Shown here: in pieces, positions 1 through 64,000 of the stretch
Layout of the letters: the number at the start of each line of letters is the position of its first letter
Numbering within the stretch: position 1 is the stretch's first letter
Source: a virus
Virus record (IMG/VR): IMGVR_UViG_3300025121_000030
Coordinates: 34,269 to 98,268 of that record
DNA: 64,000 nucleotides
Strand: one strand, 5' to 3'
Notes under the pieces: generated by a model
The model's input: only the letters and a program-made list of their open reading frames with translations
Database searches by the model: none
Told to the model about the DNA's origin: nothing
Translations under genes and position numbers: made by a program

Positions 1-1
1 T

Positions 2-166
2 AGTTGGGACACGCAACAATTCATTCCTTTTAGTACGTCTTATACTCAAAGCGGAAGCAATCCTAGTAATTTAGGTGGTAGGGAGAAAAAACCTGATGAC
101 CAGCTAAATGACGGAGGAGCCACTACTAGGGACTACGACTCAAACGATGGAAAAGTTATAAGCTAA
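2..166 (+). CDS. 3' end of probable portal protein (partial)
   Basis: Frame 2 reads SWDTQQFIPFSTSYTQSGSNPSNLGGREKK...DYDSNDGKVIS*. The PxxxSYTQS..G.R tail resembles SPbeta-like portals, and it lies upstream of the protease/capsid genes. Confidence 0.65.
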   Translation, partial: SWDTQQFIPFSTSYTQSGSNPSNLGGREKKPDDQLNDGGATTRDYDSNDGKVIS

Positions 167-187
167 TTAAATTAAATATAAATATTA

Positions 188-216
188 TTGACAAAGTTAT
201 AAAATAATAGTATAAT
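188..216 (+). promoter_or_regulatory. SigA-type promoter
   Basis: TTGACA (188-193), 17 bp spacer, TATAAT (211-216). Confidence 0.85.
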
Positions 217-222
217 AATATT

Positions 223-324
223 GGGATAGATAAGGAAGTCATGAGCCTTATTGATAAGAGAATATCCGAGTTCTTTTCCCTTATTTAAAATTCTCGGAAA
301 ATAAAAATAATTGCTGTCGGAGGT
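223..324 (+). ncRNA. Structured leader RNA, copy 1
   Basis: P1 ggga/tccc; P2 ataagg/ccttat; P3 gagaat/gttctt. Loop tccga(g) is complementary to ctcgga (293-298) and to tcgga (317-321), which overlaps the RBS. Confidence 0.65.
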
Positions 325-332
325 AATAATTA

Positions 333-1991
333 ATGTTGCTAACAAAAGAAGTAGAAATTGGCTTAAGTGGAAGACATATTAAATGGTATAAAAATAAAGG
401 ATATATAATACCAAGGGAAAAAGATAATCAAGGAAGGTTGTCAGTTCCACAGAATACAAAAATATTAGTTAAAGTAGAGGATTTATTAGATAGTTATAAG
501 GTGCAAGTTGATATTGGATGTGATGAGTGTGGAGAATATTTAAAAACAATAGCATTGAATGATTATCGAAAATATATTAAAGACGATGAACAACATTATT
601 GTATAAATTGTTTTAATTCATTATATATTAATGGAATTAAAGCACAAGAAGTTAAGCAAATAATTAATAATAACTTAGGAGATACTTGGAAATTACTTAA
701 TGTTAAAATAATAAATACTCAAATTAATGTAGATTTAATTAATTCGGATGGATATATGTATAGTAAAATTAAAATTTCCAGCATAAAAAAAGGTTATATA
801 CCACAAGGGTTTTATAAATCTAATATATACATATATCAAAATATTAATAATTGGTGTAAAATAAATAATTATAATATTAGATTGAGTGATGAGTACATTG
901 GCTATGATGTAAAACTTAAATGGGAATGTTTAGACTGTAATCATATATTTGAAAGAAGTATGAATGCTATTACACGTGGGCAAGTGGGATGTTCTATTTG
1001 TGGAGATAATATTTCATACCCCAATAAGTTTGGACGTAATTTATTAAACCAATTAAATAATACATACAAATTAAAATATATAAAATTCGAATATTCACCG
1101 GATTGGATTAAACCTAAGAGATATGATAGTTATTTTGAATTTAATAATAAAAAATATATAATTGAAATGGATAGAGCATTGGGACATGGTAATAAAAAAA
1201 CATTAGATGGAACCACCCCTGAAGAATCTCAAGCTATAGATGATTATAAAGATAAAAAAGCAAAAGAACATAATATTAAGATGATTAGAATTGATTGTGT
1301 AAAATCAGATATGAAATATATTAGAGATAATATTTTAGTTAGTGGATTAGCACAGATATTTGATTTATCTAATATTGATTGGTTAAAATGTCATGAGTTT
1401 GCTTGTAACAATTTAGTAAAAGAAACATCTAAATTATGGAATGCTGGAATTAAAAATTCATCAGAAATTAGTGTTATTCTGAACTTAGGAAAGAGAACAG
1501 TTATAAGATATCTTAATGAATGTAGTAAATTGGGGTGGTGTGATTATGATGCCAATGAAATACAAAAAGCAAGTGGGGTAAGATTAGGAAAATCAGGGGC
1601 GAAACCAGTTGTTCAATTGTCGTTAAGTGGTGAATATGTTCAAGAATATAGTAGCATGGTTGAAGCTGAAAAACAAACAGGAATTATTATTATGAGTATT
1701 TCATCTTGTTGCAGAGGTAAATTAAAATCTGCTGGTGGATATCAATGGATGTTTCTTTCAGATTATAATAAAAGCGAAATAAAACAATATAAAAAATCTC
1801 CATATGTTAAAAAAGTTGTTCAACTATCACTAAATAAAGAATATATTTCGGAGTTTGATAGTATTATTGAAGCAGAAAGACAATTAAAAATAAATCATTC
1901 AAATATTTCTTCTTGTTGTCTTGGTAAATATAATCATGCAGGTGGTTTTAAATGGATGTACAAATCAGATTATGAAAAATTAGTTGGATAG
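333..1991 (+). CDS. Free-standing homing endonuclease-like protein (Zn ribbons, PD-(D/E)XK-like nuclease, two NUMOD1-like C-terminal repeats)
   Basis: CxxC pairs; RYDSYF..IIEMD nuclease-like motif; repeated VVQLSL..EAE..ISSCC.GK..AGG..W units; paralog of 36842..38305. Confidence 0.8.
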   Translation: MLLTKEVEIGLSGRHIKWYKNKGYIIPREKDNQGRLSVPQNTKILVKVEDLLDSYKVQVDIGCDECGEYLKTIALNDYRKYIKDDEQHYCINCFNSLYINGIKAQEVKQIINNNLGDTWKLLNVKIINTQINVDLINSDGYMYSKIKISSIKKGYIPQGFYKSNIYIYQNINNWCKINNYNIRLSDEYIGYDVKLKWECLDCNHIFERSMNAITRGQVGCSICGDNISYPNKFGRNLLNQLNNTYKLKYIKFEYSPDWIKPKRYDSYFEFNNKKYIIEMDRALGHGNKKTLDGTTPEESQAIDDYKDKKAKEHNIKMIRIDCVKSDMKYIRDNILVSGLAQIFDLSNIDWLKCHEFACNNLVKETSKLWNAGIKNSSEISVILNLGKRTVIRYLNECSKLGWCDYDANEIQKASGVRLGKSGAKPVVQLSLSGEYVQEYSSMVEAEKQTGIIIMSISSCCRGKLKSAGGYQWMFLSDYNKSEIKQYKKSPYVKKVVQLSLNKEYISEFDSIIEAERQLKINHSNISSCCLGKYNHAGGFKWMYKSDYEKLVG

Positions 1992-2021
1992 AATAAAAAT
2001 ACAATAATATAAAAGTAAGTT

Positions 2022-2048
2022 AAAGACTATATGTTTATAGTCTTTTTT
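2022..2048 (+). terminator. Rho-independent terminator
   Basis: aaagactata-tgtt-tatagtcttt followed by a T-run. Confidence 0.7.
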
Positions 2049-2087
2049 ATTTGTAATAAATAACAACAAAAAGTGAGTTGATAATAT

Positions 2088-2282
2088 ATGTACATAAAAA
2101 ATGCAGAACAAATATTTTCTAAAGATGAACTTTATTATTGTTATGATATTAAAATTAAAAATTTCTTATGTAATGTAAAAAATATTCAATATATAAAAAA
2201 AAGTAAAGGAGAAGGTAAATTTTATTGGATATTTTTGATGAGTGATGAATTAGAAATTTATTTAAAGGAATGGAATAGTTAG
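2088..2282 (+). CDS. Small hypothetical protein (DUF5659-like)
   Basis: 64 aa; YCYD..FL...YWIF...L..W pattern common in large Bacillota phages. Confidence 0.55.
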   Translation: MYIKNAEQIFSKDELYYCYDIKIKNFLCNVKNIQYIKKSKGEGKFYWIFLMSDELEIYLKEWNS

Positions 2283-2379
2283 AAAAAATAATTTTAAAGA
2301 AGTTAAAACTAAATTAACTTCTTTTTTTATTGATAATTTTAATTTCGATTTAACCAATTTAAAGGAGGTGAGTTAATTT

Positions 2380-4341
2380 GTGAGTGAAATAGTAAAATTT
2401 AATTGTGATAAATTTACTATAATAAGAGATGATCCTAGATTTTTGGTTTGTAAATTTTTCTTTGGACTTATCGGTTCTAACTATAATGGTAGTGTAATCG
2501 AAAAGGAAGATTATGAAAATAATAAAAATTTTATAGGATACACGCCGATTTGTGGTAAATTTAAAAATGGAGATTTTAAAGAACATGAAATTGATGAATA
2601 TCCGTTAGGTAGTATATTAAGTTTAGAAGATTGTGAATATGGGTATGAAATATATGAAAATCTTGAGTATGCCACAGCATTAGGCGTGATCCAAAAAGAA
2701 TACCTCACAAAGGAATCCGAGAATATTCTCAAAAGTGGCACAAAAAAAATAAGTATAGAAATTGAAGTTCTTAAAAAAGAAAAACTATCTAGTGGTAAGT
2801 TTAGGTTTAAGGAGTGGATTTATCAGTGTATAACTATTCTAGGAGATAAACTAGAAATAGCAACTGGTATGAAAAACGCACATCTTGAAGTTTTAAATAA
2901 ACCAAGAGAAGCATATGCAAGTTTTTGTAAAAGTACAATAGAAACTTTTGCAAAACAAGACACAGACAATAAATTTCAGTTAGGTGATTCCGTAATACCA
3001 ACAGAATTACACATGCCAGAACACGAAGGTAAAACAGGAATAATTTCAGAAGTAAAAAATGGCTATTATTATGCAATTAAATTTATTGGCGATGAAGAAC
3101 AGCATGAGTGGTATGCAGAAGATGAATTAAAAATTTTTAAGAATGAAGAATTTTCAGTTGGAATTGAATTAGGTAAATCTAATTCAATTGAAATAAAAAA
3201 TGATAAAGATAATTCTGTTGTTGGTGATTGGGAAGATCCTGGAGCGAAGATGTTAAATAGTCTACTTAAAGCAAGCAATCATGCTTCGCTTATAAAAGAA
3301 GCATATTTAATTATTGATGAAAATGTAGATAATGATTTATCTGTTAATAATGTCCATTATCCACATCATATTATAAATGATGGTAATTTAGTGGTACATT
3401 ATAGGGGAATTCAATCTGCATTAAGCAGAGCAAGAGCACAAGGTATAACTGGTAGTCCTATATCACATTTAAAAAAACATTATAAACAATTGGGTCTTAA
3501 TATGGATAACTTTGAAAAATTTAATTTAACTAAAGAAGATTATAGTTATCTATTTGAAGATATAAATAATTTTAAAGAAAGTGAGGTAGATAAGGTGGTA
3601 TTTAATAAGGAAGAGTTTGCAAAAAATTTTAATGCAGTAGCAAATGAAATGTGGGGTAATATAGTCAATGCTAGTGAAATAAAAGCAGAAGATTTAAAGG
3701 CATTTGCAAAAGAAATTCTTACTGAAGAATTTAATAGTTTTGCTAAAATAAAAGTAGATGAAAAAAATGTGGAATTTATTCAAGAAAAAGAAACTTTACA
3801 ATCTACTTTTGAATCTGAAAAAGAAACTATTAAAGCAGAATTTATTACTAAATCAGAAGAATTTACTACACAATTAGCGGAATTCACCACTCAATTAGAA
3901 GAAAAACAAAATTCTATTGTTTCTTTAGGTCAAGAACTAGATGGTTTAAAAGAACAATATTCTGCCAAAGAAACAGAAATTGAAACTTTTAAATCTGAAG
4001 TTGAGACTTATAAAACAGAGAATGAGATTCTTAAAACTGATATTGTTAATTTTGCTAAAGAAAAGAAAGAAACTCAAGCAGAAATTATTCTTTCTAAATT
4101 CGCAAAGAAAATTAATGAAGATGAAAGAAAAGATTTATTTGGTAAACTTGAAAAATTTAATACTGTTGAAGAATTTGAGAAAGAAGTTAAAGCTTTTGTT
4201 TGTGATAAATATGAAGCTGAAACTAAAGGAAAGAAAGATTTTGCAAGTTATTCTCGTATGGGAATTGTTGTAACAAATGAAACTAAGCCTGAAGGTGAAC
4301 ATTGGACTGATTATGTAAAAGATTATCAAGAAAAAAATTAA
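2380..4341 (+). CDS. Prohead protease/scaffold protein (SPbeta YonD-like) with inserted domains
   Basis: RBS aaggaggtg; N-terminal NYNGS..TPICG..ISIEIEV..CITILG protease-like region; long acidic coiled-coil C-terminus; position before the capsid genes. Confidence 0.75.
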   Translation: MSEIVKFNCDKFTIIRDDPRFLVCKFFFGLIGSNYNGSVIEKEDYENNKNFIGYTPICGKFKNGDFKEHEIDEYPLGSILSLEDCEYGYEIYENLEYATALGVIQKEYLTKESENILKSGTKKISIEIEVLKKEKLSSGKFRFKEWIYQCITILGDKLEIATGMKNAHLEVLNKPREAYASFCKSTIETFAKQDTDNKFQLGDSVIPTELHMPEHEGKTGIISEVKNGYYYAIKFIGDEEQHEWYAEDELKIFKNEEFSVGIELGKSNSIEIKNDKDNSVVGDWEDPGAKMLNSLLKASNHASLIKEAYLIIDENVDNDLSVNNVHYPHHIINDGNLVVHYRGIQSALSRARAQGITGSPISHLKKHYKQLGLNMDNFEKFNLTKEDYSYLFEDINNFKESEVDKVVFNKEEFAKNFNAVANEMWGNIVNASEIKAEDLKAFAKEILTEEFNSFAKIKVDEKNVEFIQEKETLQSTFESEKETIKAEFITKSEEFTTQLAEFTTQLEEKQNSIVSLGQELDGLKEQYSAKETEIETFKSEVETYKTENEILKTDIVNFAKEKKETQAEIILSKFAKKINEDERKDLFGKLEKFNTVEEFEKEVKAFVCDKYEAETKGKKDFASYSRMGIVVTNETKPEGEHWTDYVKDYQEKN

Positions 4342-4367
4342 ATTAATATTTAAAGGAGGAATTTTTA

Positions 4368-4883
4368 GTGAGCAATATATGTGAATTTATGAATGAGGCA
4401 ATTTTTGATGCTGATGTATTAAGTGTACAACATGCTTCAACAGCACTCGATGATGGTTATGTAGGTGAATTAACTGGTTTAGTATCTGGAGAAAGAGATT
4501 TATATGCAATTGCTACTGCTACTGCTGTAACTACTAATGAAGTAGTAATGGTTGTTGGTGCAGAAGTCCATATTGATGCATTTGGGTTTAGAACTCCGGT
4601 ACATAATAAGGCAACTTTTACTTATATCGCAGGGATGCCAGTCCGTGCTTATAGAATGAGAGTTGGTATGAGATTTAAAATTAATACTTCTGCTATTAGT
4701 GGCACTCCTGTTGTTGGACAGTATGTAATTCCTGCTAATGGAACTTTTACACTTGCTTCTGCTGCTACTTTAGCTGGCGGAACAAGATTGGCATTTGTAG
4801 TTGAAGAAACTGGTTCTACTTGTAATATTTTTACTGGAAAGACTGCTATTCCAGCTACAATTATTCGCGTAATTAAAGACTAA
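4368..4883 (+). CDS. Capsid decoration/cement protein (YonC-like)
   Basis: 171 aa, Ala/Thr/Gly-rich, between scaffold and major capsid; RBS aaggagg. Confidence 0.65.
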   Translation: MSNICEFMNEAIFDADVLSVQHASTALDDGYVGELTGLVSGERDLYAIATATAVTTNEVVMVVGAEVHIDAFGFRTPVHNKATFTYIAGMPVRAYRMRVGMRFKINTSAISGTPVVGQYVIPANGTFTLASAATLAGGTRLAFVVEETGSTCNIFTGKTAIPATIIRVIKD

Positions 4884-4918
4884 ATAAAAATATAAAAAGG
4901 AAAGGATGAAAAATAATA

Positions 4919-6028
4919 ATGAATATACTTACTAAGTTTTCTAAGAAACAAATTGCTACGGTTGATTTAGGTGTAGAATTATACAAACATTATCTTTATG
5001 AAAGAGAAAATAATTTAGGACAATATAGTAGATTTGCTACTTTTGCTAATACTACTGATAATAGTGGTCATGTAATTTCTTTTAAAGATAAAAATAATAT
5101 TTTTAGTAATATGCTTGCTGATGAGGCTTATGAGATTTCTGGTTTGGATAAAGAACGTTTTGGAATTAGAGATGCTTTTGCTTTTCAAACTTTTGAAAGA
5201 GCATATTTTTCTGTAGTAGAAGCAGTTATTAATAAAATTAACGCAAAAACAGAAATTGAATCAGCTTTAAATTTTGCAGAGGTAAAATCTATTGCGGATG
5301 GAGATAGTTTAACTTTCCACATTCCGTCAAACCATTTATTGTCTGTATCTACTGTTGCTAATGGTGTGAGAAGTGTACATTTCCAAAACCTCTGGGAAGA
5401 AGATATTACTTTAAATCCTAAAAGAAAGAAAATTGGCGTAAAGATTGATACATATCGTCTTGCAACAGGAATGTATGATTGGGGTTGGTTGTTGAATCAG
5501 GTAGTTAAATCTTTTAGAACTAAGTTGCAACAAGAAGTAATTAATATTATTTATGGTGCATATTCCACTCTTGCAACTAATTTTAAAGAAACTACTTATG
5601 CTCAAGATTCATATATTCGTTTAGCAGAAAGAGTTGCTGCTGCTAATGGTGGTATAACTGCAACTTCTGTAGGTACAAAAACTGCTCTAAATAAGATTTT
5701 ACCTACTAATGACTATATGAAAATGCCTATAGGCAGAGAATATGTAGACGTTGGTTATATTCAAGCTCCATTCGGAATTCCTACTTTGAAATTAGAGCAA
5801 TCCATTAACCCAAACAGTGCTTATGATTTTGCTTTAGATAATAATTATGTGATACTTATGTCTATTGCTACTGATAAATTGGTAAAAATTGGTACTGAGG
5901 GACGTTCTACTATAAGGGCATCAAAAGAATACGAAACTAGTGACGGCACGAATTCTTATACTATTACAGATAGTTGGGATCTCAAGATTATTTCGATGGC
6001 ATATTTTGGGATAGTAAAAGTGAGCTAG
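4919..6028 (+). CDS. Major capsid protein
   Basis: 369 aa; FAEVKSIADGD motif; synteny with SPbeta yonB; followed by a terminator. Confidence 0.8.
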   Translation: MNILTKFSKKQIATVDLGVELYKHYLYERENNLGQYSRFATFANTTDNSGHVISFKDKNNIFSNMLADEAYEISGLDKERFGIRDAFAFQTFERAYFSVVEAVINKINAKTEIESALNFAEVKSIADGDSLTFHIPSNHLLSVSTVANGVRSVHFQNLWEEDITLNPKRKKIGVKIDTYRLATGMYDWGWLLNQVVKSFRTKLQQEVINIIYGAYSTLATNFKETTYAQDSYIRLAERVAAANGGITATSVGTKTALNKILPTNDYMKMPIGREYVDVGYIQAPFGIPTLKLEQSINPNSAYDFALDNNYVILMSIATDKLVKIGTEGRSTIRASKEYETSDGTNSYTITDSWDLKIISMAYFGIVKVS

Positions 6029-6096
6029 TAATTTATAATTTTATTTTAGAATAATAATATAATTCTTTATAGGTATTGAAAATTTAATAAATATAA

Positions 6097-6129
6097 TAAA
6101 AGAGATATATTTATATATCTCTTTTATTT
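6097..6129 (+). terminator. Terminator after major capsid gene
   Basis: aaaagagatata...tatatctctttt plus T-run. Confidence 0.65.
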
Positions 6130-6204
6130 ATTATTTAAGAAAATAATATATATAATTAACTAATCATTAATAAATCAATATATCGGAGGCATTAAAAACA
6201 ATTT

Positions 6205-6954
6205 ATGGCAAAATCAAAAAGTGAAAATAAATTAGATTCTAATTTAGATAATATAATTAATGAAGAAACTAATCAAATTAATTCTAATTCAATTGATATT
6301 TCAGAAGAATTAAAGAAAGAATTAGAATTAACAAATCAAAAAAATAAAGATCTTGAAGATAAAATTAATAATATTACTATTATGATGGAAAAACTATTAG
6401 AATCACAAAATAAAATAAATGAAAATAAATCTGATATAGAAACAATAAAATCTGAAACAAATAAAGGATTTAAATCTTATGTGACGATAGATCCTACAAA
6501 GAGAGTATTGTTAATGCAAATGGAACATGCAGGAGGTAGTTTTTTTACTCATAACAATAAACTTATTAGATTTAATAACTATGGACATATAAATCCTGTG
6601 CGTTTTGAAGATGTTGAAAGTTTAGTATCTAGATATCGCGATCATTTTGAAAATCTTGAAATTAGAATATTAAACGATGATGATGTAATTGATACTTTAT
6701 ATCTTAGAGAAAATTATAAAAAATATGATATTTCAAAAGAAGAAATTGATAATATTATAGAATTAGATACAAATAAATTAATAGAAAAAATAAAGTCATT
6801 GTCAAAACCACTGCAAGAATCAGTGTTAGCATTAATCATTTCAAATGTAGCTAAAAACAATCCAAAATATTTAGATAAAAATAAATGGGAAGTTTTAAAT
6901 AATGTTTTTAATATTAATATTCAAGAATTTTCAAATAAATATGTGATTAATTAA
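6205..6954 (+). CDS. Conserved head-associated protein (YonA-like)
   Basis: N-terminal coiled coil; F..YG....V.FED motif; synteny. Confidence 0.55.
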   Translation: MAKSKSENKLDSNLDNIINEETNQINSNSIDISEELKKELELTNQKNKDLEDKINNITIMMEKLLESQNKINENKSDIETIKSETNKGFKSYVTIDPTKRVLLMQMEHAGGSFFTHNNKLIRFNNYGHINPVRFEDVESLVSRYRDHFENLEIRILNDDDVIDTLYLRENYKKYDISKEEIDNIIELDTNKLIEKIKSLSKPLQESVLALIISNVAKNNPKYLDKNKWEVLNNVFNINIQEFSNKYVIN

Positions 6955-6970
6955 GAAAGGAGAAATATAT

Positions 6971-7450
6971 TTGGCTACCTCCTTTGAATTACCATTTGAA
7001 CAATTTCTGTTGATTATAGATGATCCTAAATTTATCAATAATTATACAGAAGATAATTTAGCAATTGAATTGTCTAAGTATATATATAGGTCAATAGGTA
7101 TATGTAGAAATTATTTAATTCCAAGAGTTGATATAAATAATTATACAAAAACAAGTTCTGATGGAATAACAATAGGTAATTTTACTGATGATTTAAATGA
7201 TCAAGAAATTACTTATATTGCAAGAGGAATGACTGTGCCATATCTTGAATTTCAGTTACAAAAGCAAAAACATTTAAATCAGTTAGTATATGGTAGGGAT
7301 TATCAAGTACATAGTCAAGCAAATCATATGAAAGAGGTTAGAGAAACTATAAAAAATGTTAGAGAAGAATTAATTCAAGATATGGTTATGAATTCATATC
7401 AACAAGATAGTGATGAATTAAAGGGTTCTAGTGGTGCAAATTCGTTGTGA
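6971..7450 (+). CDS. Head-tail adaptor protein
   Basis: MATSF..F.DDLND.E..I..M...DY..HSQANHM pattern of SPbeta-like adaptors; synteny. Confidence 0.65.
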   Translation: MATSFELPFEQFLLIIDDPKFINNYTEDNLAIELSKYIYRSIGICRNYLIPRVDINNYTKTSSDGITIGNFTDDLNDQEITYIARGMTVPYLEFQLQKQKHLNQLVYGRDYQVHSQANHMKEVRETIKNVREELIQDMVMNSYQQDSDELKGSSGANSL

Positions 7451-7540
7451 TAATGTTTATGATTTAATTAATTATAAACATGATTATTATGATTATTGTA
7501 GTTTTGACATTATATAATAGTTAAGAAGGAGTGGATAGTT

Positions 7541-8776
7541 TTGAGTTTTTCTGATATTGTAAATAGTTATAAGTCAAGATTATCTATTGATGGATTAACT
7601 ATTAGGGATGAATATATTAATTCTATTACAGATAGTTTTACTGATAGTTTTGATTACAATGTAAGTTATAAAGAAGTTTCTTATAAAAAAAGGAATGAAT
7701 TAAATTATACTACTGGTGTAAAGATACATGTATTTCAGGCTAAGAAAGATACTGAGAAAATTGCGCTTGATGATGTGAAACGAGTAGTTTTTAAGGATTT
7801 AGATTTTGTGTGTGAATCTGGTGATTTATTACAATTTGATAGTAATACGTGGTTAGTAACGTCAACAAATAATATAGATCATATAAAAAGTTGTGTAGTG
7901 CAACAATGTAATAATAATTTAAAGTTTGTTAAAAATCATATTTCATATACAATTCCATGTGTAATTTCAACAGTTGGAAACAGTATGGGGCTAGGTATTG
8001 ATGAAATGAAATATGTTTCCGATATTGATGATTTTATTATAGTAAGAGTTGTTAACAATGTGGATTCTCAATTAATTTCAATTAATGATATATTTAAACT
8101 TGGGAACAAATGGAATTGGAGAGTAGAAAATATATCTGATGTAATTGATAATGGTATATTAGTACTTAAACTCAAGTGGGTTGCTGAGAGTGCTGAAAGT
8201 GCTAACTATGTATTGACAATCACCAATGGAAATTCGCTACAAATTGGCAGAACGCAACCATTAACTATTAATGCAGAATTAAAAGATAATGATATAGTTG
8301 TGTCTAGTCCACAACTTACATATTCCAGTTCAAATACAAGTGTGGCTACAATCAACAGCACTACTGGAGTTGTAACAATTTTAACTGCTGATAGTGTTAT
8401 ATTTACTGTCGCTTTAACTTCTGATAATAGTATAAAGGATACTATAAATGTTGAAATAATAGAAAGTACACAAACAAATTATACTTATGAACTTGTGGCA
8501 AATATGCTTCCGAGCAATGAGGTTAAGTACAATCAGACTAAGGTATTTACAGCATCTCGTTACAAAAATGGAGTTTTAGAAACAAGAGTTAACTTTACAT
8601 TTGAGGTCATTCCAGATACGACACCAACAAATAAATATGAATTTCTAACACTCACAGGGAATACAACATCTTTGAAAGCACTTGGATATAGCTATTTCGT
8701 GGATTTAAAAGCTACTGATGTGGAATTTCCAACGAATAGTGTGCAGGTTAATGTTAAGTTGAGGTCAGTATTGTAA
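7541..8776 (+). CDS. Head closure protein with C-terminal Ig-like domains
   Basis: GDLL..WLV..CNNNLKF core; YSSSNTSVATINSTTGVVT Big_2-like motif. Confidence 0.65.
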   Translation: MSFSDIVNSYKSRLSIDGLTIRDEYINSITDSFTDSFDYNVSYKEVSYKKRNELNYTTGVKIHVFQAKKDTEKIALDDVKRVVFKDLDFVCESGDLLQFDSNTWLVTSTNNIDHIKSCVVQQCNNNLKFVKNHISYTIPCVISTVGNSMGLGIDEMKYVSDIDDFIIVRVVNNVDSQLISINDIFKLGNKWNWRVENISDVIDNGILVLKLKWVAESAESANYVLTITNGNSLQIGRTQPLTINAELKDNDIVVSSPQLTYSSSNTSVATINSTTGVVTILTADSVIFTVALTSDNSIKDTINVEIIESTQTNYTYELVANMLPSNEVKYNQTKVFTASRYKNGVLETRVNFTFEVIPDTTPTNKYEFLTLTGNTTSLKALGYSYFVDLKATDVEFPTNSVQVNVKLRSVL

Positions 8777-8785
8777 GGAGAATGT

Positions 8786-8944
8786 ATGAAAATATTTAAT
8801 ATTGAACAGGCAGACGTTTTTATTAAACATGGTGCAATTCCTATAAGTTGTGGTTTAGGAAATAAATGCAAAACTTATATTGAGTTTGAAGAAAATCAAA
8901 TATTTAAAGAATTATTAAAAAAGTGGTTAAATAGAGAAATTTAA
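8786..8944 (+). CDS. Small hypothetical protein, 52 aa (not in ORF track)
   Basis: RBS aaggag; MKIFNIEQADVFIKHGAIPISCGLGNKCKTYIEFEENQIFKELLKKWLNREI*. Confidence 0.6.
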   Translation: MKIFNIEQADVFIKHGAIPISCGLGNKCKTYIEFEENQIFKELLKKWLNREI

Positions 8945-8988
8945 TTACTTATTTTTATATTTCAAAGATTAAAGGAGGATTAATATTT

Positions 8989-10311
8989 ATGGGATTGATA
9001 AATGAAACAGTGTTAGTTAAGATGAATGGGGTAAATACAAAACATTATGAAAATTTAGGATATATAATTCCGAAGAAAAAACATTCTCAACGAAAAAATA
9101 TTTTAGTATATGATACTACAAACCCCATATTGGTAAAAATTGAAGATTTATTAGATAATAGTCATGCTTTAGTAAATATTGAATGTGATGATTGTGGGAG
9201 AAAAATAGAAAATGTTATATGGCAAGCATATAAAAGATATGTTGGAGAAAATGGTGTATATTATTGTCAAAAATGTGCCAATAAATTATTTAGAAGACCA
9301 ACATATAAAAAAACTAAATTAAAAAACAGCAAATCTTTTGAGCAATGGTGTATTGAAAATAATAAACAGGATATTCTTTTACGTTGGGATTATGAATTAA
9401 ATGATTGCAAGCACAGTGAAATTACATATGGGGTGGATAAAAAATATTATTTTAAATGCCCAATGGGAATACATAAAAGCGAATTAAAACAAATTAATTG
9501 TTTAACAAGTGGACAAGAAGGAAGTATGGATTGTAAACTATGTAATTCCTTTGCTCAATGGGGAATTGATAATTTAGGCGTTGATTTCTTCGAGAAGTAT
9601 TGGGATTGTGAGAAAAATACAATTAATCCTTGGGATATAAGTAAATGTAATAATACAAGAAAAGTTTGGATAAGATGTCAAGAAAAAAAATATCATAATA
9701 ATTATGATATAAGTTGTTATCGATTTATTATGGGTGACAGATGTTCTTATTGTAGTAAACGTGGAGGCAAGGTACATTCATTAGATAGCTTAGGTACATT
9801 ATTTCCAAAATCTTTAGAATTATGGTCTGATAAAAATAAAAAATCGCCATATGAGTATGCACCTAAAAGTGATAAAGAAGTATATTGGAAATGTCCTAAT
9901 GGAAAACATGATGATTATATTAGAGATATTTGTAATTCTAATAAATGTGATTTTAGATGCCCAGAGTGTGCATATTCCAAAGGTGAAGAAAGAATTAGTA
10001 ATTATTTTATAAATAAAAATATAAACTATATTCCACAAAAAGAATTTGATGGTTTAGTTGGATTAAACAATGGTTTATTATCTTATGATTTTTATTTACC
10101 AGAATATGGTCTTATAGAATATCAAGGCGAACAACATGAGAGATATATAAAAGGTTTCCATAAGTCAAAAAAGGATTTTGAAAAACAATTAGAGCATGAT
10201 AGAAGAAAAAGACAATATTGTGTTGATAACAATATAAAATTATTAGAAATTTGGTATTATGACTTTGACAACATCGAATCTATTCTTCAAAGAGAATTAA
10301 ATTTACAATAA
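8989..10311 (+). CDS. Homing endonuclease-like protein (repeated Zn-ribbon modules, C-terminal PD-(D/E)XK/Vsr-like nuclease)
   Basis: WDYELN/VYWKC..H/CPEC repeats; SKGE..I, LSYDFYLP..LIEYQGEQH, LLEIWY motifs. Confidence 0.8.
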   Translation: MGLINETVLVKMNGVNTKHYENLGYIIPKKKHSQRKNILVYDTTNPILVKIEDLLDNSHALVNIECDDCGRKIENVIWQAYKRYVGENGVYYCQKCANKLFRRPTYKKTKLKNSKSFEQWCIENNKQDILLRWDYELNDCKHSEITYGVDKKYYFKCPMGIHKSELKQINCLTSGQEGSMDCKLCNSFAQWGIDNLGVDFFEKYWDCEKNTINPWDISKCNNTRKVWIRCQEKKYHNNYDISCYRFIMGDRCSYCSKRGGKVHSLDSLGTLFPKSLELWSDKNKKSPYEYAPKSDKEVYWKCPNGKHDDYIRDICNSNKCDFRCPECAYSKGEERISNYFINKNINYIPQKEFDGLVGLNNGLLSYDFYLPEYGLIEYQGEQHERYIKGFHKSKKDFEKQLEHDRRKRQYCVDNNIKLLEIWYYDFDNIESILQRELNLQ

Positions 10312-10326
10312 AAGGAGGCGATTAAT

Positions 10327-10815
10327 ATTGCCAATAGATTTGAAGACCTTAGCATCAACAAAATAAAATTAATGGAAGCAATTTATAACAATGATAATAT
10401 AACTAAAGCTTTATTATATCGAAAAGATACGTCTAGTTTTCTTGATAGAGTTATACCACCAGAATTTGATCGTACATCACTCCTTTATTCTCAGATATGG
10501 CCTTGGAAATATATTCCTCAGATAACCGATGAAGCAAATATACATATCACCAGTAATTTTGTTTTCAAACCTCATGATAATATGTATAAAGTTTCAAACT
10601 TTTATTTATATGTTATTTCTCACAAATCGCTAATGAGTTGTGATCAAGGACTTGTAAATGACTTCATCATATCGGAAATGGATAAGATTTTTAACCAAAC
10701 CCGTTTGGTGGGTATAGGACGAGTTCAGTTTGAGGGCATGTATGAATTTACTACAGATAATTCATCAACTTTTTTGGGGAGTTGCATTGAATTTAAAACT
10801 TACGAGTTCAATTAG
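10327..10815 (+). CDS. Tail completion/terminator-like protein (probable ATT start at 10327)
   Basis: RBS aaggaggcg at 10312-10320 then in-frame ATT; synteny with SPbeta yomW. Confidence 0.55.
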   Translation: MANRFEDLSINKIKLMEAIYNNDNITKALLYRKDTSSFLDRVIPPEFDRTSLLYSQIWPWKYIPQITDEANIHITSNFVFKPHDNMYKVSNFYLYVISHKSLMSCDQGLVNDFIISEMDKIFNQTRLVGIGRVQFEGMYEFTTDNSSTFLGSCIEFKTYEFN

Positions 10816-10873
10816 CCAATTAATTCAATTAATCTTAACAAAATTAAAATCAATTAATCGAGGTGAAAACAAA

Positions 10874-11674
10874 ATTGCAAACAATACTAACAACAAAATT
10901 AACGACAAAGACTTAAACTTACGTTTACTAGGAAATTTACCAATAGAAATTAAAGATGTTGGTAAAATATATTCTCCAAAGTTAATTGAAATTGCTGAAA
11001 TTGGTGAATTAGAATATAATAATTATCTTGGTCTAATAAGTTTAGATAAAGATTATTTTAAAAAAAATAACAATTTAAATAATGAGTTATCTTTTGAAGA
11101 AAGAGAAGAATTTGAAAAAGAAATAAATAAACTAAGTATTTTTCAGTTTATTTATATTAGTTTATATCAAAATATTCATTTGAGACAAAGTTATTTGGAT
11201 GCTTTGTCTTTTTTCTTTAAAGAGAAAGTTTATTTTTATGAGAATGGATTTTTACACATTGATACGATTGACAAAGATAAAATTATTTCTGATAATAATT
11301 TTGATTTAATAATTGAAACAATAAAAAAATCAAATTGCTTAAAAACAAACAATGAAGATGATGATTATAATCCAGCAAATGACAAGGCAAAAGAAATTGC
11401 TGATAAAATAAGAAAATCAAGAGAGAAAGTTAATAAATTAAAAGCAAAAAATAATGAATCACTTGATTTATTTGATATAATTTCTGCTTTTTCTACTTAT
11501 CAGAAAATAGATTTAGATAGGGTTTATGAAATGACAATATTTAGATTTTATGATCAGTTTAAGCGAATGCAAAAAATTAATGAATATGACATTAGTATTC
11601 AAAGTTTATTACATGGAGCAGATCCTAAAAAAGTTGAGATTAAGAATTTTGTTTGTAGGTTGGGGAATGATTGA
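10874..11674 (+). CDS. Conserved tail-associated protein (YomV-like; probable ATT start at 10874)
   Basis: RBS gaggtga at 10860 then in-frame ATT; YNPANDKAKEIA and MTIFRFYDQF motifs; precedes the tail tube gene. Confidence 0.55.
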   Translation: MANNTNNKINDKDLNLRLLGNLPIEIKDVGKIYSPKLIEIAEIGELEYNNYLGLISLDKDYFKKNNNLNNELSFEEREEFEKEINKLSIFQFIYISLYQNIHLRQSYLDALSFFFKEKVYFYENGFLHIDTIDKDKIISDNNFDLIIETIKKSNCLKTNNEDDDYNPANDKAKEIADKIRKSREKVNKLKAKNNESLDLFDIISAFSTYQKIDLDRVYEMTIFRFYDQFKRMQKINEYDISIQSLLHGADPKKVEIKNFVCRLGND

Positions 11675-11789
11675 GATAATTTTGGTTGGTTTAAGTTAAT
11701 ATTTTCATTAATATTAATAGTAGCTATCTTTTTAGGTAGTGATTTTTTAATTATATAAAACAAAGAAAAAATAAAAAGGAGTGATTATT

Positions 11790-12488
11790 TTGTCAAGATA
11801 CGGTATTCGGGAAATTGCAAATGTAGTATTTAGAGATATTACTACTTTAAAACCTGTGCTTTATTTGGAGACATTAAAAACTAGTTCGACAGAAGTAACA
11901 GCAGATGCGGTATATGCTCGTGGAGGAGCTGGAAATCCCAAACGCCTCATGTGGGAATCTAACAAAGAAGTAAAATTTAATATGTCCGATGCTCTTATTT
12001 CTGCTCAAAGTTTTGCAATTTTGTCAGGAACAGCAGTAGTTACAAAACAAGTAAAAGTACATAAAAAGGAAGTTTTGACTTTAAATTCTTCTTTACAAGT
12101 TACTTTGACTCAAACACCAGTTATTGATGCAACTAATCCAATGTTTGTATTTATAACTGAAAGTGGTGACACATCTGCTATTGGAACCACAGTACCTAGT
12201 AATGCTACAAATGGTTATCAATTAGCAACTCCTACAATTACATTTGCTGGAACTGTAGGCGGTCATCTTATGGCAGTAGGGGATGTAGTAATTGTAGATT
12301 ATTATTATAATTCTGCTACTACAGCAAAAGAATTTGTAATTGATAGCGGTAAATTTAGCGGTTACTTTAGAATTGAGGCCGATTGTCTCTGGAGAAGAGA
12401 ATCCGATGGTGTAGACTTACCAGCTAAATTTATCATGCCCAGATCGAAGATGGCTTCAAACTTTACTATTACGATGGCTAGTGAGGGT
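11790..12488 (+). CDS. Major tail tube protein, exon 1
   Basis: RBS aaggagtga, TTG start MSRYGIREIANV; YARGG.GNP..L.W motif; ends ...TMASEG at the intron 5' splice site. Confidence 0.8.
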
Positions 12489-12820
12489 AAGAAGGATTGC
12501 CCCCTTGTAGCGTGAGTTACAAGTAAACATCGAGCAAAATCGGTGAAAGGTGAGATATGGACTTAATACATATGTTTTTAAGTTCTCCCAATACCGAGGT
12601 AAAGCACATTTTAAAATATGTGGCTTACCGTAACGCATAGGAGATGAAACTTTATTAAATATTTAATAAAGAATATAATTCTCGTGTCTAAGACACTACT
12701 TAATTTATTAAGTACCACGAGTGCTCGACAACTCTAAGAGTTGAAAATATATGCTGAACTTATAGGAATATGAACTATAAGAACTAGAGGATAAAAAGCT
12801 TCTAGGATAACAAATTTTTG
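12489..12820 (+). ncRNA. Group I intron (332 nt, no ORF) in the tail tube gene
   Basis: Exon ends in U with P1 gagggU/Gccccc; P3 tcgagca/tgctcga; P4 tcggt/accga; P7 gcata/tatgc; terminal G at 12820; P10 agaagg/ccttct. Splicing restores the frame (SEG|DPSVFDF). Confidence 0.88.
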
Positions 12821-12901
12821 GACCCTTCTGTTTTTGACTTCGTAGCAGAATGTTTCCCAGATGCTTCCAATCAAATGGTAATTATTGATGTGATTGAGTA
12901 A
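12821..12901 (+). CDS. Major tail tube protein, exon 2
   Basis: DPSVFDFVAECFPDASNQMVIIDVIE*; spliced protein is 259 aa. Confidence 0.85.
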   Translation, partial: DPSVFDFVAECFPDASNQMVIIDVIE

Positions 12902-12939
12902 GCAATAGTTAAATTAAATACAGTATAAAAACAATTAAT

Positions 12940-13045
12940 AAATAAACAGGGATAGTTAAGAGTTGTGATTTTAATGATAAGAGTGTATCGCAACCTCTCT
13001 TCTCTGTTTATTTGTTTTTTGTTGCGAAACACTAGTTGTGAGGTG
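12940..13045 (+). ncRNA. Structured leader RNA, copy 2
   Basis: P1 aaataaacaggga/tctctgtttattt. Loop tcgcaac pairs with gttgcga (13021-27) and gttgtga (13035-41, at the RBS). Confidence 0.65.
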
Positions 13046-13066
13046 ATTATTAATGAGTAATTATTA

Positions 13067-14230
13067 ATGAGTAATTATGTAAAAAGAGATCAAAATGAAT
13101 ATGATAATAATTTTAAAAACATTATTGAAAAATATACTGATCCAAAATATTTAACAACAAAAGGGTTTAGTAGTATGTCTGAAATTTCATCCCATAGTTA
13201 TACTGTAGTTTTTAAGACTAATTGGTATGATTTATTAAAAAAATATGGTGAATTTGACAGGCTTTATCAATATGTTAAAAATGAATTTATTGAGTTTGCA
13301 AAATTAACAAAAATTACAAGTTTAGATAAATTTGTTCAACAGCATACTTGTTTGACTAAAGATTTTTTAAGGTATATAGATAATAAATTATTTAAAGATG
13401 AATGTAAAGTTTCTAAAAAATACACAAAAGAAATGTTGGAAGATAATTTTTCAGATGTAAGGAATAAATTAGGAAGAGTTCCAAATCATTCTGAGTTTAT
13501 TAAAATGAGTAAAATACATCCAAAAACATATAGGCAATTTTTTAATTTGTCTGGTCAAGTATGGGAAGATATTTTAAGGTATTTTGTTTCTGAAGAAGAA
13601 ATTAATGAGTTTAATACATATCAAGCAGAATACAGAAAACAAATTGCTATTGCAGCTTCACAAAAGGAATATATTTATTCTAATGAAGAATTAGAGAAAG
13701 AATTAAAAATAATTTTTGATTATTATTACAAAGAATTTAATGTATATCCTAGTAGAAGACTATTTAATAAGATATCTAAATTCCATGATTTACTATATCG
13801 TGAAAGATTTAATATGAAATGGTCAGAAGTATGTAAAATGTATGGATATGAAATAGATACAAATAACAGCAAGTCAGAGAAAATATTTTTACAATTGGTT
13901 GATGAATTATTAAAAAGTAAGAATAAAACACAGAAAACCTTTGATTGGTTAAGAAATGAAGCAGGAAACAAATTAAAAATAGATGGATTCTATCAAGATT
14001 ATAATCTTGCAATAGAGTTTGATGGTGTTCATCATAGGAAGCCAGTGGCAAATTATGGTGGTATGGAGAGATACTTAAAGCAAGTTGCTAATGACAAAAT
14101 AAAAGATGATTTAATTCCACAACATGGATTAAAATTAATTCGTATTGACAGTCGTGAATCTTGGCATGACAAAGATTATCTTAAACAAAGATTAATAGAT
14201 GCTGGAATAGAGATTCCACAAATAGCATAA
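13067..14230 (+). CDS. Homing endonuclease-like protein (repeats plus C-terminal PD-(D/E)XK/Vsr-like nuclease)
   Basis: KLGRVP / YPS repeats; SKSE..F, LKIDGFY..LAIEFDGVHH, LIRID motifs. Confidence 0.75.
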   Translation: MSNYVKRDQNEYDNNFKNIIEKYTDPKYLTTKGFSSMSEISSHSYTVVFKTNWYDLLKKYGEFDRLYQYVKNEFIEFAKLTKITSLDKFVQQHTCLTKDFLRYIDNKLFKDECKVSKKYTKEMLEDNFSDVRNKLGRVPNHSEFIKMSKIHPKTYRQFFNLSGQVWEDILRYFVSEEEINEFNTYQAEYRKQIAIAASQKEYIYSNEELEKELKIIFDYYYKEFNVYPSRRLFNKISKFHDLLYRERFNMKWSEVCKMYGYEIDTNNSKSEKIFLQLVDELLKSKNKTQKTFDWLRNEAGNKLKIDGFYQDYNLAIEFDGVHHRKPVANYGGMERYLKQVANDKIKDDLIPQHGLKLIRIDSRESWHDKDYLKQRLIDAGIEIPQIA

Positions 14231-14251
14231 TTAAAAAAAAGAGGTGACAAT

Positions 14252-14470
14252 GTGGCATTAACTGATGAAAAGGATATAAAAATTGACATAAAAAAAGAGG
14301 AAGCAAAGACATCAAAAAAAGGCAAATTTGACATTATAGAAGCATTTGAAAATAGTGCCTATGTACTTATTGATGGTCAAGTAAGAGTAGTTGACAAAAA
14401 AGTAAAAAAAGGTCAGAAGAAAATTGAGCTAGAATATGAAATAATTGATGGTGATTATAAGTTCAAATAA
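14252..14470 (+). CDS. Hypothetical protein
   Basis: RBS gaggtg; 72 aa. Confidence 0.55.
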   Translation: MALTDEKDIKIDIKKEEAKTSKKGKFDIIEAFENSAYVLIDGQVRVVDKKVKKGQKKIELEYEIIDGDYKFK

Positions 14471-14483
14471 TAATAATAAAACA

Positions 14484-14552
14484 AAAATAAGGAGAAAGGC
14501 AAAAGGGAAGCTAAATAAAGGCTTGTTCAAAAGCCTTTTCTCCTTATTTTTT
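14484..14552 (+). terminator. Long hairpin/terminator
   Basis: aaaaataaggagaaaggc ... gccttttctccttatttttt. Confidence 0.6.
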
Positions 14553-14695
14553 GCTGTTTTAATATTAAAAAATTAACCAAATAATACTAAAAGCTAAAGT
14601 AAAAATAAAAATTATTAGTTAAATACTGAGATAATTTAGGAGAAAATAATTTTCTCCTTTTTATAATATTAAAAATTGAAAGGAATGATTATAAA

Positions 14696-15145
14696 ATGGC
14701 ACATTTAAATTTACACAAGGCCAGCGACAATTCAATAATTTCAACAACCGGAACTTTAACAAATGCTGTAGAATTTACATTAAGAGCAGATTTGAGTGAA
14801 ACAGGGGAAATTAGATTATATGCAATGACAGACTTTGGATATGAGACAACTAGTACAGTGATATCATTTGTAGACAGTGAATTTAGGAAAGATCCTGGTG
14901 AAGCTATTAGAGCTAAAGATGGTGGAGACGGAATTGCAACTACTAGTAGTTGGGCGTTAGCTCCAGATGTAGCAGGAGTAGCTGGAACTTACGGTGCTTA
15001 TGGTGCATCGTTGTCATTAGGTCTAGTAGGTAACGACACTGGGAAAGTTTTCTTCTGGAGTAAAGCTAAGGCTGAAACGACAGAAGAGGCAATTCAGGAT
15101 GTAAGTTGTGCAATCAAAGCAGAAGGAATTGAAAGAGCTACCTAA
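14696..15145 (+). CDS. Virion structural protein, paralog family A
   Basis: WALAPD...L.....VFFW.KAKA..E....D.S motif shared with 20794, 23282 and 25384. Confidence 0.6.
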   Translation: MAHLNLHKASDNSIISTTGTLTNAVEFTLRADLSETGEIRLYAMTDFGYETTSTVISFVDSEFRKDPGEAIRAKDGGDGIATTSSWALAPDVAGVAGTYGAYGASLSLGLVGNDTGKVFFWSKAKAETTEEAIQDVSCAIKAEGIERAT

Positions 15146-15172
15146 ACTAGCTTAGAAAGGTAGGTAGCTCAT

Positions 15173-16600
15173 ATGGCAATAAATTACTATGTTTCAGTTC
15201 AAAGAGGGTCAGATTCTAATGATGGACTATCACAGACATCCCCATTTCTCACAATTAGTAAAGCAGTAACTATGGTAACAGCAGGGTCTATAGTATATAT
15301 AGGATCTGGTTGCTATAAAGAAAGAATAACACTTCAAACAGCAGGAAGTACGTTTTCTAAGATATATTGGATGCCAGATTTTGATTCTAAATATTTAACA
15401 GATGATAAATCTGGCATTATTAGAATAACTGGATGCGACGAAAATGAACAACCAACAAGTGGAATTGTTTGGAATTTTAATGGTAAAAATTATAACTATA
15501 TTGGTAATACAAAAACGTATGGTAGAGTTTATATAGATGGTTCTAGTGATAATTATGCTTTATATATGGGAGGTACTACCACAACATATGGGTATGGAGT
15601 TGTTGCTACTAGTTACAATGGAATATATAGTGGACACTGTGAAAATTGTATTTCGATGGTTGCTAATATAGGATTTAGTAGTAATATTAATTATGATTGC
15701 ATCTCAATAAGTGGAAATATTGGATTTAATTTAGGATTTAATATGAACTGCATTTCCATGAGTGGAAACTATGGGTTTTTTGGGAGTCCAAGAACAGATA
15801 TAAATTCTACTGCTATCGGATGTATGAATGGGTTTTATACTGATAATGCAGTATCAACTAGCACGAATTGTTTATCGTTAAATAGTCAATATGGTTTTAA
15901 TATGAATAGCTTGTCAACACTTAATTATTGTCGCGCAATAAATTGTATAACTGGGTTTTATGGAACATCAACTACAAATGTGTTAAATACCTCTACATGT
16001 AGTGCTATTTATTGTAGTGGTAAGCAAAGAACTACAGGATTTCCTACTCCAGTGGATTATTATGAAACAGTTGAAGTTTCAAATGCAAAACATTATTCCT
16101 ATTATCCAGTAGATTTAATTAAAGCACTTATGCCTATATTAGAATTTAATTATACTGGTGGAAGCAATTTAGGGGTAGGGTACAGTTTTTATGATATTAT
16201 GGGAAATGGAAGAGCGTTGATTGATGGTATATGTCATTATGGTGCTCATGAATTTTCTAGAGTTAGTATGGATTTTAATAATTATCATACTTATGTTCCA
16301 TCTATAAAAGTTGAAAGAGCAGGAATGCAAAAATTTACTTTTTTTACTAATGGAGGAGAAGAATTTAGAAAGTCTGTATGGGTTAAATGGATAAACGTTG
16401 CTGATGCAAACAAACCTAGAATAACAGTTAAAAGTACAGGTTATTTTGTTCCAATAACAGTTACAGCTACGTCTGATGGTACAAATTGGGAATATTTATT
16501 AATAACTGCTACTCCAACTGGTGATTGTGAGGTAGAATTATATTTATATGCGGTAGACACAGGAGAAAATGCAGTAGTATATTTTAGTGATTTAAATTAA
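15173..16600 (+). CDS. Beta-helix (pectin-lyase-like) virion protein
   Basis: YYVS..GSDSNDGLS..SPF.TISKA N-terminus; repeated NC.S....GF rungs. Confidence 0.65.
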   Translation: MAINYYVSVQRGSDSNDGLSQTSPFLTISKAVTMVTAGSIVYIGSGCYKERITLQTAGSTFSKIYWMPDFDSKYLTDDKSGIIRITGCDENEQPTSGIVWNFNGKNYNYIGNTKTYGRVYIDGSSDNYALYMGGTTTTYGYGVVATSYNGIYSGHCENCISMVANIGFSSNINYDCISISGNIGFNLGFNMNCISMSGNYGFFGSPRTDINSTAIGCMNGFYTDNAVSTSTNCLSLNSQYGFNMNSLSTLNYCRAINCITGFYGTSTTNVLNTSTCSAIYCSGKQRTTGFPTPVDYYETVEVSNAKHYSYYPVDLIKALMPILEFNYTGGSNLGVGYSFYDIMGNGRALIDGICHYGAHEFSRVSMDFNNYHTYVPSIKVERAGMQKFTFFTNGGEEFRKSVWVKWINVADANKPRITVKSTGYFVPITVTATSDGTNWEYLLITATPTGDCEVELYLYAVDTGENAVVYFSDLN

Positions 16601-16624
16601 TTTAGAGATATTAATTTTAAGGCG

Positions 16625-19600
16625 GTGATGGCAGATATGAAATTAGATAAAGGCAGACTATATTCACGTCTGCCAAACAATACTTATACTTCTTCATTAT
16701 TAAGGGGGACTATATATACTTTTATTTGGCATAAAATTGAAGTGACTTTTTTTACACAAACAAATAAAAAAGTTACAAAAACGATATCGGTATTAAGGCA
16801 AACATTTAGAAGGATTTTTGATATTTTTAAAGGAAAGACTATTAGAAGACTTACTCAAGAAATATCAAATACAAATCAAACCAATAGAATTAACGATATC
16901 TTGTCAGACACTTCAATACAAACTCATAAGAACAATGTTGGTTTTGTCACATTTTTTGGTAGTAATTATAGAAAAATAATACAATTAATTTTACATACAT
17001 ATCAAACTGTAAAGTCAAATAATAAATTGGTTGATTTTATAAGTCAAACATACCGTAAAATTCCATATATATTTAAAGGAAAAACGATAAGAAAATTAAC
17101 GCAACAGATATTTATTACTAGACAAACTAATAAAATTAATAATAAATTACTTACTATGTTTATGCAAACTAAAAGGAATAATAATATTTTATATAATATT
17201 GTAAAAAATACAAGTAGGAAAATTATTTCTTTATCATCTAAAATAAGTCAAAATATAAGAATAGTTACAAAAATATTACATAAATATTTTCAAACAAATC
17301 GTAGAGTAAACTATATTAATATTTTTATTGGTAATGGTTATAGAAAGTTAATTAATTTAGTTTTAAGGCATAATCAAACTATAAAAATTAACAATAAACT
17401 AATTGATATATTGCAACAAACATATCGTAAAATACCTGATATATTTTTTGGAGATACATTTAGAAAATTAACACAAATAGATTCATCTTTGTTTCAAACT
17501 AATAAAAATATAAATAAAACGTCTGTAGTTTTATCTCAATCTAAACGCAATATTATAGGGCTGATTAGTAATAAGATACAAAATAATAGAAGTATTGTTA
17601 AATTGAATTATATTGGTAGTCAAATAAAAAGGAATATTATAGAATTAAGTGAATCAACAAAGCAGACATATAGAAGAATTAACAACATATTTGTATTTAG
17701 CATACAAACAAATAGAAAAATTAATAGTTTGGTTATTTTTTATGTTCAATCAAACAAAAAAATAAATAAATTAATTAGTTCATTTCATCAATCTGTAAGA
17801 TATAATATGATCATAGTTTATTGTATTAATCAAATTAAAAGAGATATAAATAAATTATATTTTATTAATAAGCAGATAAAAAGGAATATTTTAGAGTTTA
17901 TTGTTAATATTGTTCATACTAAGAGAAATATTAATAAGATTATCATTATTATGAATCAGTTGAATAGGAATATTGAATTATTTAAAGTATTGTTAAAACA
18001 AACTTATAGAATGATAACATTATTATATTTAAATAAATATCAAACTATAAAAACCAATAATAAATTAATTAATATATTGAGGCAAACATACAGGAAGATT
18101 CCAGATGTGTTTTCAGGAGACACAATAAGAAGATTAACAAAACCAAGTTCAGTTTTATTGCAAACAAGTAAAAATATTGAAAAGATTTTTATAATTTCAT
18201 CTCAGACTAAGCGAAATATTGTAAAATTACTTAGTAATAAAACACAACACAATAGAGGAATTATTAACAAAATAAGTATTAGCAAACAAACTAAACGTAA
18301 TATTACTAAATTGATAAGTACGAGCATGGTTAGTGTATATGGGCAATTAATTCGTAAGGTTAATGAATTGGTTGATTACTTTAGTCATGGTAAGCGTAAT
18401 ATTTTGAATATCGTATGTGTTTATTGGCAGACAAAAAGAAATAATGGTGTATTGAGTTATTATACTATCCAAAGCAAGAGAAATATTTATAAATTAGCAA
18501 GTTATGTCAGTCAAGTTTGTAGAATTATTTCAAAAGATATTAATATCATCAATCAATTAAACAGGCATATTAATAAATTAGAAGATTTTATTGGTAATAA
18601 TTTAAGAAAAATCAATAAAGCATCTTATAATATTGGACAAATGAATAGACAAATTATTTCATTTATATCTAATAACATCCAATTAAATAGAAATATAAAT
18701 AAGATAATCAATATTAGTAAGCAAGTGTTTAGAAATATTGTTGAATTAATTGTAGTTATTAAGCAAACTAATATGAAAAACGTTATATTTATAGCATTAA
18801 ATAAACAAACAAGTAGAATATTGAATAAAATTTCTATTGTTAATAAACAAATTATTAGAAATATTTATGATTTAACATTAATCAGTAAACAAACTAATAG
18901 AAAAACTACTTTGTTTACTGATTTAAATAAGCAAATTAATAGGATAGTTAATAAATTAGTAAGTAGTAAGAATCAAACTAAACGAGATATAAATAAGATT
19001 TATGATTATATTGTTCAAGTGAATAGAAATATTACAAAATTCTTATCTGAAATTTATATACAACTTGAGAGATTTCTTTTAATTAAAGTTGAATCTATAA
19101 AGCAAACTAAGCGAAGTATTACTAGATTAATAAGTAATTATGAAATTACAAAGGTGCTTATTCAGATTGTTAGAAAAGTTGAACCATTAGTTTCATATAT
19201 TGGACAGAGTAAGCTAAATATTATTAAAATGATTAGTGATATTAGACAACAGAATAGATTAATAAATAAACTAGAAAGTTTTGTTTATCAAAGCAAAAGA
19301 GCAAGAATTTTGTTAACTGAAACAAAGAAGCAGAGTTTAAGAAATATTTTATTATTGGTATATTCTATTAATCAAAGTTGGAGAAACGTTTTAAAAATTA
19401 CAGTAAAGTTATATCAGAAGAAGCGCAATATTATTAAACTAGTTAAATACAACTTACAAAGTAATAGAGATATTATTAAACTAAAGTTTAAAGTATGGCA
19501 AACAAACAGAGATATTATTAAATTGTTTGGGCGTGTAAAACAAAGCATTAGAGATATTATAAAAATATCTTCTATTAAAGGACAACAAAAAAGAAATGTA

Positions 19601-20479
19601 ATTAGATTTGAGGAGTATTTAAAACAGATCGAAAGGAATGTAATAAAATTAACTGTTTTTATAAAACAGAATTATCGTAAAATATTCAAATTAGAATTTA
19701 TTACAAAAGGAAGCAAACGAGACATAATTAAGTTGGTTAAATATAATGGTCAGTCAAATAGAGATGTTAGGAAAATTGTGTCAGATTATTATACTCAAAT
19801 CAAACGTAATATTATTGAATTGATAAGTTTTAAAAATCAGACTAATAGAAAAATTAATAAGATTTCGAGTTACATTACACAAACCAAGAGAAATATAAAC
19901 GAATTTATTATTTCTACAATTCAAACAAATAGAGATATTATAAAAATTTTATTAATTTCTGTTCATTTTAAAAGAAATATTTTAAAAATTATTTATATTA
20001 GTAAGCAAATAAAGAGGAATATTATTGTATTAATTAGTGCTGATGCGATTGTTGAAGCATTTATTCAATTGATTAGGAAAATTAATAAGATAGTATTTAA
20101 TGTAGTACAAAGTAAACGAAATATTATTAAATTATATGATATTAATAAACAAACGAAAACTAATATAAATAAACTACAAAGTTTTATTAAACAACAAAGA
20201 AGAAATATTGTTTTATTGGTAATAAGAGAATATCAAACTAATAGAAATATTTTATTATTGGTAGAGATTTTAAAACAAAGCAAGAGAAATATATTAAAAC
20301 TAATTTCACCAATTCGTCAATTAATCAGAAAGCTTATAACTATATGGGATGTATTTGATTTTGATTTGTTTGATGTGGTAGAGTTGGAGTTAGATTTTTA
20401 TGTTGAAGAATTAAAGTTGGATTTATGTATGTATGAAATTCCTCTTGATATTGAAGTTGAGGAGGTTAAAAGGTTATGA
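16625..20479 (+). CDS. Large basic protein built from 14-aa repeats (QTxRxI)
   Basis: 1284 aa uninterrupted ORF; Q-T/S-x-R-N-I recurs about every 14 aa; acidic C-terminal tail. Confidence 0.7.
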   Translation: MMADMKLDKGRLYSRLPNNTYTSSLLRGTIYTFIWHKIEVTFFTQTNKKVTKTISVLRQTFRRIFDIFKGKTIRRLTQEISNTNQTNRINDILSDTSIQTHKNNVGFVTFFGSNYRKIIQLILHTYQTVKSNNKLVDFISQTYRKIPYIFKGKTIRKLTQQIFITRQTNKINNKLLTMFMQTKRNNNILYNIVKNTSRKIISLSSKISQNIRIVTKILHKYFQTNRRVNYINIFIGNGYRKLINLVLRHNQTIKINNKLIDILQQTYRKIPDIFFGDTFRKLTQIDSSLFQTNKNINKTSVVLSQSKRNIIGLISNKIQNNRSIVKLNYIGSQIKRNIIELSESTKQTYRRINNIFVFSIQTNRKINSLVIFYVQSNKKINKLISSFHQSVRYNMIIVYCINQIKRDINKLYFINKQIKRNILEFIVNIVHTKRNINKIIIIMNQLNRNIELFKVLLKQTYRMITLLYLNKYQTIKTNNKLINILRQTYRKIPDVFSGDTIRRLTKPSSVLLQTSKNIEKIFIISSQTKRNIVKLLSNKTQHNRGIINKISISKQTKRNITKLISTSMVSVYGQLIRKVNELVDYFSHGKRNILNIVCVYWQTKRNNGVLSYYTIQSKRNIYKLASYVSQVCRIISKDINIINQLNRHINKLEDFIGNNLRKINKASYNIGQMNRQIISFISNNIQLNRNINKIINISKQVFRNIVELIVVIKQTNMKNVIFIALNKQTSRILNKISIVNKQIIRNIYDLTLISKQTNRKTTLFTDLNKQINRIVNKLVSSKNQTKRDINKIYDYIVQVNRNITKFLSEIYIQLERFLLIKVESIKQTKRSITRLISNYEITKVLIQIVRKVEPLVSYIGQSKLNIIKMISDIRQQNRLINKLESFVYQSKRARILLTETKKQSLRNILLLVYSINQSWRNVLKITVKLYQKKRNIIKLVKYNLQSNRDIIKLKFKVWQTNRDIIKLFGRVKQSIRDIIKISSIKGQQKRNVIRFEEYLKQIERNVIKLTVFIKQNYRKIFKLEFITKGSKRDIIKLVKYNGQSNRDVRKIVSDYYTQIKRNIIELISFKNQTNRKINKISSYITQTKRNINEFIISTIQTNRDIIKILLISVHFKRNILKIIYISKQIKRNIIVLISADAIVEAFIQLIRKINKIVFNVVQSKRNIIKLYDINKQTKTNINKLQSFIKQQRRNIVLLVIREYQTNRNILLLVEILKQSKRNILKLISPIRQLIRKLITIWDVFDFDLFDVVELELDFYVEELKLDLCMYEIPLDIEVEEVKRL

Positions 20480-20766
20480 TAGAGTTATATAAGGGAGAGA
20501 AGCGTTTATGTGGAATGTCTGTCAAAAGTAGAAGTGGTAAAAGTTTTTTAATAGAGAGTGTTTCATGCAAGGTGGTTGACAATGTAGGAACTACTATTCA
20601 AGAAGATGAAGAAGGAACAGTTGAAGATCATTCAGTTTTTTGCTTGGTTGATACTACATTGGATGGGTATGTTTATAGTAAAGGATATATATTGCAATTT
20701 AGTATCGTTCTGAAAGATGTGCCTAAAATAATTATGGGGAAGTTAAGTATTAAAATAAAGAAATAG
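20476..20766 (+). CDS. Small beta-sandwich virion protein
   Basis: RBS ggaggt; ATGA overlap with the upstream gene; 96 aa. Confidence 0.55.
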   Translation: MIELYKGEKRLCGMSVKSRSGKSFLIESVSCKVVDNVGTTIQEDEEGTVEDHSVFCLVDTTLDGYVYSKGYILQFSIVLKDVPKIIMGKLSIKIKK

Positions 20767-20793
20767 TTTAATTATGAGAGGAGTGATATAAAT

Positions 20794-21906
20794 TTGGCTT
20801 CAATTAAAATATATAAAAATCCAACAGGAGATATTGATGGCGATTTAGTCAGTACGGAAGACTGGACATCGCCAGTAGATTCTGGATTTCTCCTTATCCC
20901 AGAAACAGGATCAGAAAGCGTAATTGGAGAATGGAAAAAATGTGCTTTAAGGTGTAATGAAGGTCTCCAGACGATAAATGACCTAAACAGAAATTGCAGA
21001 CTGACGTTAGAAGGATTAAAATCCACATGCTGGCAACTTGCGAGTGATATCAATGGTTTTCCAAATTCTACCCCTTCTGATTGGGGTCAACCATTAGATA
21101 TAGTGTCTGATAAAATTTATGATAAAAATTACATTTTTTGGGTAAGAGCCTGTACTGATGTGGGTGATATCGTAGAGAACGACAAAACTACTAAACTTGT
21201 GGCTCAAGCTCTTGTAGGATTACCGTGGACTTTAGACATAGATGATATGATTTCCGAACCTGATGTAAATGTAGTTTTTTCAAACATAGTAACAATTCCA
21301 GAAGACTGTATTATATATGCGTTAAATGTAGATGCTACCAATCCGGCTTATATTCTTAAATACATTATAAATGGTGAAGAGTTAACAATAGGTCATATGG
21401 GAGATCCTACTTTCGAATGGATTCATCAAGCATTAAGTGTTTCTAAAGATTCAACTTTTCAAATATATTTAGGTGGAGTTTTTGGGAATGAAATAGGTGG
21501 GGATTTAAAACTATTTTTAAATAATGAGAATGGAAAAGAACTATCTTATTTTCATTGGTATGTTTATGCTTGTTATCTTACTACAGCATGTGTTAAATAT
21601 AAAGGATTAGAGGATGATTGTTCTGAGTTGACTGCAATGAGGTTATTAAGAGAGCATTATATTAATGATCCTGAATATAGAGAATTAATTAGAGAATATT
21701 ATCAATTGGCTTCTCAAATTGTTAAAGCTATAGACCAAGAAGATGATCCTAGTTTGGTTTATGAACAAATTTATCAGAGTGTTAAGATTTGTGAAAATGC
21801 AGTTAATAGTGGAGATTGGCAAACTGCTAGAGATGAATATTTGAGTATGTATTATGAGTTGGCAGAGACTTATATAGAGGATTATATTAGGTTGATGGTT
21901 TTGTAG
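20794..21906 (+). CDS. Family A domain + variable domain + CFI-box-CTERM-like domain
   Basis: C-terminal CYLTTACVKYKGLEDDCSELTAMRLLREHY...EYYQLA. Confidence 0.65.
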   Translation: MASIKIYKNPTGDIDGDLVSTEDWTSPVDSGFLLIPETGSESVIGEWKKCALRCNEGLQTINDLNRNCRLTLEGLKSTCWQLASDINGFPNSTPSDWGQPLDIVSDKIYDKNYIFWVRACTDVGDIVENDKTTKLVAQALVGLPWTLDIDDMISEPDVNVVFSNIVTIPEDCIIYALNVDATNPAYILKYIINGEELTIGHMGDPTFEWIHQALSVSKDSTFQIYLGGVFGNEIGGDLKLFLNNENGKELSYFHWYVYACYLTTACVKYKGLEDDCSELTAMRLLREHYINDPEYRELIREYYQLASQIVKAIDQEDDPSLVYEQIYQSVKICENAVNSGDWQTARDEYLSMYYELAETYIEDYIRLMVL

Positions 21907-21935
21907 TAAGTTTAATTAAATATAAAGTTTATTTT

Positions 21936-22044
21936 TAGAAGGGTAAGTTCGGGAGTTATAAACCTGAATGAATCGCAAAACTCCGATTGCGATACCCCTT
22001 CTATTTTTATTTGTCTATTTATCGGAGAAAATTAAGACGGAGGT
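21936..22044 (+). ncRNA. Structured leader RNA, copy 3
   Basis: P1 tagaaggg/cccttcta; P2 gttcggg/cctgaat; P3 atcgcaa/ttgcgat. Loop ctccga pairs with tcggag (22022-27) and cggag at the RBS. Confidence 0.7.
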
Positions 22045-22051
22045 TGATTAA

Positions 22052-23242
22052 GTGAGTGATGAATTAAAGGGTAAAAGTGGTATTTATAAGATTGTAAATT
22101 TGGTTAATGGAAAGTTATATGTTGGGAGTACAGTTAATTTATATAATAGAAAATCTCAGCATTTTAGTAGTCTTATGACAAATTGTCATAAAAATCCGTA
22201 TTTACAAAATGCATTTAATAAATATGGAATTAATACTTTTAAATTTGAAGTATTAGAATATGTAGAAGATGTTGATAAGTTAATAGAACGAGAACAATAT
22301 TATTTAGATATTTATTTTGATAATAAAAATAAGTGTTATAATGTTTTACCAACGGCAGGTTCCCCATTGGGTGTAAAACATTCTGATGAAACGAAATTAA
22401 AGTTAGCAATTACTGGAGGAGCAAAACCTTTTTATGTTTTTAAAGACAGAGAGTTTATAGGAGAATGGATAAATTCATCAGAATGCAGTAGAAATTTAGA
22501 TATAAATTATTCTGGTTATATTCGTAAGTGTTTAAAAGGTAAACAAAATATGTTTAATGGTTATATTTTTATTTATAAGGATGAATATAACGAAGATAAA
22601 TTAAAAGAAATTTATGAAATGGTTGAGTCAAAACCGTTTTTAGTTTTTGAAAAATATACAGAAAATTTTATTGGAGAATATGACACAATAAATAAATGCA
22701 TGATAGATTTAAATATAAATATAAAAAGCGATGGTGATATTAGGAAATATTTAAAAGATAAAACTTATTCTGTGAATAATTATATTTTTATATATAAACA
22801 TGAATATGCAGAAGATAAAGTAAAAGAATTATGTAATATAAACTTAAATGCCAAGCCATTTTATGTTTATAAAAAAGATGATAAAAAATTTGTTGGTAAG
22901 TTTAGTTTGCAACAAGAATGCGCAAAAGAATTAAATATAGACGCATCTAATATTAGTGGTTGTTTAAGAAAAAAACATTATTTTGCAAAAGGATATGTTT
23001 TTATTTATGAAGAAGATTATTCTGAAGAAAAATTAAATGAATTATGTAATAAAACTCAAAGTTTAAAATTTTTGAAATATGAATTTGAGGTACATGAAAA
23101 AAATACAAACAAATTTATAGGTATTTATGATAGCCAAGTAGATTGCGCTAATGAATTAGGATTAAACCATAAAAGTATTAGTAATTGCCTTTGTGGAAAA
23201 CAAATATCAACTGGTGGTTATATTTTTGAAAAAGTTTCTTAA
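22052..23242 (+). CDS. GIY-YIG homing endonuclease
   Basis: SGIYKIVNLVNGKLYVGS; REQYYLD; YN; NUMOD3-like HSDETKLK; repeated C-terminal DNA-binding units. Confidence 0.9.
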   Translation: MSDELKGKSGIYKIVNLVNGKLYVGSTVNLYNRKSQHFSSLMTNCHKNPYLQNAFNKYGINTFKFEVLEYVEDVDKLIEREQYYLDIYFDNKNKCYNVLPTAGSPLGVKHSDETKLKLAITGGAKPFYVFKDREFIGEWINSSECSRNLDINYSGYIRKCLKGKQNMFNGYIFIYKDEYNEDKLKEIYEMVESKPFLVFEKYTENFIGEYDTINKCMIDLNINIKSDGDIRKYLKDKTYSVNNYIFIYKHEYAEDKVKELCNINLNAKPFYVYKKDDKKFVGKFSLQQECAKELNIDASNISGCLRKKHYFAKGYVFIYEEDYSEEKLNELCNKTQSLKFLKYEFEVHEKNTNKFIGIYDSQVDCANELGLNHKSISNCLCGKQISTGGYIFEKVS

Positions 23243-23281
23243 TTAAGATATAAAAATAAATTTGAGAGGAGTGAAATAAAT

Positions 23282-24043
23282 TTGGCTTATCATATAGCAA
23301 TTTATCGTGACAATCCTACCGTAAACTTAACTGATGGAACAATAGTTTCAGAGAATGATTTTTCTAACCCGGTTGATTCAAATCACATATCTATTCCAGC
23401 AACAGGGAGTACAAATGGTAACTGGGTGAAACTTGCTGTACGTTGCGATGAAGGAACAGAAACTATTTTTGACTTAAATCGTCACGCTAGGATCAGTTTA
23501 GATGGTTCTGGCAATACAAATTGGCAACTAGCTGAAGATAATAGTGGTTCTCCATCAAGTACACCACTAGATTGGGGATTACCTTTAGACATAACAGAAA
23601 TTATAACTGATACTAACTATATATTCTGGACTCGTGCAAAAGCAAATTCCACTGAAAGCGTTTCTAATGACACTTCAATTGAAATAATTGCACAGGCTTT
23701 AGTAGGTAATCAGCCTTGGACTTGGAACATATCTGACATGAGTGTAGTAGAAGGGATAGGAGAAGCAACTGAGTCTATTATAATACCAGAAGATTGTACT
23801 TTATATTATACTGTAACAGGGGATATGCCAACTTTTGCAGTTTATACTGTTGGTGGAGATGCATTAAATGGTTGGATAATATGGATTTCTAATTACGATG
23901 TTAGAACATTTAGTTTTATTAAAGATCAAGTGGTTGCTGTATCAATATTATATTCTAATTCTGGAACTACTGGTACTCATATAATAAGAGAAAACGATGA
24001 GAATGGAAGAATAATTGCACAGTTTAATGTAACATGTACATAA
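23282..24043 (+). CDS. Family A domain + variable domain
   Basis: Clear paralog of the N-terminal two-thirds of 20794; lacks the CFI-box domain. Confidence 0.65.
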   Translation: MAYHIAIYRDNPTVNLTDGTIVSENDFSNPVDSNHISIPATGSTNGNWVKLAVRCDEGTETIFDLNRHARISLDGSGNTNWQLAEDNSGSPSSTPLDWGLPLDITEIITDTNYIFWTRAKANSTESVSNDTSIEIIAQALVGNQPWTWNISDMSVVEGIGEATESIIIPEDCTLYYTVTGDMPTFAVYTVGGDALNGWIIWISNYDVRTFSFIKDQVVAVSILYSNSGTTGTHIIRENDENGRIIAQFNVTCT

Positions 24044-24077
24044 AAAATATTGAAAACAGAATATAAAAGTTTATTTT

Positions 24078-24195
24078 TAGAAGGGTAAGTTTGAGATTAG
24101 CTGTCTTAGACGATGCACAAAACTCCAATTGTGTCCCTTCTATTTTTATTTGTGTAAAAATATGTGAGTTTTGGAGAAATCAAATTTATGGAGGT
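24078..24195 (+). ncRNA. Structured leader RNA, copy 4
   Basis: Same P1 as copy 3; P2 gtttgaga/tcttagac; P3 gcacaa/ttgtgt. Loop ctccaa pairs with ttggag (24171-76) and tggag at the RBS. Confidence 0.7.
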
Positions 24196-24207
24196 TGATT
24201 GTATTAA

Positions 24208-25341
24208 ATGAGTGATGAAGTAATGTTTGGTAGTATTTATAAGATAACTAATAAAATAAATAATAAGGTTTATATTGGGCAAACTGTACAGCCATTAAAT
24301 TATAGATGGACAGGACATTGTTCTAATGCAAATATGGGAATAGATACTCATTTTTGTCGTGCAATACGCAAATATGGTAAAGATAATTTTATAATTGAAG
24401 AAATTGAAAAAGTTTCTATCGACCAATTAGATGATGTAGAAATAAAATGGATTGCTTATTATGATAGTTATAATAATGGTTATAACAGTACATTAGGTGG
24501 TGGAGGCAATAAGGGTTGTGACTTAGATGAATCTGAAGTTATTGATCATTATTTAAAATGTAAAAATGCGTATATAACAGCGGAGTTTTTTGGATGTAGC
24601 ATAAGTCCAATATATAGTATATTACGTAAAAATGGTATTAAAAATAAAGATTTAGACCATGATGAAGTGATTAAATATTATTTAGATTGTAGGTCAACTT
24701 TTAAAACAGCAGAGTTTTTTGGTGTTAATGATGAAACAATTCGTAAAATTCTTGTTAAAAATGATATAAAAAGAGATGGTCATACTAGATATGATTTAGA
24801 TGAAGAAGAGATAATAAATTATTATTTGGAATGTAAATCAATAGAAGATACTGTAAAACATTTTGGGCACTATCATGAAGCTATAAGTAAAATTCTTAAT
24901 AATAATAATATTGAAAGACTTAGAAAAACACGATCACGTTTCATATGGGATGAAAATGGAAATAAAAAATATCTAAATGAAGAAGAAGTGATTAATTATT
25001 ATCTTGATTGTAGATTAATATATAAAACTGCTGAATATTTTAAATGTTGTTTAAAAGCTGTAAGTGATATTCTCAACAATAATAATGTAGACAGATCAGA
25101 AGATTCTATATCAGTATATGCCATAGATAAAAATGGTAATAGATATGATTTTGATGATATTAAAGATGCTGTTGATTATTTAATTAAAAATGGTAATTCA
25201 AAGATTATTAGTAGACCAAAAGAGAATGCATATAAACAAGCAATTAATAAAACCGCAAGAGGAGAAAAGAAAACTGCATATGGTTTAAAGTGGTATTACA
25301 AAGAAAATAATGAAGATACTTTATTAGAAAATGTAATTTGA
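24208..25341 (+). CDS. GIY-YIG homing endonuclease with tandem HTH-like repeats
   Basis: GSIYKITNKINNKVYIGQT; E..WI..YDSY.NGYN.T.GG; four LD.EE.I.YYL.C....TAE.F repeats. Confidence 0.9.
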   Translation: MSDEVMFGSIYKITNKINNKVYIGQTVQPLNYRWTGHCSNANMGIDTHFCRAIRKYGKDNFIIEEIEKVSIDQLDDVEIKWIAYYDSYNNGYNSTLGGGGNKGCDLDESEVIDHYLKCKNAYITAEFFGCSISPIYSILRKNGIKNKDLDHDEVIKYYLDCRSTFKTAEFFGVNDETIRKILVKNDIKRDGHTRYDLDEEEIINYYLECKSIEDTVKHFGHYHEAISKILNNNNIERLRKTRSRFIWDENGNKKYLNEEEVINYYLDCRLIYKTAEYFKCCLKAVSDILNNNNVDRSEDSISVYAIDKNGNRYDFDDIKDAVDYLIKNGNSKIISRPKENAYKQAINKTARGEKKTAYGLKWYYKENNEDTLLENVI

Positions 25342-25383
25342 TTACATATTAAAAAATATATTAAGAAAGGAATGATTTAAATT

Positions 25384-25821
25384 ATGGCTTTAATTAATAT
25401 TTATAAAGGCACAGATATTACTTCTGGAGGCACTGAGGGAACTCTTGTGTCTAGCGGGGATAATAGCAATTCAATAGAAACTGGATATATTAAGATTCCA
25501 GCATCTGGTTTTACTGAATCAGAATGGGTAAAAATTGGGATTCGTTGCACAACAGGACATAAGACAATTCTTGAAAACTCTAGACACGCTAGAGTATCTA
25601 TAACCGATTCAGGAGATGTAACTCGTTGGCAGTTAGCTTTAGATGATTCGGGAAGTCCTTCAGGTTCACCATCTGCATATGGAAGTCCTTTAGATTTTAC
25701 TAGTGAGATAGGGAGTACAAATGTAATTTTCTGGATAAGAGCTAAGGCTGAATCAAGTGAGGTTCCAGTTAACTCAACGCAAGTCAAGGTAACTTTATCA
25801 GCGACCATAGGTGCTGTGTAA
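25384..25821 (+). CDS. Virion structural protein, paralog family A
   Basis: INIYK..GGTEGTLVS..IRC..G..WQLALD..NVIFWIRAKA. Confidence 0.65.
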   Translation: MALINIYKGTDITSGGTEGTLVSSGDNSNSIETGYIKIPASGFTESEWVKIGIRCTTGHKTILENSRHARVSITDSGDVTRWQLALDDSGSPSGSPSAYGSPLDFTSEIGSTNVIFWIRAKAESSEVPVNSTQVKVTLSATIGAV

Positions 25822-25833
25822 GGAGTTGATTAA

Positions 25834-26613
25834 ATGTCAATCATCACAACTTTAACTCCAACTAACATAGCAAAAACATCTATAACTTTTCATGGTAATG
25901 CAGTAATTTGGACATTGCCATTTGATGGAACTAATCAACCAGGTGTTGAAATAGACGAAGTAATTACTAACACATTAACAATTCCTGCAAATTGTGTATT
26001 ATATATGGAATGCACTGGTAATTCTGGCTTTATTAATTGGTCTAAAAACAATGAAGATACTTGGGCATGGGGACCGTATCAAGAAGATCCAGAAGATCCA
26101 GAGAGTCCTGTCATATGGATATGGTATAATCAAACACTTTCTTTTAATGAAAATGATACACTAGCTATAAAAATAAATAATTTCCTTGGCGGCCCGATGG
26201 ATGGCGATATCACCATTAAATTAAATACTGTATCTGGTCGCACATTATCTCAATTTCATTATGCCGCAGAAGGTTCTTGTTACCTTACAACATCTTGTGT
26301 TGGATATAAAGGATTACCTGATAATTGCTCTGAATTAACAGCAATGCGTTTATTGAGAGAACATTATATTAATGAACCAGAATATATCGCATTAATTTCA
26401 GAGTATAATCAATTATCAAGACAGATTATAAATATGGTAAATCAAGAAATAAATCCAGATATAATTTACGAACAAATATATCAAAGTGTGAAAATTTGTG
26501 AAACAGCAATAAATAATGAAGATTGGCAGACTGCTCGTAACGAATATTTGGGCATGTATTATCAATTAGCAGAAACTTATATTCCTAATTATCAAAGATT
26601 AATGCCTTTATGA
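25834..26613 (+). CDS. Partial Fn3 strands + variable domain + CFI-box-CTERM-like domain
   Basis: N-terminus TTLTPTNIAKTSITFHG; C-terminus GSCYLTTSCVGYKGLPDNCSELTAMRLLREHY, highly similar to 20794. Confidence 0.65.
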   Translation: MSIITTLTPTNIAKTSITFHGNAVIWTLPFDGTNQPGVEIDEVITNTLTIPANCVLYMECTGNSGFINWSKNNEDTWAWGPYQEDPEDPESPVIWIWYNQTLSFNENDTLAIKINNFLGGPMDGDITIKLNTVSGRTLSQFHYAAEGSCYLTTSCVGYKGLPDNCSELTAMRLLREHYINEPEYIALISEYNQLSRQIINMVNQEINPDIIYEQIYQSVKICETAINNEDWQTARNEYLGMYYQLAETYIPNYQRLMPL

Positions 26614-26629
26614 AAGGCTGGTGAAATAA

Positions 26630-27646
26630 ATGGCAACACAAGTTTATTTTGAATATAAAATACAAGGTGGATCAACATGGACTGAAACTACTAAACAAAC
26701 AATAACTGTAACTCAAGATTATGAATTAGATATGTCTAATTTGGATATGGGAACTAACTATGAGTATCGTGCGATTGTAAATGATGATGGTTGCATTAAT
26801 AGTGGCGAAACAATGACTTTTTTTACATGGTCAGAAGAGATTAATAGTTTTGATTCACTGAGAAGATTATTGTTAGATGATATTTATAATGGTGACAGTT
26901 TAAGAAAACTATCTTTGGATGAAATTATTAATGGAGATACATTAAGAAAATTAATTTTATCAGAAACTACAAACTTTGATACTCTTAGAAAAATTGCTTA
27001 TGGTGGTTATTTTAGTGGAAAAACTTATCGTAGTATTGTTAAATATTATGAAGAATTATTTGATTCATTGAGAAAGTTAGCAATAGATGAGAATATTAAT
27101 TTTGATTCATTGAGAGCATTAATTTTATCAGAGGTTGTTGATTTTGATAGTTTGAGATTGTTGATTATGGAAGACAGTGCTAACTTTGATACGTTACGGA
27201 AATTAGTAGTTTTGGATGAAAGTGATTATGATACATTAAGAAAATTAATTGACGATAGTAAATTTTCTACTGGTCTACTTAGAATATTGAGATCCGCAAC
27301 GGCTGAAGAAGATGAAGAAGAAATGGAAACTTGCTTTGTGTTTTTTAATTCAGAAGAGTCAATAGTTGGAGAAGAATTGGATGTAACAGGGTATTCAGAT
27401 TGTCTTGTTGAAGTATATTCAAAATTTGGTTCAACATTTGAGACAATTTTTGAAGGCACAATAGATCAAAATTTTTATCCAATTATGGCTATAAAGTCAA
27501 GCGATTTAAGTTTAATTAATAATCCTACTAGTATAGGTACACATAATTTAGATGTTACGGGTTTAAAGAAAATCAGATGTTCTCTTAATTCTGTTTTATT
27601 TGATAAAATAAGAATGGTAGGAAACTTATTTAAAGAGAAAGATTAA
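26630..27646 (+). CDS. Partial Fn3 + acidic 14-aa repeats (FDSLRKL) + family B domain
   Basis: VYFEY...L.MGTNYEYRA..GE...F.T; about 11 repeats; C-terminal FEGTID..LDVTGL..IRC. Confidence 0.65.
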   Translation: MATQVYFEYKIQGGSTWTETTKQTITVTQDYELDMSNLDMGTNYEYRAIVNDDGCINSGETMTFFTWSEEINSFDSLRRLLLDDIYNGDSLRKLSLDEIINGDTLRKLILSETTNFDTLRKIAYGGYFSGKTYRSIVKYYEELFDSLRKLAIDENINFDSLRALILSEVVDFDSLRLLIMEDSANFDTLRKLVVLDESDYDTLRKLIDDSKFSTGLLRILRSATAEEDEEEMETCFVFFNSEESIVGEELDVTGYSDCLVEVYSKFGSTFETIFEGTIDQNFYPIMAIKSSDLSLINNPTSIGTHNLDVTGLKKIRCSLNSVLFDKIRMVGNLFKEKD

Positions 27647-27721
27647 AACAATAAAATAATATTTTAAATAATTATGCTCTACTTTATTAGAGTGTTTTTA
27701 TTTTAAGGGGTGAATAATTAA

Positions 27722-28054
27722 ATGGGTAATTTCCCTGTAAAAATACATTATTTCCATAGTAAAGAAGATTCAGCGGTGAACGGAGAAGAATTGGTTGTAG
27801 AAAGTGGAATGGAAGTAATTGATGTAGAAATTATTAATGATGGAGCCACATTTTTGGTACAGTTTGAAGGATCACTTGATGGTATTAATTGGTATTTATT
27901 AAATTGTATTAATTTATCAACATTAGGGACTTTAACACAAATTATTGTCTCTGGTCTTTTCCAGGTGGATCTATCTGGTTTACATCGTCTTCGTTGCAAA
28001 ATTAATTCTATCTCGGTTGGCGATATAACTGTAGTTGGCAGAGCTGTCAATTAG
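27722..28054 (+). CDS. Small virion protein, paralog family B
   Basis: FEGSLDGINW...GLFQVDLSGL..LRC..G.ITV.G, shared with 40844 and the C-terminus of 26630. Confidence 0.6.
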   Translation: MGNFPVKIHYFHSKEDSAVNGEELVVESGMEVIDVEIINDGATFLVQFEGSLDGINWYLLNCINLSTLGTLTQIIVSGLFQVDLSGLHRLRCKINSISVGDITVVGRAVN

Positions 28055-28124
28055 TTAATTTTTTAATGAGAGGAATGACTTAAATGATATATATATTAAA
28101 TAAATCTTCAGGTGGTGATACCTA

Positions 28125-29450
28125 TTGAAAACTGGAAATTATATAATGGCGTTATTAAAAAAAGCTCAAGAAGGTGGTGGTACTCCATCAAATCTTCCTA
28201 ATTATTTACCAAGTCAAGAAGATTTTGATAATTCTGGAATATTACTTAAGACATATGATGTTACACCTTTAAATGGAGATCGGCGTTTGCGTGAAAACGT
28301 AGATAAAATTATTTGGGAAAAATTCTATGATCCATTGGGTGCTACAGCATATGCATGGCATCAAGTTTCAGATATAGAAATACCAGATGTCACAACATCT
28401 AATGATGTTCATTTTATATATTTACGAGGTGATGCAGATACAGAAGATAGTGTTAGATTTATGCTTGATAATGGTACTACAAAAATACAAAAATTAGTTG
28501 ATTCTATTTGGGTTGACGCTTCATTTACTTCTGGTAGTGCTACTATTAATTTTAGCAATGATGTATCAGTTGGTTCTGTTGGACACCATTTAAATATTTC
28601 TTCTAAGTCAACGGGCGAAAAATATTTTGCTATACAAATACCATTTAATGATGATGGAACAAAAGATGTAGGCACTCCAAAATTAGGAACAAAAATATTT
28701 CGTTCAATTATACAACCAGATGAATCAGGTGAATGGATTGGAACTACGTTACGATATGATAGACCAATTACTTCTCAGTTTATATATGATAAATTATATT
28801 TTAAAGTAGGTTCTGTAATAGCAACAAAACATATCCGAATACGATTGTATCGTAATATTGAAGATCGTGATCATTTATTTTATGATGAAACATTTAATTA
28901 TTCTACATTTAGTCCTGCGAATGCTGAAATAAGTATTAATGTAAAACAAGATGTCTCATATATAAAAGGAATTAATATTATTGCAGTATATGAAAGTGAA
29001 GAACCATTTAGTTTTAAAACAAATGTAGATGGTACAATCCCTTGGATTGCAATGGATCAATGGCTTGAACATCATGAGTACATTCCTAGTTGGGACACAT
29101 GGGAAGAAAAAACATGGAATACTAATGAAGCCATAGTAAAAAATGGGATACTTTATATTTGTCAAGAAAGTGGTTCTCAAACTGGAACTTTTGATAGTAA
29201 TATATCTGCTGGTAAATGGAAATCTTTAGAAGATGTATTGAGTGGAATTGGTGAGAGTAGTAGTGATGATAGTAAAGATTTAGTTGTTAATTACGGAGTT
29301 AGTGGCGGTGCTATTACTGATGTGTATAGTAGTGATTCTTCATCTTTAAATGGTGGTTTATTGAGTGAAGATAATAGTGAGTTTTATATTATAAATGGTG
29401 GTACACTAGACAATGATTTTAATTTCCAGTTAGACGGGGGTACGTTCTAA
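28125..29450 (+). CDS. Putative fibre/decoration protein with a CBM5/12-like module
   Basis: WEEKTW...IVKNGILYIC...KW module; C-terminal (N/D)GG repeats ending LDGGTF. Confidence 0.55.
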   Translation: MKTGNYIMALLKKAQEGGGTPSNLPNYLPSQEDFDNSGILLKTYDVTPLNGDRRLRENVDKIIWEKFYDPLGATAYAWHQVSDIEIPDVTTSNDVHFIYLRGDADTEDSVRFMLDNGTTKIQKLVDSIWVDASFTSGSATINFSNDVSVGSVGHHLNISSKSTGEKYFAIQIPFNDDGTKDVGTPKLGTKIFRSIIQPDESGEWIGTTLRYDRPITSQFIYDKLYFKVGSVIATKHIRIRLYRNIEDRDHLFYDETFNYSTFSPANAEISINVKQDVSYIKGINIIAVYESEEPFSFKTNVDGTIPWIAMDQWLEHHEYIPSWDTWEEKTWNTNEAIVKNGILYICQESGSQTGTFDSNISAGKWKSLEDVLSGIGESSSDDSKDLVVNYGVSGGAITDVYSSDSSSLNGGLLSEDNSEFYIINGGTLDNDFNFQLDGGTF

Positions 29451-29482
29451 AGTTAATGTAAAGGAATGAAGTAAAATTAAAT

Positions 29483-29587
29483 ATGGTTTCTGTATGAGGT
29501 TCTAAACTTATATAGAGTAAAACGAAGACACTGTACTGCTTTACAGTGTCTTTATCCATTTGTAAATCTTTTTATGCAGAAAAGGAG
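29483..29587 (+). ncRNA. Structured leader RNA, copy 5 (divergent)
   Basis: P2 tctgtatgag/cttatataga; P3 aagacactgta/tacagtgtctt. Loop ctgc pairs with gcag (29576-79) next to the RBS. Confidence 0.45.
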
Positions 29588-29594
29588 AATGAAT

Positions 29595-30689
29595 ATGGGA
29601 TTGATAACTAAAACTGTAATGGTAAAATGAAATGTTAGGAATAAGCAATGGTATGAGTCTAAAGAATATATTTTTACTAAATGGAAAGATGAATTTGAAG
29701 TAAAAGTTGAAGATTTAACTAGTGGAAGCACTTCATACGTAGATGTTAAGTGTGATTGTGAATACTGTAAAAGTCCTTATTTAAAACCTATGATGTATAA
29801 AGATTATATAAGAAGTGTTTTTGAAGATGGTAGATATTGTTGTAGAAAATGTTTAGATGACATTAAGGCTATAAAATTAGGTAAGAAAATAAAAGTTGGA
29901 AATGAAATTGTTTTAGTAAACAAACCGAAAATAACAAACAAAACTGGCAAGAATAAAATACCTCATAAAAAGCGTTTTCTTGAAATCCTTGGTGTAGATG
30001 ATTATGACTCAATTAGAAACTATCTTTTTAATGAATATGTAATAAACATTAAAAGTGCTAAAAAAATATCAGATGAAATAAAGATACCAGAAAAAACAAT
30101 TGTTAGATTAATACATCGTTATAATATACCAATTAATAAACCTAGCGATTATGACCTTGGTATGAAAGGTAAAAATCATTCAGAAGAAACAAGACAAAAA
30201 ATGAGAGATAATTCACCAAAATATAGACCATGGATGATAGGAAAAATTTGGACGGATGAACGAAGAGAAAAAACGTTAAGAACAAGAAAAGAAACTGAAT
30301 TTTTAATTGGTAATAAAAATGGAAACTGGAAGGGTGGAGTAAGTTATATTCACAACATTATAAGATGTAGAGATGAATATAAACAATGGCGTTTTAATGT
30401 GATGGAACGTGATAATTTTACTTGTCAATTTATAGGTGGAAAACGCAATTTACAAGTTCATCATTTATGGGAATTAGCAGATATAGTTCAAGAAGCTAGA
30501 GATAAGCTTGGAGATATTAATGATAATAGGGAAGAAATAATTCAATATGTATTATCCAAACATACATTGGATATTGGTATCACAGTAAATAAAGATTATC
30601 ATTCAAATGTAATACATGATAATAAAGATAGAAGTAAAAGACAAAAAACATATCGTTATAAAAATAAAAATAAAAAAGAAGTGGTTTAA
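29595..30689 (+). pseudogene. HNH homing endonuclease with in-frame TGA at codon 12
   Basis: MGLITKTVMVK*NVRNKQWYE...VKVEDL..VDVKCDC is in frame with ORF 29790; NUMOD3 (KGKNHSEETRQKM), NWKGG, ERDNFTCQ..LQVHH motifs. Confidence 0.7.
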
Positions 30690-30736
30690 TAACTGCTTCT
30701 TTTTAAATCATAATAAGGAAGGAATGATTATAAATT

Positions 30737-31966
30737 ATGTGCGCACAAAAAATAAATTTCCGTAAAGGCTCGGATGCAGAAAGACTTACAATAACCCCTT
30801 CTGACGGTGAACCAATATGGGCTGATAAAAAATTCTATATTGGAGATGGAACTACGGTTGGAGGAAATTTGATTTCAGGAGGTAGTAGTTCGTCATCAGG
30901 CTATAAAAAGGAAACAATACATGTTGGAGGAACTGATTTAGCTATACTAAGTTCTCATAATGACGCGGAGATTCACCTTGAGGGCATAGGTAATTTAACA
31001 ATAAATGCCAATGACATTATAGATGACACTTTTGGATTTCACATTGTAAATACTGACGCAGGAGAAGACAGAAATCTTTTTATGTCAAATTTTGCTGGCT
31101 CATTTATGCGTGACGGTACTATGACTTCAATATCAGAATTAACTATAGCTCATGATGAGAGTTACATTGTTACTGTCACAAATAGCGGAGGCTCGAAATA
31201 TTTAAATGTCTTTCCGATGTTCAGTCAAACTTTAGTTGAAAAACAATTAAGAGGTAAACAAAGTACGGTTCATATTGGAGCAAGCAATTTGGCTATTGCC
31301 CAATCTCACAATGATTCCGAAATTCATTTTGAAAGTACAGGAAATGCAACTATAAATGCGACACATATTTTAACTGACACTTTTTTGGTAAGACTAACAA
31401 ATACTGATTCTGGTGTTAATAAAACGCTTACACCTACTGGATTCGCTGGTGCATTTGTAAGAGATGGGACATCAAATACTATAACTACCTCATTAACTAT
31501 AAAACCAAATGAGAGTTATATCATTTCAATAACTGATAATGGAGGTAAATTTTTAAATGCTTACCCAACACATAAAGTTTTAAATAAAATAGAAACAGGC
31601 TCTTGGGTTCCAACCATTACATTCACATCTGTAGACCCTGATATTTCAGGTGCAACAACAGAACTTTATAAAGCAATTTATACTAGAATTGATGATAAAG
31701 TTAATTTTAATTTATCATTCGGACTTAGTAATTTCACGGCAGGTAGATATTTGATGGGTTCTTATACATTGCCTAAAACTAAAGTTGGAACTGATAGTAT
31801 TATTTCTGTAGCAAATAGTACATTTGCATCACAATATGTACCAATATATGCATTGGTGTTTTTTGGGACTCCTAGTGTCTTTATTGGAACTCCAGATATT
31901 CGATTACCTGCACCATCATTAATTACTATTAATATAATTGGTTCATATGTAACCAATGAATCGTAG
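30737..31966 (+). CDS. Tail fibre-like protein (Mtd/hyaluronidase-type N-terminal domain, duplicated internal domain)
   Basis: KINFRKGS...DGEP....KFYIGDG N-terminus; two ~100 aa repeats; ETGSWVP..Y.RI C-terminal domain. Confidence 0.7.
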   Translation: MCAQKINFRKGSDAERLTITPSDGEPIWADKKFYIGDGTTVGGNLISGGSSSSSGYKKETIHVGGTDLAILSSHNDAEIHLEGIGNLTINANDIIDDTFGFHIVNTDAGEDRNLFMSNFAGSFMRDGTMTSISELTIAHDESYIVTVTNSGGSKYLNVFPMFSQTLVEKQLRGKQSTVHIGASNLAIAQSHNDSEIHFESTGNATINATHILTDTFLVRLTNTDSGVNKTLTPTGFAGAFVRDGTSNTITTSLTIKPNESYIISITDNGGKFLNAYPTHKVLNKIETGSWVPTITFTSVDPDISGATTELYKAIYTRIDDKVNFNLSFGLSNFTAGRYLMGSYTLPKTKVGTDSIISVANSTFASQYVPIYALVFFGTPSVFIGTPDIRLPAPSLITINIIGSYVTNES

Positions 31967-31979
31967 GTGATTGTAAATT

Positions 31980-33953
31980 ATGGCTGATATCATTTTTAAA
32001 AGAGGGCAAGAATCAAATCGTACATCTATTATACCAAAGTTTGGAGAACCTATTGTTTCAAATGACAATGGCAAACCAAGATTATGGATAGGTGATTCTC
32101 AGACTCCTGGTGGCATAGAGATAGGTGCTAGTGAATCAACCGAAACTATATCTTCAATACCATCAACTATTTTATCATTTAAAGGATATAAAATAAAAAA
32201 ATTTAGAATTCGTATTTCTGCGAATGATATTAATAATGAAGCTATGCTTGGTCATTTTTCTGTAAAACCATTAGGAGGAAGTTGGACTGATGATCCAACA
32301 GATTTTGTAATTACAAAAGGGGCTAATTCAAGTTATAATCTTAATCCTACAATTACTCATTTTGGTTTCGAGTACGGGGAACATGTTCCATGGACTGTAT
32401 GTAACATACCTACAAGTAGCACTTATGATGGAACATTTGTAGAATTTACATTAAGTTTTGCCGATGGTTTAGCTAAAGAAATAGATAGACTTATATTTGC
32501 TGGCACAAATACACATACTGGTAAATATCATGCAATGTCTTTAGCTGTACAAATAGAATCTGAAGCAGGATCAAATGCTAATGGGGCAGATGGAATATGG
32601 CGGGACATGGTTTCATCTGGTTCTATGCAATATAATTTTACAGCATCTTTAGATACTTCTTATAAATGGATTATTATTGATAATGAGTCTTATACCCCTG
32701 AGTTTATAATGGATTTAGGTTGGAAAAAAATTAAAAAAGCAAGACTTCGTATTTCTGGTAATTCGCTTGATTCTGAAAATGTTGATATGCAAAGGTTTTT
32801 ATTTTATGATGAGAATAACAATTATGCTAATAACACAATGCTAACATGGGCAACTGGTAAATATAGTAGCAGTAATTTAACAATGGCTAATGATGGAAGT
32901 ATGTTTTATGAAAGTAGTTCATCGGCAGATGTAGGTAGACCAAGAAATCATAGAGCAGAGGTATTCCTTGAATTAGTAGTGACTTTTAATGATGTTCGTA
33001 AGTTAACAAAAGTTGATGTTATGTTAGATGGTAATACAGACCAAAATTATGAAATGTTTTGTGTTGATGTACAATTTGAAGGTGATGTCGGAGTGAATGC
33101 TGATGGTTCTGATGGCACATGGTACAGAATTATACTACCTAGAAGTATTTCTGGAACTGAAGAAAATATAGGACATTATATACAATATATAGCAAACAAT
33201 TTAGTAGAATCAAAAGAAAATATATTGGGTAATCCATCTGAAGATGGAATGGTATTATCATCAACTATTTCTGGTGATAGATCGTGGATCAATACTCCAC
33301 AGCAAGTGTTGCTTTATTGGAATGGTAATTCTAATCCAACTATTTCTATGTATCCAATGTTAGGTACTTATGGCAATATGGATATTTATACTAATACTGC
33401 TGCTTATAGTACAATAAATAAAATAGTAAGACTAACTGATACTTCTACAAATGTTCAAGGTAATCTTCAATGGAATATTAACTTGCCAAATTATGTAAGT
33501 ATGAAAACAAAAATACGTTCTAGTGGAGGGAATGGAGGACTTAACACTTGGATATATATTGGTACAAACGGAGCACCAATAAGTGAAGCTGGATTTATAA
33601 ATACGATGGATGCGATGTCAACAGGAGTGATGGTTGTATTTTCTGAATCATTAGATAAAATTAAGCTACATAACCCTTTATACTTTGATGAAATTGGACT
33701 TCTTGCAGAAATATCACAAACTGGAATTGATGACGATGCATGGCATGATGTAAGCATTATTGTTGACAATACAGGAACTGTTGGTAAGGTAAAAATATCT
33801 TGGGACGGGACAATTAAAATTGATTATACACATACAGCTTTAATTGATATAACTGGTGGATATACAGGAATTGGAGCAAGAAATAATGCATCTAATACAA
33901 ATAGTCATTGGGTAGATGGATGGTTGATGAGTGGCAAAGGATTTTCAATTTAA
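31980..33953 (+). CDS. Tail fibre/receptor-binding protein with L-type lectin-like C-terminus
   Basis: IIFKRG..GEP..LWIGD N-terminus; duplicated KIKK.R.RIS...GxDG.W domain; RLTD...QG...DDDAWHDV.I lectin-like region. Confidence 0.65.
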   Translation: MADIIFKRGQESNRTSIIPKFGEPIVSNDNGKPRLWIGDSQTPGGIEIGASESTETISSIPSTILSFKGYKIKKFRIRISANDINNEAMLGHFSVKPLGGSWTDDPTDFVITKGANSSYNLNPTITHFGFEYGEHVPWTVCNIPTSSTYDGTFVEFTLSFADGLAKEIDRLIFAGTNTHTGKYHAMSLAVQIESEAGSNANGADGIWRDMVSSGSMQYNFTASLDTSYKWIIIDNESYTPEFIMDLGWKKIKKARLRISGNSLDSENVDMQRFLFYDENNNYANNTMLTWATGKYSSSNLTMANDGSMFYESSSSADVGRPRNHRAEVFLELVVTFNDVRKLTKVDVMLDGNTDQNYEMFCVDVQFEGDVGVNADGSDGTWYRIILPRSISGTEENIGHYIQYIANNLVESKENILGNPSEDGMVLSSTISGDRSWINTPQQVLLYWNGNSNPTISMYPMLGTYGNMDIYTNTAAYSTINKIVRLTDTSTNVQGNLQWNINLPNYVSMKTKIRSSGGNGGLNTWIYIGTNGAPISEAGFINTMDAMSTGVMVVFSESLDKIKLHNPLYFDEIGLLAEISQTGIDDDAWHDVSIIVDNTGTVGKVKISWDGTIKIDYTHTALIDITGGYTGIGARNNASNTNSHWVDGWLMSGKGFSI

Positions 33954-33962
33954 TCGAATAAT

Positions 33963-33996
33963 AAATCATTACAAAATGCTCATTTCATTATGATTT
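33963..33996. repeat. Imperfect palindromic site (14-6-14), copy a
   Basis: aaatcattacaaaa-tgctca-tttcattatgattt; related sites at 43126 and 51508. Confidence 0.5.
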
Positions 33997-34005
33997 TATT
34001 GTTGG

Positions 34006-34039
34006 TAAACGGTCATATACGAGGTTAAACGGTCATATA
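34006..34039 (+). promoter_or_regulatory. Direct repeat, candidate LytTR-type operator
   Basis: taaacggtcatata at 34006 and 34026 (20 bp period), upstream of the agr-like cassette. Confidence 0.45.
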
Positions 34040-34093
34040 TGAAGGTGAATTGTATTGTAAAATTAATTGAGAAGGGACTGAAATAAAACGGGC

Positions 34094-34294
34094 ATGGTTT
34101 ATCTTTGCCCTATAAATTATGGGATGATAAATATATTATTAGTTATGTTAGTAGTATTGTTAATTTTTAATCAATGGATTATATATTTTTTGTTAAAAAG
34201 ACATACACAAAAATATTTTGATTGGTTAATTGAAGAAGAAAGAACAACTCAACAAATGTTATTATTACAAAACAAAAATAAAAAGAAAGGGTGA
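34094..34294 (+). CDS. Small membrane protein
   Basis: One long hydrophobic segment and a charged helical tail; start uncertain. Confidence 0.5.
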   Translation: MVYLCPINYGMINILLVMLVVLLIFNQWIIYFLLKRHTQKYFDWLIEEERTTQQMLLLQNKNKKKG

Positions 34295-34307
34295 ACTGAG
34301 ATTATGG

Positions 34308-34682
34308 ATGGATAAAGTTTTTCATAATTTATTAAAGGATAATTTAGATTCAGTTTTAGAGATGAATGAACAATACTTTGGTAATATGCGATTGAATGTA
34401 TTGTATTCATATGAAAGGAATGAATTAACTGGATTATATGAAGATGTTCCAAATGAATTGGAAATCTGCCATAATGCTAACCGATATATTGTTTTTCATA
34501 AAGAAAAAGATGATCTGCTCTATCTCAAGCATTTTAATTTTAGCCAAAATCCTAAGGGCAAGGAAAAGTTTCATATAGAATCCAGAAATTTCCATAATTA
34601 CTTTCAGGTTTTAAAATGGGTGTCTTCAAATCATAAATTTGAACCTAGTAAAAAGAAAAGTATTTTTGATTTGTTAAAATAA
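34308..34682 (+). CDS. Hypothetical soluble protein, paralog of 35118..35459
   Basis: Probable ATG at 34308; LLYL...N...NPKGKEKFH.....W motif. Confidence 0.55.
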   Translation: MDKVFHNLLKDNLDSVLEMNEQYFGNMRLNVLYSYERNELTGLYEDVPNELEICHNANRYIVFHKEKDDLLYLKHFNFSQNPKGKEKFHIESRNFHNYFQVLKWVSSNHKFEPSKKKSIFDLLK

Positions 34683-34707
34683 TTATTAAAATATTAATAT
34701 AAATATA

Positions 34708-34736
34708 TTGACATCCCTCCTTTCTTACTATATAAT
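34708..34736 (+). promoter_or_regulatory. SigA-type promoter with an anti-SD sequence in its spacer
   Basis: TTGACA-17-TATAAT; spacer cctcctttctt is complementary to aagaaaggagg (34744-54). Confidence 0.85.
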
Positions 34737-34765
34737 AAAAGAAAAGAAAGGAGGATTCATGTATT

Positions 34766-35110
34766 TTGAAAGATTGTAAAAAGATAGTTAATGTTTTTAA
34801 TTTAACTATAATTATTAGTTTGATTGTTGTAATTTGTCTTATATATTTTGGAAGAGACTATTATTATCAAGCTAGACTTATTTTTGAAAGTGATCAATTT
34901 CTTTTCTTCTGTTTATTTTTTTGTTTGGTTTTATGGATGTTTATATTTTTAGCATATCAAGGGACTCAACTTAAAAAAGATAATGTAATTATAAAAGAAT
35001 TACTACAAATGATATTACAAGAAAATTATTTAACCCAGGACAATTTAGAAAAACTTCATAGAAACACCAGACAATTAATTATGTCTGAGATTTCTAAAAG
35101 AAAGGGTTAA
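34766..35110 (+). CDS. Two-TM membrane protein with cytoplasmic coiled coil
   Basis: RBS aaggagg; two hydrophobic helices, then a helical tail. Confidence 0.65.
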   Translation: MKDCKKIVNVFNLTIIISLIVVICLIYFGRDYYYQARLIFESDQFLFFCLFFCLVLWMFIFLAYQGTQLKKDNVIIKELLQMILQENYLTQDNLEKLHRNTRQLIMSEISKRKG

Positions 35111-35117
35111 ATATATT

Positions 35118-35459
35118 GTGAAAAATTCACTGTGGTATTCTAGGAATTGTTTAAATGAGAAAAATTTAGACTATATTGAAAATACTTTATGTGAGCCAAA
35201 TAATATTAATATAAGAATAATGGCTGATAAAAGCGGTGAAGATATTTTACTATTGACATATAAATTAGATACATATAAAGTTGAAATTGATAGATGTTGT
35301 TTATTATCATTGAGTAAACGTAATAAAGCATTAAATCCTAAGTATAAAGAATATTATCATTTGTTAGATAAATTTGAAGGTTTAGATTGTTGGGCAGATT
35401 TGATATTATGGATTGTGAGGAATAAAAATGGAAAAATTAATGATGACATGGATATTTAG
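35118..35459 (+). CDS. Hypothetical soluble protein, paralog of 34308..34682
   Basis: LLSL...N...NPKYKEYYH.....W motif. Confidence 0.55.
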   Translation: MKNSLWYSRNCLNEKNLDYIENTLCEPNNINIRIMADKSGEDILLLTYKLDTYKVEIDRCCLLSLSKRNKALNPKYKEYYHLLDKFEGLDCWADLILWIVRNKNGKINDDMDI

Positions 35460-35874
35460 TAGTTTACTAACGGCATATATGTCAGTATTATTTATGGTAT
35501 CAATTGTAAATATAAAAATATCTAAAAAACAATGGATAATTTTAATTTTATCATTGTCTTTATGTCATACAATATTTAGAAATATAATACCACAATTATT
35601 TTTCCCATTTTTATTTATAATAATGTATTCTTCATTAATTTATACAATTGTATTAAATGTAAAATTAATAAAGACATTAAAATTTTCTATTTTATTTTTT
35701 GTTTTTCTTTTAATTACTGAAGTAATAATTGTTGTTTTATTAAATATATTTTTAGATGTAGATTTGTCTAAAGTTTCTTTTGGAATAAAAGAATATATTT
35801 TAGCACTTCCCGTATATTTTGTTCAAATATATTTAGTAATATTAATGAAAAAATATATAAAAAAAAAGGAATGA
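35428..35874 (+). CDS. Multi-pass membrane protein resembling an AgrC-type sensor domain, without kinase domain
   Basis: 148 aa, about 5 TM helices, directly upstream of the peptide gene and agrB; no H-box or GHKL domain. Confidence 0.6.
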   Translation: MEKLMMTWIFSSLLTAYMSVLFMVSIVNIKISKKQWIILILSLSLCHTIFRNIIPQLFFPFLFIIMYSSLIYTIVLNVKLIKTLKFSILFFVFLLITEVIIVVLLNIFLDVDLSKVSFGIKEYILALPVYFVQIYLVILMKKYIKKKE

Positions 35875-35928
35875 TATAAATGTGTGTAAGTATTAATACA
35901 CACTATTTGTAAAAAGGAGGTGGTTCTT

Positions 35929-36012
35929 ATGGGTGGTTTCTATTTTGGTAAACCTGCGAAAGTAAACACTCAAAAGCAAACTGAAACTAAAAAAGAAGAA
36001 GTAAAAAAGTAA
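35929..36012 (+). CDS. Leaderless AgrD-like precursor peptide, 27 aa (not in ORF track)
   Basis: Strong RBS aaggaggtg; MGGFYFGKPAKVNTQKQTETKKEEVKK*; aromatic pentapeptide + xxP + charged tail; adjacent to agrB. Confidence 0.7.
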   Translation: MGGFYFGKPAKVNTQKQTETKKEEVKK

Positions 36013-36072
36013 TCTACAACTAAATAACTAAAAACTGAATAATGAGTAATGAGTAATAAGTAATATAATCAT

Positions 36073-36102
36073 AGGGGCTATCCATATCGGGTAGTCCTTT
36101 TT
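36073..36102 (+). terminator. Terminator/attenuator between the peptide gene and agrB
   Basis: aggggctatcc/gggtagtcctt stem followed by a T-run. Confidence 0.7.
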
Positions 36103-36142
36103 GGTTATGTTAGTATCTGTGTTTGTGTATTGGAGTGATTGA

Positions 36143-36706
36143 ATGTTTTTTGACACAATTAGCAACTATATATTATGCAAGTTAATTAAAAGTGGAAAAT
36201 TAACATATGATCAATATGACGAAATAGATTATAAGATAAAAAGTTATTTAAGTTTATTCCTAATTATATTATTTACAGTATTATTAGGAATTATACTTAA
36301 TTGTTTATTACAATCAATAGTAGTGTTGATTATTATCGGAGTATTAAGAATTTTTAGTGGGGGAGTTCATGCAAAAAGTTTGGAGAGTTGTACTTTTTTA
36401 TCCACGATTTACATGAGTTTTTTAGCATATTTAACATTGTATTTATACCAACAAACTATGTTGGTATTTTTTATTAGCATTTTCACATCTGTATTTATAA
36501 TTAAGTTTATACCGACAATAGATGAAGATGAAAAGAAATATAAAAATAAATATTATCGGAATAATTATATAAATTATTTTTTATTGTTTTATAGTATAGG
36601 TGCTGTTTGTGTGTTTATTGATACATATGTAAGCAATTTAGTATGTTGTTCAATATCGTTAGCTATGATTGGTACGGCTTTGACTGTGAGAGAAAATAAA
36701 AATTAA
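36143..36706 (+). CDS. agrB: Accessory gene regulator B family peptide-cyclising membrane protease
   Basis: LRIFSGGVHAKSLESC gives R69/H76/C83, matching S. aureus R70/H77/C84 spacing; 187 aa, multi-TM; FIP motif. Confidence 0.88.
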   Translation: MFFDTISNYILCKLIKSGKLTYDQYDEIDYKIKSYLSLFLIILFTVLLGIILNCLLQSIVVLIIIGVLRIFSGGVHAKSLESCTFLSTIYMSFLAYLTLYLYQQTMLVFFISIFTSVFIIKFIPTIDEDEKKYKNKYYRNNYINYFLLFYSIGAVCVFIDTYVSNLVCCSISLAMIGTALTVRENKN

Positions 36707-36721
36707 AAGCAAGAAAATTTT

Positions 36722-36832
36722 ATAAGAGATAGGTTAAGACTGATCATCTTAATCGAAAAGAGTGGATATCCTTGTAACTCCACTCTTCTTTTATTTTAAA
36801 AAAAACAAGGAAAACAATAAAACATCAAGGAG
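36722..36832 (+). ncRNA. Structured leader RNA, copy 6
   Basis: P2 ggttaaga/tcttaatc; P3 aagagtgga/tccactctt. Loop tccttgt pairs with acaagga (36805-11) and caagga (36826-31, RBS). Confidence 0.7.
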
Positions 36833-36841
36833 TGGATATAA

Positions 36842-38305
36842 TTGGGATTGGTAAGTACAGAAGTTTGGGTTGGTTTAAATGGAAGTAGTATTAAACATTT
36901 TGAAGAAAAGGGATATGAAATACCTAGATATAAAAATAAAAATAGCAAATTATGTGTTAAAGAACATACAAAAATATTAGTAAAAATTAAAGATTTATCA
37001 GAACATAGTAATGTCAAAGTTGATGTAGAATGTGACGGATGTGGTAAAAAATTAAAAAACGTAGTATGGCAGGATTATTTAAAACGTATTGTTAAAAATG
37101 ATGGTAAATATTATTGTTTACAATGTGCAACTAAGGATAATGGAATTCAAACTAGACTTAAAGAAAATGAAATCAGAAATATAGTAGATGAAAAACTAGG
37201 AAAAGATTGGATAATAGAAAAAATTGAAATAATAAAAAATAATACGTTTATAACTTTAATTGACCCTGATGGATATTGGTATAGCAATGTAAAAACACGA
37301 GTTATAAAAAGAGACATATTCCCTAGAAAATTTCATTTACAAAATATATATGCAAAACAAAATGTGAATAATTGGTTTAAATTAAATAATTTGAATATGA
37401 AATTAATTGAAGAATACAAAGGAACAACCAAAAAAGTTAAAATTAAATGCTTAGAATGCAATAATTCTTTTAAACGCTCATTCGATAGTATTAAAAGTGG
37501 AATAACATCGTGTCCAAATTGTAGTGATGGTATTAGTTACCCGGAAAAATTAGGGAATTCATTTTTTAATCAAATAGGTATTAATTATATTTATAATTCT
37601 AAATTAAAATGGTCTGAAAATAAAAAATATGATTTTACATGTGAAGGCTTTAAAATTGTGGTTGAAATGCATGGTTTACAACATTATGAAGAAACCAATT
37701 GGGGGAATACGGGTGCAAGAACTTTAAAAGAAGAACAAGAAAGCGATAGATTAAAAAAAGAATTAGCAGAGAAAAATGGATATAAATATATAGAAATTGA
37801 TTGTAGAAAATCAGATTTAGATTGGATAAAGAATAGTATTATGAATAGTGAATTAGCTAATATATTTGATTTATCTAAAATAAATTGGTTACAATGTCAT
37901 GAATATGCTTGTAGTAGTTTGGTTAAAGTAGCATGTGATTTGTGGAATAATTGTGTAGAAAACACAATGAAAATTGGGGAAATAATGCAATTACATAATT
38001 CCACCATTTCAAAATATTTAAAACAAGGTGTAAAATTAGGTTGGTGTGATTACAATGTAAAAAAAATAAAAAATAATAATGGTAAAAAAATTAGTAATTT
38101 TGCAAAAATAAAATTTAGTAAGTCAGTAGTTCAATTAGATTTAAATGATAATTTTATTAAAGAATTTGAAAGTGGTACAGAAGCAGGAAGACAAACAGGA
38201 ATAAAGCAAGCTACCATTTCTTTATGTTGTAGAAAAGCTCCTCATGCAAAAACGGCAGGTGGATATAAATGGATGTTTAAGAATGATTATAATTTAATTA
38301 GTTAA
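36842..38305 (+). CDS. Homing endonuclease-like protein (paralog of 333..1991)
   Basis: Same N-terminal Zn ribbon; ISYPEK, KYDF..VVEMHGLQHY, IDCRKS motifs; NUMOD1-like C-terminus. Confidence 0.8.
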   Translation: MGLVSTEVWVGLNGSSIKHFEEKGYEIPRYKNKNSKLCVKEHTKILVKIKDLSEHSNVKVDVECDGCGKKLKNVVWQDYLKRIVKNDGKYYCLQCATKDNGIQTRLKENEIRNIVDEKLGKDWIIEKIEIIKNNTFITLIDPDGYWYSNVKTRVIKRDIFPRKFHLQNIYAKQNVNNWFKLNNLNMKLIEEYKGTTKKVKIKCLECNNSFKRSFDSIKSGITSCPNCSDGISYPEKLGNSFFNQIGINYIYNSKLKWSENKKYDFTCEGFKIVVEMHGLQHYEETNWGNTGARTLKEEQESDRLKKELAEKNGYKYIEIDCRKSDLDWIKNSIMNSELANIFDLSKINWLQCHEYACSSLVKVACDLWNNCVENTMKIGEIMQLHNSTISKYLKQGVKLGWCDYNVKKIKNNNGKKISNFAKIKFSKSVVQLDLNDNFIKEFESGTEAGRQTGIKQATISLCCRKAPHAKTAGGYKWMFKNDYNLIS

Positions 38306-38359
38306 AAATTATAATTTAAAAATATAAATCTTAACAAGAAAGGAGTGATATAAAACTCC

Positions 38360-38794
38360 ATGAAAACTAATGAAAGTAATGGAGAAATATATGACGAAAG
38401 TGCGGTGAATAATATAATGGAAGAAATTTACAAAGAAGTTAACTCTCATTCAGAAAAAATTATTCAAATACAAACAAAAATTGAAAATATTCAAGAGAAA
38501 GTGGAAGATTTATCTAGTATTAAAGAAACACTTATAGAACTTAAAGTGTTACAAAAAGAACAAGCAAAATTTAATGTGTCTGTTTCTGAGACTCTCGGAA
38601 AAATAAACGATAATTTAAATATATTAAACAATGAAACTAAAGACACAAGTGATCGTGTTGCAAGTCTTGAAAATAAAGTAGATAAAATTGATGGTCGAAG
38701 TAAGTTTGATTTTTTAATATATGTTAAAGAATCCGTAATTCCAATTTTAATTTCTGGTGGAATCATATATTATATATCACAATATATAAAATAA
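38360..38794 (+). CDS. Coiled-coil protein with C-terminal TM (XhlA/holin-like)
   Basis: Long heptad region followed by a single terminal hydrophobic helix. Confidence 0.5.
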   Translation: MKTNESNGEIYDESAVNNIMEEIYKEVNSHSEKIIQIQTKIENIQEKVEDLSSIKETLIELKVLQKEQAKFNVSVSETLGKINDNLNILNNETKDTSDRVASLENKVDKIDGRSKFDFLIYVKESVIPILISGGIIYYISQYIK

Positions 38795-38934
38795 TTAAAT
38801 TTGGGGAGAGATTATAACTATTCTCTTCCCTTTTCTCACCCTACCCTCTCAAAAATAATTAAAGAAAGGAATGAACTAAAAATACGTTATAAAAATAAAA
38901 ACGTATTTAATTTTAATTGAGAGGTGGTTTATAA

Positions 38935-39270
38935 ATGAGTAATTTTTATGCAGGAACACATTATTGTGGTGCTATATTAAGGTCTAATGATAATTTTAGT
39001 TTTAATGAGTTAATAAATCAAATTACTACAGGCATAGACAATCAGGTATTTTATTTAGAAGACCCAAGAACTGGTGATACAACTGTAGCAAGGGTATTTA
39101 TTTTCACTCCAATCGGAAGCGATATAAATTTTGATCTAAACAACAATTCAAATAGCAGATTAAAATGCCAAGATAGTATAAGTAATGGGCTTGAAAATGA
39201 AATGCTTTTAAGTTCATTCAAAGTTGGTAGTTTGGCAAACAGTATATTTGAATTTATTTGTGTGGTTTAA
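38935..39270 (+). CDS. Hypothetical virion protein
   Basis: RBS gaggtgg; 111 aa. Confidence 0.5.
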   Translation: MSNFYAGTHYCGAILRSNDNFSFNELINQITTGIDNQVFYLEDPRTGDTTVARVFIFTPIGSDINFDLNNNSNSRLKCQDSISNGLENEMLLSSFKVGSLANSIFEFICVV

Positions 39271-39287
39271 AAGGAGGAGTGAAATAA

Positions 39288-40751
39288 ATGCCTTATATTG
39301 GAAGTAATAATAGAGGAACTAGTGTAGGAAGTAGTGGTTCAAATTTATATATATCTTCTGGGACAGTGGTAAAACCAACAATAATTTACAATACTGGTTT
39401 GGGTACTATAGCCGTAGGACAAGGAAAATTTAGATTTTATCATGATTCTGATTATACAGGAGTTATTACAGAACATACAATTTTAGAAATAACTTTACCT
39501 ATAATTGATAATATAACAAATTATCTTGTTGCTAAATATAATAATGGGAATCCTCAATATGAAATAATTTTAGATTTATCACTTATTGATTGGTCTAGTA
39601 TTATGCCTGTATATACAATTGCCAGAATAGGTGATAATATATCTGTAATTGATTGGGACGAACCTGGGCTTGGAGCGACTAATAAAAATCTTAGACGAAT
39701 TACTGAGACAAGAAGATTTGAAAGAATAAATGGGTTTGATTTAGCGGAAATAGAAACTAGAAATGTTAAAATAACTACTGGTAAAGCATGGCAAGGATTT
39801 TATAGAGGTGAATTACCAGAAGTAATTTCTAGCATAGATACAACATATTTATGGATTAATAATGGCAATGGAACATTTTCGCATAGTGTCATAACTCAAT
39901 ATCCAAATGATAAATATGATCCGGGTACTGGTACACTTGCAACTTTAACAGATGGGAAATATGCTGTAATATGGGTTTATCGTTGCATGTGTCGTTCTGA
40001 TATACTATCTGCTAGAATACATTTGTTTCTTTGTGATGAAGATGCTAGTTTAGATCAAGCAAAATATTGTTCTACTCCTGATATTCCTCAAGTAATTGCT
40101 ACAAATGCAATGCTTGTTGGTAGAATTATTGTTTTAAAAGGAACTAACACTGCAATACAAATTGATAATGCATTTGCAACTTTATTTGCTCCTTCTGCTG
40201 TAGCTAATAGTGGAGTTGTGATAGGTTCGGTTCAAATGTTTGCTGGTTTAATTGCTCCTTCTGGTTATCATCTTTGCGATGGATCAACAATATCAAGAAC
40301 AACATATGCTAGTTTATTTAATATAATTGGCACAACATATGGTGTAGGTAATGGTTCTACTACCTTTAATTTGCCAAATTTTAAAGGGAGAGTGCCAGTT
40401 GGTTATGATGCAACACAGATTGAATTTGATTCTATAGGTGAAACTGGGGGAGCAAAGACACATCAAATTACAACGAGTGAAATGCCCTCACACACTCATA
40501 CTTTTACAGGTAATGCGTTGCCTAGTCATGCCCATAATTATACAAGAGATGGGTATAATGATCAAGAAGTAGCCTCGAATACTGTACTAGGTGACGATGA
40601 ATATGTAGCAGATAACGAAACTGATACAACAAACAATACAAGTAGTGTTTCAGCAGGTACACCATCAGGAACAAATAGTTCAGAAGGTGGAAATACTGCG
40701 TTTAATATTATGAATCCATATATTACGTTATTGTATATAATAAAATATTAA
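39288..40751 (+). CDS. Tail fibre protein with tail collar domain
   Basis: GSVQMFAG..APSGYHLCDGSTISRTTYASLF..IGTTYG.GNGSTTFNLP..GRVPVG; HxH tip motifs; ends YIIKY. Confidence 0.85.
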   Translation: MPYIGSNNRGTSVGSSGSNLYISSGTVVKPTIIYNTGLGTIAVGQGKFRFYHDSDYTGVITEHTILEITLPIIDNITNYLVAKYNNGNPQYEIILDLSLIDWSSIMPVYTIARIGDNISVIDWDEPGLGATNKNLRRITETRRFERINGFDLAEIETRNVKITTGKAWQGFYRGELPEVISSIDTTYLWINNGNGTFSHSVITQYPNDKYDPGTGTLATLTDGKYAVIWVYRCMCRSDILSARIHLFLCDEDASLDQAKYCSTPDIPQVIATNAMLVGRIIVLKGTNTAIQIDNAFATLFAPSAVANSGVVIGSVQMFAGLIAPSGYHLCDGSTISRTTYASLFNIIGTTYGVGNGSTTFNLPNFKGRVPVGYDATQIEFDSIGETGGAKTHQITTSEMPSHTHTFTGNALPSHAHNYTRDGYNDQEVASNTVLGDDEYVADNETDTTNNTSSVSAGTPSGTNSSEGGNTAFNIMNPYITLLYIIKY

Positions 40752-40843
40752 ACCTAATCAATCATTCGATTTATTCAATTAAGTAGAGTAATATTACTTT
40801 ACTTAATATTTACAAATTTTTATAAAGGAAGTGAAATAATAAT

Positions 40844-41170
40844 ATGGCAAGTTTAATATATAGTGTTCTACATGACGCTACGACAACTATATCAGACGGG
40901 AAAATTATAAACATTAAAGAAGCAAAAGAATTAGGTTTATCAATAAGCGGAACATCAACTTCATTTACAGTAGAATTTTATGGGAGTATTGATGGTGTTA
41001 ATTATGATTTAATTGAAGGATCAAAAATGTCAAATAGTTTACCATTTATAACATCAACAATATCTGTTGGATTATTTTCAATTGATATTGCAGCTTTAGT
41101 TTATTTTAAAGCTAAAATTAGTGCTATTGCTAATGGGAATGTGTCTGTTACAGCACATGCAATAATTTAG
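40844..41170 (+). CDS. Small virion protein, paralog family B
   Basis: FYGSIDGVNY...GLFSIDIAAL..FKA..GNVSV. Confidence 0.6.
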   Translation: MASLIYSVLHDATTTISDGKIINIKEAKELGLSISGTSTSFTVEFYGSIDGVNYDLIEGSKMSNSLPFITSTISVGLFSIDIAALVYFKAKISAIANGNVSVTAHAII

Positions 41171-41191
41171 TGAATAAGGATGTGATAATAT

Positions 41192-41983
41192 ATGACTTTA
41201 AAAATAGTAGGTAATGTCAATGCTCAACTAACTGGTAGTAGAGGTTCGGTTATTGCGCATAGAACAGCGATAACTACAGCGGATAAAGTGCCTGTAATTA
41301 CTATAACCGCCGCAGATTCAGTAACAGCAGGAACGTTAACTGCTGTCAGTCATGGTATCGGTGTTGCTCCAGGAAATTCCTACGGTTCCGCTGGCGTATC
41401 TGCTTTGGTGACTGTTACGCCTACAGTAAATAAAAGTATAGATATAACTATTCCGCAATCCGCAGGTGCAGAACACTATGATATTTTTCTTTCTACGGCA
41501 ACTACCGCCCCGTTATGGGTAGTAAGAGTAACTGAGACGCAGAGGGAAACGGGTTGTGCTATTACGGCTGTTGGTACAGTTGGTGCAGGTGGTTCAGCAG
41601 GAATTGTAAACGTGCAGGTTGTTGGCACTGGCCTAGCAAGTACGGCAGTATTTTTTATAGCGAATAATGCTTATGTTTTTGGTAGTATAGGGGCGATTTC
41701 CTGTGTAGGAAAAACAAAGGCTTACATTTACGTGAAACCAATTCTAACGGATTTACGCTCTGCGCCTTCTGTTAGTATAATACCGTTTTTCCGTAAAAAC
41801 GACACTTCGGATGATTGGTACGCTGTGGAGGCACAATCAATAACTCTTTTAGGTGGTATAAGCGGTCAACCACTTAATCAAGTAGTAGTGATAGATGTTA
41901 ATTCAGTACGCAATTTAATTGTTTTGGTCGATTTAATATCTGGTGAAGGAACCACAGTAAATATTGATGTGGAACTATATTAG
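41192..41983 (+). CDS. Hypothetical virion protein (higher-GC cassette)
   Basis: Ala/Gly/Thr/Val-rich; GC visibly above background. Confidence 0.6.
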   Translation: MTLKIVGNVNAQLTGSRGSVIAHRTAITTADKVPVITITAADSVTAGTLTAVSHGIGVAPGNSYGSAGVSALVTVTPTVNKSIDITIPQSAGAEHYDIFLSTATTAPLWVVRVTETQRETGCAITAVGTVGAGGSAGIVNVQVVGTGLASTAVFFIANNAYVFGSIGAISCVGKTKAYIYVKPILTDLRSAPSVSIIPFFRKNDTSDDWYAVEAQSITLLGGISGQPLNQVVVIDVNSVRNLIVLVDLISGEGTTVNIDVELY

Positions 41984-41994
41984 GTGGTGCTAAT

Positions 41995-42714
41995 ATGAAA
42001 ATTCTAACCACCCCACCAATGATAAGAGGCCTAGAGGGTATAAACAGAGATGACCTACTTGCGGAGTACCGTTGTGATGAATTAGGCGATACCCTAATTG
42101 ATTATTCGGGAAACGGCAATCACGGAACTTTTGGTATTGGTGGAAATAAACCAACAAGAACGCCTTTTGGAATAGATTTTTATGATGATTACATAACCTT
42201 GCCCGACACAATCAAAAACGCTTTGTCAGTCCAAAATGATTTTACAATTATTACTGCCGGGATTGCTAGTGGTGGGAGTATTTTGGGTTCAGCAGTTAGT
42301 GCTACGGACAGACTACTTCTTAATGCCTCTCCTGGCATATCAACAAACTTAAGTCCATACTTGAAATATATGAGAGGGTGCTTAAATATTGGGCCGACAA
42401 CAGTAACGCAATTAGCAAAAGCGGCAGGTTCGTTTGATTTATATAAACTACATGTTTTTGCCTATGGGTATAGTAAGTTTTTCGATAAGGGAAAAATGAT
42501 TATTGATAAGGAATTATACGGGCACATATCGGCTGCTAACCCCTCTACTGTCGTAGGGTGCCGTGTTGGTGCACAGACAAACGGTGCTCCGTTTTGGGTT
42601 GGTACGTTGTATTATATGCTTATATATTCAAAGTTTCTTAGTAATAGCATGGTGCAAAAACAGCACAGAGTTATTAAAAAAATTTTAAAACAAAGAGGTG
42701 TTATTTTACCATGA
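41995..42714 (+). CDS. LamG/concanavalin-like domain protein
   Basis: LLAEY....LIDYSGNGNHGT...DDYI...FTII...G.LYY..IYSK.LS pattern. Confidence 0.7.
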   Translation: MKILTTPPMIRGLEGINRDDLLAEYRCDELGDTLIDYSGNGNHGTFGIGGNKPTRTPFGIDFYDDYITLPDTIKNALSVQNDFTIITAGIASGGSILGSAVSATDRLLLNASPGISTNLSPYLKYMRGCLNIGPTTVTQLAKAAGSFDLYKLHVFAYGYSKFFDKGKMIIDKELYGHISAANPSTVVGCRVGAQTNGAPFWVGTLYYMLIYSKFLSNSMVQKQHRVIKKILKQRGVILP

Positions 42715-42944
42715 TATTTTATTATATCATTTGGCCAAGCTTGGAAAGTTTTGAGAGCACAGAAGTACCATTGCCTAGTGGTCAAATACTTGGCGATCCT
42801 AAAGTGGATATATACGGTCGCAGACTATCCCGGTATGACGAAACACAACTCACTCAGGCAGATTTAGACTATTTCAACAGCATGGACGGCGTAATTGTTC
42901 AGACGTATCCACCGGAACCTTGGATTGAACCTGAATACGAATAA
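42711..42944 (+). CDS. Small acidic hypothetical protein
   Basis: RBS gaggtg; ATGA overlap; ends W..PE, resembling fibre-associated small proteins. Confidence 0.55.
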   Translation: MIFYYIIWPSLESFESTEVPLPSGQILGDPKVDIYGRRLSRYDETQLTQADLDYFNSMDGVIVQTYPPEPWIEPEYE

Positions 42945-43056
42945 GACAATTAATGAAGGTGCGAGAGTTCGGTTATTCATATAGTAGATAATTAGATATT
43001 TAATACATAGTAATTGTATATTTTTTTTATATTTATAATCAATTTATAATAGTAAT

Positions 43057-43113
43057 ATAAAAATAACTAGGTAAGATTAGAGTTTAATATATCTCCTACC
43101 TAGTTATTTTTAT
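43057..43113. terminator. Long hairpin/bidirectional terminator
   Basis: tataaaaataactaggta...tacctagttatttttata. Confidence 0.6.
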
Positions 43114-43125
43114 ATATTTTTACAT

Positions 43126-43159
43126 TTTTCATGACAAAAGCGTTATTTCGTGATGATTT
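43126..43159. repeat. Imperfect palindromic site, copy b
   Basis: tcatg-acaaaa-gcgtta-tttcgt-gatga; same format as 33963. Confidence 0.5.
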
Positions 43160-43318
43160 ATGATTATTTTGGAGTGAAGAAACCCTTGAAATATAAGGGT
43201 TTTATTTTTTGTGATTTTAGAGAAATTTAAATTAGAGATAACTACCTTAGTTTTTTAGGGTGGTTATTTTTGTTTTAAAGATAAATTTATTATTAATTAA
43301 AGATTAAGGAGTGTTTAT

Positions 43319-43813
43319 ATGGCAAGATCGAAATTTAATGTAAATACCTCATCAAAATCAAAAGAAAAAAGAACATTAAATGGATACACTTTTTCAAGTG
43401 ATTTGGAATATAAATTCTATGTTTATCTCCTATCAAAACAAGAAAAAGGAATAGTTAAAAATATAACAATTCAACCTAGATATTTACTTCAAAAAAAATT
43501 TGTTAAACATGGTAAGATATATCAGCCAATTTACTATATTCCAGATTTTGAAGTAGAGTATATAAATGGAGATATAATAAATTTCGACACAAAAGGATTT
43601 TCTACACCAGATTTTTTACTTAAGGCCAAGATTTGGAATTACGTCTACCCTGATAAAGTTTTAAGAGTTATAAATTATAGTAAAATTGATGGCAATGATG
43701 AAAATGAAGGATGGTGCGATGTAAAAGTTATTGAGAAAGGAAGAAAAGAGAGAAAGAAAGCAAAGGAATTAAAAAATAAATTAAAAAAATATAAAAATAA
43801 AACGGAGGATTGA
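43319..43813 (+). CDS. DUF1064-family PD-(D/E)XK nuclease-like protein
   Basis: SKFN..GYTFSS..E..Y..L..QPRYLLQ..Y.PDF...DTKG..T. Confidence 0.75.
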   Translation: MARSKFNVNTSSKSKEKRTLNGYTFSSDLEYKFYVYLLSKQEKGIVKNITIQPRYLLQKKFVKHGKIYQPIYYIPDFEVEYINGDIINFDTKGFSTPDFLLKAKIWNYVYPDKVLRVINYSKIDGNDENEGWCDVKVIEKGRKERKKAKELKNKLKKYKNKTED

Positions 43814-43820
43814 TTCAAAC

Positions 43821-44438
43821 ATGTCAAAAAATAAACCATTAACCCTTAGTACATTAAAAAAATTGGATGCACAATTAAATGAAACATTGCAAGTAACTTT
43901 ATCAAATTCTAGTACTATTCTATTTGATTTACATTTTCGTCAAACTATTATTGAAGAAGTTTTCAACAAATTAATTTCAATAAATAAACTTATACAAGAA
44001 GATGAAACTTTAAAAAATTTCCCAATGGATAGGTACACACAATTATTAATTATTACTCATTTTACATCTTTGAAGAATATTGAAACTAAAACATTGTCAG
44101 ATGAATTAGAATTAATGAATCAATTGATAGATTTGGATTTATTTAAAGAGATATTAGAGAAAATGGAGATTGAAATACCTGATGAAATTAAGAAATTTAA
44201 TGAGAAAATATTTGAGATAATGCAGGAAAAATTGGATAGTCTGAAGCAACAAGAGGAATTTATGAGGTTAATGAATGAAGAAATGGAAAAACAGAAAATG
44301 ATTGGTGATGTTGAATTAGTGGACAATAGTTTGGTTGATAAAAGTGATAATATTATAGATATTGTTTCTGATAAGACAGATGAAATTGTGACGGATGAAG
44401 TGGATGAAGTAGTTAGTAAGATTGAAATTACAGAATAA
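43821..44438 (+). CDS. Putative tail assembly chaperone (YomO-like)
   Basis: LTL..LKK N-terminus; II.HFTSL motif; synteny. Confidence 0.5.
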   Translation: MSKNKPLTLSTLKKLDAQLNETLQVTLSNSSTILFDLHFRQTIIEEVFNKLISINKLIQEDETLKNFPMDRYTQLLIITHFTSLKNIETKTLSDELELMNQLIDLDLFKEILEKMEIEIPDEIKKFNEKIFEIMQEKLDSLKQQEEFMRLMNEEMEKQKMIGDVELVDNSLVDKSDNIIDIVSDKTDEIVTDEVDEVVSKIEITE

Positions 44439-44535
44439 TAAAATAAATAATAAGTACAATAATTATAATAACAATATTTCAATAGATTAAAGGACATTTC
44501 TTAATTGATGTGTCCTTATTTGTGTTGAAATACAC

Positions 44536-44635
44536 AATGAGCAAACTAGGGTCGCTCCCGAAAAGTGAATCCTTACACCTGTTTGCTTATTAATATTTTA
44601 TATAAGGAAATCAAAAATAAAAACAATAAAAGGAG
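44536..44635 (+). ncRNA. Structured leader RNA, copy 7
   Basis: P1 aatgagcaaac/gtttgcttatt; P2 ggg/ccc; P3 gtg/cac. Loop tcctta pairs with taagga (44603-08) and aagga at the RBS. Confidence 0.7.
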
Positions 44636-44644
44636 TTGTTGTAA

Positions 44645-46471
44645 ATGTTAGTAAAATGTATGGTAGACAAAAAGACGTTTAGTAAAAAACCTAATGGGGA
44701 TGAATCTAAAGGAATTCAATTCAGATTAACTCAAACAGAAATTGAAATTGAAGAATTAGCTAATTTATTAAGCAATGGAGCAACTTTTAAACCAGCATTA
44801 CTTAAAGGTAGAAAAAGTATAGATTGGATTAGTCAACAAATATTTGCTTTAGATTTTGATAAAGATACTACTATTGAAAAAGAATTAAATAATTGTAGAG
44901 ATTTAAATATATTGCCTGTATTTGGTTATAAAACATTTTCATATACTCAATATAAAGAAAAATTTAGATTAGTATTTTGTAGTAATATAGTAATAACCAA
45001 TGTAGATATTAGAAATAAATTTCAAAAATTATTAATAGAATTATTTCCTAATAGTGATTCTGTAACATTTGATCCTACTAGATTATTCTTTGGTGGAAAA
45101 GAATTAATAAATTGTGATTATAATAATAGAATAAATATTAATAATATTATGGTAAAATATAAAGATAAATTAGATAATATAATAAATAAATCTGATTCAT
45201 CGTCTGTGAGCTTAATCAATACTAATACAATAAATTCTTTTTCTATTAGTATGCGGAAACCTCAGACCCCTTCCCCTTCAAGGGTTTTAGAGGATTTTTC
45301 TCACATTAATGCTATAAAAAATTTAGATTATATATTGATGAAAAACCTTCTTCAGATTAATGGTGATAAAATAATATGTACAAATAAACAAGAAGTTTAT
45401 GATTATATTAATGGAATAGATTTATGTGAATTTACAAATATACATAGCATGGTAAATTGCATATTACCAAATCATCAAGATGATACTCCTTCTGCACATA
45501 TCTATACAACTGATAGTGGGACACAAATATATAAATGTTTTGGATGTGATGCAAAATATACAATAATATCTTTAGTAGAAAAATTAGCAAAATGTAAAAG
45601 AATTAAAGCAATTGAATTTATTAAGAAAATATATAATATTGAATTGCAACAAACAGAATGGCAAAAACAACAACTAGAAATACTTGATACTAATATTGAA
45701 TTATTATTATCAGAAGAATTTAAAGAAATATATCCTCAACTTCATTCTTTAATAAGGACAAGAAAAAATAATATTATAGCATTAAATAACTTTGCCAAAA
45801 TGAATATTAAAGATGAAGATTTTTGCGTAGAAGAAAATCCATTATTTTTTGCCTCTTTAACTAAAATAATGGATGTATTTGGTTCAAAAGATAGAACAAA
45901 AACTTCTCAAAGTATTACGTTATTTGCTTTGTTAAGTTTGTTAAATAAAATACCTCATGATAATTTACCTGAAGAAATACATAATAAGGCAAAACATATT
46001 GCAGCAAAATATAACCTTACTAAATTAGTTAACTTTTATAGTATAGAGCAATATGGAGTAAATTCATTAGAAGAAAGTAATAAAATTGCAAAAATATTAA
46101 AAGATAATAACATATCCTTGAGAGGAATATCTAGGGAATATTTATTAAGAACATTTGGTATAGAATTAACTAATAAAATATATCCTCAATATGTTTATGA
46201 AAATAAATTAGGGACTTCTGAACAATCTAATGAAGAAACTAATAAAATAGCAAATTATATTTTAGAAACTATTGAAAAAAATGGTTATATTTTAGAGAAA
46301 GAATTAAAAGTTAATAATATAACTGAATTACAATGGAAACGTAGTATTCAAGAAATATTAGATGGTTATGGTTTAATTAAAATAACTGCTAATAAAGAAA
46401 TAAAATTAAAATATAATATTAATGTTGCTGAAAGAAGTTATCCTAAAATTATTGTTAAGGGAGGTGAATAA
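44645..46471 (+). CDS. Primase-polymerase-like protein with CHC2 zinc finger
   Basis: IFALDFD, TFSY...KFRLVF and DPTRLFFG (AEP-like); CILPNHQDDTPSA..YKCFGC zinc finger. Confidence 0.7.
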   Translation: MLVKCMVDKKTFSKKPNGDESKGIQFRLTQTEIEIEELANLLSNGATFKPALLKGRKSIDWISQQIFALDFDKDTTIEKELNNCRDLNILPVFGYKTFSYTQYKEKFRLVFCSNIVITNVDIRNKFQKLLIELFPNSDSVTFDPTRLFFGGKELINCDYNNRININNIMVKYKDKLDNIINKSDSSSVSLINTNTINSFSISMRKPQTPSPSRVLEDFSHINAIKNLDYILMKNLLQINGDKIICTNKQEVYDYINGIDLCEFTNIHSMVNCILPNHQDDTPSAHIYTTDSGTQIYKCFGCDAKYTIISLVEKLAKCKRIKAIEFIKKIYNIELQQTEWQKQQLEILDTNIELLLSEEFKEIYPQLHSLIRTRKNNIIALNNFAKMNIKDEDFCVEENPLFFASLTKIMDVFGSKDRTKTSQSITLFALLSLLNKIPHDNLPEEIHNKAKHIAAKYNLTKLVNFYSIEQYGVNSLEESNKIAKILKDNNISLRGISREYLLRTFGIELTNKIYPQYVYENKLGTSEQSNEETNKIANYILETIEKNGYILEKELKVNNITELQWKRSIQEILDGYGLIKITANKEIKLKYNINVAERSYPKIIVKGGE

Positions 46472-46472
46472 A

Positions 46473-46910
46473 ATTCCCTCCTTACAACAACAATTATTAG
46501 AGATTGAGAAAAAGATTCAATCTAAAATAAAATCTGCAATGCAGAATGAATTATCTCAACAGTCAAAAACGACTATCCAGATGCATGTTGTTACAGATGT
46601 TTATAATGTATATGAACCTACTTCATATTCTCGTTCTTACGACCAAGGAGGTCTATTAGACCGTGACAATATAGAAACTAAGATGATTGATAATAATACT
46701 TTAAGGATAGAAAATATTCGTAGAGATGAGTTAGATGGAAGAATGGTGGATAAAATTATAGAATATGGTAAAGGTTACTGGACTCAAACTCTTGATGATA
46801 TAATTGGAGCAAGACCTTTTATTCATAATAGTTTTATAGATTTAAAGAATGGTAAAGCTAGAGATGCCTTAAAACGGGGACTCATCAGGGAAGGATTGAA
46901 TATTAAATAG
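46473..46910 (+). CDS. Tail completion-like protein (YomN/HK97 gp10-like; probable ATT start)
   Basis: RBS ggaggtga then in-frame ATT; DVY..YEP..Y.R..GGL.D, IE.G and ARPF motifs. Confidence 0.6.
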   Translation: MPSLQQQLLEIEKKIQSKIKSAMQNELSQQSKTTIQMHVVTDVYNVYEPTSYSRSYDQGGLLDRDNIETKMIDNNTLRIENIRRDELDGRMVDKIIEYGKGYWTQTLDDIIGARPFIHNSFIDLKNGKARDALKRGLIREGLNIK

Positions 46911-46989
46911 TATCTTCTCCGCTCACATAAAGAATAAAATTAAAATATAAATTCCCTAAAATATATCTAAAAATATTTCAAAATACCTG

Positions 46990-47018
46990 TTGACAGAATC
47001 ATAATATAATTATATAAT
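46990..47018 (+). promoter_or_regulatory. SigA-type promoter for the HU-like gene
   Basis: TTGACA-17-TATAAT. Confidence 0.85.
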
Positions 47019-47088
47019 GTGAACAACCTCGGAAAACAAATATCTGAGGAATAAAAATAAAATAATATAAAAGGAGAAATGATTTATT

Positions 47089-47454
47089 ATGACTAAGAAA
47101 GAACTCATGAACCGCTACCAGGAAGTATTAAACGAAAAGAAAGAAGCATTTGAGGCAGACAAGGTTGAGAAATCAAAGAAAATTTCTAAAAAAGAAGCAG
47201 AATTTTACGGAGAATGTTTTCTGGATTTAATTATGGATACTGTTGCAAATGAGGATTTGAAAATAGTGGGTTTTGGAAATTTTGAGAAGAAATTTAAAGA
47301 AGGTAAAACTGGTACTATTAATGTTGGACCGAAAAAAGGTGAAGAATATAATAGTGTAGACCATTTTGTGATTAGTTTTAAGGCAGGTAAGGGTTTTAAG
47401 AATAAAGTTAATGGCATTGTTAGTGAAAGTGGTGATGAAGTTAGTGGTGAATAG
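47089..47454 (+). CDS. HU/IHF-family DNA-binding protein
   Basis: MTKKEL..ISKKEA...IVGFGNFE...FKAGK..K. Confidence 0.85.
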   Translation: MTKKELMNRYQEVLNEKKEAFEADKVEKSKKISKKEAEFYGECFLDLIMDTVANEDLKIVGFGNFEKKFKEGKTGTINVGPKKGEEYNSVDHFVISFKAGKGFKNKVNGIVSESGDEVSGE

Positions 47455-47627
47455 AGATATTAGTAGGGATAAGAGAAATGAAGATGAATGGGGTTAATAC
47501 ATAGTAGTTAATTAAATAGAGTAAAGATATTAAAATTTATCTTTACTCTATAAAAATAACTTAACACATAGAAACATCAAAGATATAACTCAAAACTTAA
47601 AATTTAAAATTAAAAGGAGAAATTAAC

Positions 47628-47780
47628 ATGACTACAGAAAAAATGACTATCCATAAAGCATTAGCGGAATTAAAAATTATCGGAGATAGAATCAACAATT
47701 CCATCACCACAACTCCATCACCACAGCAACCTTTATTAAAGCAAATAAACATTCCAATGAGAAAATTAATAATATAATTT
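47628..47780 (+). pseudogene. Truncated, frameshifted phage gene remnant
   Basis: RBS aaggag; MTTEKMTIHKALAELKIIGDRINNSITT; an imperfect 14-bp tandem duplication (47697-47724) shifts the frame away from ATFIKANKHSNEKIN. Confidence 0.55.
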
Positions 47781-47825
47781 AAATGGAGATGATTAATTAT
47801 AGGTCGAAAATTTACATATGAAGAG

Positions 47826-48060
47826 GTCAACAGCCCACGAGCCTAAAGGCATCGGGGCTTGTAGGAGATAATATCAATTACAAGTCAGTTGAATAGCCTA
47901 AGTATTTGATTACTACGTTATATAAGAATATATAGTTACCTACGGATACTTCTCTAGTCTGTAGCTCTAAGCTTTAATATTAAACATTTCTAAGGGTAGG
48001 AGAAGTGTATTAAAGATTTAAAACCTTATATAACATTGGCGAAGAGAACTTACTCTGAAA
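47826..48060 (+). ncRNA. omegaRNA (HEARO-type) scaffold
   Basis: gtcaac...agcctaag..ctacgtt..tacctacgga..ctagtc..gctct..aacattggcgaag motifs directly upstream of iscB. Confidence 0.85.
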
Positions 48061-48072
48061 GGAGGACATAAC

Positions 48073-49419
48073 TTGAGAGTATATGTCAAAAATTTAAGAA
48101 ACGAACCATTAATGCCTTGCTCTGAACAAAAAGCAAGAAAATTATTAAAAGAAAAGAAGGCAAAAGTTATTGAAATTAAACCTTTTACAATTAAATTATT
48201 ATTTCCAACAGGAGAAGCAAAACAAGAAATTATACTTGGAATTGATAGTGGTTATATGAATATTGGTTTTAGTGCAATAACTGAAAAGAGAGAATTAATT
48301 TCTGGTGAAGTTAAACTTCTTCAAGGTATGAAAGAAAGATTACTAGAAAGATCAAGATACAGAGGAATTAGACGGTCAAGATTAAGATACAGAAAAGCAC
48401 GATGGAGTAATAGAACTAAATCAAAACCAAAAGGTTGGCTTGCTCCTAGCTTGCAACATAAATTAGATTCTCATATTAAATTTATAGATAGTTTATATAA
48501 GATATTACCAATAACCAAATGCATTATTGAAGTAGCAAATTTTGATATTCAAAAGATGAAGAACGATACTATTAGTGGTAAAGAATATCAACAAGGTGAT
48601 ATGATAGGATTTTGGAATACTAGAGAATATGTTCTTCATAGGGACAATCATAAATGTCAAAATCCTAATTGTACTAACAAAGATAAAAAACAAATATTAG
48701 AAGTACATCATATTAAATTTAAACATTTAGGTGGTACTGATGCTCCAAGTAATTTAATAACTTTATGCAATAAATGTCATACATCACCTAATCATAAAAA
48801 GGGTAAGTTTCTATATGATTGGTGCATTGAAGGTAAGAAAGTTAGAGGATTTAAGGATGCTACTTTTATGAGTATGGTTAGATGGTATTTAGTTAATCAG
48901 TTAAAAGAATTACATGAAAATATCAATGTAACATATGGTTATATAACTAAGAATCATAGGATAGAAAACAAGATTGAAAAAACTCATTACAATGATGCAT
49001 TTGCAATTACTAAAGGTATTAATCAAGTTAGAAGCACTAAAATACATGAAGTTAAGCAGTCAAGAAGAAATAATAGAAGCTTAGAAATGTTTTATGATGC
49101 GAAGTACACTGATACAAGAAATGGTGAAAAAGTAAGTGGTGGAGATTTGAATAATGGAAGAAGAACAAGGAATAAGAATTTAAACTCTGAAAATCTTCAT
49201 CAATATAGAGGTGAAAAACTATCAAAAGGACAAAGAAGAATAAGAAAGGTTAGATATTTTTATCAACCAAATGATTTGGTTAAATATGATGGAAAAGTAT
49301 ATACAGTAAGAGGAACTCAAAATGGTGGAGCATATATAAGATTAAATGAAATTAAAAAAGTACCTAGAGTTAATTTATTAATTCCTTATAAATTCAATAA
49401 AGGGATAGTGTGGTGTTAA
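48073..49419 (+). CDS. iscB: RNA-guided endonuclease IscB
   Basis: PLMP N-terminus; RuvC-I GIDSG; Arg-rich bridge helix; RuvC-II IEVANFD; HNH (EVHH..NLITLC..CH); RuvC-III HYNDA. Confidence 0.95.
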   Translation: MRVYVKNLRNEPLMPCSEQKARKLLKEKKAKVIEIKPFTIKLLFPTGEAKQEIILGIDSGYMNIGFSAITEKRELISGEVKLLQGMKERLLERSRYRGIRRSRLRYRKARWSNRTKSKPKGWLAPSLQHKLDSHIKFIDSLYKILPITKCIIEVANFDIQKMKNDTISGKEYQQGDMIGFWNTREYVLHRDNHKCQNPNCTNKDKKQILEVHHIKFKHLGGTDAPSNLITLCNKCHTSPNHKKGKFLYDWCIEGKKVRGFKDATFMSMVRWYLVNQLKELHENINVTYGYITKNHRIENKIEKTHYNDAFAITKGINQVRSTKIHEVKQSRRNNRSLEMFYDAKYTDTRNGEKVSGGDLNNGRRTRNKNLNSENLHQYRGEKLSKGQRRIRKVRYFYQPNDLVKYDGKVYTVRGTQNGGAYIRLNEIKKVPRVNLLIPYKFNKGIVWC

Positions 49420-49424
49420 TGACA

Positions 49425-49826
49425 ATGGATTATATTAGTCAAAATCATTCAAAACATTTGTTGATGGTGCATTTAATATTTTCATGTAAGTATCGTAAGA
49501 AGTTATTAAATAGATTTGGGAAACAGATTAAACAGATATTGTATGACATTGCAGAAGAAAAAGATTTAAATATAATTGAAATGGAAGTAGACAAAGATCA
49601 TATTCATTTATTAGTAAGTTATAATCCAACTCAATCTGTATTAGATGTTGTAAGGTTATTAAAACAAATATCCACATATAGAATATGGAGACAGAACAAT
49701 AATCATATTTACTTAAAGAAACAGTTTTGGGTTGAGAAAACATTTTGGGGAGATGGATATTTTGCTTGTAGTATAGGACAGGTTTCAAAAGAAACAATTG
49801 AAAAGTATATTCAGAACCAAGGCTAA
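49425..49826 (+). CDS. tnpA: IS200-type Y1 transposase
   Basis: HLIFSCKYR, DHIHLL (HUH), FWGDGYF, IEKYIQNQ. Confidence 0.92.
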   Translation: MDYISQNHSKHLLMVHLIFSCKYRKKLLNRFGKQIKQILYDIAEEKDLNIIEMEVDKDHIHLLVSYNPTQSVLDVVRLLKQISTYRIWRQNNNHIYLKKQFWVEKTFWGDGYFACSIGQVSKETIEKYIQNQG

Positions 49827-49886
49827 AATAAGACGGTATTCATCCCCTACCCTAAAGGGATATGGGCTTTCTACCTAATTCGTTGT

Positions 49887-50228
49887 AAATATTTAGATAA
49901 ACATAATATATTATACACACCACAATATAAATTTGATGATTTAAAAGGTAATACAAATAAAAAACATTTGAAATTTGATTTTGCTATACATAATATAAAT
50001 AGTGAAATAATTTATTTAATAGAATATGATGGAGAATTTCATTTTAAACCAGCAAGATTTAGTAAAGATAAGAAAAAGATGCTTGACAAGTTAAAGAAAA
50101 TACAAATATATGATATAAAGAAAAATTTATATTGTGCTAAAAACGATATTCAATTAATCCGTATTCCCTATTGGGAATTCAATAATATTGAAAAATATTT
50201 AGATTATTATTTCAAATTTCAAAGATAA
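49887..50228 (+). pseudogene. 3' remnant of a PD-(D/E)XK endonuclease gene; its 5' stub (IGRKFTYEE) lies at 47799-47825 region before the IS
   Basis: KYLDKHNILYTPQYKFDDL...LKFDFAI...LIEYDGEFHF...LIRIPYWE resumes right after the IS end. Confidence 0.7.
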
Positions 50229-50386
50229 AAGTTTATTCTTGATTAAAGTTTAAACAGTAAAGACTAGAGCGGAAAGTTTGATTAAATCCCTGGTATACGG
50301 TTTAGTATAATTGTATTTGACTATAGGTTAACCGCAGGGCTGGAGAGTGGTAAATAACTAAAATTTGATATAAGTGATTAGGTTTA

Positions 50387-50422
50387 AAGAGTGGAGATTA
50401 TATGTCTCTGCTCTTTTTATTT
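50387..50422 (+). terminator. Rho-independent terminator
   Basis: aaagagtggagat...gtctctgctcttt plus T-run. Confidence 0.65.
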
Positions 50423-50505
50423 ATTGTAGATTAATATACATTACTATAATGCAATGTATATTTTTGTATTATAAATATATAAATTTAAATTAAAGGAGTG
50501 ATTTA

Positions 50506-51507
50506 ATGTCTGATAATATAGATAAACATATGTTACGTCCCATAGCAGATAAATTATATGAAATAACTGATGAAATGTGGAATAAAATAAATTCTGATAA
50601 TAGAGAATTAGTTGAAGAATTTCTTAAAGTAAATAAACAATTATCACCAAGAACTATCGAAGTTTATACCTCGGCATTGAGACAATTTTTTTGGTTTATT
50701 TATGATAATTTAAAAGATAAACCATATTACAAAATTAGTAAAAGAGATTTTATGAAATATATGAGTTATCTTCAAGAAAGAGGATTATCATCTAGTGCTA
50801 TTGGATTAAGAAAATCTAGTGTATCTAGTTTTTGTAATTATATTGAAAATATTGTAGCAGATGACATTGAAGAAGCAAATAATTTTAGGAATTTTACAAG
50901 AGGTATGCCCTCAGTAGTTAAAAATAAAGTTTATGACAAAACACCTATTACTCATGAAGAATATGAATTATTAATAAAAACATTAGAAGAAAGAAAAGAT
51001 TATCTTGGTTTAGCATGGGTTGCTACTGCATTTAATGTTGGTAGTAGACGAGCAGAAATTATACAATTAAAAACAGAAATATTAGATTATCCTATTCAGG
51101 AAGGTAAAAATTATATTGTGAGTCATGTCGTGATGGGAAAAGGCTCCTCTGGTGGCAAGCCTTTGAAATACATGGTTAACAAAGAAGCACTTCATTATAT
51201 GAGATTATGGGTAGAAAATAGAAAATATGATTCTGAATATATTTTTGTTGTTAAATATGGTGGTAAAATAAATCCTATCTCAAGAAATTGGGCAAATAGA
51301 TTTTGTAAAGAAGCATTATCACCTATTCTCAAAAAACGGATTCATCCGCATATGTTCAAAGCCTCTTGCATAACTTACCTTTTAAGTATTGGTAAGAATT
51401 TACAGTCTATTTCCAAATTTGTAGCGATGCATAATGATACTTCAACTACCTCAAATTTTTATGATTTAAGAGATTTTGAAGATGAAAAAAATGATATATT
51501 TGATTAA
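50506..51507 (+). CDS. Tyrosine recombinase (YomM-like)
   Basis: SPRT..Y N-terminal SAM-like domain; GSRRAE (catalytic R); HPHMFKAS; H....T..FY. Confidence 0.85.
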   Translation: MSDNIDKHMLRPIADKLYEITDEMWNKINSDNRELVEEFLKVNKQLSPRTIEVYTSALRQFFWFIYDNLKDKPYYKISKRDFMKYMSYLQERGLSSSAIGLRKSSVSSFCNYIENIVADDIEEANNFRNFTRGMPSVVKNKVYDKTPITHEEYELLIKTLEERKDYLGLAWVATAFNVGSRRAEIIQLKTEILDYPIQEGKNYIVSHVVMGKGSSGGKPLKYMVNKEALHYMRLWVENRKYDSEYIFVVKYGGKINPISRNWANRFCKEALSPILKKRIHPHMFKASCITYLLSIGKNLQSISKFVAMHNDTSTTSNFYDLRDFEDEKNDIFD

Positions 51508-51540
51508 ATATCATAACCAAAACCGCTTTGATCATGATAT
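51508..51540. repeat. Imperfect palindromic site, copy c, abutting the recombinase stop
   Basis: atatcata-accaaa-accgc-tttgat-catgatat. Confidence 0.45.
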
Positions 51541-51749
51541 ATGATCCCACAAACCCAATAAAATCAACACTTTTTAAATTACAAAACATTACATAAAATT
51601 AAATAATTAGAAATAAGTGGTTGAAATATTACAATTCTATTTAACAATATCAGTATTTCAACTACTGCTTGTAGTTATTTAAAAAATTATTATAATTATT
51701 AAATCTAATTAATGATAAGATTATAAAATTATAAAGGAGGTAATTTTAA

Positions 51750-54700
51750 ATGTCTCAAGATATCTCAATTCTCATTAAGACTAAGATCGATACTTCACAG
51801 CAACAGATAACTTCATTAGAAGAGCAAATTGCATCCCTATCATCTAAAATTAAAACTGCCATATCAGTAAAATTAAATATAGATTCTAAAGATATACAAT
51901 TAATTACAGAAAAAATAAAAGAGGCACAAGAAAAAGCATCTTCAGGTGGTAAAAAACAAATACAAGTTGGAGATTTTAGCGAAGCAGCTAGTAAAATGCA
52001 AAAAATGATGACTGATATAAAAAGAATTGAATCAGAATTTGCTCATTTAGGTGATAATCTTTCAGTTAAACAAGTATTTGCTAGTGCTACTAGTGATTTA
52101 AAAAGATTTGAAGTAAGTGTTGAACAACTTAACGGAAAAATAAAAGAGGTTTTTAAATTTCCTGTTACTATGGGTACAATTAAAGGTGCTGATGGGATAC
52201 AAGAACAAATATTAAAAATGGGCGACGTTTCAATGGCATCTAAAGCGTCTGCTGATAAAATTATTAAAGATACAAATGCTAAAAAACAAGTAATTAGTGA
52301 AGAAATTGTTAAAATGAATGAATTAATTCTCCTATATAAATCAGGTGTTAAAGTAGGAGGAGAATTTATTACTGCTGCAAATAAAATGTTCTCTAGTCAA
52401 AATACTTCAAAATTTTCAAATGAAGAATTACAAACAAGAGCATCTTTATTAAAACTATTAACACAAGAACAAAATAAATATAATAATGCTCAAAAAGGTT
52501 CTACTAATGCAAATACGGGAACAGTTAATAAAGAAATTAGTGCACTTGATAAATTAATTCTTCAATATAAAGCATTAAGTATAAGTGCCGAAAAGTTTAA
52601 AGAATTAGGTACAAATATGCTTAATTCTATGCCTAGTGGTTCTATAGTAGATTTACAGGAAAGAAAAAAGTTAATTGATGCATTAAAGATTGCACAAAAA
52701 GAACTTGATGCTTCTATTTCTAAACCAAAAACTGATACATCTGTAACTAAGGAAATTAGTGAAGTTGATAATTTAATTTTAAAATATAAAGCGGCAACAA
52801 TTTCTGCGAAAGAGTTTATGGATGCAGGAAATAAATTGTATGATAGTGGTAAATTATCAGGAAAAACTACAGCAGATTTACAAGAAAGAGCAAGATTAAT
52901 TCAAGCATTAAAAGGAGCAGAAAAAGAATATTACTCAAGTATAGGTCAAGAAAGTAAAAATAATTTAAGTATTGTTAATTCTGCTTATACTCAACAAGAA
53001 CAAGCATTGAAGAATATATTTGCTTTGTCAAAACAAAGGATAGATGCTGAAAAAAATGGATATGTTGAATTAACTACTCAATTAAAAGAACAAATAAGAT
53101 TAGAAGGGCAAAAACTTGTATTAGCAAGAAGTGATATTAAATCTAATTCATTAACTAATTCTGTAAAAGAAATAGAATTGTTAAATTTAAAAAATAATTT
53201 ACAAACAGATTATAATAATAAAAAATCTAAAGAAGCAGATATAACTAGACAAAATTTAAATAATGATCAACAATTATTAAAAAGAACGCTAACAACTATG
53301 ACAGCAGATATTCAGAAATTTCAGAGACAATATGCCGGTTTATATGATTCATCTAAATTAAATCAGATTACAACTGACTTGAAAAATCTAAAAATATCTC
53401 CTAATTTAAGTAATGATATTGCTAATTTAAAAGCAAATTTTTCAGCATTGCAGAAAGAAGCATATGCAACGTCCTCTGGATTACAACAAGCTAATAAACA
53501 AGTTATGAGTATTGGAGATGCACTTCAAACGGCAGGAAGTAAATTTGGAATATGGATAATTATGTCATCCCTGGTAATGGGTGTCATTCACAGAATTACT
53601 GAATCATTTGATTATATGTTAGAACAGACAAAATTATTTACTAATTTACAGATGGAGATGACAAATCAAAATCTTAAATTTAATGAGGTTACTCAAAGTG
53701 CTTTAGATTATGCAAAAGCAATGGGTACTACAAGTTCTGAGGTTATGAAAGCGATAAGTGTGTTCGGAACCTATACATCTTCAATGGATCAAGTTTTAGA
53801 ACGTAGTGAAGCAGCAATTGTTCTTAGTAATATATCAGGACGTAGTATTTTGGAAGTTTCCGATGATTTAATGGCAGCACAAACCCAGTTTAAATTAGGT
53901 TCAAATCAATTAATGTCAATTGTGGATACATATGCTTCTGTAGCAAGAAATTTACAAGTTGATTTTCCAAAAGCGTTGGGGGAAATATCTTCAGGATTAA
54001 AATATGTTGGATCAGTGGCAGCAGAAGCAAAAATGCCTATCCAAGATTTAATTGCGATCCAAGGAACGCTGGTGGAAGTTACCAGGCGTTCAGGTTCACA
54101 AATTTCCAACGGACTCAAGACAATTTTTTCCAGAATTGCTAACGTAGGTGAAGAAGCAAATCCTGAAGAATTTAAAAAAGTTGAAAAAGTTTTTTATGAT
54201 ATGGGTATTAGTATCAAAGAAAATGCTGATACTATAAAGCCAATGAATCAGATATTGAAGGAAACTGCTGAACGCTGGAAGACACTTAATGACATTCAAC
54301 GTCAAGAATTAGCTACAGGTGCTGCAAATATGTATCAACGTAACATATTTGTTGCTTTAATGAATAATTTCGACAATGTTCTACAAAATACAGAATCTGC
54401 TTATAACAGCGAATCAGTTGCAATGCAGAAGCAAGATATTTATATGAAATCTTTATATGCATCTCTACAAAAATTACAAAATGCCTTTGAACAACTATAT
54501 AAAAATACTATTAGCACATCATTATGGAAACAATTATTAGATGGAATAACATCTATAATGGATGGATTTAATAGTCTTTCTGCTATAGTTGGTGGATTTC
54601 CTGCTTTAATGGCAACTGCGATATCTTCTGTAGCCCTGTTTTCTACTAAATCAAGAGAAAAATTTTCGACTTTACTTGGTTCCGTAACATATAGAGGATT

Positions 54701-57700
54701 ATCTGCTGGCCAACAAGGAGCAGCATTACCACCAGGAATGAGTAATTATTCTGCACAAATACCTATACTTAATAAAATTATTTCTTCTATAAAACAAATC
54801 AATACTTTAGGTAATACTAGAATTAATTTTTTAGATTCATTATCTAGTTTTACAAGAAATATATCAGGAAAAGCAATTAGTTCTTTTAATTCATTAAAAA
54901 CATCAATAATTAATACAGTAAATGCAACAAAAAGTTTAGGTGTTATAGGCACTACAAGTAAAATGTTTACATTATTAGGCAATGGTATTAAAGGTGCTAC
55001 TTTAGCATTAGGTAGTTATATAACAGCTGCAAATATGGCTAAAATAGCAACAATAGGTTTGCAAACTGTAATGTCAATGGGAATGATGGTTGTTTTTTCA
55101 TTGGTAATAGGTCAAGTTTTTAAATTAGCAGATTCTTTCCTTCACGCTAAAGAAAAACAACAAGAATTATTTGAATCATTAAAAAATGATGTGTCTACAT
55201 TAACTTCAGAAATTTCTGATTCAGAGAAATTAATTAAAACTTACAATGATTTATCACAAGCAACGTCCCTTACATCAGATCAAAAACAAAAATTAGCAGA
55301 TGTTACGGAAAAATTATCTGCACTCTATCCCTCTGCAATCTCACAATTTGATGCAGAAGGAAATGCCATCTCCTTAAATTCAGGTAAACTACAAGAATAC
55401 TTAGACTTAAAAGAGCAAGAATTAAATTTAAAACGTCAAGAAATGTCAGAACAATTTTATAAAACTGGCAATAAGGATGTTAATAACCTACTAACTAATG
55501 AAAAAAATATAAAATCCAAAATGGATCAATTAGCAGAGTATGAAAAAAATCAAAAAAGATTTTTAGATTCTGGAGATGCAAAAACTGATAAAACAGGATA
55601 TAAAAAAGTATTAGAAGATATAAATAGAACAAAAAAAGAATTGTTAGAATTAAAATCAGAATCAATAAAAATTACTGATGAATTAAAAACTAAACTTACA
55701 GCAACATTACAAAATAATGATGAATTTAAAGATTTTAAACCACAAGAATTAGATAATTTTATTAGTAGTTTATTAAAATCACAAGATGTATTAGAGCAAA
55801 TAAAAAAATCTGGTGGTATAGAAATATTTTCTGCTAATTTAATAGATAATGGTTTTGCTAGTGCATTTAGTAATATTAATAAGGAATTTAATTATTTAAG
55901 TAAAAATACTAATAAGACACAAAAAGATATAGATGAATTTAATAATAATGCGGTTAGTAAATTAACAGAGAAATTAAGTTATCTAGGCAATCCTGTTGCA
56001 GAGAACGTAGCAAAAGTAATAACAGATAAATTTGGTTTATCAATAAGTGAAGTAAAAGAAAAAATATTTGATTTTAATGGTGCTATAGAATCAATCCAAA
56101 AAACAACAACTGATACATCAGATAAAATAGAATTATACAATCAACTATTAGAAAAATCTAAAGAATCCAATAATGATGCAGCTCAAGAAGTAATGAAACA
56201 CGTTGATAAACATAAAGATTTATATGATGTTGTTGATGTTGAAAATGGAATGTTGGTATTAAATACTTCTAAACTTGAAGATTTAAGAAGTAAAACAATT
56301 GAAACAGCAATGGTAACTACTAAAGCAGAAATAGCAAAAGCTGAAGTAGTATCTATTCAAACACAGGCAAGATTAGCACAATATGATTTAGAAATTGAAA
56401 AATTAAATACATTAATAAGTTTACAAAATTCATATGAAAATATTAGTAAAATTATAGACAGTCAAGTTGTATCAGGTGATCTTTCAAGAGTAGAGGCTGT
56501 AGAAAGATTGGCACAGGCAAGCAGAGATATAGGAGATGTATATGTTGCTAATAAATTAAAAGAAGTAAAAACTCTTGAAGATGCAAAAAAAGTATATGGT
56601 GAATGGAGAAATTCACAAGGTTATGATGAATATGAAGATTCAAAAGAATCAGATGCAATGTGGGAAAAGATTAAAGGATATGTTAAATTAAAAGATGCTG
56701 TAGAAAAGGCTAATGCAGTTATTAATTCTCCTAATCTTGGTATTAAAGACTCAAAAGACACTGCATCAGCAAAATCAGCAGAAGCATTAGCATGGGAAAA
56801 AGTAACAAATGAAATAAAAACTTACGATAATGCTCTTAAATCACTAGAAGATACTACTTCTAATATGATTAAAGGGAGTAAAGAACGAAGAGATGCTTTA
56901 CACAATGAGAATCTAAAAATAAAGGAACAAATTGACTATTTAAAACAACAAAGAGATGGGTTAAATGCTCCATTAATTACCAATATACCTTCTACAACTA
57001 CTTCTACTACAGGAAATGCTACTTCTGCTTTAAGTAAATATAAAATATCACCTGATATTTCTAATGCAGTTAATACTATTTCTCAAAAATATAATGTTGA
57101 TCCTGCTTTAATTTATGCTATTGGTCAACATGAAACTGGTTGGGGAAAACTTGGCGATGGTAGAAAAGGGATGTATACTGGTTATGGTTCATATGATAGT
57201 GGTTCTGATTATGGATATTCTGGTTTAGAAAAACAAATAACTGGTACAGTAAAAAAAATGCTTGCTTGGGGAATGACACTAGGCAATGTTAGTTTAGAAA
57301 AATTAAATCAAGGGAATAGTGGTAATTTACCTACAGGTATATATGCCACAGATAAAAATTGGCAAAATAATATATGGAAATATTATAAAGAATTTAATAA
57401 TGGTATGGTAACAGATACTTCCTCTTCTAAATCTGAATTAACAACTGAAAAACTACTAGAAGATCGTATCAAACACCAAGAAGAAATAAACTCTAAAATA
57501 TTAGAATTAGAGAAGAAATTTGCTCAAAATTCTAAAGAATGGTATACAGATCTATGGCAAGAAACTGATAATATAATTGCTGAATTTGAACAAAAAAGCA
57601 ATTTTTCAAAATCTAAATCAGAAAGTATGTCTAAATCTTCTCCTGAATACAGAGATGAATTAGAAATTCAGAAATTTAATACTACAGGTATTCAAAAACA

Positions 57701-59579
57701 ATTAGCAGAACAAGCTAAACAAATGGATCAAGCCATTGAAAATATGAAGAAAGGAATCACAGAAGGTACTTTTAAAGATAAGCAATTCTTAGAAGAAACA
57801 ATAGAAAAAAGAAAAGCATTATCTGCTAATTGGTGGAATAAACAAAAAGAAATAGTTGATAAACAAGCAGAAATAACTGCTAGTGAAGTTGAAGCAATAA
57901 CAAATAAAATAGATGAATATAATATGTCATTATCTATTGCTCAATCTCAACAAGAGATGAATATAAAAGGAACAGAAAAATATAATAATGCTTTAAAAAA
58001 TGAAATTTTTCAATATTCTAATATAGAATCTGCTTTAAAATCAAAACAAGCAATATATCAAAAAGAATTATCTGATACTGCTTTAGGAACATTAAGATAT
58101 GAGGAATTACAGAGAGCAATAAGTGATACAACTAAAGAAATATTAGATAATCAAAAAGCATTGTATGATGCACAGGTTAAATTAGCAGATGATATTATTG
58201 AATTATATAAAGATGCATATGAGAAACAAAAAGATGTTGCAATTAAAGCAAAAGAAAAAGAAATGGAAGCAGAAGAAAAAAGACATAAAGAAGTTATAGA
58301 TAATCTTGATGATGAATTAGATCAATATGAAGATTACATCAATGATAAAATAAAATTGTTAGATAAACAATCTAAAAATGAAGATTATAATGAAAATTTA
58401 AGTGATGCGCAAAAAGAAAAATTAGATTTAGAAAAACAAATAAATGCTTTATCTTTAGATAATTCTATTGAAGCAAAATATAAAAGAGAAGAATTAGAAA
58501 AACAGTTAGCAGAAAAAATAAAAGAAATACAAAATATGCAAAAAGATCATACTAGAGATTTAAGGAAAGAAAGTTTAGAAGAAGAATTGGATAATTATAA
58601 AGATAGTATTGAGGAACAAAAGAAAGCAGAAGATGAAAAATATGAGAATACAAAGAATAGATTAGATAAAGAAAAAGAAAAATTGGAAGAATATTGGAAT
58701 AATATAATAAACAATGAAAGAAAATATGCCAAAATAAGAGAAGATATATTAAAGAGTAATTTTACTAATATTATAACCGAATTAACTAAATTTTATTCTA
58801 CTGCAACTGAAAAATTTAAATCTTTAGGTATTAGTATTCAAAATAATTTTATTGATAAAGTAAAAGAAGCATTATCTGCAATGCAAAATTTTAATAGCGA
58901 AAATAGCGGAAATAATGATGTAGGGAATTCAAATGGCAATTCTGATAATAATGATAATAATTCTTCTGCGAATCCTTTAAGTAGTAATTCACCTATTGCA
59001 ACTTTTGATCGTGATATGTATGAAAATCTTAATGGAGTAGCAATAACAAAATCTCGTTCTCTGGCATCTGCTTTAGGAGTGGATGTAAAATGGGATCAAG
59101 ATAAAGAACAAGTGATAATTGGTGGGAAATATTTTACTCCTGTAAGAAATGATAATGGAACAACATATGTAGGAATAAGAAAAGTAGCAGAAGAATTAGG
59201 TCATAGAGTTGATTACAATAATGGCATAATTGATATATTTCATGAAGGTGGAGTTGCTGGAGGAATTGGCAATTCAAGAATTGCAGATTTAATAAATAAT
59301 GTATTTAATAAAGGGCTAAAAAAAGATGAATTAGTATCTATTTTGCAAAAAGGAGAGCCGATATTATCAAAATTAGGAGTACAAAATTTTATTCCTACAT
59401 TACAGAGTATTCTTCCTAGTATTTCTATTCCTAATCTAACTCCTATCGCAACAGGAGGAAATAGTAATACTTATAATTTAAATTTAAGAATTGATAATAT
59501 AACAGGAGATAAAAAGGGTGCTGAATATGTTTATAATAAATTAGTAGATGGAATTAAAAAATTAGGTGGAAATATATAA
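51750..59579 (+). CDS. Tail tape measure protein with lysozyme-like domain
   Basis: 2609 aa, helical; core GLKTIFSRI region; YNVDPALIYAIGQHETGWG..YATD muramidase-like domain; FHEGG near the C-terminus. Confidence 0.92.
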   Translation: MSQDISILIKTKIDTSQQQITSLEEQIASLSSKIKTAISVKLNIDSKDIQLITEKIKEAQEKASSGGKKQIQVGDFSEAASKMQKMMTDIKRIESEFAHLGDNLSVKQVFASATSDLKRFEVSVEQLNGKIKEVFKFPVTMGTIKGADGIQEQILKMGDVSMASKASADKIIKDTNAKKQVISEEIVKMNELILLYKSGVKVGGEFITAANKMFSSQNTSKFSNEELQTRASLLKLLTQEQNKYNNAQKGSTNANTGTVNKEISALDKLILQYKALSISAEKFKELGTNMLNSMPSGSIVDLQERKKLIDALKIAQKELDASISKPKTDTSVTKEISEVDNLILKYKAATISAKEFMDAGNKLYDSGKLSGKTTADLQERARLIQALKGAEKEYYSSIGQESKNNLSIVNSAYTQQEQALKNIFALSKQRIDAEKNGYVELTTQLKEQIRLEGQKLVLARSDIKSNSLTNSVKEIELLNLKNNLQTDYNNKKSKEADITRQNLNNDQQLLKRTLTTMTADIQKFQRQYAGLYDSSKLNQITTDLKNLKISPNLSNDIANLKANFSALQKEAYATSSGLQQANKQVMSIGDALQTAGSKFGIWIIMSSLVMGVIHRITESFDYMLEQTKLFTNLQMEMTNQNLKFNEVTQSALDYAKAMGTTSSEVMKAISVFGTYTSSMDQVLERSEAAIVLSNISGRSILEVSDDLMAAQTQFKLGSNQLMSIVDTYASVARNLQVDFPKALGEISSGLKYVGSVAAEAKMPIQDLIAIQGTLVEVTRRSGSQISNGLKTIFSRIANVGEEANPEEFKKVEKVFYDMGISIKENADTIKPMNQILKETAERWKTLNDIQRQELATGAANMYQRNIFVALMNNFDNVLQNTESAYNSESVAMQKQDIYMKSLYASLQKLQNAFEQLYKNTISTSLWKQLLDGITSIMDGFNSLSAIVGGFPALMATAISSVALFSTKSREKFSTLLGSVTYRGLSAGQQGAALPPGMSNYSAQIPILNKIISSIKQINTLGNTRINFLDSLSSFTRNISGKAISSFNSLKTSIINTVNATKSLGVIGTTSKMFTLLGNGIKGATLALGSYITAANMAKIATIGLQTVMSMGMMVVFSLVIGQVFKLADSFLHAKEKQQELFESLKNDVSTLTSEISDSEKLIKTYNDLSQATSLTSDQKQKLADVTEKLSALYPSAISQFDAEGNAISLNSGKLQEYLDLKEQELNLKRQEMSEQFYKTGNKDVNNLLTNEKNIKSKMDQLAEYEKNQKRFLDSGDAKTDKTGYKKVLEDINRTKKELLELKSESIKITDELKTKLTATLQNNDEFKDFKPQELDNFISSLLKSQDVLEQIKKSGGIEIFSANLIDNGFASAFSNINKEFNYLSKNTNKTQKDIDEFNNNAVSKLTEKLSYLGNPVAENVAKVITDKFGLSISEVKEKIFDFNGAIESIQKTTTDTSDKIELYNQLLEKSKESNNDAAQEVMKHVDKHKDLYDVVDVENGMLVLNTSKLEDLRSKTIETAMVTTKAEIAKAEVVSIQTQARLAQYDLEIEKLNTLISLQNSYENISKIIDSQVVSGDLSRVEAVERLAQASRDIGDVYVANKLKEVKTLEDAKKVYGEWRNSQGYDEYEDSKESDAMWEKIKGYVKLKDAVEKANAVINSPNLGIKDSKDTASAKSAEALAWEKVTNEIKTYDNALKSLEDTTSNMIKGSKERRDALHNENLKIKEQIDYLKQQRDGLNAPLITNIPSTTTSTTGNATSALSKYKISPDISNAVNTISQKYNVDPALIYAIGQHETGWGKLGDGRKGMYTGYGSYDSGSDYGYSGLEKQITGTVKKMLAWGMTLGNVSLEKLNQGNSGNLPTGIYATDKNWQNNIWKYYKEFNNGMVTDTSSSKSELTTEKLLEDRIKHQEEINSKILELEKKFAQNSKEWYTDLWQETDNIIAEFEQKSNFSKSKSESMSKSSPEYRDELEIQKFNTTGIQKQLAEQAKQMDQAIENMKKGITEGTFKDKQFLEETIEKRKALSANWWNKQKEIVDKQAEITASEVEAITNKIDEYNMSLSIAQSQQEMNIKGTEKYNNALKNEIFQYSNIESALKSKQAIYQKELSDTALGTLRYEELQRAISDTTKEILDNQKALYDAQVKLADDIIELYKDAYEKQKDVAIKAKEKEMEAEEKRHKEVIDNLDDELDQYEDYINDKIKLLDKQSKNEDYNENLSDAQKEKLDLEKQINALSLDNSIEAKYKREELEKQLAEKIKEIQNMQKDHTRDLRKESLEEELDNYKDSIEEQKKAEDEKYENTKNRLDKEKEKLEEYWNNIINNERKYAKIREDILKSNFTNIITELTKFYSTATEKFKSLGISIQNNFIDKVKEALSAMQNFNSENSGNNDVGNSNGNSDNNDNNSSANPLSSNSPIATFDRDMYENLNGVAITKSRSLASALGVDVKWDQDKEQVIIGGKYFTPVRNDNGTTYVGIRKVAEELGHRVDYNNGIIDIFHEGGVAGGIGNSRIADLINNVFNKGLKKDELVSILQKGEPILSKLGVQNFIPTLQSILPSISIPNLTPIATGGNSNTYNLNLRIDNITGDKKGAEYVYNKLVDGIKKLGGNI

Positions 59580-59586
59580 TTAGTTA

Positions 59587-59616
59587 ATGGAGTAGATTGA
59601 TTTCTACTCCATTTTT
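59587..59616 (+). terminator. Terminator/attenuator after the tape measure gene
   Basis: atggagtaga-ttgatt-tctactccat plus T-run. Confidence 0.65.
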
Positions 59617-59641
59617 ACTTTTATAAAAGGTGGTGAAAATT

Positions 59642-61330
59642 TTGACAGTAAAATCATGTTTGTATTTTGAATTTGATGGCATTAAATCTACGGATTATGG
59701 AATAATTAATGTTAATGTATCAACAGGAATGTTGGAAGAATCTTTTTTATCATCAAGAGAAATAAAAGAAATAGAAACTAGAAATAATGAAAAACCATAT
59801 TTTCAAATGTTAAAAAGAAATCCTTTAATATTAAATTTATCATTTGCTTTTGAGGATACTTGGGATACTAATAAAATAAGACAAGTAGCAAGATGGTTAA
59901 ATACAGACTATTATAAAGAGTTATATTTTCCTGAAACAGAGCAAATATTTTATTGTATTTTAATTGATGAACCATCTATTATACATAATGGACTTAAACA
60001 AGGGTATTTAAATTTAAATTTTAGATGTGATTCTCCTTATTCATATAGTCCTATATATTTATCAGAAGTATATGATACAGGAATTAGACAAATTGCAGAA
60101 ACAGGCACTACAACAACAAATATAAAATTAACAAGTCATGGACTATCAACAGGTGATTATATTGTTAATTTTACTAGAAGTGATGCAAAACGTCAAATAA
60201 CTGTAGTTGATATAAATAATATAACTGTAACTTCTATAACTGGACAAACATCAAATGATATTATTTATAAATATCCTTCAATTAACACATTCAATTTTCA
60301 ATTTGTTAATAAAGGAGATATATTATGTTATCCTGAATTAACCATAGATAAAATAGGCAATAGTAAATTGTCTATAATAAATTTGTCAGATGGAGGCAAA
60401 GAATTTACATTTAATTCAGGAGAAAAAGCATCTGGTGTTTTAAATTTCTTAGGAACAGTTAAAGATGGTGAAAAAGTTACAATAGGTGATGATGTATATG
60501 AATTTGATACTGATAATGTTTTAAGCAATAGTATTAATATAAAAACAGATATATCAACATTTTGTGTAGCATCAAAAGGAACTTTGATATTAAGTGTTAT
60601 TCCTTCAAATAATGATACTATTACAATAGATAGTATTACTTATACTTTTCAAACTACACTAACTAATTATGCTTATAATGTATTAATTGGTGCAAATACC
60701 TCTGAAACAATAGATAATTTAATATTAGCAATTACAGCAAGTACAGGTGTAGGAGTAAAATATGGTACAGGAACCATTGCTCACACTAAAGTAACTACTA
60801 CAAAAGTAAATGATACTAATTTATATATTATTGCAAAAACTCCAGGTACTATAGGTAATTTAATTTCTACTACAAGTATGCTTACTGATACTAATAGTAA
60901 ATTTAATAGTACAACATTAGGAACAACTACACTAGGTACTGATTGTTTATATGCTAATGCAATAGATCAATTATATACTGCTATAAATACAAGTAAAACA
61001 GAGAATATTACAATAACAAAAAATACTAATAAATTATTAGTAGAATATAATATAATTGGTGCTATAGGTAATATTATTACTCTAAATACTATTAATAATG
61101 CCTATTGGAGTACAAATACATTAACAGGTGGAATTGATGAATTACAAAATGATGAAAGCATATATATTAATTGTGAAAGACAAGAAATTATATCAGATTT
61201 AGATAATATTAATAGATATAATATTTTCAATGACAATTATTTAGAATTACCATATGGAGTTAATAATTTACGTATTGAAGGTAATTGTAAATTGCAATTA
61301 CGATATCAATTCAGAACATTACAAGGATAA
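59642..61330 (+). CDS. Distal tail protein (Dit) with large insertions
   Basis: FEFDGIKS.DYGI N-terminus; FRCDSPYSYS; NKGD...PE; YLELPYGVNNL C-terminus; probable TTG start after aaggtggtg. Confidence 0.8.
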   Translation: MTVKSCLYFEFDGIKSTDYGIINVNVSTGMLEESFLSSREIKEIETRNNEKPYFQMLKRNPLILNLSFAFEDTWDTNKIRQVARWLNTDYYKELYFPETEQIFYCILIDEPSIIHNGLKQGYLNLNFRCDSPYSYSPIYLSEVYDTGIRQIAETGTTTTNIKLTSHGLSTGDYIVNFTRSDAKRQITVVDINNITVTSITGQTSNDIIYKYPSINTFNFQFVNKGDILCYPELTIDKIGNSKLSIINLSDGGKEFTFNSGEKASGVLNFLGTVKDGEKVTIGDDVYEFDTDNVLSNSINIKTDISTFCVASKGTLILSVIPSNNDTITIDSITYTFQTTLTNYAYNVLIGANTSETIDNLILAITASTGVGVKYGTGTIAHTKVTTTKVNDTNLYIIAKTPGTIGNLISTTSMLTDTNSKFNSTTLGTTTLGTDCLYANAIDQLYTAINTSKTENITITKNTNKLLVEYNIIGAIGNIITLNTINNAYWSTNTLTGGIDELQNDESIYINCERQEIISDLDNINRYNIFNDNYLELPYGVNNLRIEGNCKLQLRYQFRTLQG

Positions 61331-61345
61331 GGTAGGTGTTAATAC

Positions 61346-63967
61346 TTGTTTTATGATATTGATTTAACAAAAAAACCACAGAAACCACAAATATTCTTAT
61401 GTAAACCAGATATAAGTAGAACTATTTTATCTAAATTAAATGAAAGTTATAATACTGAACATTCTGTAAAATTAGGGCAAATAAATGAATTAACTTTAAA
61501 TATTCCTTTATATTTAGATAAAGATCATAAATTAGAAATTAATAAGAATATTAATATAATTAAAAATAGATATTTATTGAAAATAGTTTTAGGAACTAAT
61601 GTAGAATATTATATTATTAATAAAATAACTGATACTGTTGATGATAATATTGACTATAAAACTATTAATGCGTTCTCTTTGGCATATGAATTAAAAGATA
61701 AGTTATTACGACAATATAAAGTAACTTCTTATAATGTTACTCAAGTGTTAAGAGATATATTATCTAATACCATCTGGGGAATTGGGAATATTGATGTAGA
61801 ATTTAATACTCAGTATAGATCCTTCGACGTAAATTCTCAGACTGTATTAGATTTTATAATTCAAGTAGCAGAAACATTTAATGCTATTATAGAATGGGAT
61901 ACAGAAAACAGATTAATAAATTTCGTTAAATCAGATAATATTGGTAAAGATTTAGGTTTAAAAATTTCATATAGTAAATATTTGAAAACTATGTCAAAAG
62001 AATTAAATTCAGACGAAATGGTAACAAGATTTAAAGTTTTCGGTGCAAATGATATGTCGATTCAGACTATTAATCCCACAGGGGCAAATTATTTGGAAGA
62101 TTTTAGTTATTTTTTAAATCCATTTTCTAGAAATGAAGATGGTAGTGTATTAACTCATAGTGATTATATGAGCGATTCATTATGTAATTCGATATTGGAT
62201 TACAATCTTTTGTTAATTACTAAAAGAGGTATATATTTTAATTTATTAAATCAATTGAATACTTTTAAAGAAAATTTAACTATTAAAGAAAAAGAATTAA
62301 CTAATTTAAATGATCAATTGGCAATTATATTAGATAAAATAGACAGTGCAAATGCAAATAATCAATCTACTACACAATTAATAATTGATAAAACAAATAA
62401 AAATATTGAAATAGGTACAAAACAAAATGAAGTAAATGCAATAAATAGCACTATAACCAGTATACAGAATCAAATAAGTGAATTACAAGATAGTTTATCT
62501 ATTGAAAATAATTTTACACCACAACAAATATATGAAAGAAACCAATTTATTATTGAAAAAGAATGGACAGATACTAATTATACTAATGCTCAAGATTTAT
62601 ATAATACAGCAGTAAAAAGATTTGAGGACTTGAAGAATCCACAAACTGTAATTAGTATAGATATAGTTAATTTTCTTGAAATAATTGAAGAGCAACATAA
62701 TTGGGATAAATTAAATCTAGGAGATACTATTTACATAAAGTATGATAATTTCAATATAGATGTTACTGCAAAAATTATAGAAATACAATATAATTATGAG
62801 GATGGTAATATAAATTTAACTATTGCAAATATAAAAGATTATTTAAATAATGAAAAGAAATTATTGAAGATGCTATATAATTCTGTTTCTACAAGTTCTG
62901 AGATCGACATAAATCGGTATAAATGGGGTGGTATTGATGATACTAATAACTCATTGAATAAAGTTATTGATATATTGCAAGGAAATATTAAAAATGAAAT
63001 TAATTTAAATGTAAATGAAACAGTAGATATATCAAAACGTGGAATAAGAGTACATGATATTAATGACCCAAATAAATATATAGTATTGCAACATGGAGTA
63101 ATTGCCTTAACTCAAGATGGTGGCAATTCATGGAAAACTGCAATGACTCCTGATAAAATTGTAGCGGATGTAATAATGGGCAAACTTTTATGTGGAATAA
63201 ATTTACAAATTGATGCCTCAGATGAGGAAGGAAATAAATTTTTTACAGTAGATCAAAATGGTGTGAATATTACAAATCTAATTTTATCTTTACTTCGTAC
63301 AGATAATAAAACAAAAATATTAATGGATGCAAATAGTGGCATGAAAATACAAAAAAATACAGGAACCGAACTTACACCTGTATGGGAAGATGTATTATAT
63401 ATTAATAATAATGGTGATTTAGTAACTAAAGGTAATATTATAATAGGTGAAGGTAATAGCGTATTTCATGTGGATGAATTAGGACTATATTTAGGAAGTG
63501 ACACCTTTGAGGATGCACCCTTCCGTATTGATTTAAATGGTAATATGGTATCAAATAATGCAGATTTTACAGGTGAATTAAAAGTAGACGGTGTAAATAT
63601 TTTAGACGAAATAGAAGGTATCAAAACAATTAATGGACAATATTTGACTGATAATAGTATAAATAATGCAAAAATTATTGACTTAATTGCAGATAAAATA
63701 TCTGCTGGTACTATTACAGGAAGTACAATTAAAACTGGTGAAACTGGTAGTACAAGAGTTGAATTAAGATCTACATATGCAGATATAGATATGTATCGTG
63801 GTTCAAATAATATACTTAGGATAGAAGATGATGTAGATGCATCTAGTATTTATAGTCCTGCAAATCTTCCTATAACTATTGGTAGAGAAAATGGTAATAT
63901 ATATGCAGCAGGAGATTGGAATTTTGTAGATGCGAATGTTACAGGTATAGTTGCTAGGTTTGGATAA
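61346..63967 (+). CDS. Tal / tail spike (prophage tail endopeptidase-like) protein
   Basis: Follows Dit; INPTG.NY.EDFSYF, LNLGDTI and DGG.SWKTA motifs; central coiled coil. Confidence 0.8.
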   Translation: MFYDIDLTKKPQKPQIFLCKPDISRTILSKLNESYNTEHSVKLGQINELTLNIPLYLDKDHKLEINKNINIIKNRYLLKIVLGTNVEYYIINKITDTVDDNIDYKTINAFSLAYELKDKLLRQYKVTSYNVTQVLRDILSNTIWGIGNIDVEFNTQYRSFDVNSQTVLDFIIQVAETFNAIIEWDTENRLINFVKSDNIGKDLGLKISYSKYLKTMSKELNSDEMVTRFKVFGANDMSIQTINPTGANYLEDFSYFLNPFSRNEDGSVLTHSDYMSDSLCNSILDYNLLLITKRGIYFNLLNQLNTFKENLTIKEKELTNLNDQLAIILDKIDSANANNQSTTQLIIDKTNKNIEIGTKQNEVNAINSTITSIQNQISELQDSLSIENNFTPQQIYERNQFIIEKEWTDTNYTNAQDLYNTAVKRFEDLKNPQTVISIDIVNFLEIIEEQHNWDKLNLGDTIYIKYDNFNIDVTAKIIEIQYNYEDGNINLTIANIKDYLNNEKKLLKMLYNSVSTSSEIDINRYKWGGIDDTNNSLNKVIDILQGNIKNEINLNVNETVDISKRGIRVHDINDPNKYIVLQHGVIALTQDGGNSWKTAMTPDKIVADVIMGKLLCGINLQIDASDEEGNKFFTVDQNGVNITNLILSLLRTDNKTKILMDANSGMKIQKNTGTELTPVWEDVLYINNNGDLVTKGNIIIGEGNSVFHVDELGLYLGSDTFEDAPFRIDLNGNMVSNNADFTGELKVDGVNILDEIEGIKTINGQYLTDNSINNAKIIDLIADKISAGTITGSTIKTGETGSTRVELRSTYADIDMYRGSNNILRIEDDVDASSIYSPANLPITIGRENGNIYAAGDWNFVDANVTGIVARFG

Positions 63968-64000
63968 GGAGGAAAATTAAATACAATGAAAATTAATATC

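Follow-up and report, generated by a model that had tools for sequence, protein, structure and literature searches.

A three-way-junction leader RNA ahead of putative phage homing-endonuclease genes, with a loop matching two downstream sites

Introduction

What does a small RNA element do when it recurs, with a different loop each time, ahead of phage genes of unrelated families? The question is raised by a 64-kb window of viral DNA (the whole stretch of 64,000 nucleotides analysed here), for which an earlier note had proposed a portable RNA module whose loop code differs from copy to copy. That description is supported by a variant contig lacking one of the cassettes and by a survey of the loops. 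Most likely, the leader would limit the protein made from its gene. The reading that we favour, with a probability of about 0.5, is an RNA-level brake on the start of translation, probably exerted in trans by a short terminated RNA.

A three-way junction in six copies

Three-way-junction (3WJ) leaders are present in the window at 223, 12944, 21936, 24078, 36722 and 44539, six of the seven copies claimed. Each is built in the order P1, UAG, P2, GA(U/A)A, P3, P1 and a U-rich tail, with loops L2 and L3 closing P2 and P3:

223-280, + strand: copy 1 3WJ; L2 palindrome UCAUGA; L3 UAUCCGAG; MFE topology
12944-13009, + strand: copy 2 3WJ; L2 UUGUGA, palindromic via G.U pairs; L3 UGUAUCGCAACCU
21936-22003, + strand: copy 3 3WJ; L2 UUAUAA; L3 AACUCCGA; MFE fold
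24078-24142, + strand: copy 4 3WJ; L2 UAGCUG, palindromic via G.U pairs; L3 AACUCCAA
36722-36794, + strand: copy 5 3WJ; L2 UGAUCA; L3 UAUCCUUGUAAC
44539-44588, + strand: copy 6 3WJ, int-alpA type; L2 UCGCU, non-palindromic; L3 AAUCCUUA

The 3WJ is the MFE fold of copies 1, 3, 4 and 5 (4/6) and a suboptimal fold of copies 2 and 6. A model trained on copies 3 and 4 alone places copies 1, 2 and 5 within its top seven matches of the 64-kb window. The R2 model, trained exclusively on foreign viral contigs, gives 43.7 bits to copy 2, 37.6 to copy 1, 21.9 to copy 5, 21.3 to copy 3 and 10.9 to copy 4; with the R3 model copy 4 reaches 22 bits, though it is outside the training set. Model searches of the remaining 34 kb of the 98-kb record find no additional copy. 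Fold, loop sites and models confirm the six main copies. The 'weaker copy' listed at 29483 is not supported: it scores 7.0 and 8.0 bits in model searches, nothing in its leader complements its loop over 5 nt or more, and it looks like a strong simple hairpin.

In an alignment of 30 distinct sequences fitted to the model, where P1 and P3 are partly fixed by the search pattern, 99.2% of the cells pair (84.0% in shuffles) and both sides change in 10 of the 13 pairs. This comparison shows the predicted fold to be real and its stems to covary.

Downstream genes and mobility of the cassette

Each leader is followed by an open reading frame (ORF):

333-1991, + strand: copy 1 ORF; NUMOD1, DUF4379; HNH/homing-endonuclease phrogs
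13067-14230, + strand: copy 2 ORF; homing-endonuclease phrogs
22052-23242, + strand: copy 3 ORF; GIY-YIG, NUMOD1
24208-25341, + strand: copy 4 ORF; GIY-YIG
36842-38305, + strand: copy 5 ORF; NUMOD1, DUF4379; homing-endonuclease phrogs
44645-46471, + strand: copy 6 ORF; primase-type zinc ribbon, phrog_25531

Copies 1-5 precede putative homing-endonuclease genes (5/6 leaders). The earlier note placed these presumably toxic genes in a supposedly highly expressed late operon; most of the genes around the copies have no known function, and one encodes a virion structural protein. For copy 3, a related phage variant lacks the cassette:

21903-23262, + strand: copy-3 cassette, absent from the related phage variant

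This 1360-bp stretch, missing from the metagenomic variant, is exactly the leader plus the GIY-YIG gene: it runs from a TATAAA-containing spacer ahead of P1, through the 3WJ, leader and ORF, to 20 nt past the ORF. One variant contig joins 21902 to 23263 through 4 intervening letters, with 72 letters on its shorter flank and a depth of 8; a second joins 21897 to 23263 through 9 letters and has 21 on its shorter flank. The exactness of the gap shows that the leader travels with its gene as part of an inserted cassette. The claim that the copies precede inserted genes of unrelated families is borne out in this way for copy 3, but the gene of copy 6 shows no clear sign of being a homing endonuclease or an insert.

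The P3 loop and its two sites

What does the loop pair with? Site A is a perfect complement of L3, at least 6 nt long and 13-34 nt downstream. Site B is a second complement over the Shine-Dalgarno (SD) region, and always ends 0-15 nt upstream of the start codon, even in Bacteroidota-type leaders without an SD sequence. Each of the loop/site pairs listed in the earlier note was located:

293-298, + strand: copy 1 site A, CUCGGA
317-323, + strand: copy 1 site B, UCGGA at 317, overlaps SD GGAGG
13021-13027, + strand: copy 2 site A, GUUGCGA
13035-13046, + strand: copy 2 site B, GUUGUGA (one G.U pair), overlaps SD GAGGUGA
22021-22027, + strand: copy 3 site A, AUCGGAG (TCGGAG at 22022)
22038-22043, + strand: copy 3 site B, CGGAG(G), the SD
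24171-24176, + strand: copy 4 site A, UUGGAG
24189-24194, + strand: copy 4 site B, UGGAG(G), the SD
36805-36811, + strand: copy 5 site A, ACAAGGA
36826-36832, + strand: copy 5 site B, CAAGGA(G), the SD
44603-44608, + strand: copy 6 site A, UAAGGA; aligns with the int-alpA consensus tail uaAgGG
44630-44635, + strand: copy 6 site B, AAGGA(G), the SD

The loop survey comprised 25 distinct loops, some of them from this window and the others from viral contigs (IMG/VR) collected with a search pattern that contained neither loop nor leader. All 25 have a cognate complement of 6 nt or more, against 9.2% of non-cognate loop/leader pairings; 20 (80%) have two sites of at least 5 nt, against 6.0%. Loop/site matching exceeds chance, and the comparisons show L3 covarying with both predicted sites, A and B. 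Furthermore, an A-to-G change in site A retains pairing as G.U in two relatives (L142 and L148). Duplex energies are about -6 to -15 kcal/mol for site A and -5 to -13 for site B, with A at least as strong as B in most cases; site B is, however, longer than site A in three (L165, L075 and L134b), which counts against the brake in trans that we favour.

Could the element serve just to terminate, to insulate or to stabilise the 5' end, so that the cassette is uncoupled from its neighbours while the complementarity of loop and sites is non-regulatory? The U-rich tail after the closing helix would fit, and the R1 model also matches plain terminators. However, matched sites for 25 different loops, with 9% for non-cognate pairings, would be left unexplained, as would the compensation by G.U pairs, and we consider this highly improbable.

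Fainter still is the chance that the repeated 6-10-nt words, one inverted in the 'loop' and two direct downstream, are DNA operator sites for a cassette-specific protein. I-TevI represses its own promoter by binding an operator, and homing endonucleases carry sequence-specific DNA-binding domains (NUMOD1, NUMOD3, AP2, HTH). Yet the inverted copy is always found in a loop whose helix shows RNA-level covariation, and the observed substitutions retain G.U pairing. The same loop code also occurs with different downstream proteins, near-identical RNAs differ in L2 alone, and unrelated protein families would all need the same three-site geometry.

Relation to the int-alpA RNA

Is this RNA already represented in Rfam? 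Copy 6 matches int-alpA (RF02996) over the whole model (44539-44607) at 32.4 bits, with a cut-off of 35.8. Copies 1-5 and the IMG/VR relatives are undetected by the Rfam int-alpA model at E≤10 and E≤1, and our model of the copies-1-5 group reaches neither copy 6 nor the int-alpA RNA of Thalassomonas phage BA3 at E≤5. The suggested novelty holds for copies 1-5, which have no Rfam match, but not for copy 6 or for the architecture, which is common to all copies. Copy 6 appears to be a near-threshold int-alpA member and copies 1-5 a probable sister group undetected by Rfam.

Rfam gives the type of int-alpA as 'Gene; sRNA'. It is reportedly a candidate RNA from Weinberg et al. 2017, and no functional study was found in the literature searched. 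It shares with the copies the succession P1, UAG, P2, GA(A/U)AAG, P3 with a C/U-rich loop, P1 and U-rich tail, as well as a complement of the P3 loop after the tail (consensus aaCCuUua ... uaAgGG); J2/3 of copy 5, CGAAAAG, equals its consensus. In copies 1-5 and their relatives, by contrast, J3/1 is absent or short, P1 can shrink to 3-4 bp, and L2, a pentaloop in int-alpA, has 7-10 nt that include a six-base palindrome. The BA3 RNA, an accepted member (51.7 bits), lies ahead of a homing-endonuclease-like HNH_3 gene, with the small terminase gene on its other side, and its leader has the same two-site layout (L3 AAACCUCA, site A UGAGGU, site B GAGGU at the SD).

Promoter, tail and P2 loop

Two features overlooked by the earlier note bear on the choice between action in cis and in trans: the promoters abutting P1 and the palindromic P2 loop. 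The promoter of copy 1 is predicted from sequence:

188-216, + strand: copy 1 sigma-70-type promoter, TTGACA 188-193, 17-nt spacer, TATAAT 211-216

From its TATAAT to the first G of P1 there are 6 nt. TTGACA-17-TATAAT lies 6-9 nt 5' of P1 in copy 1 and in three unrelated contigs (L159, L162 and L161); 7 of 25 representatives have a Bacteroides-type TAnnTTTG box 4-5 nt 5' of P1. Boxes abutting P1 in this way place the transcript start at P1. At the other end, the tail has a mean of 7.6 U per 12 nt, with a background T fraction of 0.31. Copies 3 and 4 give no hit in a simple terminator scan. In many relatives P1 has just 3-4 bp, so the tail may serve as a linker and not as a terminator.

Of 24 distinct P2 loops, 75% contain a Watson-Crick palindrome of 6 nt or more; among shuffled loops the share is 8.8%. 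Mirrored L2 positions covary (90.8% paired versus 69.5%; 0 of 500 shuffles reach the observed value), and the central pair, formed by adjacent columns, is unable to pair inside one loop. Two relatives differ solely by UAAUUA to UUGCAA in L2 (L026 and L033), and a search of the leader for a second copy of the palindrome finds none. Such a covarying 6-nt palindrome suggests RNA dimers. The loop plan is that of the HIV-1 DIS kissing loop, which has nine bases, two purines plus a six-base self-complementary word plus one purine (AGUAAUUAA here, AAGCGCGCA in HIV-1), but the context is unrelated and here it is covariation alone that points to dimers. No 6-nt palindrome is present in copy 6, in two relatives (L137 and L161) or in int-alpA proper, where L2 is 5 nt long (UCGCU or gAcgu), so dimerisation cannot be essential to the whole class.

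Comparison with C4-type RNAs

One target of P1 c4 covers a ribosome-binding site (RBS), and between P1 and P7 c4 the loop and the target differ in a compensating way. CI RNA governs the P4 operon containing the primase gene alpha; copy 6 likewise stands ahead of a primase-like gene. The comparison with P1 C4 and P4 CI drawn in the earlier note is apt. The C4 family (RF01695; P1/P7 c4, P4 CI RNA) also consists of small phage 3WJ RNAs whose recognition loop has two sites; its Rfam model has P1, P2 and P3 with a long recognition loop, and P4 CI RNA matches it at 74.9 bits. The two complementary sites through which CI RNA works lie, as for the family in general, on the same transcription unit as the loop (PMC4825925).

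Could the copies be immunity RNAs of this kind? The 3WJ would then be cut from longer transcripts, for example by RNase P, and pairing with A and B would lead to premature transcription termination or Rho-dependent polarity rather than to a direct block of translation. This is unlikely. No C4 sequence or model match is found in the window, even at E≤10. C4 has a P1 of 17 bp and is processed from a precursor, whereas here the promoter boxes abut P1 and set the 5' end there, which makes 5' processing unnecessary. P4 CI has one site upstream and one downstream of the RNA; in the leader copies both are downstream, with site B on the RBS, and nothing resembling a terminator separates site B from the gene. 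The known role of C4 is lysogenic immunity, while the leaders here precede putative homing-endonuclease genes. As P1 c4 acts mainly by blocking icd translation, this alternative overlaps with the brake on translation start.

A possible mechanism

How might a brake in trans work? Each copy would be the 5' module of a self-contained expression cassette, its gene usually a putative free-standing homing endonuclease, in the order promoter, 3WJ RNA of about 50-75 nt, U-rich tail, site A, A-rich spacer, site B and gene. Pairing of L3 with site B would block 30S binding and limit translation of the nuclease. Many transcripts would end at P1 and the U-rich tail, yielding a short RNA with a free L3. 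In the read-through mRNA its own L3 would be captured by the nearer, usually stronger site A, leaving site B open at first; the accumulating short RNA would then dock on the leader by L2:L2 kissing, and its L3 would close site B. The outcome would be a delayed, copy-specific negative feedback, in which a brief pulse of nuclease is followed by shut-off. We infer from the sequence comparisons that transcripts end at the tail, that a short RNA exists, that RNA dimers form and that translation is affected.

A similar logic is known for IsrK of the Salmonella Gifsy-1 prophage, where one promoter gives a short terminated RNA and a read-through mRNA, on which the short isoform acts in trans (PMC4825925). 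The analogy is in logic only, since IsrK activates read-through translation and its fold is unrelated (RF01394). T4-type homing-endonuclease genes (I-TevI, mobE) have RBS-sequestering hairpins that are local, gene-specific and relieved by late promoters inside the hairpin. There, as predicted here, RNA pairing at the RBS holds down the translation of a phage homing endonuclease; the present leaders differ in their portable conserved 3WJ, long-range pairing through a loop, second site and dimerisation-type loop.

Does the leader need a second RNA at all? The main idea of the earlier note was a purely cis two-state switch, with L3 pairing either decoy A (on) or site B (off). The energy balance would set a fixed low translation or shift with temperature, protein or ribosome traffic; neither a free small RNA nor a dimer would be needed. 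Loop and both sites do lie on one transcript, site A is near enough for an H-type pseudoknot, the energies of A and B are similar, and the palindromic L2 is missing in copy 6 and int-alpA proper. An A/B equilibrium alone would account for most of the same sequence features. However, it leaves unexplained the covarying, intermolecular-type L2 palindrome and does not account for the conserved U-rich tail right after P1. Moreover, L3 would by default be held by site A, the nearer and usually stronger partner; the RBS would then be free and the loop would do little. Such a switch is possible, if somewhat doubtful. A point against the brake in trans is that G.U pairs could let the L2 hexamers in copies 1, 2 and 3 bind one another, so that the copies are not strictly orthogonal.

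The leader RNAs and their relatives

The virus record (98,268 bp, linear, about 66% complete), of which the window forms bases 34269-98268, has its sequence represented in metagenomes from groundwater, soil and sediment; no RNA run was found to contain it. The window is AT-rich and its long ORFs lie nearly all on the plus strand. The earlier note had described a repeated leader RNA at seven places, and direct reading finds a common architecture at six of them: helix P1, a UAG or UAAG linker, the P2 hairpin, a GAU or GAA linker, the P3 hairpin, the 3' strand of P1 and a U-rich tail. The six copies, each upstream of a gene, are listed below with their linkers (J1/2 between P1 and P2, J2/3 between P2 and P3).

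Copy 1, at 223: J1/2 UAG, J2/3 UGAUA
Copy 2, at 12944: J1/2 UAG, J2/3 UGAUA
Copy 3, at 21936: J1/2 UAAG, J2/3 UGAA
Copy 4, at 24078: J1/2 UAAG, J2/3 CGAUG
Copy 5, at 36722: J1/2 UAGG, J2/3 UCGAAA
Copy 6, at 44539: J1/2 UA, J2/3 GAAAA

The supposed weaker copy at 29483 does not belong here, scoring 7.0 and 8.0 bits with the covariance models made in this analysis and having a loop that lacks any complement of at least 5 nt in its leader. With explicit element boundaries, the three-way junction is the minimum-free-energy topology in copies 1, 3, 4 and 5 and is suboptimal in copies 2 and 6. The downstream genes had been described as belonging to unrelated families; those of copies 1-5 stand as homing-endonuclease-like (two GIY-YIG, two NUMOD1+DUF4379 and one matching HNH/homing-endonuclease phrogs), a character that does not evidently extend to the gene of copy 6, which has a primase-type zinc ribbon (phrog_25531).

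Relatives were sought in IMG/VR by two exact-pattern scans in which the junction and stem bases were fixed and the P2 loop (L2), the P3 loop (L3) and the leader were left free, giving 51 matches in 50 contigs, 33 of them unique; a first pattern was too loose (8 of 116 matches real). The covariance model R2, built from three foreign sequences only, scores copy 2 at 43.7 bits, copy 1 at 37.6, copy 5 at 21.9, copy 3 at 21.3 and copy 4 at 10.9, and it found extra leader copies on four viral contigs (L026, L133, L136 and L134). MAFFT alignments of the copies put P3 and P1 wrongly because loop lengths differ, so a model-based alignment was used. Its 30 distinct rows have 99.2% of their cells paired (84.0% in shuffles), in an alignment that is fitted to the model and in which P1 and P3 are partly fixed by the pattern; in P2, compensatory changes occur in all five pairs of this model-fitted alignment. 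Segments of the window searched by megablast and tblastn had no match in the INPHARED phage set, and a single-protein search of viral contigs with the copy-3 GIY-YIG gene found no relatives.

Contig L134 (IMGVR_UViG_3300037454_000603, 179 kb) has both GIY-YIG frames behind its leaders broken by in-frame TAG (e.g. IYKITN-TAG-INGKVYIG-TAG), which suggests that this phage may read TAG as a sense codon. At 4778 of the same contig, a leader copy begins 12 nt past an apparent tRNA 3' end (GGTTCGAATCC...).

Relation to int-alpA and C4 RNAs

The motif, which had been thought possibly new, comes close to a named Rfam family in one copy. Membership of int-alpA (RF02996) is set by a covariance-model score of at least the curated gathering score, 35.8 bits; copy 6 covers the whole model at 32.4 bits (E=0.008 in the window, 1.3e-4 in a 1-kb search), below that cut-off, and copies 1-5 match nothing in Rfam up to E<=10. 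The printed int-alpA consensus runs P1, UAG, P2, CGAAAAG, P3 with loop aaCCuUua, CU, P1, a U run and uaAgGG. This is the plan of all six window copies, and the final word uaAgGG is the complement of the consensus P3 loop. The window leaders likewise combine a three-way junction bearing UAG (J1/2) and GAAAAG-like (J2/3) linkers with a stretch rich in U behind P1 and, beyond it, a complement of the P3 loop.

Thalassomonas phage BA3, which we took to be an int-alpA carrier, was chosen as positive control and scores 51.7 bits at 22885-22820 (minus strand), where the RNA has a small-terminase gene on one side and an HNH_3+AP2 gene on the other. The BA3 leader runs L3 AAACCUCA, U7, UGAGGU, GAGGUGG, ATG, that is, the two-site layout before a homing-endonuclease-like gene found in the window copies. 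Reciprocal detection failed, R2 and a broader model, R3, having no match to BA3 22885-22820 or to copy 6 (E<=1 and E<=5), and eight IMG/VR relative loci match no Rfam family at E<=1. As R3 misses both BA3 and copy 6 at E<=5 and Rfam is silent on the relatives, there are two sequence groups with one architecture. The first, group I, has the form GGGAUAG...UGAUAAGAG...CUCUUCCC and includes copies 1-5, its linker GAUAAG standing one base apart from the int-alpA GAAAAG; the second, int-alpA proper, includes copy 6. Some members look intermediate, such as copy 5 with the int-alpA linker CGAAAAG, and contigs L137 and L161 with group I junctions and a P2 pentaloop of the UCGCU type of copy 6. The leaders therefore have the int-alpA architecture, with copy 6 only near the curated threshold, and copies 1-5 are a sister group undetected by Rfam 15. 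In the literature searched, int-alpA was found named only in lists, with no earlier functional description of the motif, and the main text of Weinberg 2017 does not describe it.

A likeness to C4 antisense RNA (RF01695) had been proposed. Searches at E<=10 of the window and of seven small loci gave no match to C4 (P4, the positive control, scores 74.9 bits), and since this covariance-model test failed the leaders are not members of that family. They share with C4-type RNAs a recognition loop complementary to two targets on its own transcription unit. The placement differs, both sites lying downstream in the window leaders and P4 seqA and seqC flanking the RNA (PMC4825925). In their working the leaders would be C4/CI-like. 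Transcription control of the C4/CI kind, towards which the two-target loop would point and from which the downstream placement departs, appears distinctly improbable.

Other folds were rejected. The junctions do not fit the CUGAUGA/GAAA core of a hammerhead or other ribozyme in any circular permutation and have no Rfam ribozyme match; a purine-riboswitch-like junction likewise has none in Rfam. A triplex with the U/C-rich tail as third strand in a purine-rich P1/P3 groove fails because the tails are not mirror images of the purine strand (opposite GGG-AAGAG, CCC-UUCUC would be required), and the purine-rich strand is absent from int-alpA proper.

The L3 loop and its two sites

Every loop/site pair listed for the window by the earlier note was found in the sequence. 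In a cross-matrix of loops against leaders, the best match of each loop is its own leader, with partial cross-matches arising from a common GGAG. The code was then read from 25 distinct L3 sequences of the window, IMG/VR and BA3. Each of the 25 finds in its own leader a perfect match by Watson-Crick pairing over 6 nt or more (9.2% of non-cognate pairings), and for 80% there are two sites of 5 nt or more, compared with 6.0% of non-cognate loop/leader pairings.

Examples of L3 loops and their complementary sites
L3 GAACUGAGA: sites UCUCAGUUC and CUCAGUUC
L3 UAUGUCAACG: site GUUGACA, twice
L3 CCUCAC: site GUGAGG, twice
L3 UAACCACUCA: sites UGAGUGGUUA and GAGUGGU
L3 AAACAUCAAUCG: site GAUUGAU, twice

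The proximal site (A) starts 10-34 nt past the closing helix, and the second (B) ends 0-15 nt upstream of the start codon. The position of B is kept in leaders with Bacteroides-type promoters that have no Shine-Dalgarno (SD) word and where B is not SD-like, so that B marks the ribosome landing site and not the SD sequence as such. That L3:B pairing controls the start of translation is quite probable. Could the repeated words instead be DNA operators bound by a protein? Two contigs have GUUGGCA instead of GUUGACA at site A, which retains a G.U pair, and the pairing of site B in copy 2 requires one G.U pair; such changes fit RNA pairing and not a protein operator, leaving this alternative barely credible. 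Predicted duplex energies span about -6 to -15 kcal/mol at site A and about -5 to -13 kcal/mol at site B, A usually being at least as strong as B.

Two leaders of the window carry short upstream ORFs. At the start of the copy-2 gene (13046-13073), a 14-nt tandem duplication creates a 4-codon ORF (ATG 13053 to TAA 13065-13067), whose stop overlaps the true endonuclease ATG (TAATG, the ATG at 13067); the SD/site B is now that of this mini-ORF, so the nuclease would presumably arise by re-initiation only. In the copy-4 leader (24188-24211), a 7-codon ORF (ATGGAGGTT...TGA) ends on a stop that shares bases with the start codon of the endonuclease (ATG at 24208). The ATG of that upstream ORF, whose homologous codon in copy 3 is ACG, comes 11 nt after the GGAG of site A.

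A self-complementary P2 loop

In group I, L2 is typically nine bases long, a six-base self-complementary word having two purines before it and one after. The word varies by member (UAAUUA, UUGCAA, UUAUAA, UAGCUA, UCAUGA, UGAUCA), UUGUGA and UAGCUG being self-complementary with G.U allowed, and between contigs L026 and L033 it changes from UAAUUA to UUGCAA in otherwise identical RNAs. Of 24 distinct P2 loops, 18 contain a palindrome of 6 nt or more by Watson-Crick pairing (shuffled loops: mean 8.8%, maximum 33%). The mirrored columns covary, 90.8% being paired against 69.5%, a value reached in none of 500 shuffles; one mirrored pair is AU 13, CG 5, UA 4, GC 3 and UG 1 times, and the central pair AU 19, GC 8 and GU 1 times. 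As the bases of the central pair are adjacent and unable to pair inside one loop, the constraint comes from pairing between two molecules. No second copy of the L2 word that could act as alternative partner was found in the leader.

The HIV-1 DIS kissing loop has the same layout as group I L2. At the level of sequence, a six-base self-complementary hairpin-loop word is kept while its letters vary, as would be expected of a DIS-like kissing loop. Copy 6 and int-alpA proper differ from group I in having a P2 pentaloop with no six-base palindrome. The words of copies 1-5 are all different, but strict orthogonality was rejected, as copies 1, 2 and 3 could cross-pair via G.U.

A decoy/RBS switch acting only in cis, one of the two mechanisms first suggested for these leaders, would draw on the pairing of L3 with the nearby, usually stronger site A and with site B. 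The between-molecule constraint on L2 lies outside it, and such a switch seems unlikely.

Transcript start, tail and cassette mobility

Copy 1 is preceded by TTGACA, 17 nt and TATAAT, with 6 nt more before the G that opens P1, a layout that recurs in the unrelated contigs L159, L162 and L161. The Bacteroides -7 box TAnnTTTG lies 4-5 nt upstream of P1 in 7 of 25 representatives. Copies 3 and 4 have TATAAA 8-9 nt upstream of P1, and no clear promoter was seen upstream of P1 in copies 2, 5 and 6. Promoter boxes directly before P1 argue that the leader RNA would have a primary 5' end and not one made, as in C4 RNA, by RNase P or other processing of a precursor.

An intrinsic (Rho-independent) terminator is a stable G+C-rich helix with a run of U right behind it. 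The tail after P1 has a mean of 7.6 U in 12 nt (background T fraction 0.31), but the helix before it is the junction's closing stem, of 3-8 bp. A simple terminator scan reported none in 21700-24400, which covers copies 3 and 4. That the RNA serves as a terminator or stabiliser only would be in keeping with the stem and U-rich tail and would not take in the L3 constraint; it is very improbable. Elsewhere in the window, a symmetric hairpin (43055-43115) that has U-runs on either strand resembles a bidirectional terminator; only its stem and U-tail placed it among the top matches of the first RNA model.

Contigs of four metagenomes were matched to window 20800-25400 at 85% likeness. In one run (X12), two contigs pass from 21902 or 21897 straight on to 23263 across 4 or 9 other letters. 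The missing 1360 bp run from the upstream gene's stop to just before the next gene and comprise the TATAAA spacer, the junction RNA, the leader, the GIY-YIG ORF and 20 nt past it. Since the absence spans both leader and ORF, the leader belongs to the inserted cassette. This is, with moderate confidence, a presence/absence polymorphism with precise boundaries, as of a free-standing homing-endonuclease cassette, observed for copy 3 only in metagenome contigs at 85% likeness. The genes flanking this cassette (20794-21906 and 23282-24043) are paralogues, both phrog_23562, and are adjacent in the variant without it.

A proposed delayed shut-off by a short RNA

As read from the sequences, the leaders combine a conserved fold, an L3 constrained with A and B, an L2 constrained with itself, a site B in the region where the ribosome binds, promoters next to P1, a tail rich in U and co-mobility with the gene. 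Many transcripts would stop at the tail, giving a short RNA with a free L3. In the read-through mRNA, the leader's own L3 would be taken by the nearer site A, permitting translation at first, until the short RNA builds up, docks by L2:L2 pairing and shuts site B. Nuclease synthesis would then be shut off late, cassette by cassette. This account, which uses all of the features, is given a probability of about one half. IsrK offers a precedent for a short isoform acting on its own read-through mRNA, and P4 CI RNA for one loop with two targets (PMC4825925).

It is possible, and put forward tentatively, that the leader is a two-address device. The palindromic L2 (U-N-N-N'-N'-A) would pair the short terminated RNA with its own mRNA leader, and the two L3 of the dimer would clamp the direct repeats A and B, closing the RBS. 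Each cassette would thereby have a private negative-feedback timer, re-coded by 6-10 base changes, and the scaffold would be reused across Firmicutes-type, Bacteroidota-type and Proteobacteria phages, non-nuclease genes included (here the primase-like gene). If so, int-alpA-class RNAs would make up a large family of repressors of translation, natural and programmable, that act as dimers.

Free-standing homing endonucleases are among the commonest selfish genes of phages, and how they spare their carrier is, to our knowledge, known for a few T4-type cases only. The leaders indicate a widespread portable RNA module that moves with the nuclease gene, starts at the cassette's own promoter and has address loops that are easy to re-code. 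The orphan family int-alpA would gain a concrete, testable function, and the family itself is extended to a sister group undetected by Rfam; interest lies chiefly in this function, now sharply testable, for RNAs of a known kind that have so far been functionally uncharacterised. With a size of about 60 nt and simple loop/site rules, they would offer a natural scaffold for orthogonal control of translation, provided that the mechanism holds.

An IscB-like unit in the record

The sole Rfam match at gathering thresholds in the window is a HEARO (IscB omega) RNA at 47826-48053 (147 bits, well above the cut-off). It lies directly 5' of a 448-aa RRXRR+HNH (IscB-like) ORF, the two together spanning 47826-49419, so the phage record has an apparently complete IscB unit.

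Follow-up and report, generated by a model that had tools for sequence, protein, structure and literature searches.

What is the five-helix membrane protein encoded shortly upstream of agrB in this phage: a receptor that has no kinase, one half of a split receptor, a partner of AgrB, or a small membrane protein with no relation to quorum sensing? The window, the whole stretch of DNA analyzed here, covers 64 kb at the 3' end of an IMG/VR virus record of 98,268 bp with an estimated completeness of 66%; its GC content is ~27% and every gene lies on the + strand. Within it, a cassette flanked by tail-fibre genes contains agrB and a series of small genes. The features of the cassette, together with those immediately around it, are as follows.

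34094-34294, + strand: 66-aa protein with one transmembrane (TM) segment (from the ORF list)
34305-34682, + strand: 125-aa soluble protein (from the ORF list)
34708..34736, + strand: sigma-70-type consensus promoter, TTGACA-17 nt-TATAAT, ahead of the cassette (12/12 consensus matches)
34766..35110, + strand: 114-aa protein, two TM segments followed by a cytoplasmic helical tail (ORF and RBS)
35118..35459, + strand: 113-aa soluble protein with no assigned fold (ORF)
35428..35874, + strand: 148-aa protein with five TM helices (ORF; AlphaFold2 model)
35929..36012, + strand: gene for a 27-aa leaderless peptide, MGGFYF-GKP-basic tail (strong RBS, AAAGGAGG, then ATG)
36073..36099, + strand: terminator-like hairpin between the peptide gene and agrB (11-bp stem, then a T run)
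36143..36706, + strand: AgrB, 187 aa, with the R/H/C catalytic motif (PF04647, E 2e-22)
36842-38305, + strand: NUMOD1/zinc-finger homing-endonuclease-like gene, last in the local order, after AgrB

The agrB start lies about 270 nt 3' of the 148-aa gene on the same strand, with the peptide gene and the hairpin between them, and the 113-aa gene is translationally linked to both of its neighbors. An earlier note on this DNA had described the 148-aa protein as membrane only and the 114-aa protein as two TM segments plus a coiled-coil tail. This observation holds; the 114-aa protein has two hydrophobic segments followed by a charged helical tail with ...LEKLHRNTRQL.

In the AlphaFold2 model of the 148-aa protein (pLDDT 85, pTM 0.78), five long helices fill the whole chain, and the charges of its loops predict an N-out/C-in topology. 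The chain ends right after TM5, without TM6-7, the linker, the H-box or the HATPase_c_5 domain. A protein family search returned no HisKA or SPOB_a match and no HATPase domain match, and the protein has no match in Pfam, NCBIfam, PHROG or PADLOC; AgrB is the only protein of the cassette that matches PHROGs, and none matches PADLOC. The earlier observation that the window encodes no histidine kinase or response regulator is borne out and extends to the full record, in whose 98,268 bp (66% complete) we detected no HATPase_c_5, HATPase_c, LytTR or Response_reg domain. A related 148.7-kb phage record from the same database (L002, 76% complete) likewise has no HATPase_c_5 or LytTR match. Using phmmer against 1.84 billion representatives, we recovered eight relatives of the 148-aa protein, all metagenomic, all 96-167 aa in length and none fused to a kinase; longer, fused homologues were also lacking among 5.8 billion proteins, although this is weak evidence. 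DNA and protein searches of a phage collection found nothing, and contigs from viruses, metagenomes and genomes, scanned with one protein or a small alignment at a time, gave mostly nothing.

In the related phage L002 the cassette is complete and its gene order unchanged, and TTGACA-17-TATAAT stands ahead of the two-TM gene. Its 162-aa five-TM (5TM) protein is 33% identical to the 148-aa protein, its 118-aa soluble protein is 33% identical to the 113-aa protein (E 9e-11), and its 124-aa two-TM protein, the only relative of the 114-aa protein that we found, is 31% identical to it (E 1e-6). The AgrB-like protein of L002 (34% identity; Pfam 29.6 bits, which passes the cut-off) conserves R69, H76 and C83, and the hairpin sequence between the peptide gene and agrB is also kept. 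The LytTR-operator-like repeat 5' of the cassette is absent from L002. The pair of genes upstream of the cassette has counterparts there as well (67-aa and 131-aa proteins), separated from it by homing endonuclease and antirepressor genes; whether the 66-/125-aa pair belongs to the functional unit is uncertain. The 113-aa protein is weakly similar to the upstream 125-aa protein, and the 66-/125-aa pair may be paralogous to the 114-/113-aa pair. The 113-aa protein itself has no family match in Pfam, NCBIfam, PHROG or PADLOC, and its AlphaFold2 model (pLDDT 49) is unusable.

Searches of bacterial genomes place the 148-aa protein in a wider family. We applied a phage-only profile to 399 genomes of the class, and then added bacterial members to the profile for a search of 294 genomes of one order. 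The phage-only profile gave two clear matches: a 158-aa stand-alone protein followed by AgrB and then a canonical AgrD (locus L025, E 8e-10), and three tandem 149-aa copies followed by AgrB (locus L026). With the enlarged profile, a match was found in 150 of the 294 genomes of this one Clostridium order, in frames of ~150-190 aa; bacterial family members are 145-162 aa long. In all 20 sampled loci, each from a different genome, the 5TM gene lies directly 5' of agrB on the same strand, and agrB is followed by a canonical AgrD of the pattern ...SAC-x4-YQPEEPKCLREE. The distance from the 5TM gene to the agrB start ranges from a 52-nt overlap to a 3-nt gap at the single-pair loci measured (18/18). 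Two loci contain two 5TM-agrB pairs ~6.8 kb apart, and their AgrDs resemble sequences that PMC12312760 lists for C. botulinum. The bacterial 5TM gene often has a DUF5317 membrane protein gene ahead of it, and 3' of agrD there is often a gene for another membrane protein, one that has a GGDEF-like motif.

Three genomes have the AgrD of C. perfringens, whose autoinducing peptide (AIP) is [CLWFT] (PMC12312760). There, agrB is preceded by a gene of the family (E 5e-48), in the position of CPE1562; the assignments to C. perfringens and C. botulinum derive from AgrD sequence, and the equation with CPE1562 from position. CPE1563, CPE1562, agrB and agrD have been reported to be co-transcribed in C. 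perfringens, and both upstream ORFs are annotated as hypothetical (PMC2706048). At none of the loci inspected, which came from 2 phages, 22 bacterial loci and 3 loci of the C. perfringens type, was the family found away from agrB, so the conserved gene neighborhood that the earlier note had asked about exists in phages and bacteria alike. No kinase was detected within 3 kb in 22 5TM-agrB loci, using a three-sequence kinase HMM of moderate sensitivity, and no stand-alone 5TM copy lies beside agrB in nine agr loci with a full AgrC. Neither Pfam nor NCBIfam has a model for the stand-alone 5TM family. From gene order and profile matches, clostridial agr operons that lack a kinase usually have the predicted kinase-less sensor as their third gene (5TM-agrB-agrD). 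Its presence beside agrB is neither a phage peculiarity nor a recent split, a point that the earlier note had missed.

That this family corresponds to the sensor of AgrC is indicated by several lines of comparison, for which we used 30 loci with HATPase_c_5 kinases and a profile of 36 members of the 5TM family. In an hhalign comparison with nine AgrC kinases from agr loci, the family aligned with a probability of 95.9-96.5% (E 1e-9 to 6e-9), with family positions 2-154 on AgrC 1-151, that is, TM1-5. The phage and metagenome subfamily alone still reached 89.7% (E 2e-6), compared with 1% for reversed AgrC and 0.4-3.8% for HATPase_c_5 kinases encoded away from agrB. The family HMM was also run on 40 kinases, each represented by its N-terminal 200 aa. 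All of the six highest-scoring kinases are encoded beside agrB; the top three scored 23.8, 19.5 and 10.0 bits, against 6.4 bits for the best of 239 reversed or shuffled nulls. An HMM built from bacterial members only gives the 148-aa protein of the window 19 bits (E 5e-8). The phage-only profile, in the 399 genomes, had also produced two weak near-full-length matches, and these are the N-termini of 444- and 449-aa HATPase_c_5 kinases in agr loci. Two residues stand out in the family alignment: Glu98 in TM4, found in 35 of the 36 members, and Pro128 in TM5, found in all 36. A structure search of the ESM Atlas matched the 148-aa protein most closely to PF14501 (AgrC/NatK-type) kinases, in their N-terminal domains, and to a cluster that bears the name "AgrC (fragment)"; TM-scores by query were 0.65-0.82. 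The phmmer search, the search for longer proteins and a small-profile hhalign against the AgrC of phage phiCDHM1 yielded no kinase link.

Because the profile-profile, HMM, control and conserved-residue results agree, we regard it as very probable that the 148-aa protein, though diverged, belongs to a family that shares its ancestry with TM1-5 of the AgrC sensor and lacks the kinase parts; this homology rests on profiles built within the present analysis. The earlier note had proposed that the protein resembles the sensor part of AgrC-type kinases, and the controlled hhalign comparison and the ESM Atlas search both uphold this. Similarity to HPK10 sensors and co-occurrence with agrB, the two properties by which it had suggested judging the idea, were each found.

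The peptide gene of the phage cassette differs from the canonical agrD of the bacterial 5TM loci. The peptide encoded in the window lacks AgrD features: a leader is missing, neither Cys nor Ser precedes GKP, and the tail is of a basic rather than the acidic P-x-x-P type; it has no match in Pfam or NCBIfam, including AgrD (PF05931). L002 encodes a 22-aa counterpart (MFWLLF-GKP-basic tail) with the same RBS; its gene begins within the 3' end of the 5TM gene and is read in a different frame. A leaderless M-x5-GKP peptide gene is present directly 3' of the 5TM gene in the three readable members, namely the window, L002 and the relative P0005, which carries MVLILW-GKPVKK in frame. A search for the gene by DNA pattern found only the L002 contig, plus unrelated zinc-ribbon genes. 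The longer tails of the distant 5TM homologues P0004-P0008 could be taken for a peptide fused to the C terminus of the 5TM protein. We rejected this reading because the L002 DNA alignment shows the RBS AAAGGAGG read as K-R-R in the 5TM frame; the tail is the 5TM frame continued through the RBS and the overlapping gene. In P0004, P0006 and P0008, the "KW" of the tail would fit AA-ATG-G, the peptide start codon.

How might such a module operate? Our best explanation as a whole, to which we give even odds, is that the phage carries a kinase-less homologue of the AgrC sensor that acts on the sensing side. The phage would run a 5TM-agrB module from its own promoter, together with the two-TM protein with its helical tail, the small soluble protein and the leaderless peptide gene. 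By analogy with the AgrC sensor, we infer that the 148-aa protein would bind, within the membrane, the peptide that AgrB makes or the precursor of that peptide. Because it has no kinase and cannot phosphorylate, it must then act through contacts with other proteins, perhaps as a co-receptor, decoy or blocker of host kinases of the AgrC/VirS type; alternatively, it might pass its signal to the 114-aa and 113-aa proteins. The complementary distribution of full AgrC and the stand-alone 5TM protein suggests that the latter supplies the role of the AgrC sensor, peptide binding at the membrane. VirS itself has been reported to be the AIP receptor of C. perfringens (PMC7492741), and the 5TM protein is therefore not needed as the sole sensor in that species. 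The close coupling with agrB would suit a part in making the peptide just as well. We hold this sensing-side mechanism for the 148-aa protein tentatively, at somewhat less than even odds.

Two other readings concern the receptor itself. The protein could be an unrelated small membrane protein, with a function in immunity, superinfection exclusion or of a holin-like kind, whose likeness to AgrC is compositional. The HMM scores of the 5TM family do carry a high hydrophobic bias, searches of the PDB with the 148-aa protein (by sequence, Foldseek and VIA-align wide) returned generic helical bundles and no AgrC-type sensor structure, and the remaining weak matches of the phage-only profile are partial and fall on unrelated transporters (E 0.003-0.06). 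However, scores are far lower in the controls (reversed, shuffled and non-agr kinases), the family aligns collinearly with AgrC along its full length from AgrC residue 1 onward, and the structure-based search agrees independently. Strict linkage to agrB would also be unexpected of a lysis or exclusion gene, and there is no PADLOC or PHROG match, which together make this explanation very improbable. A true split receptor is a less remote idea, though we still consider it improbable: the 148-aa protein (TM1-5) and the 114-aa protein (TM6-7 and linker) would jointly form a kinase-less AgrC sensor that signals through the 113-aa protein. The best alignment of the 114-aa family on AgrC (147-243, TM6-7 and the linker, ending just before the H-box) starts where the match of the 148-aa family (AgrC 1-151) ends; the topologies fit, as the 5TM protein ends inside the cell and the two-TM protein starts inside; and the 114-, 113- and 148-aa genes are kept together in two phages. 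Yet the hhalign probability of that alignment is just 7% (p 0.005), and 18% (p 0.0013) on 153-243 of non-agr HATPase_c_5 kinases, with reversed controls at p 0.33, and any protein with two TM segments and a helix tends toward the same position. His97 in the tail of the 114-aa protein stands opposite Asn in L002, its one homologue, and the protein therefore has no conserved H-box. An ESM Atlas search with the 114-aa protein gave nothing, and bacterial members of the 5TM family lack a two-TM partner and have a DUF5317 gene upstream instead. The 114-aa protein is weakly similar to the N terminus of LiaS in NCBIfam (E 3e-4, 20 bits against a cut-off of 450); a protein search with it returned only itself, and it is specific to these phages. 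Its likeness to the last two TM helices and linker of AgrC is thus only suggestive. Of the sensor and linker pairing envisaged earlier, the sensor half stands, whereas assignment of the 114-aa protein to the TM/linker part falls short of significance. A "kinase-less receptor" is accordingly a supported description of the 148-aa protein as predicted from its homology, whereas a "split receptor" is unproven, because the homology of the 148-aa protein holds while the alignment of the 114-aa protein is non-significant and its histidine is not conserved.

The main rival to the sensing-side reading shifts the 5TM protein to the producing side, where it would work with AgrB, hold the precursor or the cyclized product and help in its release or export, with the AgrC-like fold serving as a peptide scaffold. 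The 5TM stop overlaps or abuts the agrB start in bacteria (18/18), as is typical of subunits made in a fixed ratio, and in the phages the 5TM gene is coupled to the peptide gene itself and has been kept although that peptide has no leader for removal. The mechanism of AIP export is stated to be unknown (PMC12312760), and in C. perfringens the four-gene operon gave complementation and agrBD alone did not, a result that its authors read in terms of operon transcription (PMC2706048). Against such a role, a stand-alone copy is missing next to agrB wherever the agr locus has a full-length AgrC, and AIP export is needed there too; AgrB, AgrD and MroQ of S. aureus were enough in a reconstitution (PMC9388083); and nothing points to contact between the 5TM protein and AgrB. 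We consider a biogenesis partner unlikely, though it deserves more weight than the split receptor. A private peptide-sensing channel of the phage, in which the 148-aa and 114-aa proteins would form a receptor for a leaderless, AgrB-processed peptide and pass the signal to the 113-aa protein rather than through a phosphorelay, seems to us improbable; if it did exist, it would correspond in function to arbitrium, but with a membrane receptor. In the wider form of this reading, the stand-alone sensor would be a missing third component of agrBD-only quorum sensing in clostridia.

The reading that we favor, a kinase-less sensor homologue acting on the sensing side, can be set beside systems already described. 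With the clostridial AgrC kinases (HPK10) encoded beside agrB, the 148-aa protein shares homology across TM1-5 and a conserved Glu within the membrane, in TM4, and its gene is likewise linked to agrB and to a gene for a small peptide; TM6-7, the linker, the H-box and HATPase_c_5 belong to AgrC only, and the phage record has no detected LytTR regulator. CPE1562 of C. perfringens matches it in size and in its five-TM layout, and the bacterial family profile matches the window protein, which is nevertheless only ~20-25% identical to bacterial family members. The phage locus departs from that of C. perfringens in its peptide gene, which is leaderless and lies between the 5TM gene and agrB, and in having no DUF5317 gene. 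The leaderless peptide 5' of agrB and two extra conserved genes also set the phage cassette apart.

Agr-like genes have been found in other phages. The Brevibacillus phages Davies, Emery and Abouo have agrB, a gene for a small peptide and either one or two genes for membrane proteins without an ATPase domain, which the authors suggested "may be homologs of AgrC" (PMC3901668). The order in Davies, membrane proteins and then agrB, resembles that of the window cassette, but its membrane proteins are ~220 aa long and its peptide gene lies 3' of agrB, and hhalign of a small phage profile of the 148-aa family against the single sequences of Davies gp44 and gp45 detected no similarity. The agr3 locus of the Clostridioides difficile phage phiCDHM1 (agrC-agrB-agrD) is, like the cassette of the window, phage-borne and without a response regulator, and its agrC immediately precedes agrB, with which it overlaps; the 5TM gene takes that place here. 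However, the phiCDHM1 AgrC is a full 453-aa kinase, and its sensor has no detectable similarity to the 5TM family.

The agr operon of C. perfringens has been stated to encode no AgrC homologue (PMC2706048, PMC7492741), and clostridial agrBD loci, including those of C. perfringens and C. botulinum, have been described in the same way (PMC7492741). We have not found the relation of the 5TM family to AgrC described in the literature, and the phage protein is a new member of that family. How AIPs leave the cell and how the signal is handled in clostridia that have only agrBD are considered open questions (PMC12312760). In one clostridial order, a conserved protein that our comparisons identify as a probable kinase-less AgrC sensor, translationally coupled to agrB, is present in half of the genomes covered by the search. 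One phage lineage has captured the same module and carries it with an unusual leaderless peptide, which indicates which agr parts are worth carrying for a virus. The finding offers a directly testable hypothesis about a third component of clostridial agrBD quorum sensing.

The cassette encoding the kinase-less AgrC sensor-domain homologue, a 148-residue protein with five transmembrane helices (5TM), could be compared between the window and L002, a related 148.7-kb IMG/VR phage contig that carries it whole. Features of the two phages within and around it are as follows.

Window 34094-34682 and L002:4090-4715: upstream pair, encoding a one-TM protein (66/67 aa) and a soluble protein (125/131 aa).
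Window 35929-36012 and L002 about 8471-8539: leaderless peptide gene (M-x5-GKP-basic tail), conserved immediately 3' of the 5TM gene.
Window 36073-36099 and L002 about 8545-8572: terminator-like hairpin, lying 3' of the peptide gene and ahead of agrB.
Window 36842-38305: homing-endonuclease-like gene (NUMOD1 and a treble-clef zinc finger), downstream of agrB.
L002:4833-7209: homing-endonuclease-like gene and a KilAC/ANT antirepressor gene, upstream of the cassette.

In L002, the 5TM gene and the peptide gene lie in different frames and overlap at the 3' end of the former. Because of this overlap, the 5TM homologues acquire spurious C-terminal tails (..KRRN..) in automatic gene calls; these tails are the out-of-frame translation of the ribosome-binding site and the peptide gene. 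The hairpin that follows is conserved in sequence between the two phages, and suggests that peptide mRNA levels are high, with partial read-through into agrB. In the R..GG.H......C motif of the L002 AgrB (L002:8593-9126), an acidic insertion of six residues separates GG from the catalytic His; the protein nonetheless scores above the Pfam cut-off.

The upstream pair is kept in both phages. Its soluble member has R-N, D, N and K...H positions in common with the soluble 113/118-aa proteins of the cassette, so the pair may, judging from these residues, be a paralogous module. Homing-endonuclease-like genes border the cassette in both phages but at different sites, and its borders are therefore insertion hot spots.

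Among bacterial loci with a 5TM gene upstream of agrB, five of Clostridium type (L040, L046, L052, L054 and L058) have a common gene order: DUF5317 membrane protein, 5TM, AgrB, AgrD and a protein of 560-590 aa. Read by eye, the last combines an N-terminal multi-TM domain with a GGDEF-like motif; it is a possible candidate for the output or the receptor of these kinase-less agr loci. One genome has three tandem 5TM paralogues of 149 aa each upstream of a single agrB (L026:945-2660), and in L056 and L057 two 5TM-agrB-agrD sets lie ~6.8 kb apart with a lone 5TM copy in between.

In the agr3 locus (agrC-agrB-agrD) of the C. difficile phage phiCDHM1, agrC is full length, whereas the 5TM gene of the Clostridium-type loci is kinase-less; the two occupy an identical upstream, agrB-coupled position, with the phiCDHM1 agrC overlapping the agrB start by 8 nt (L003:2902-4263). 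Since this position is shared, the 5TM gene may be derived from the agrC of an agrC-agrB-agrD locus, with its kinase half lost.
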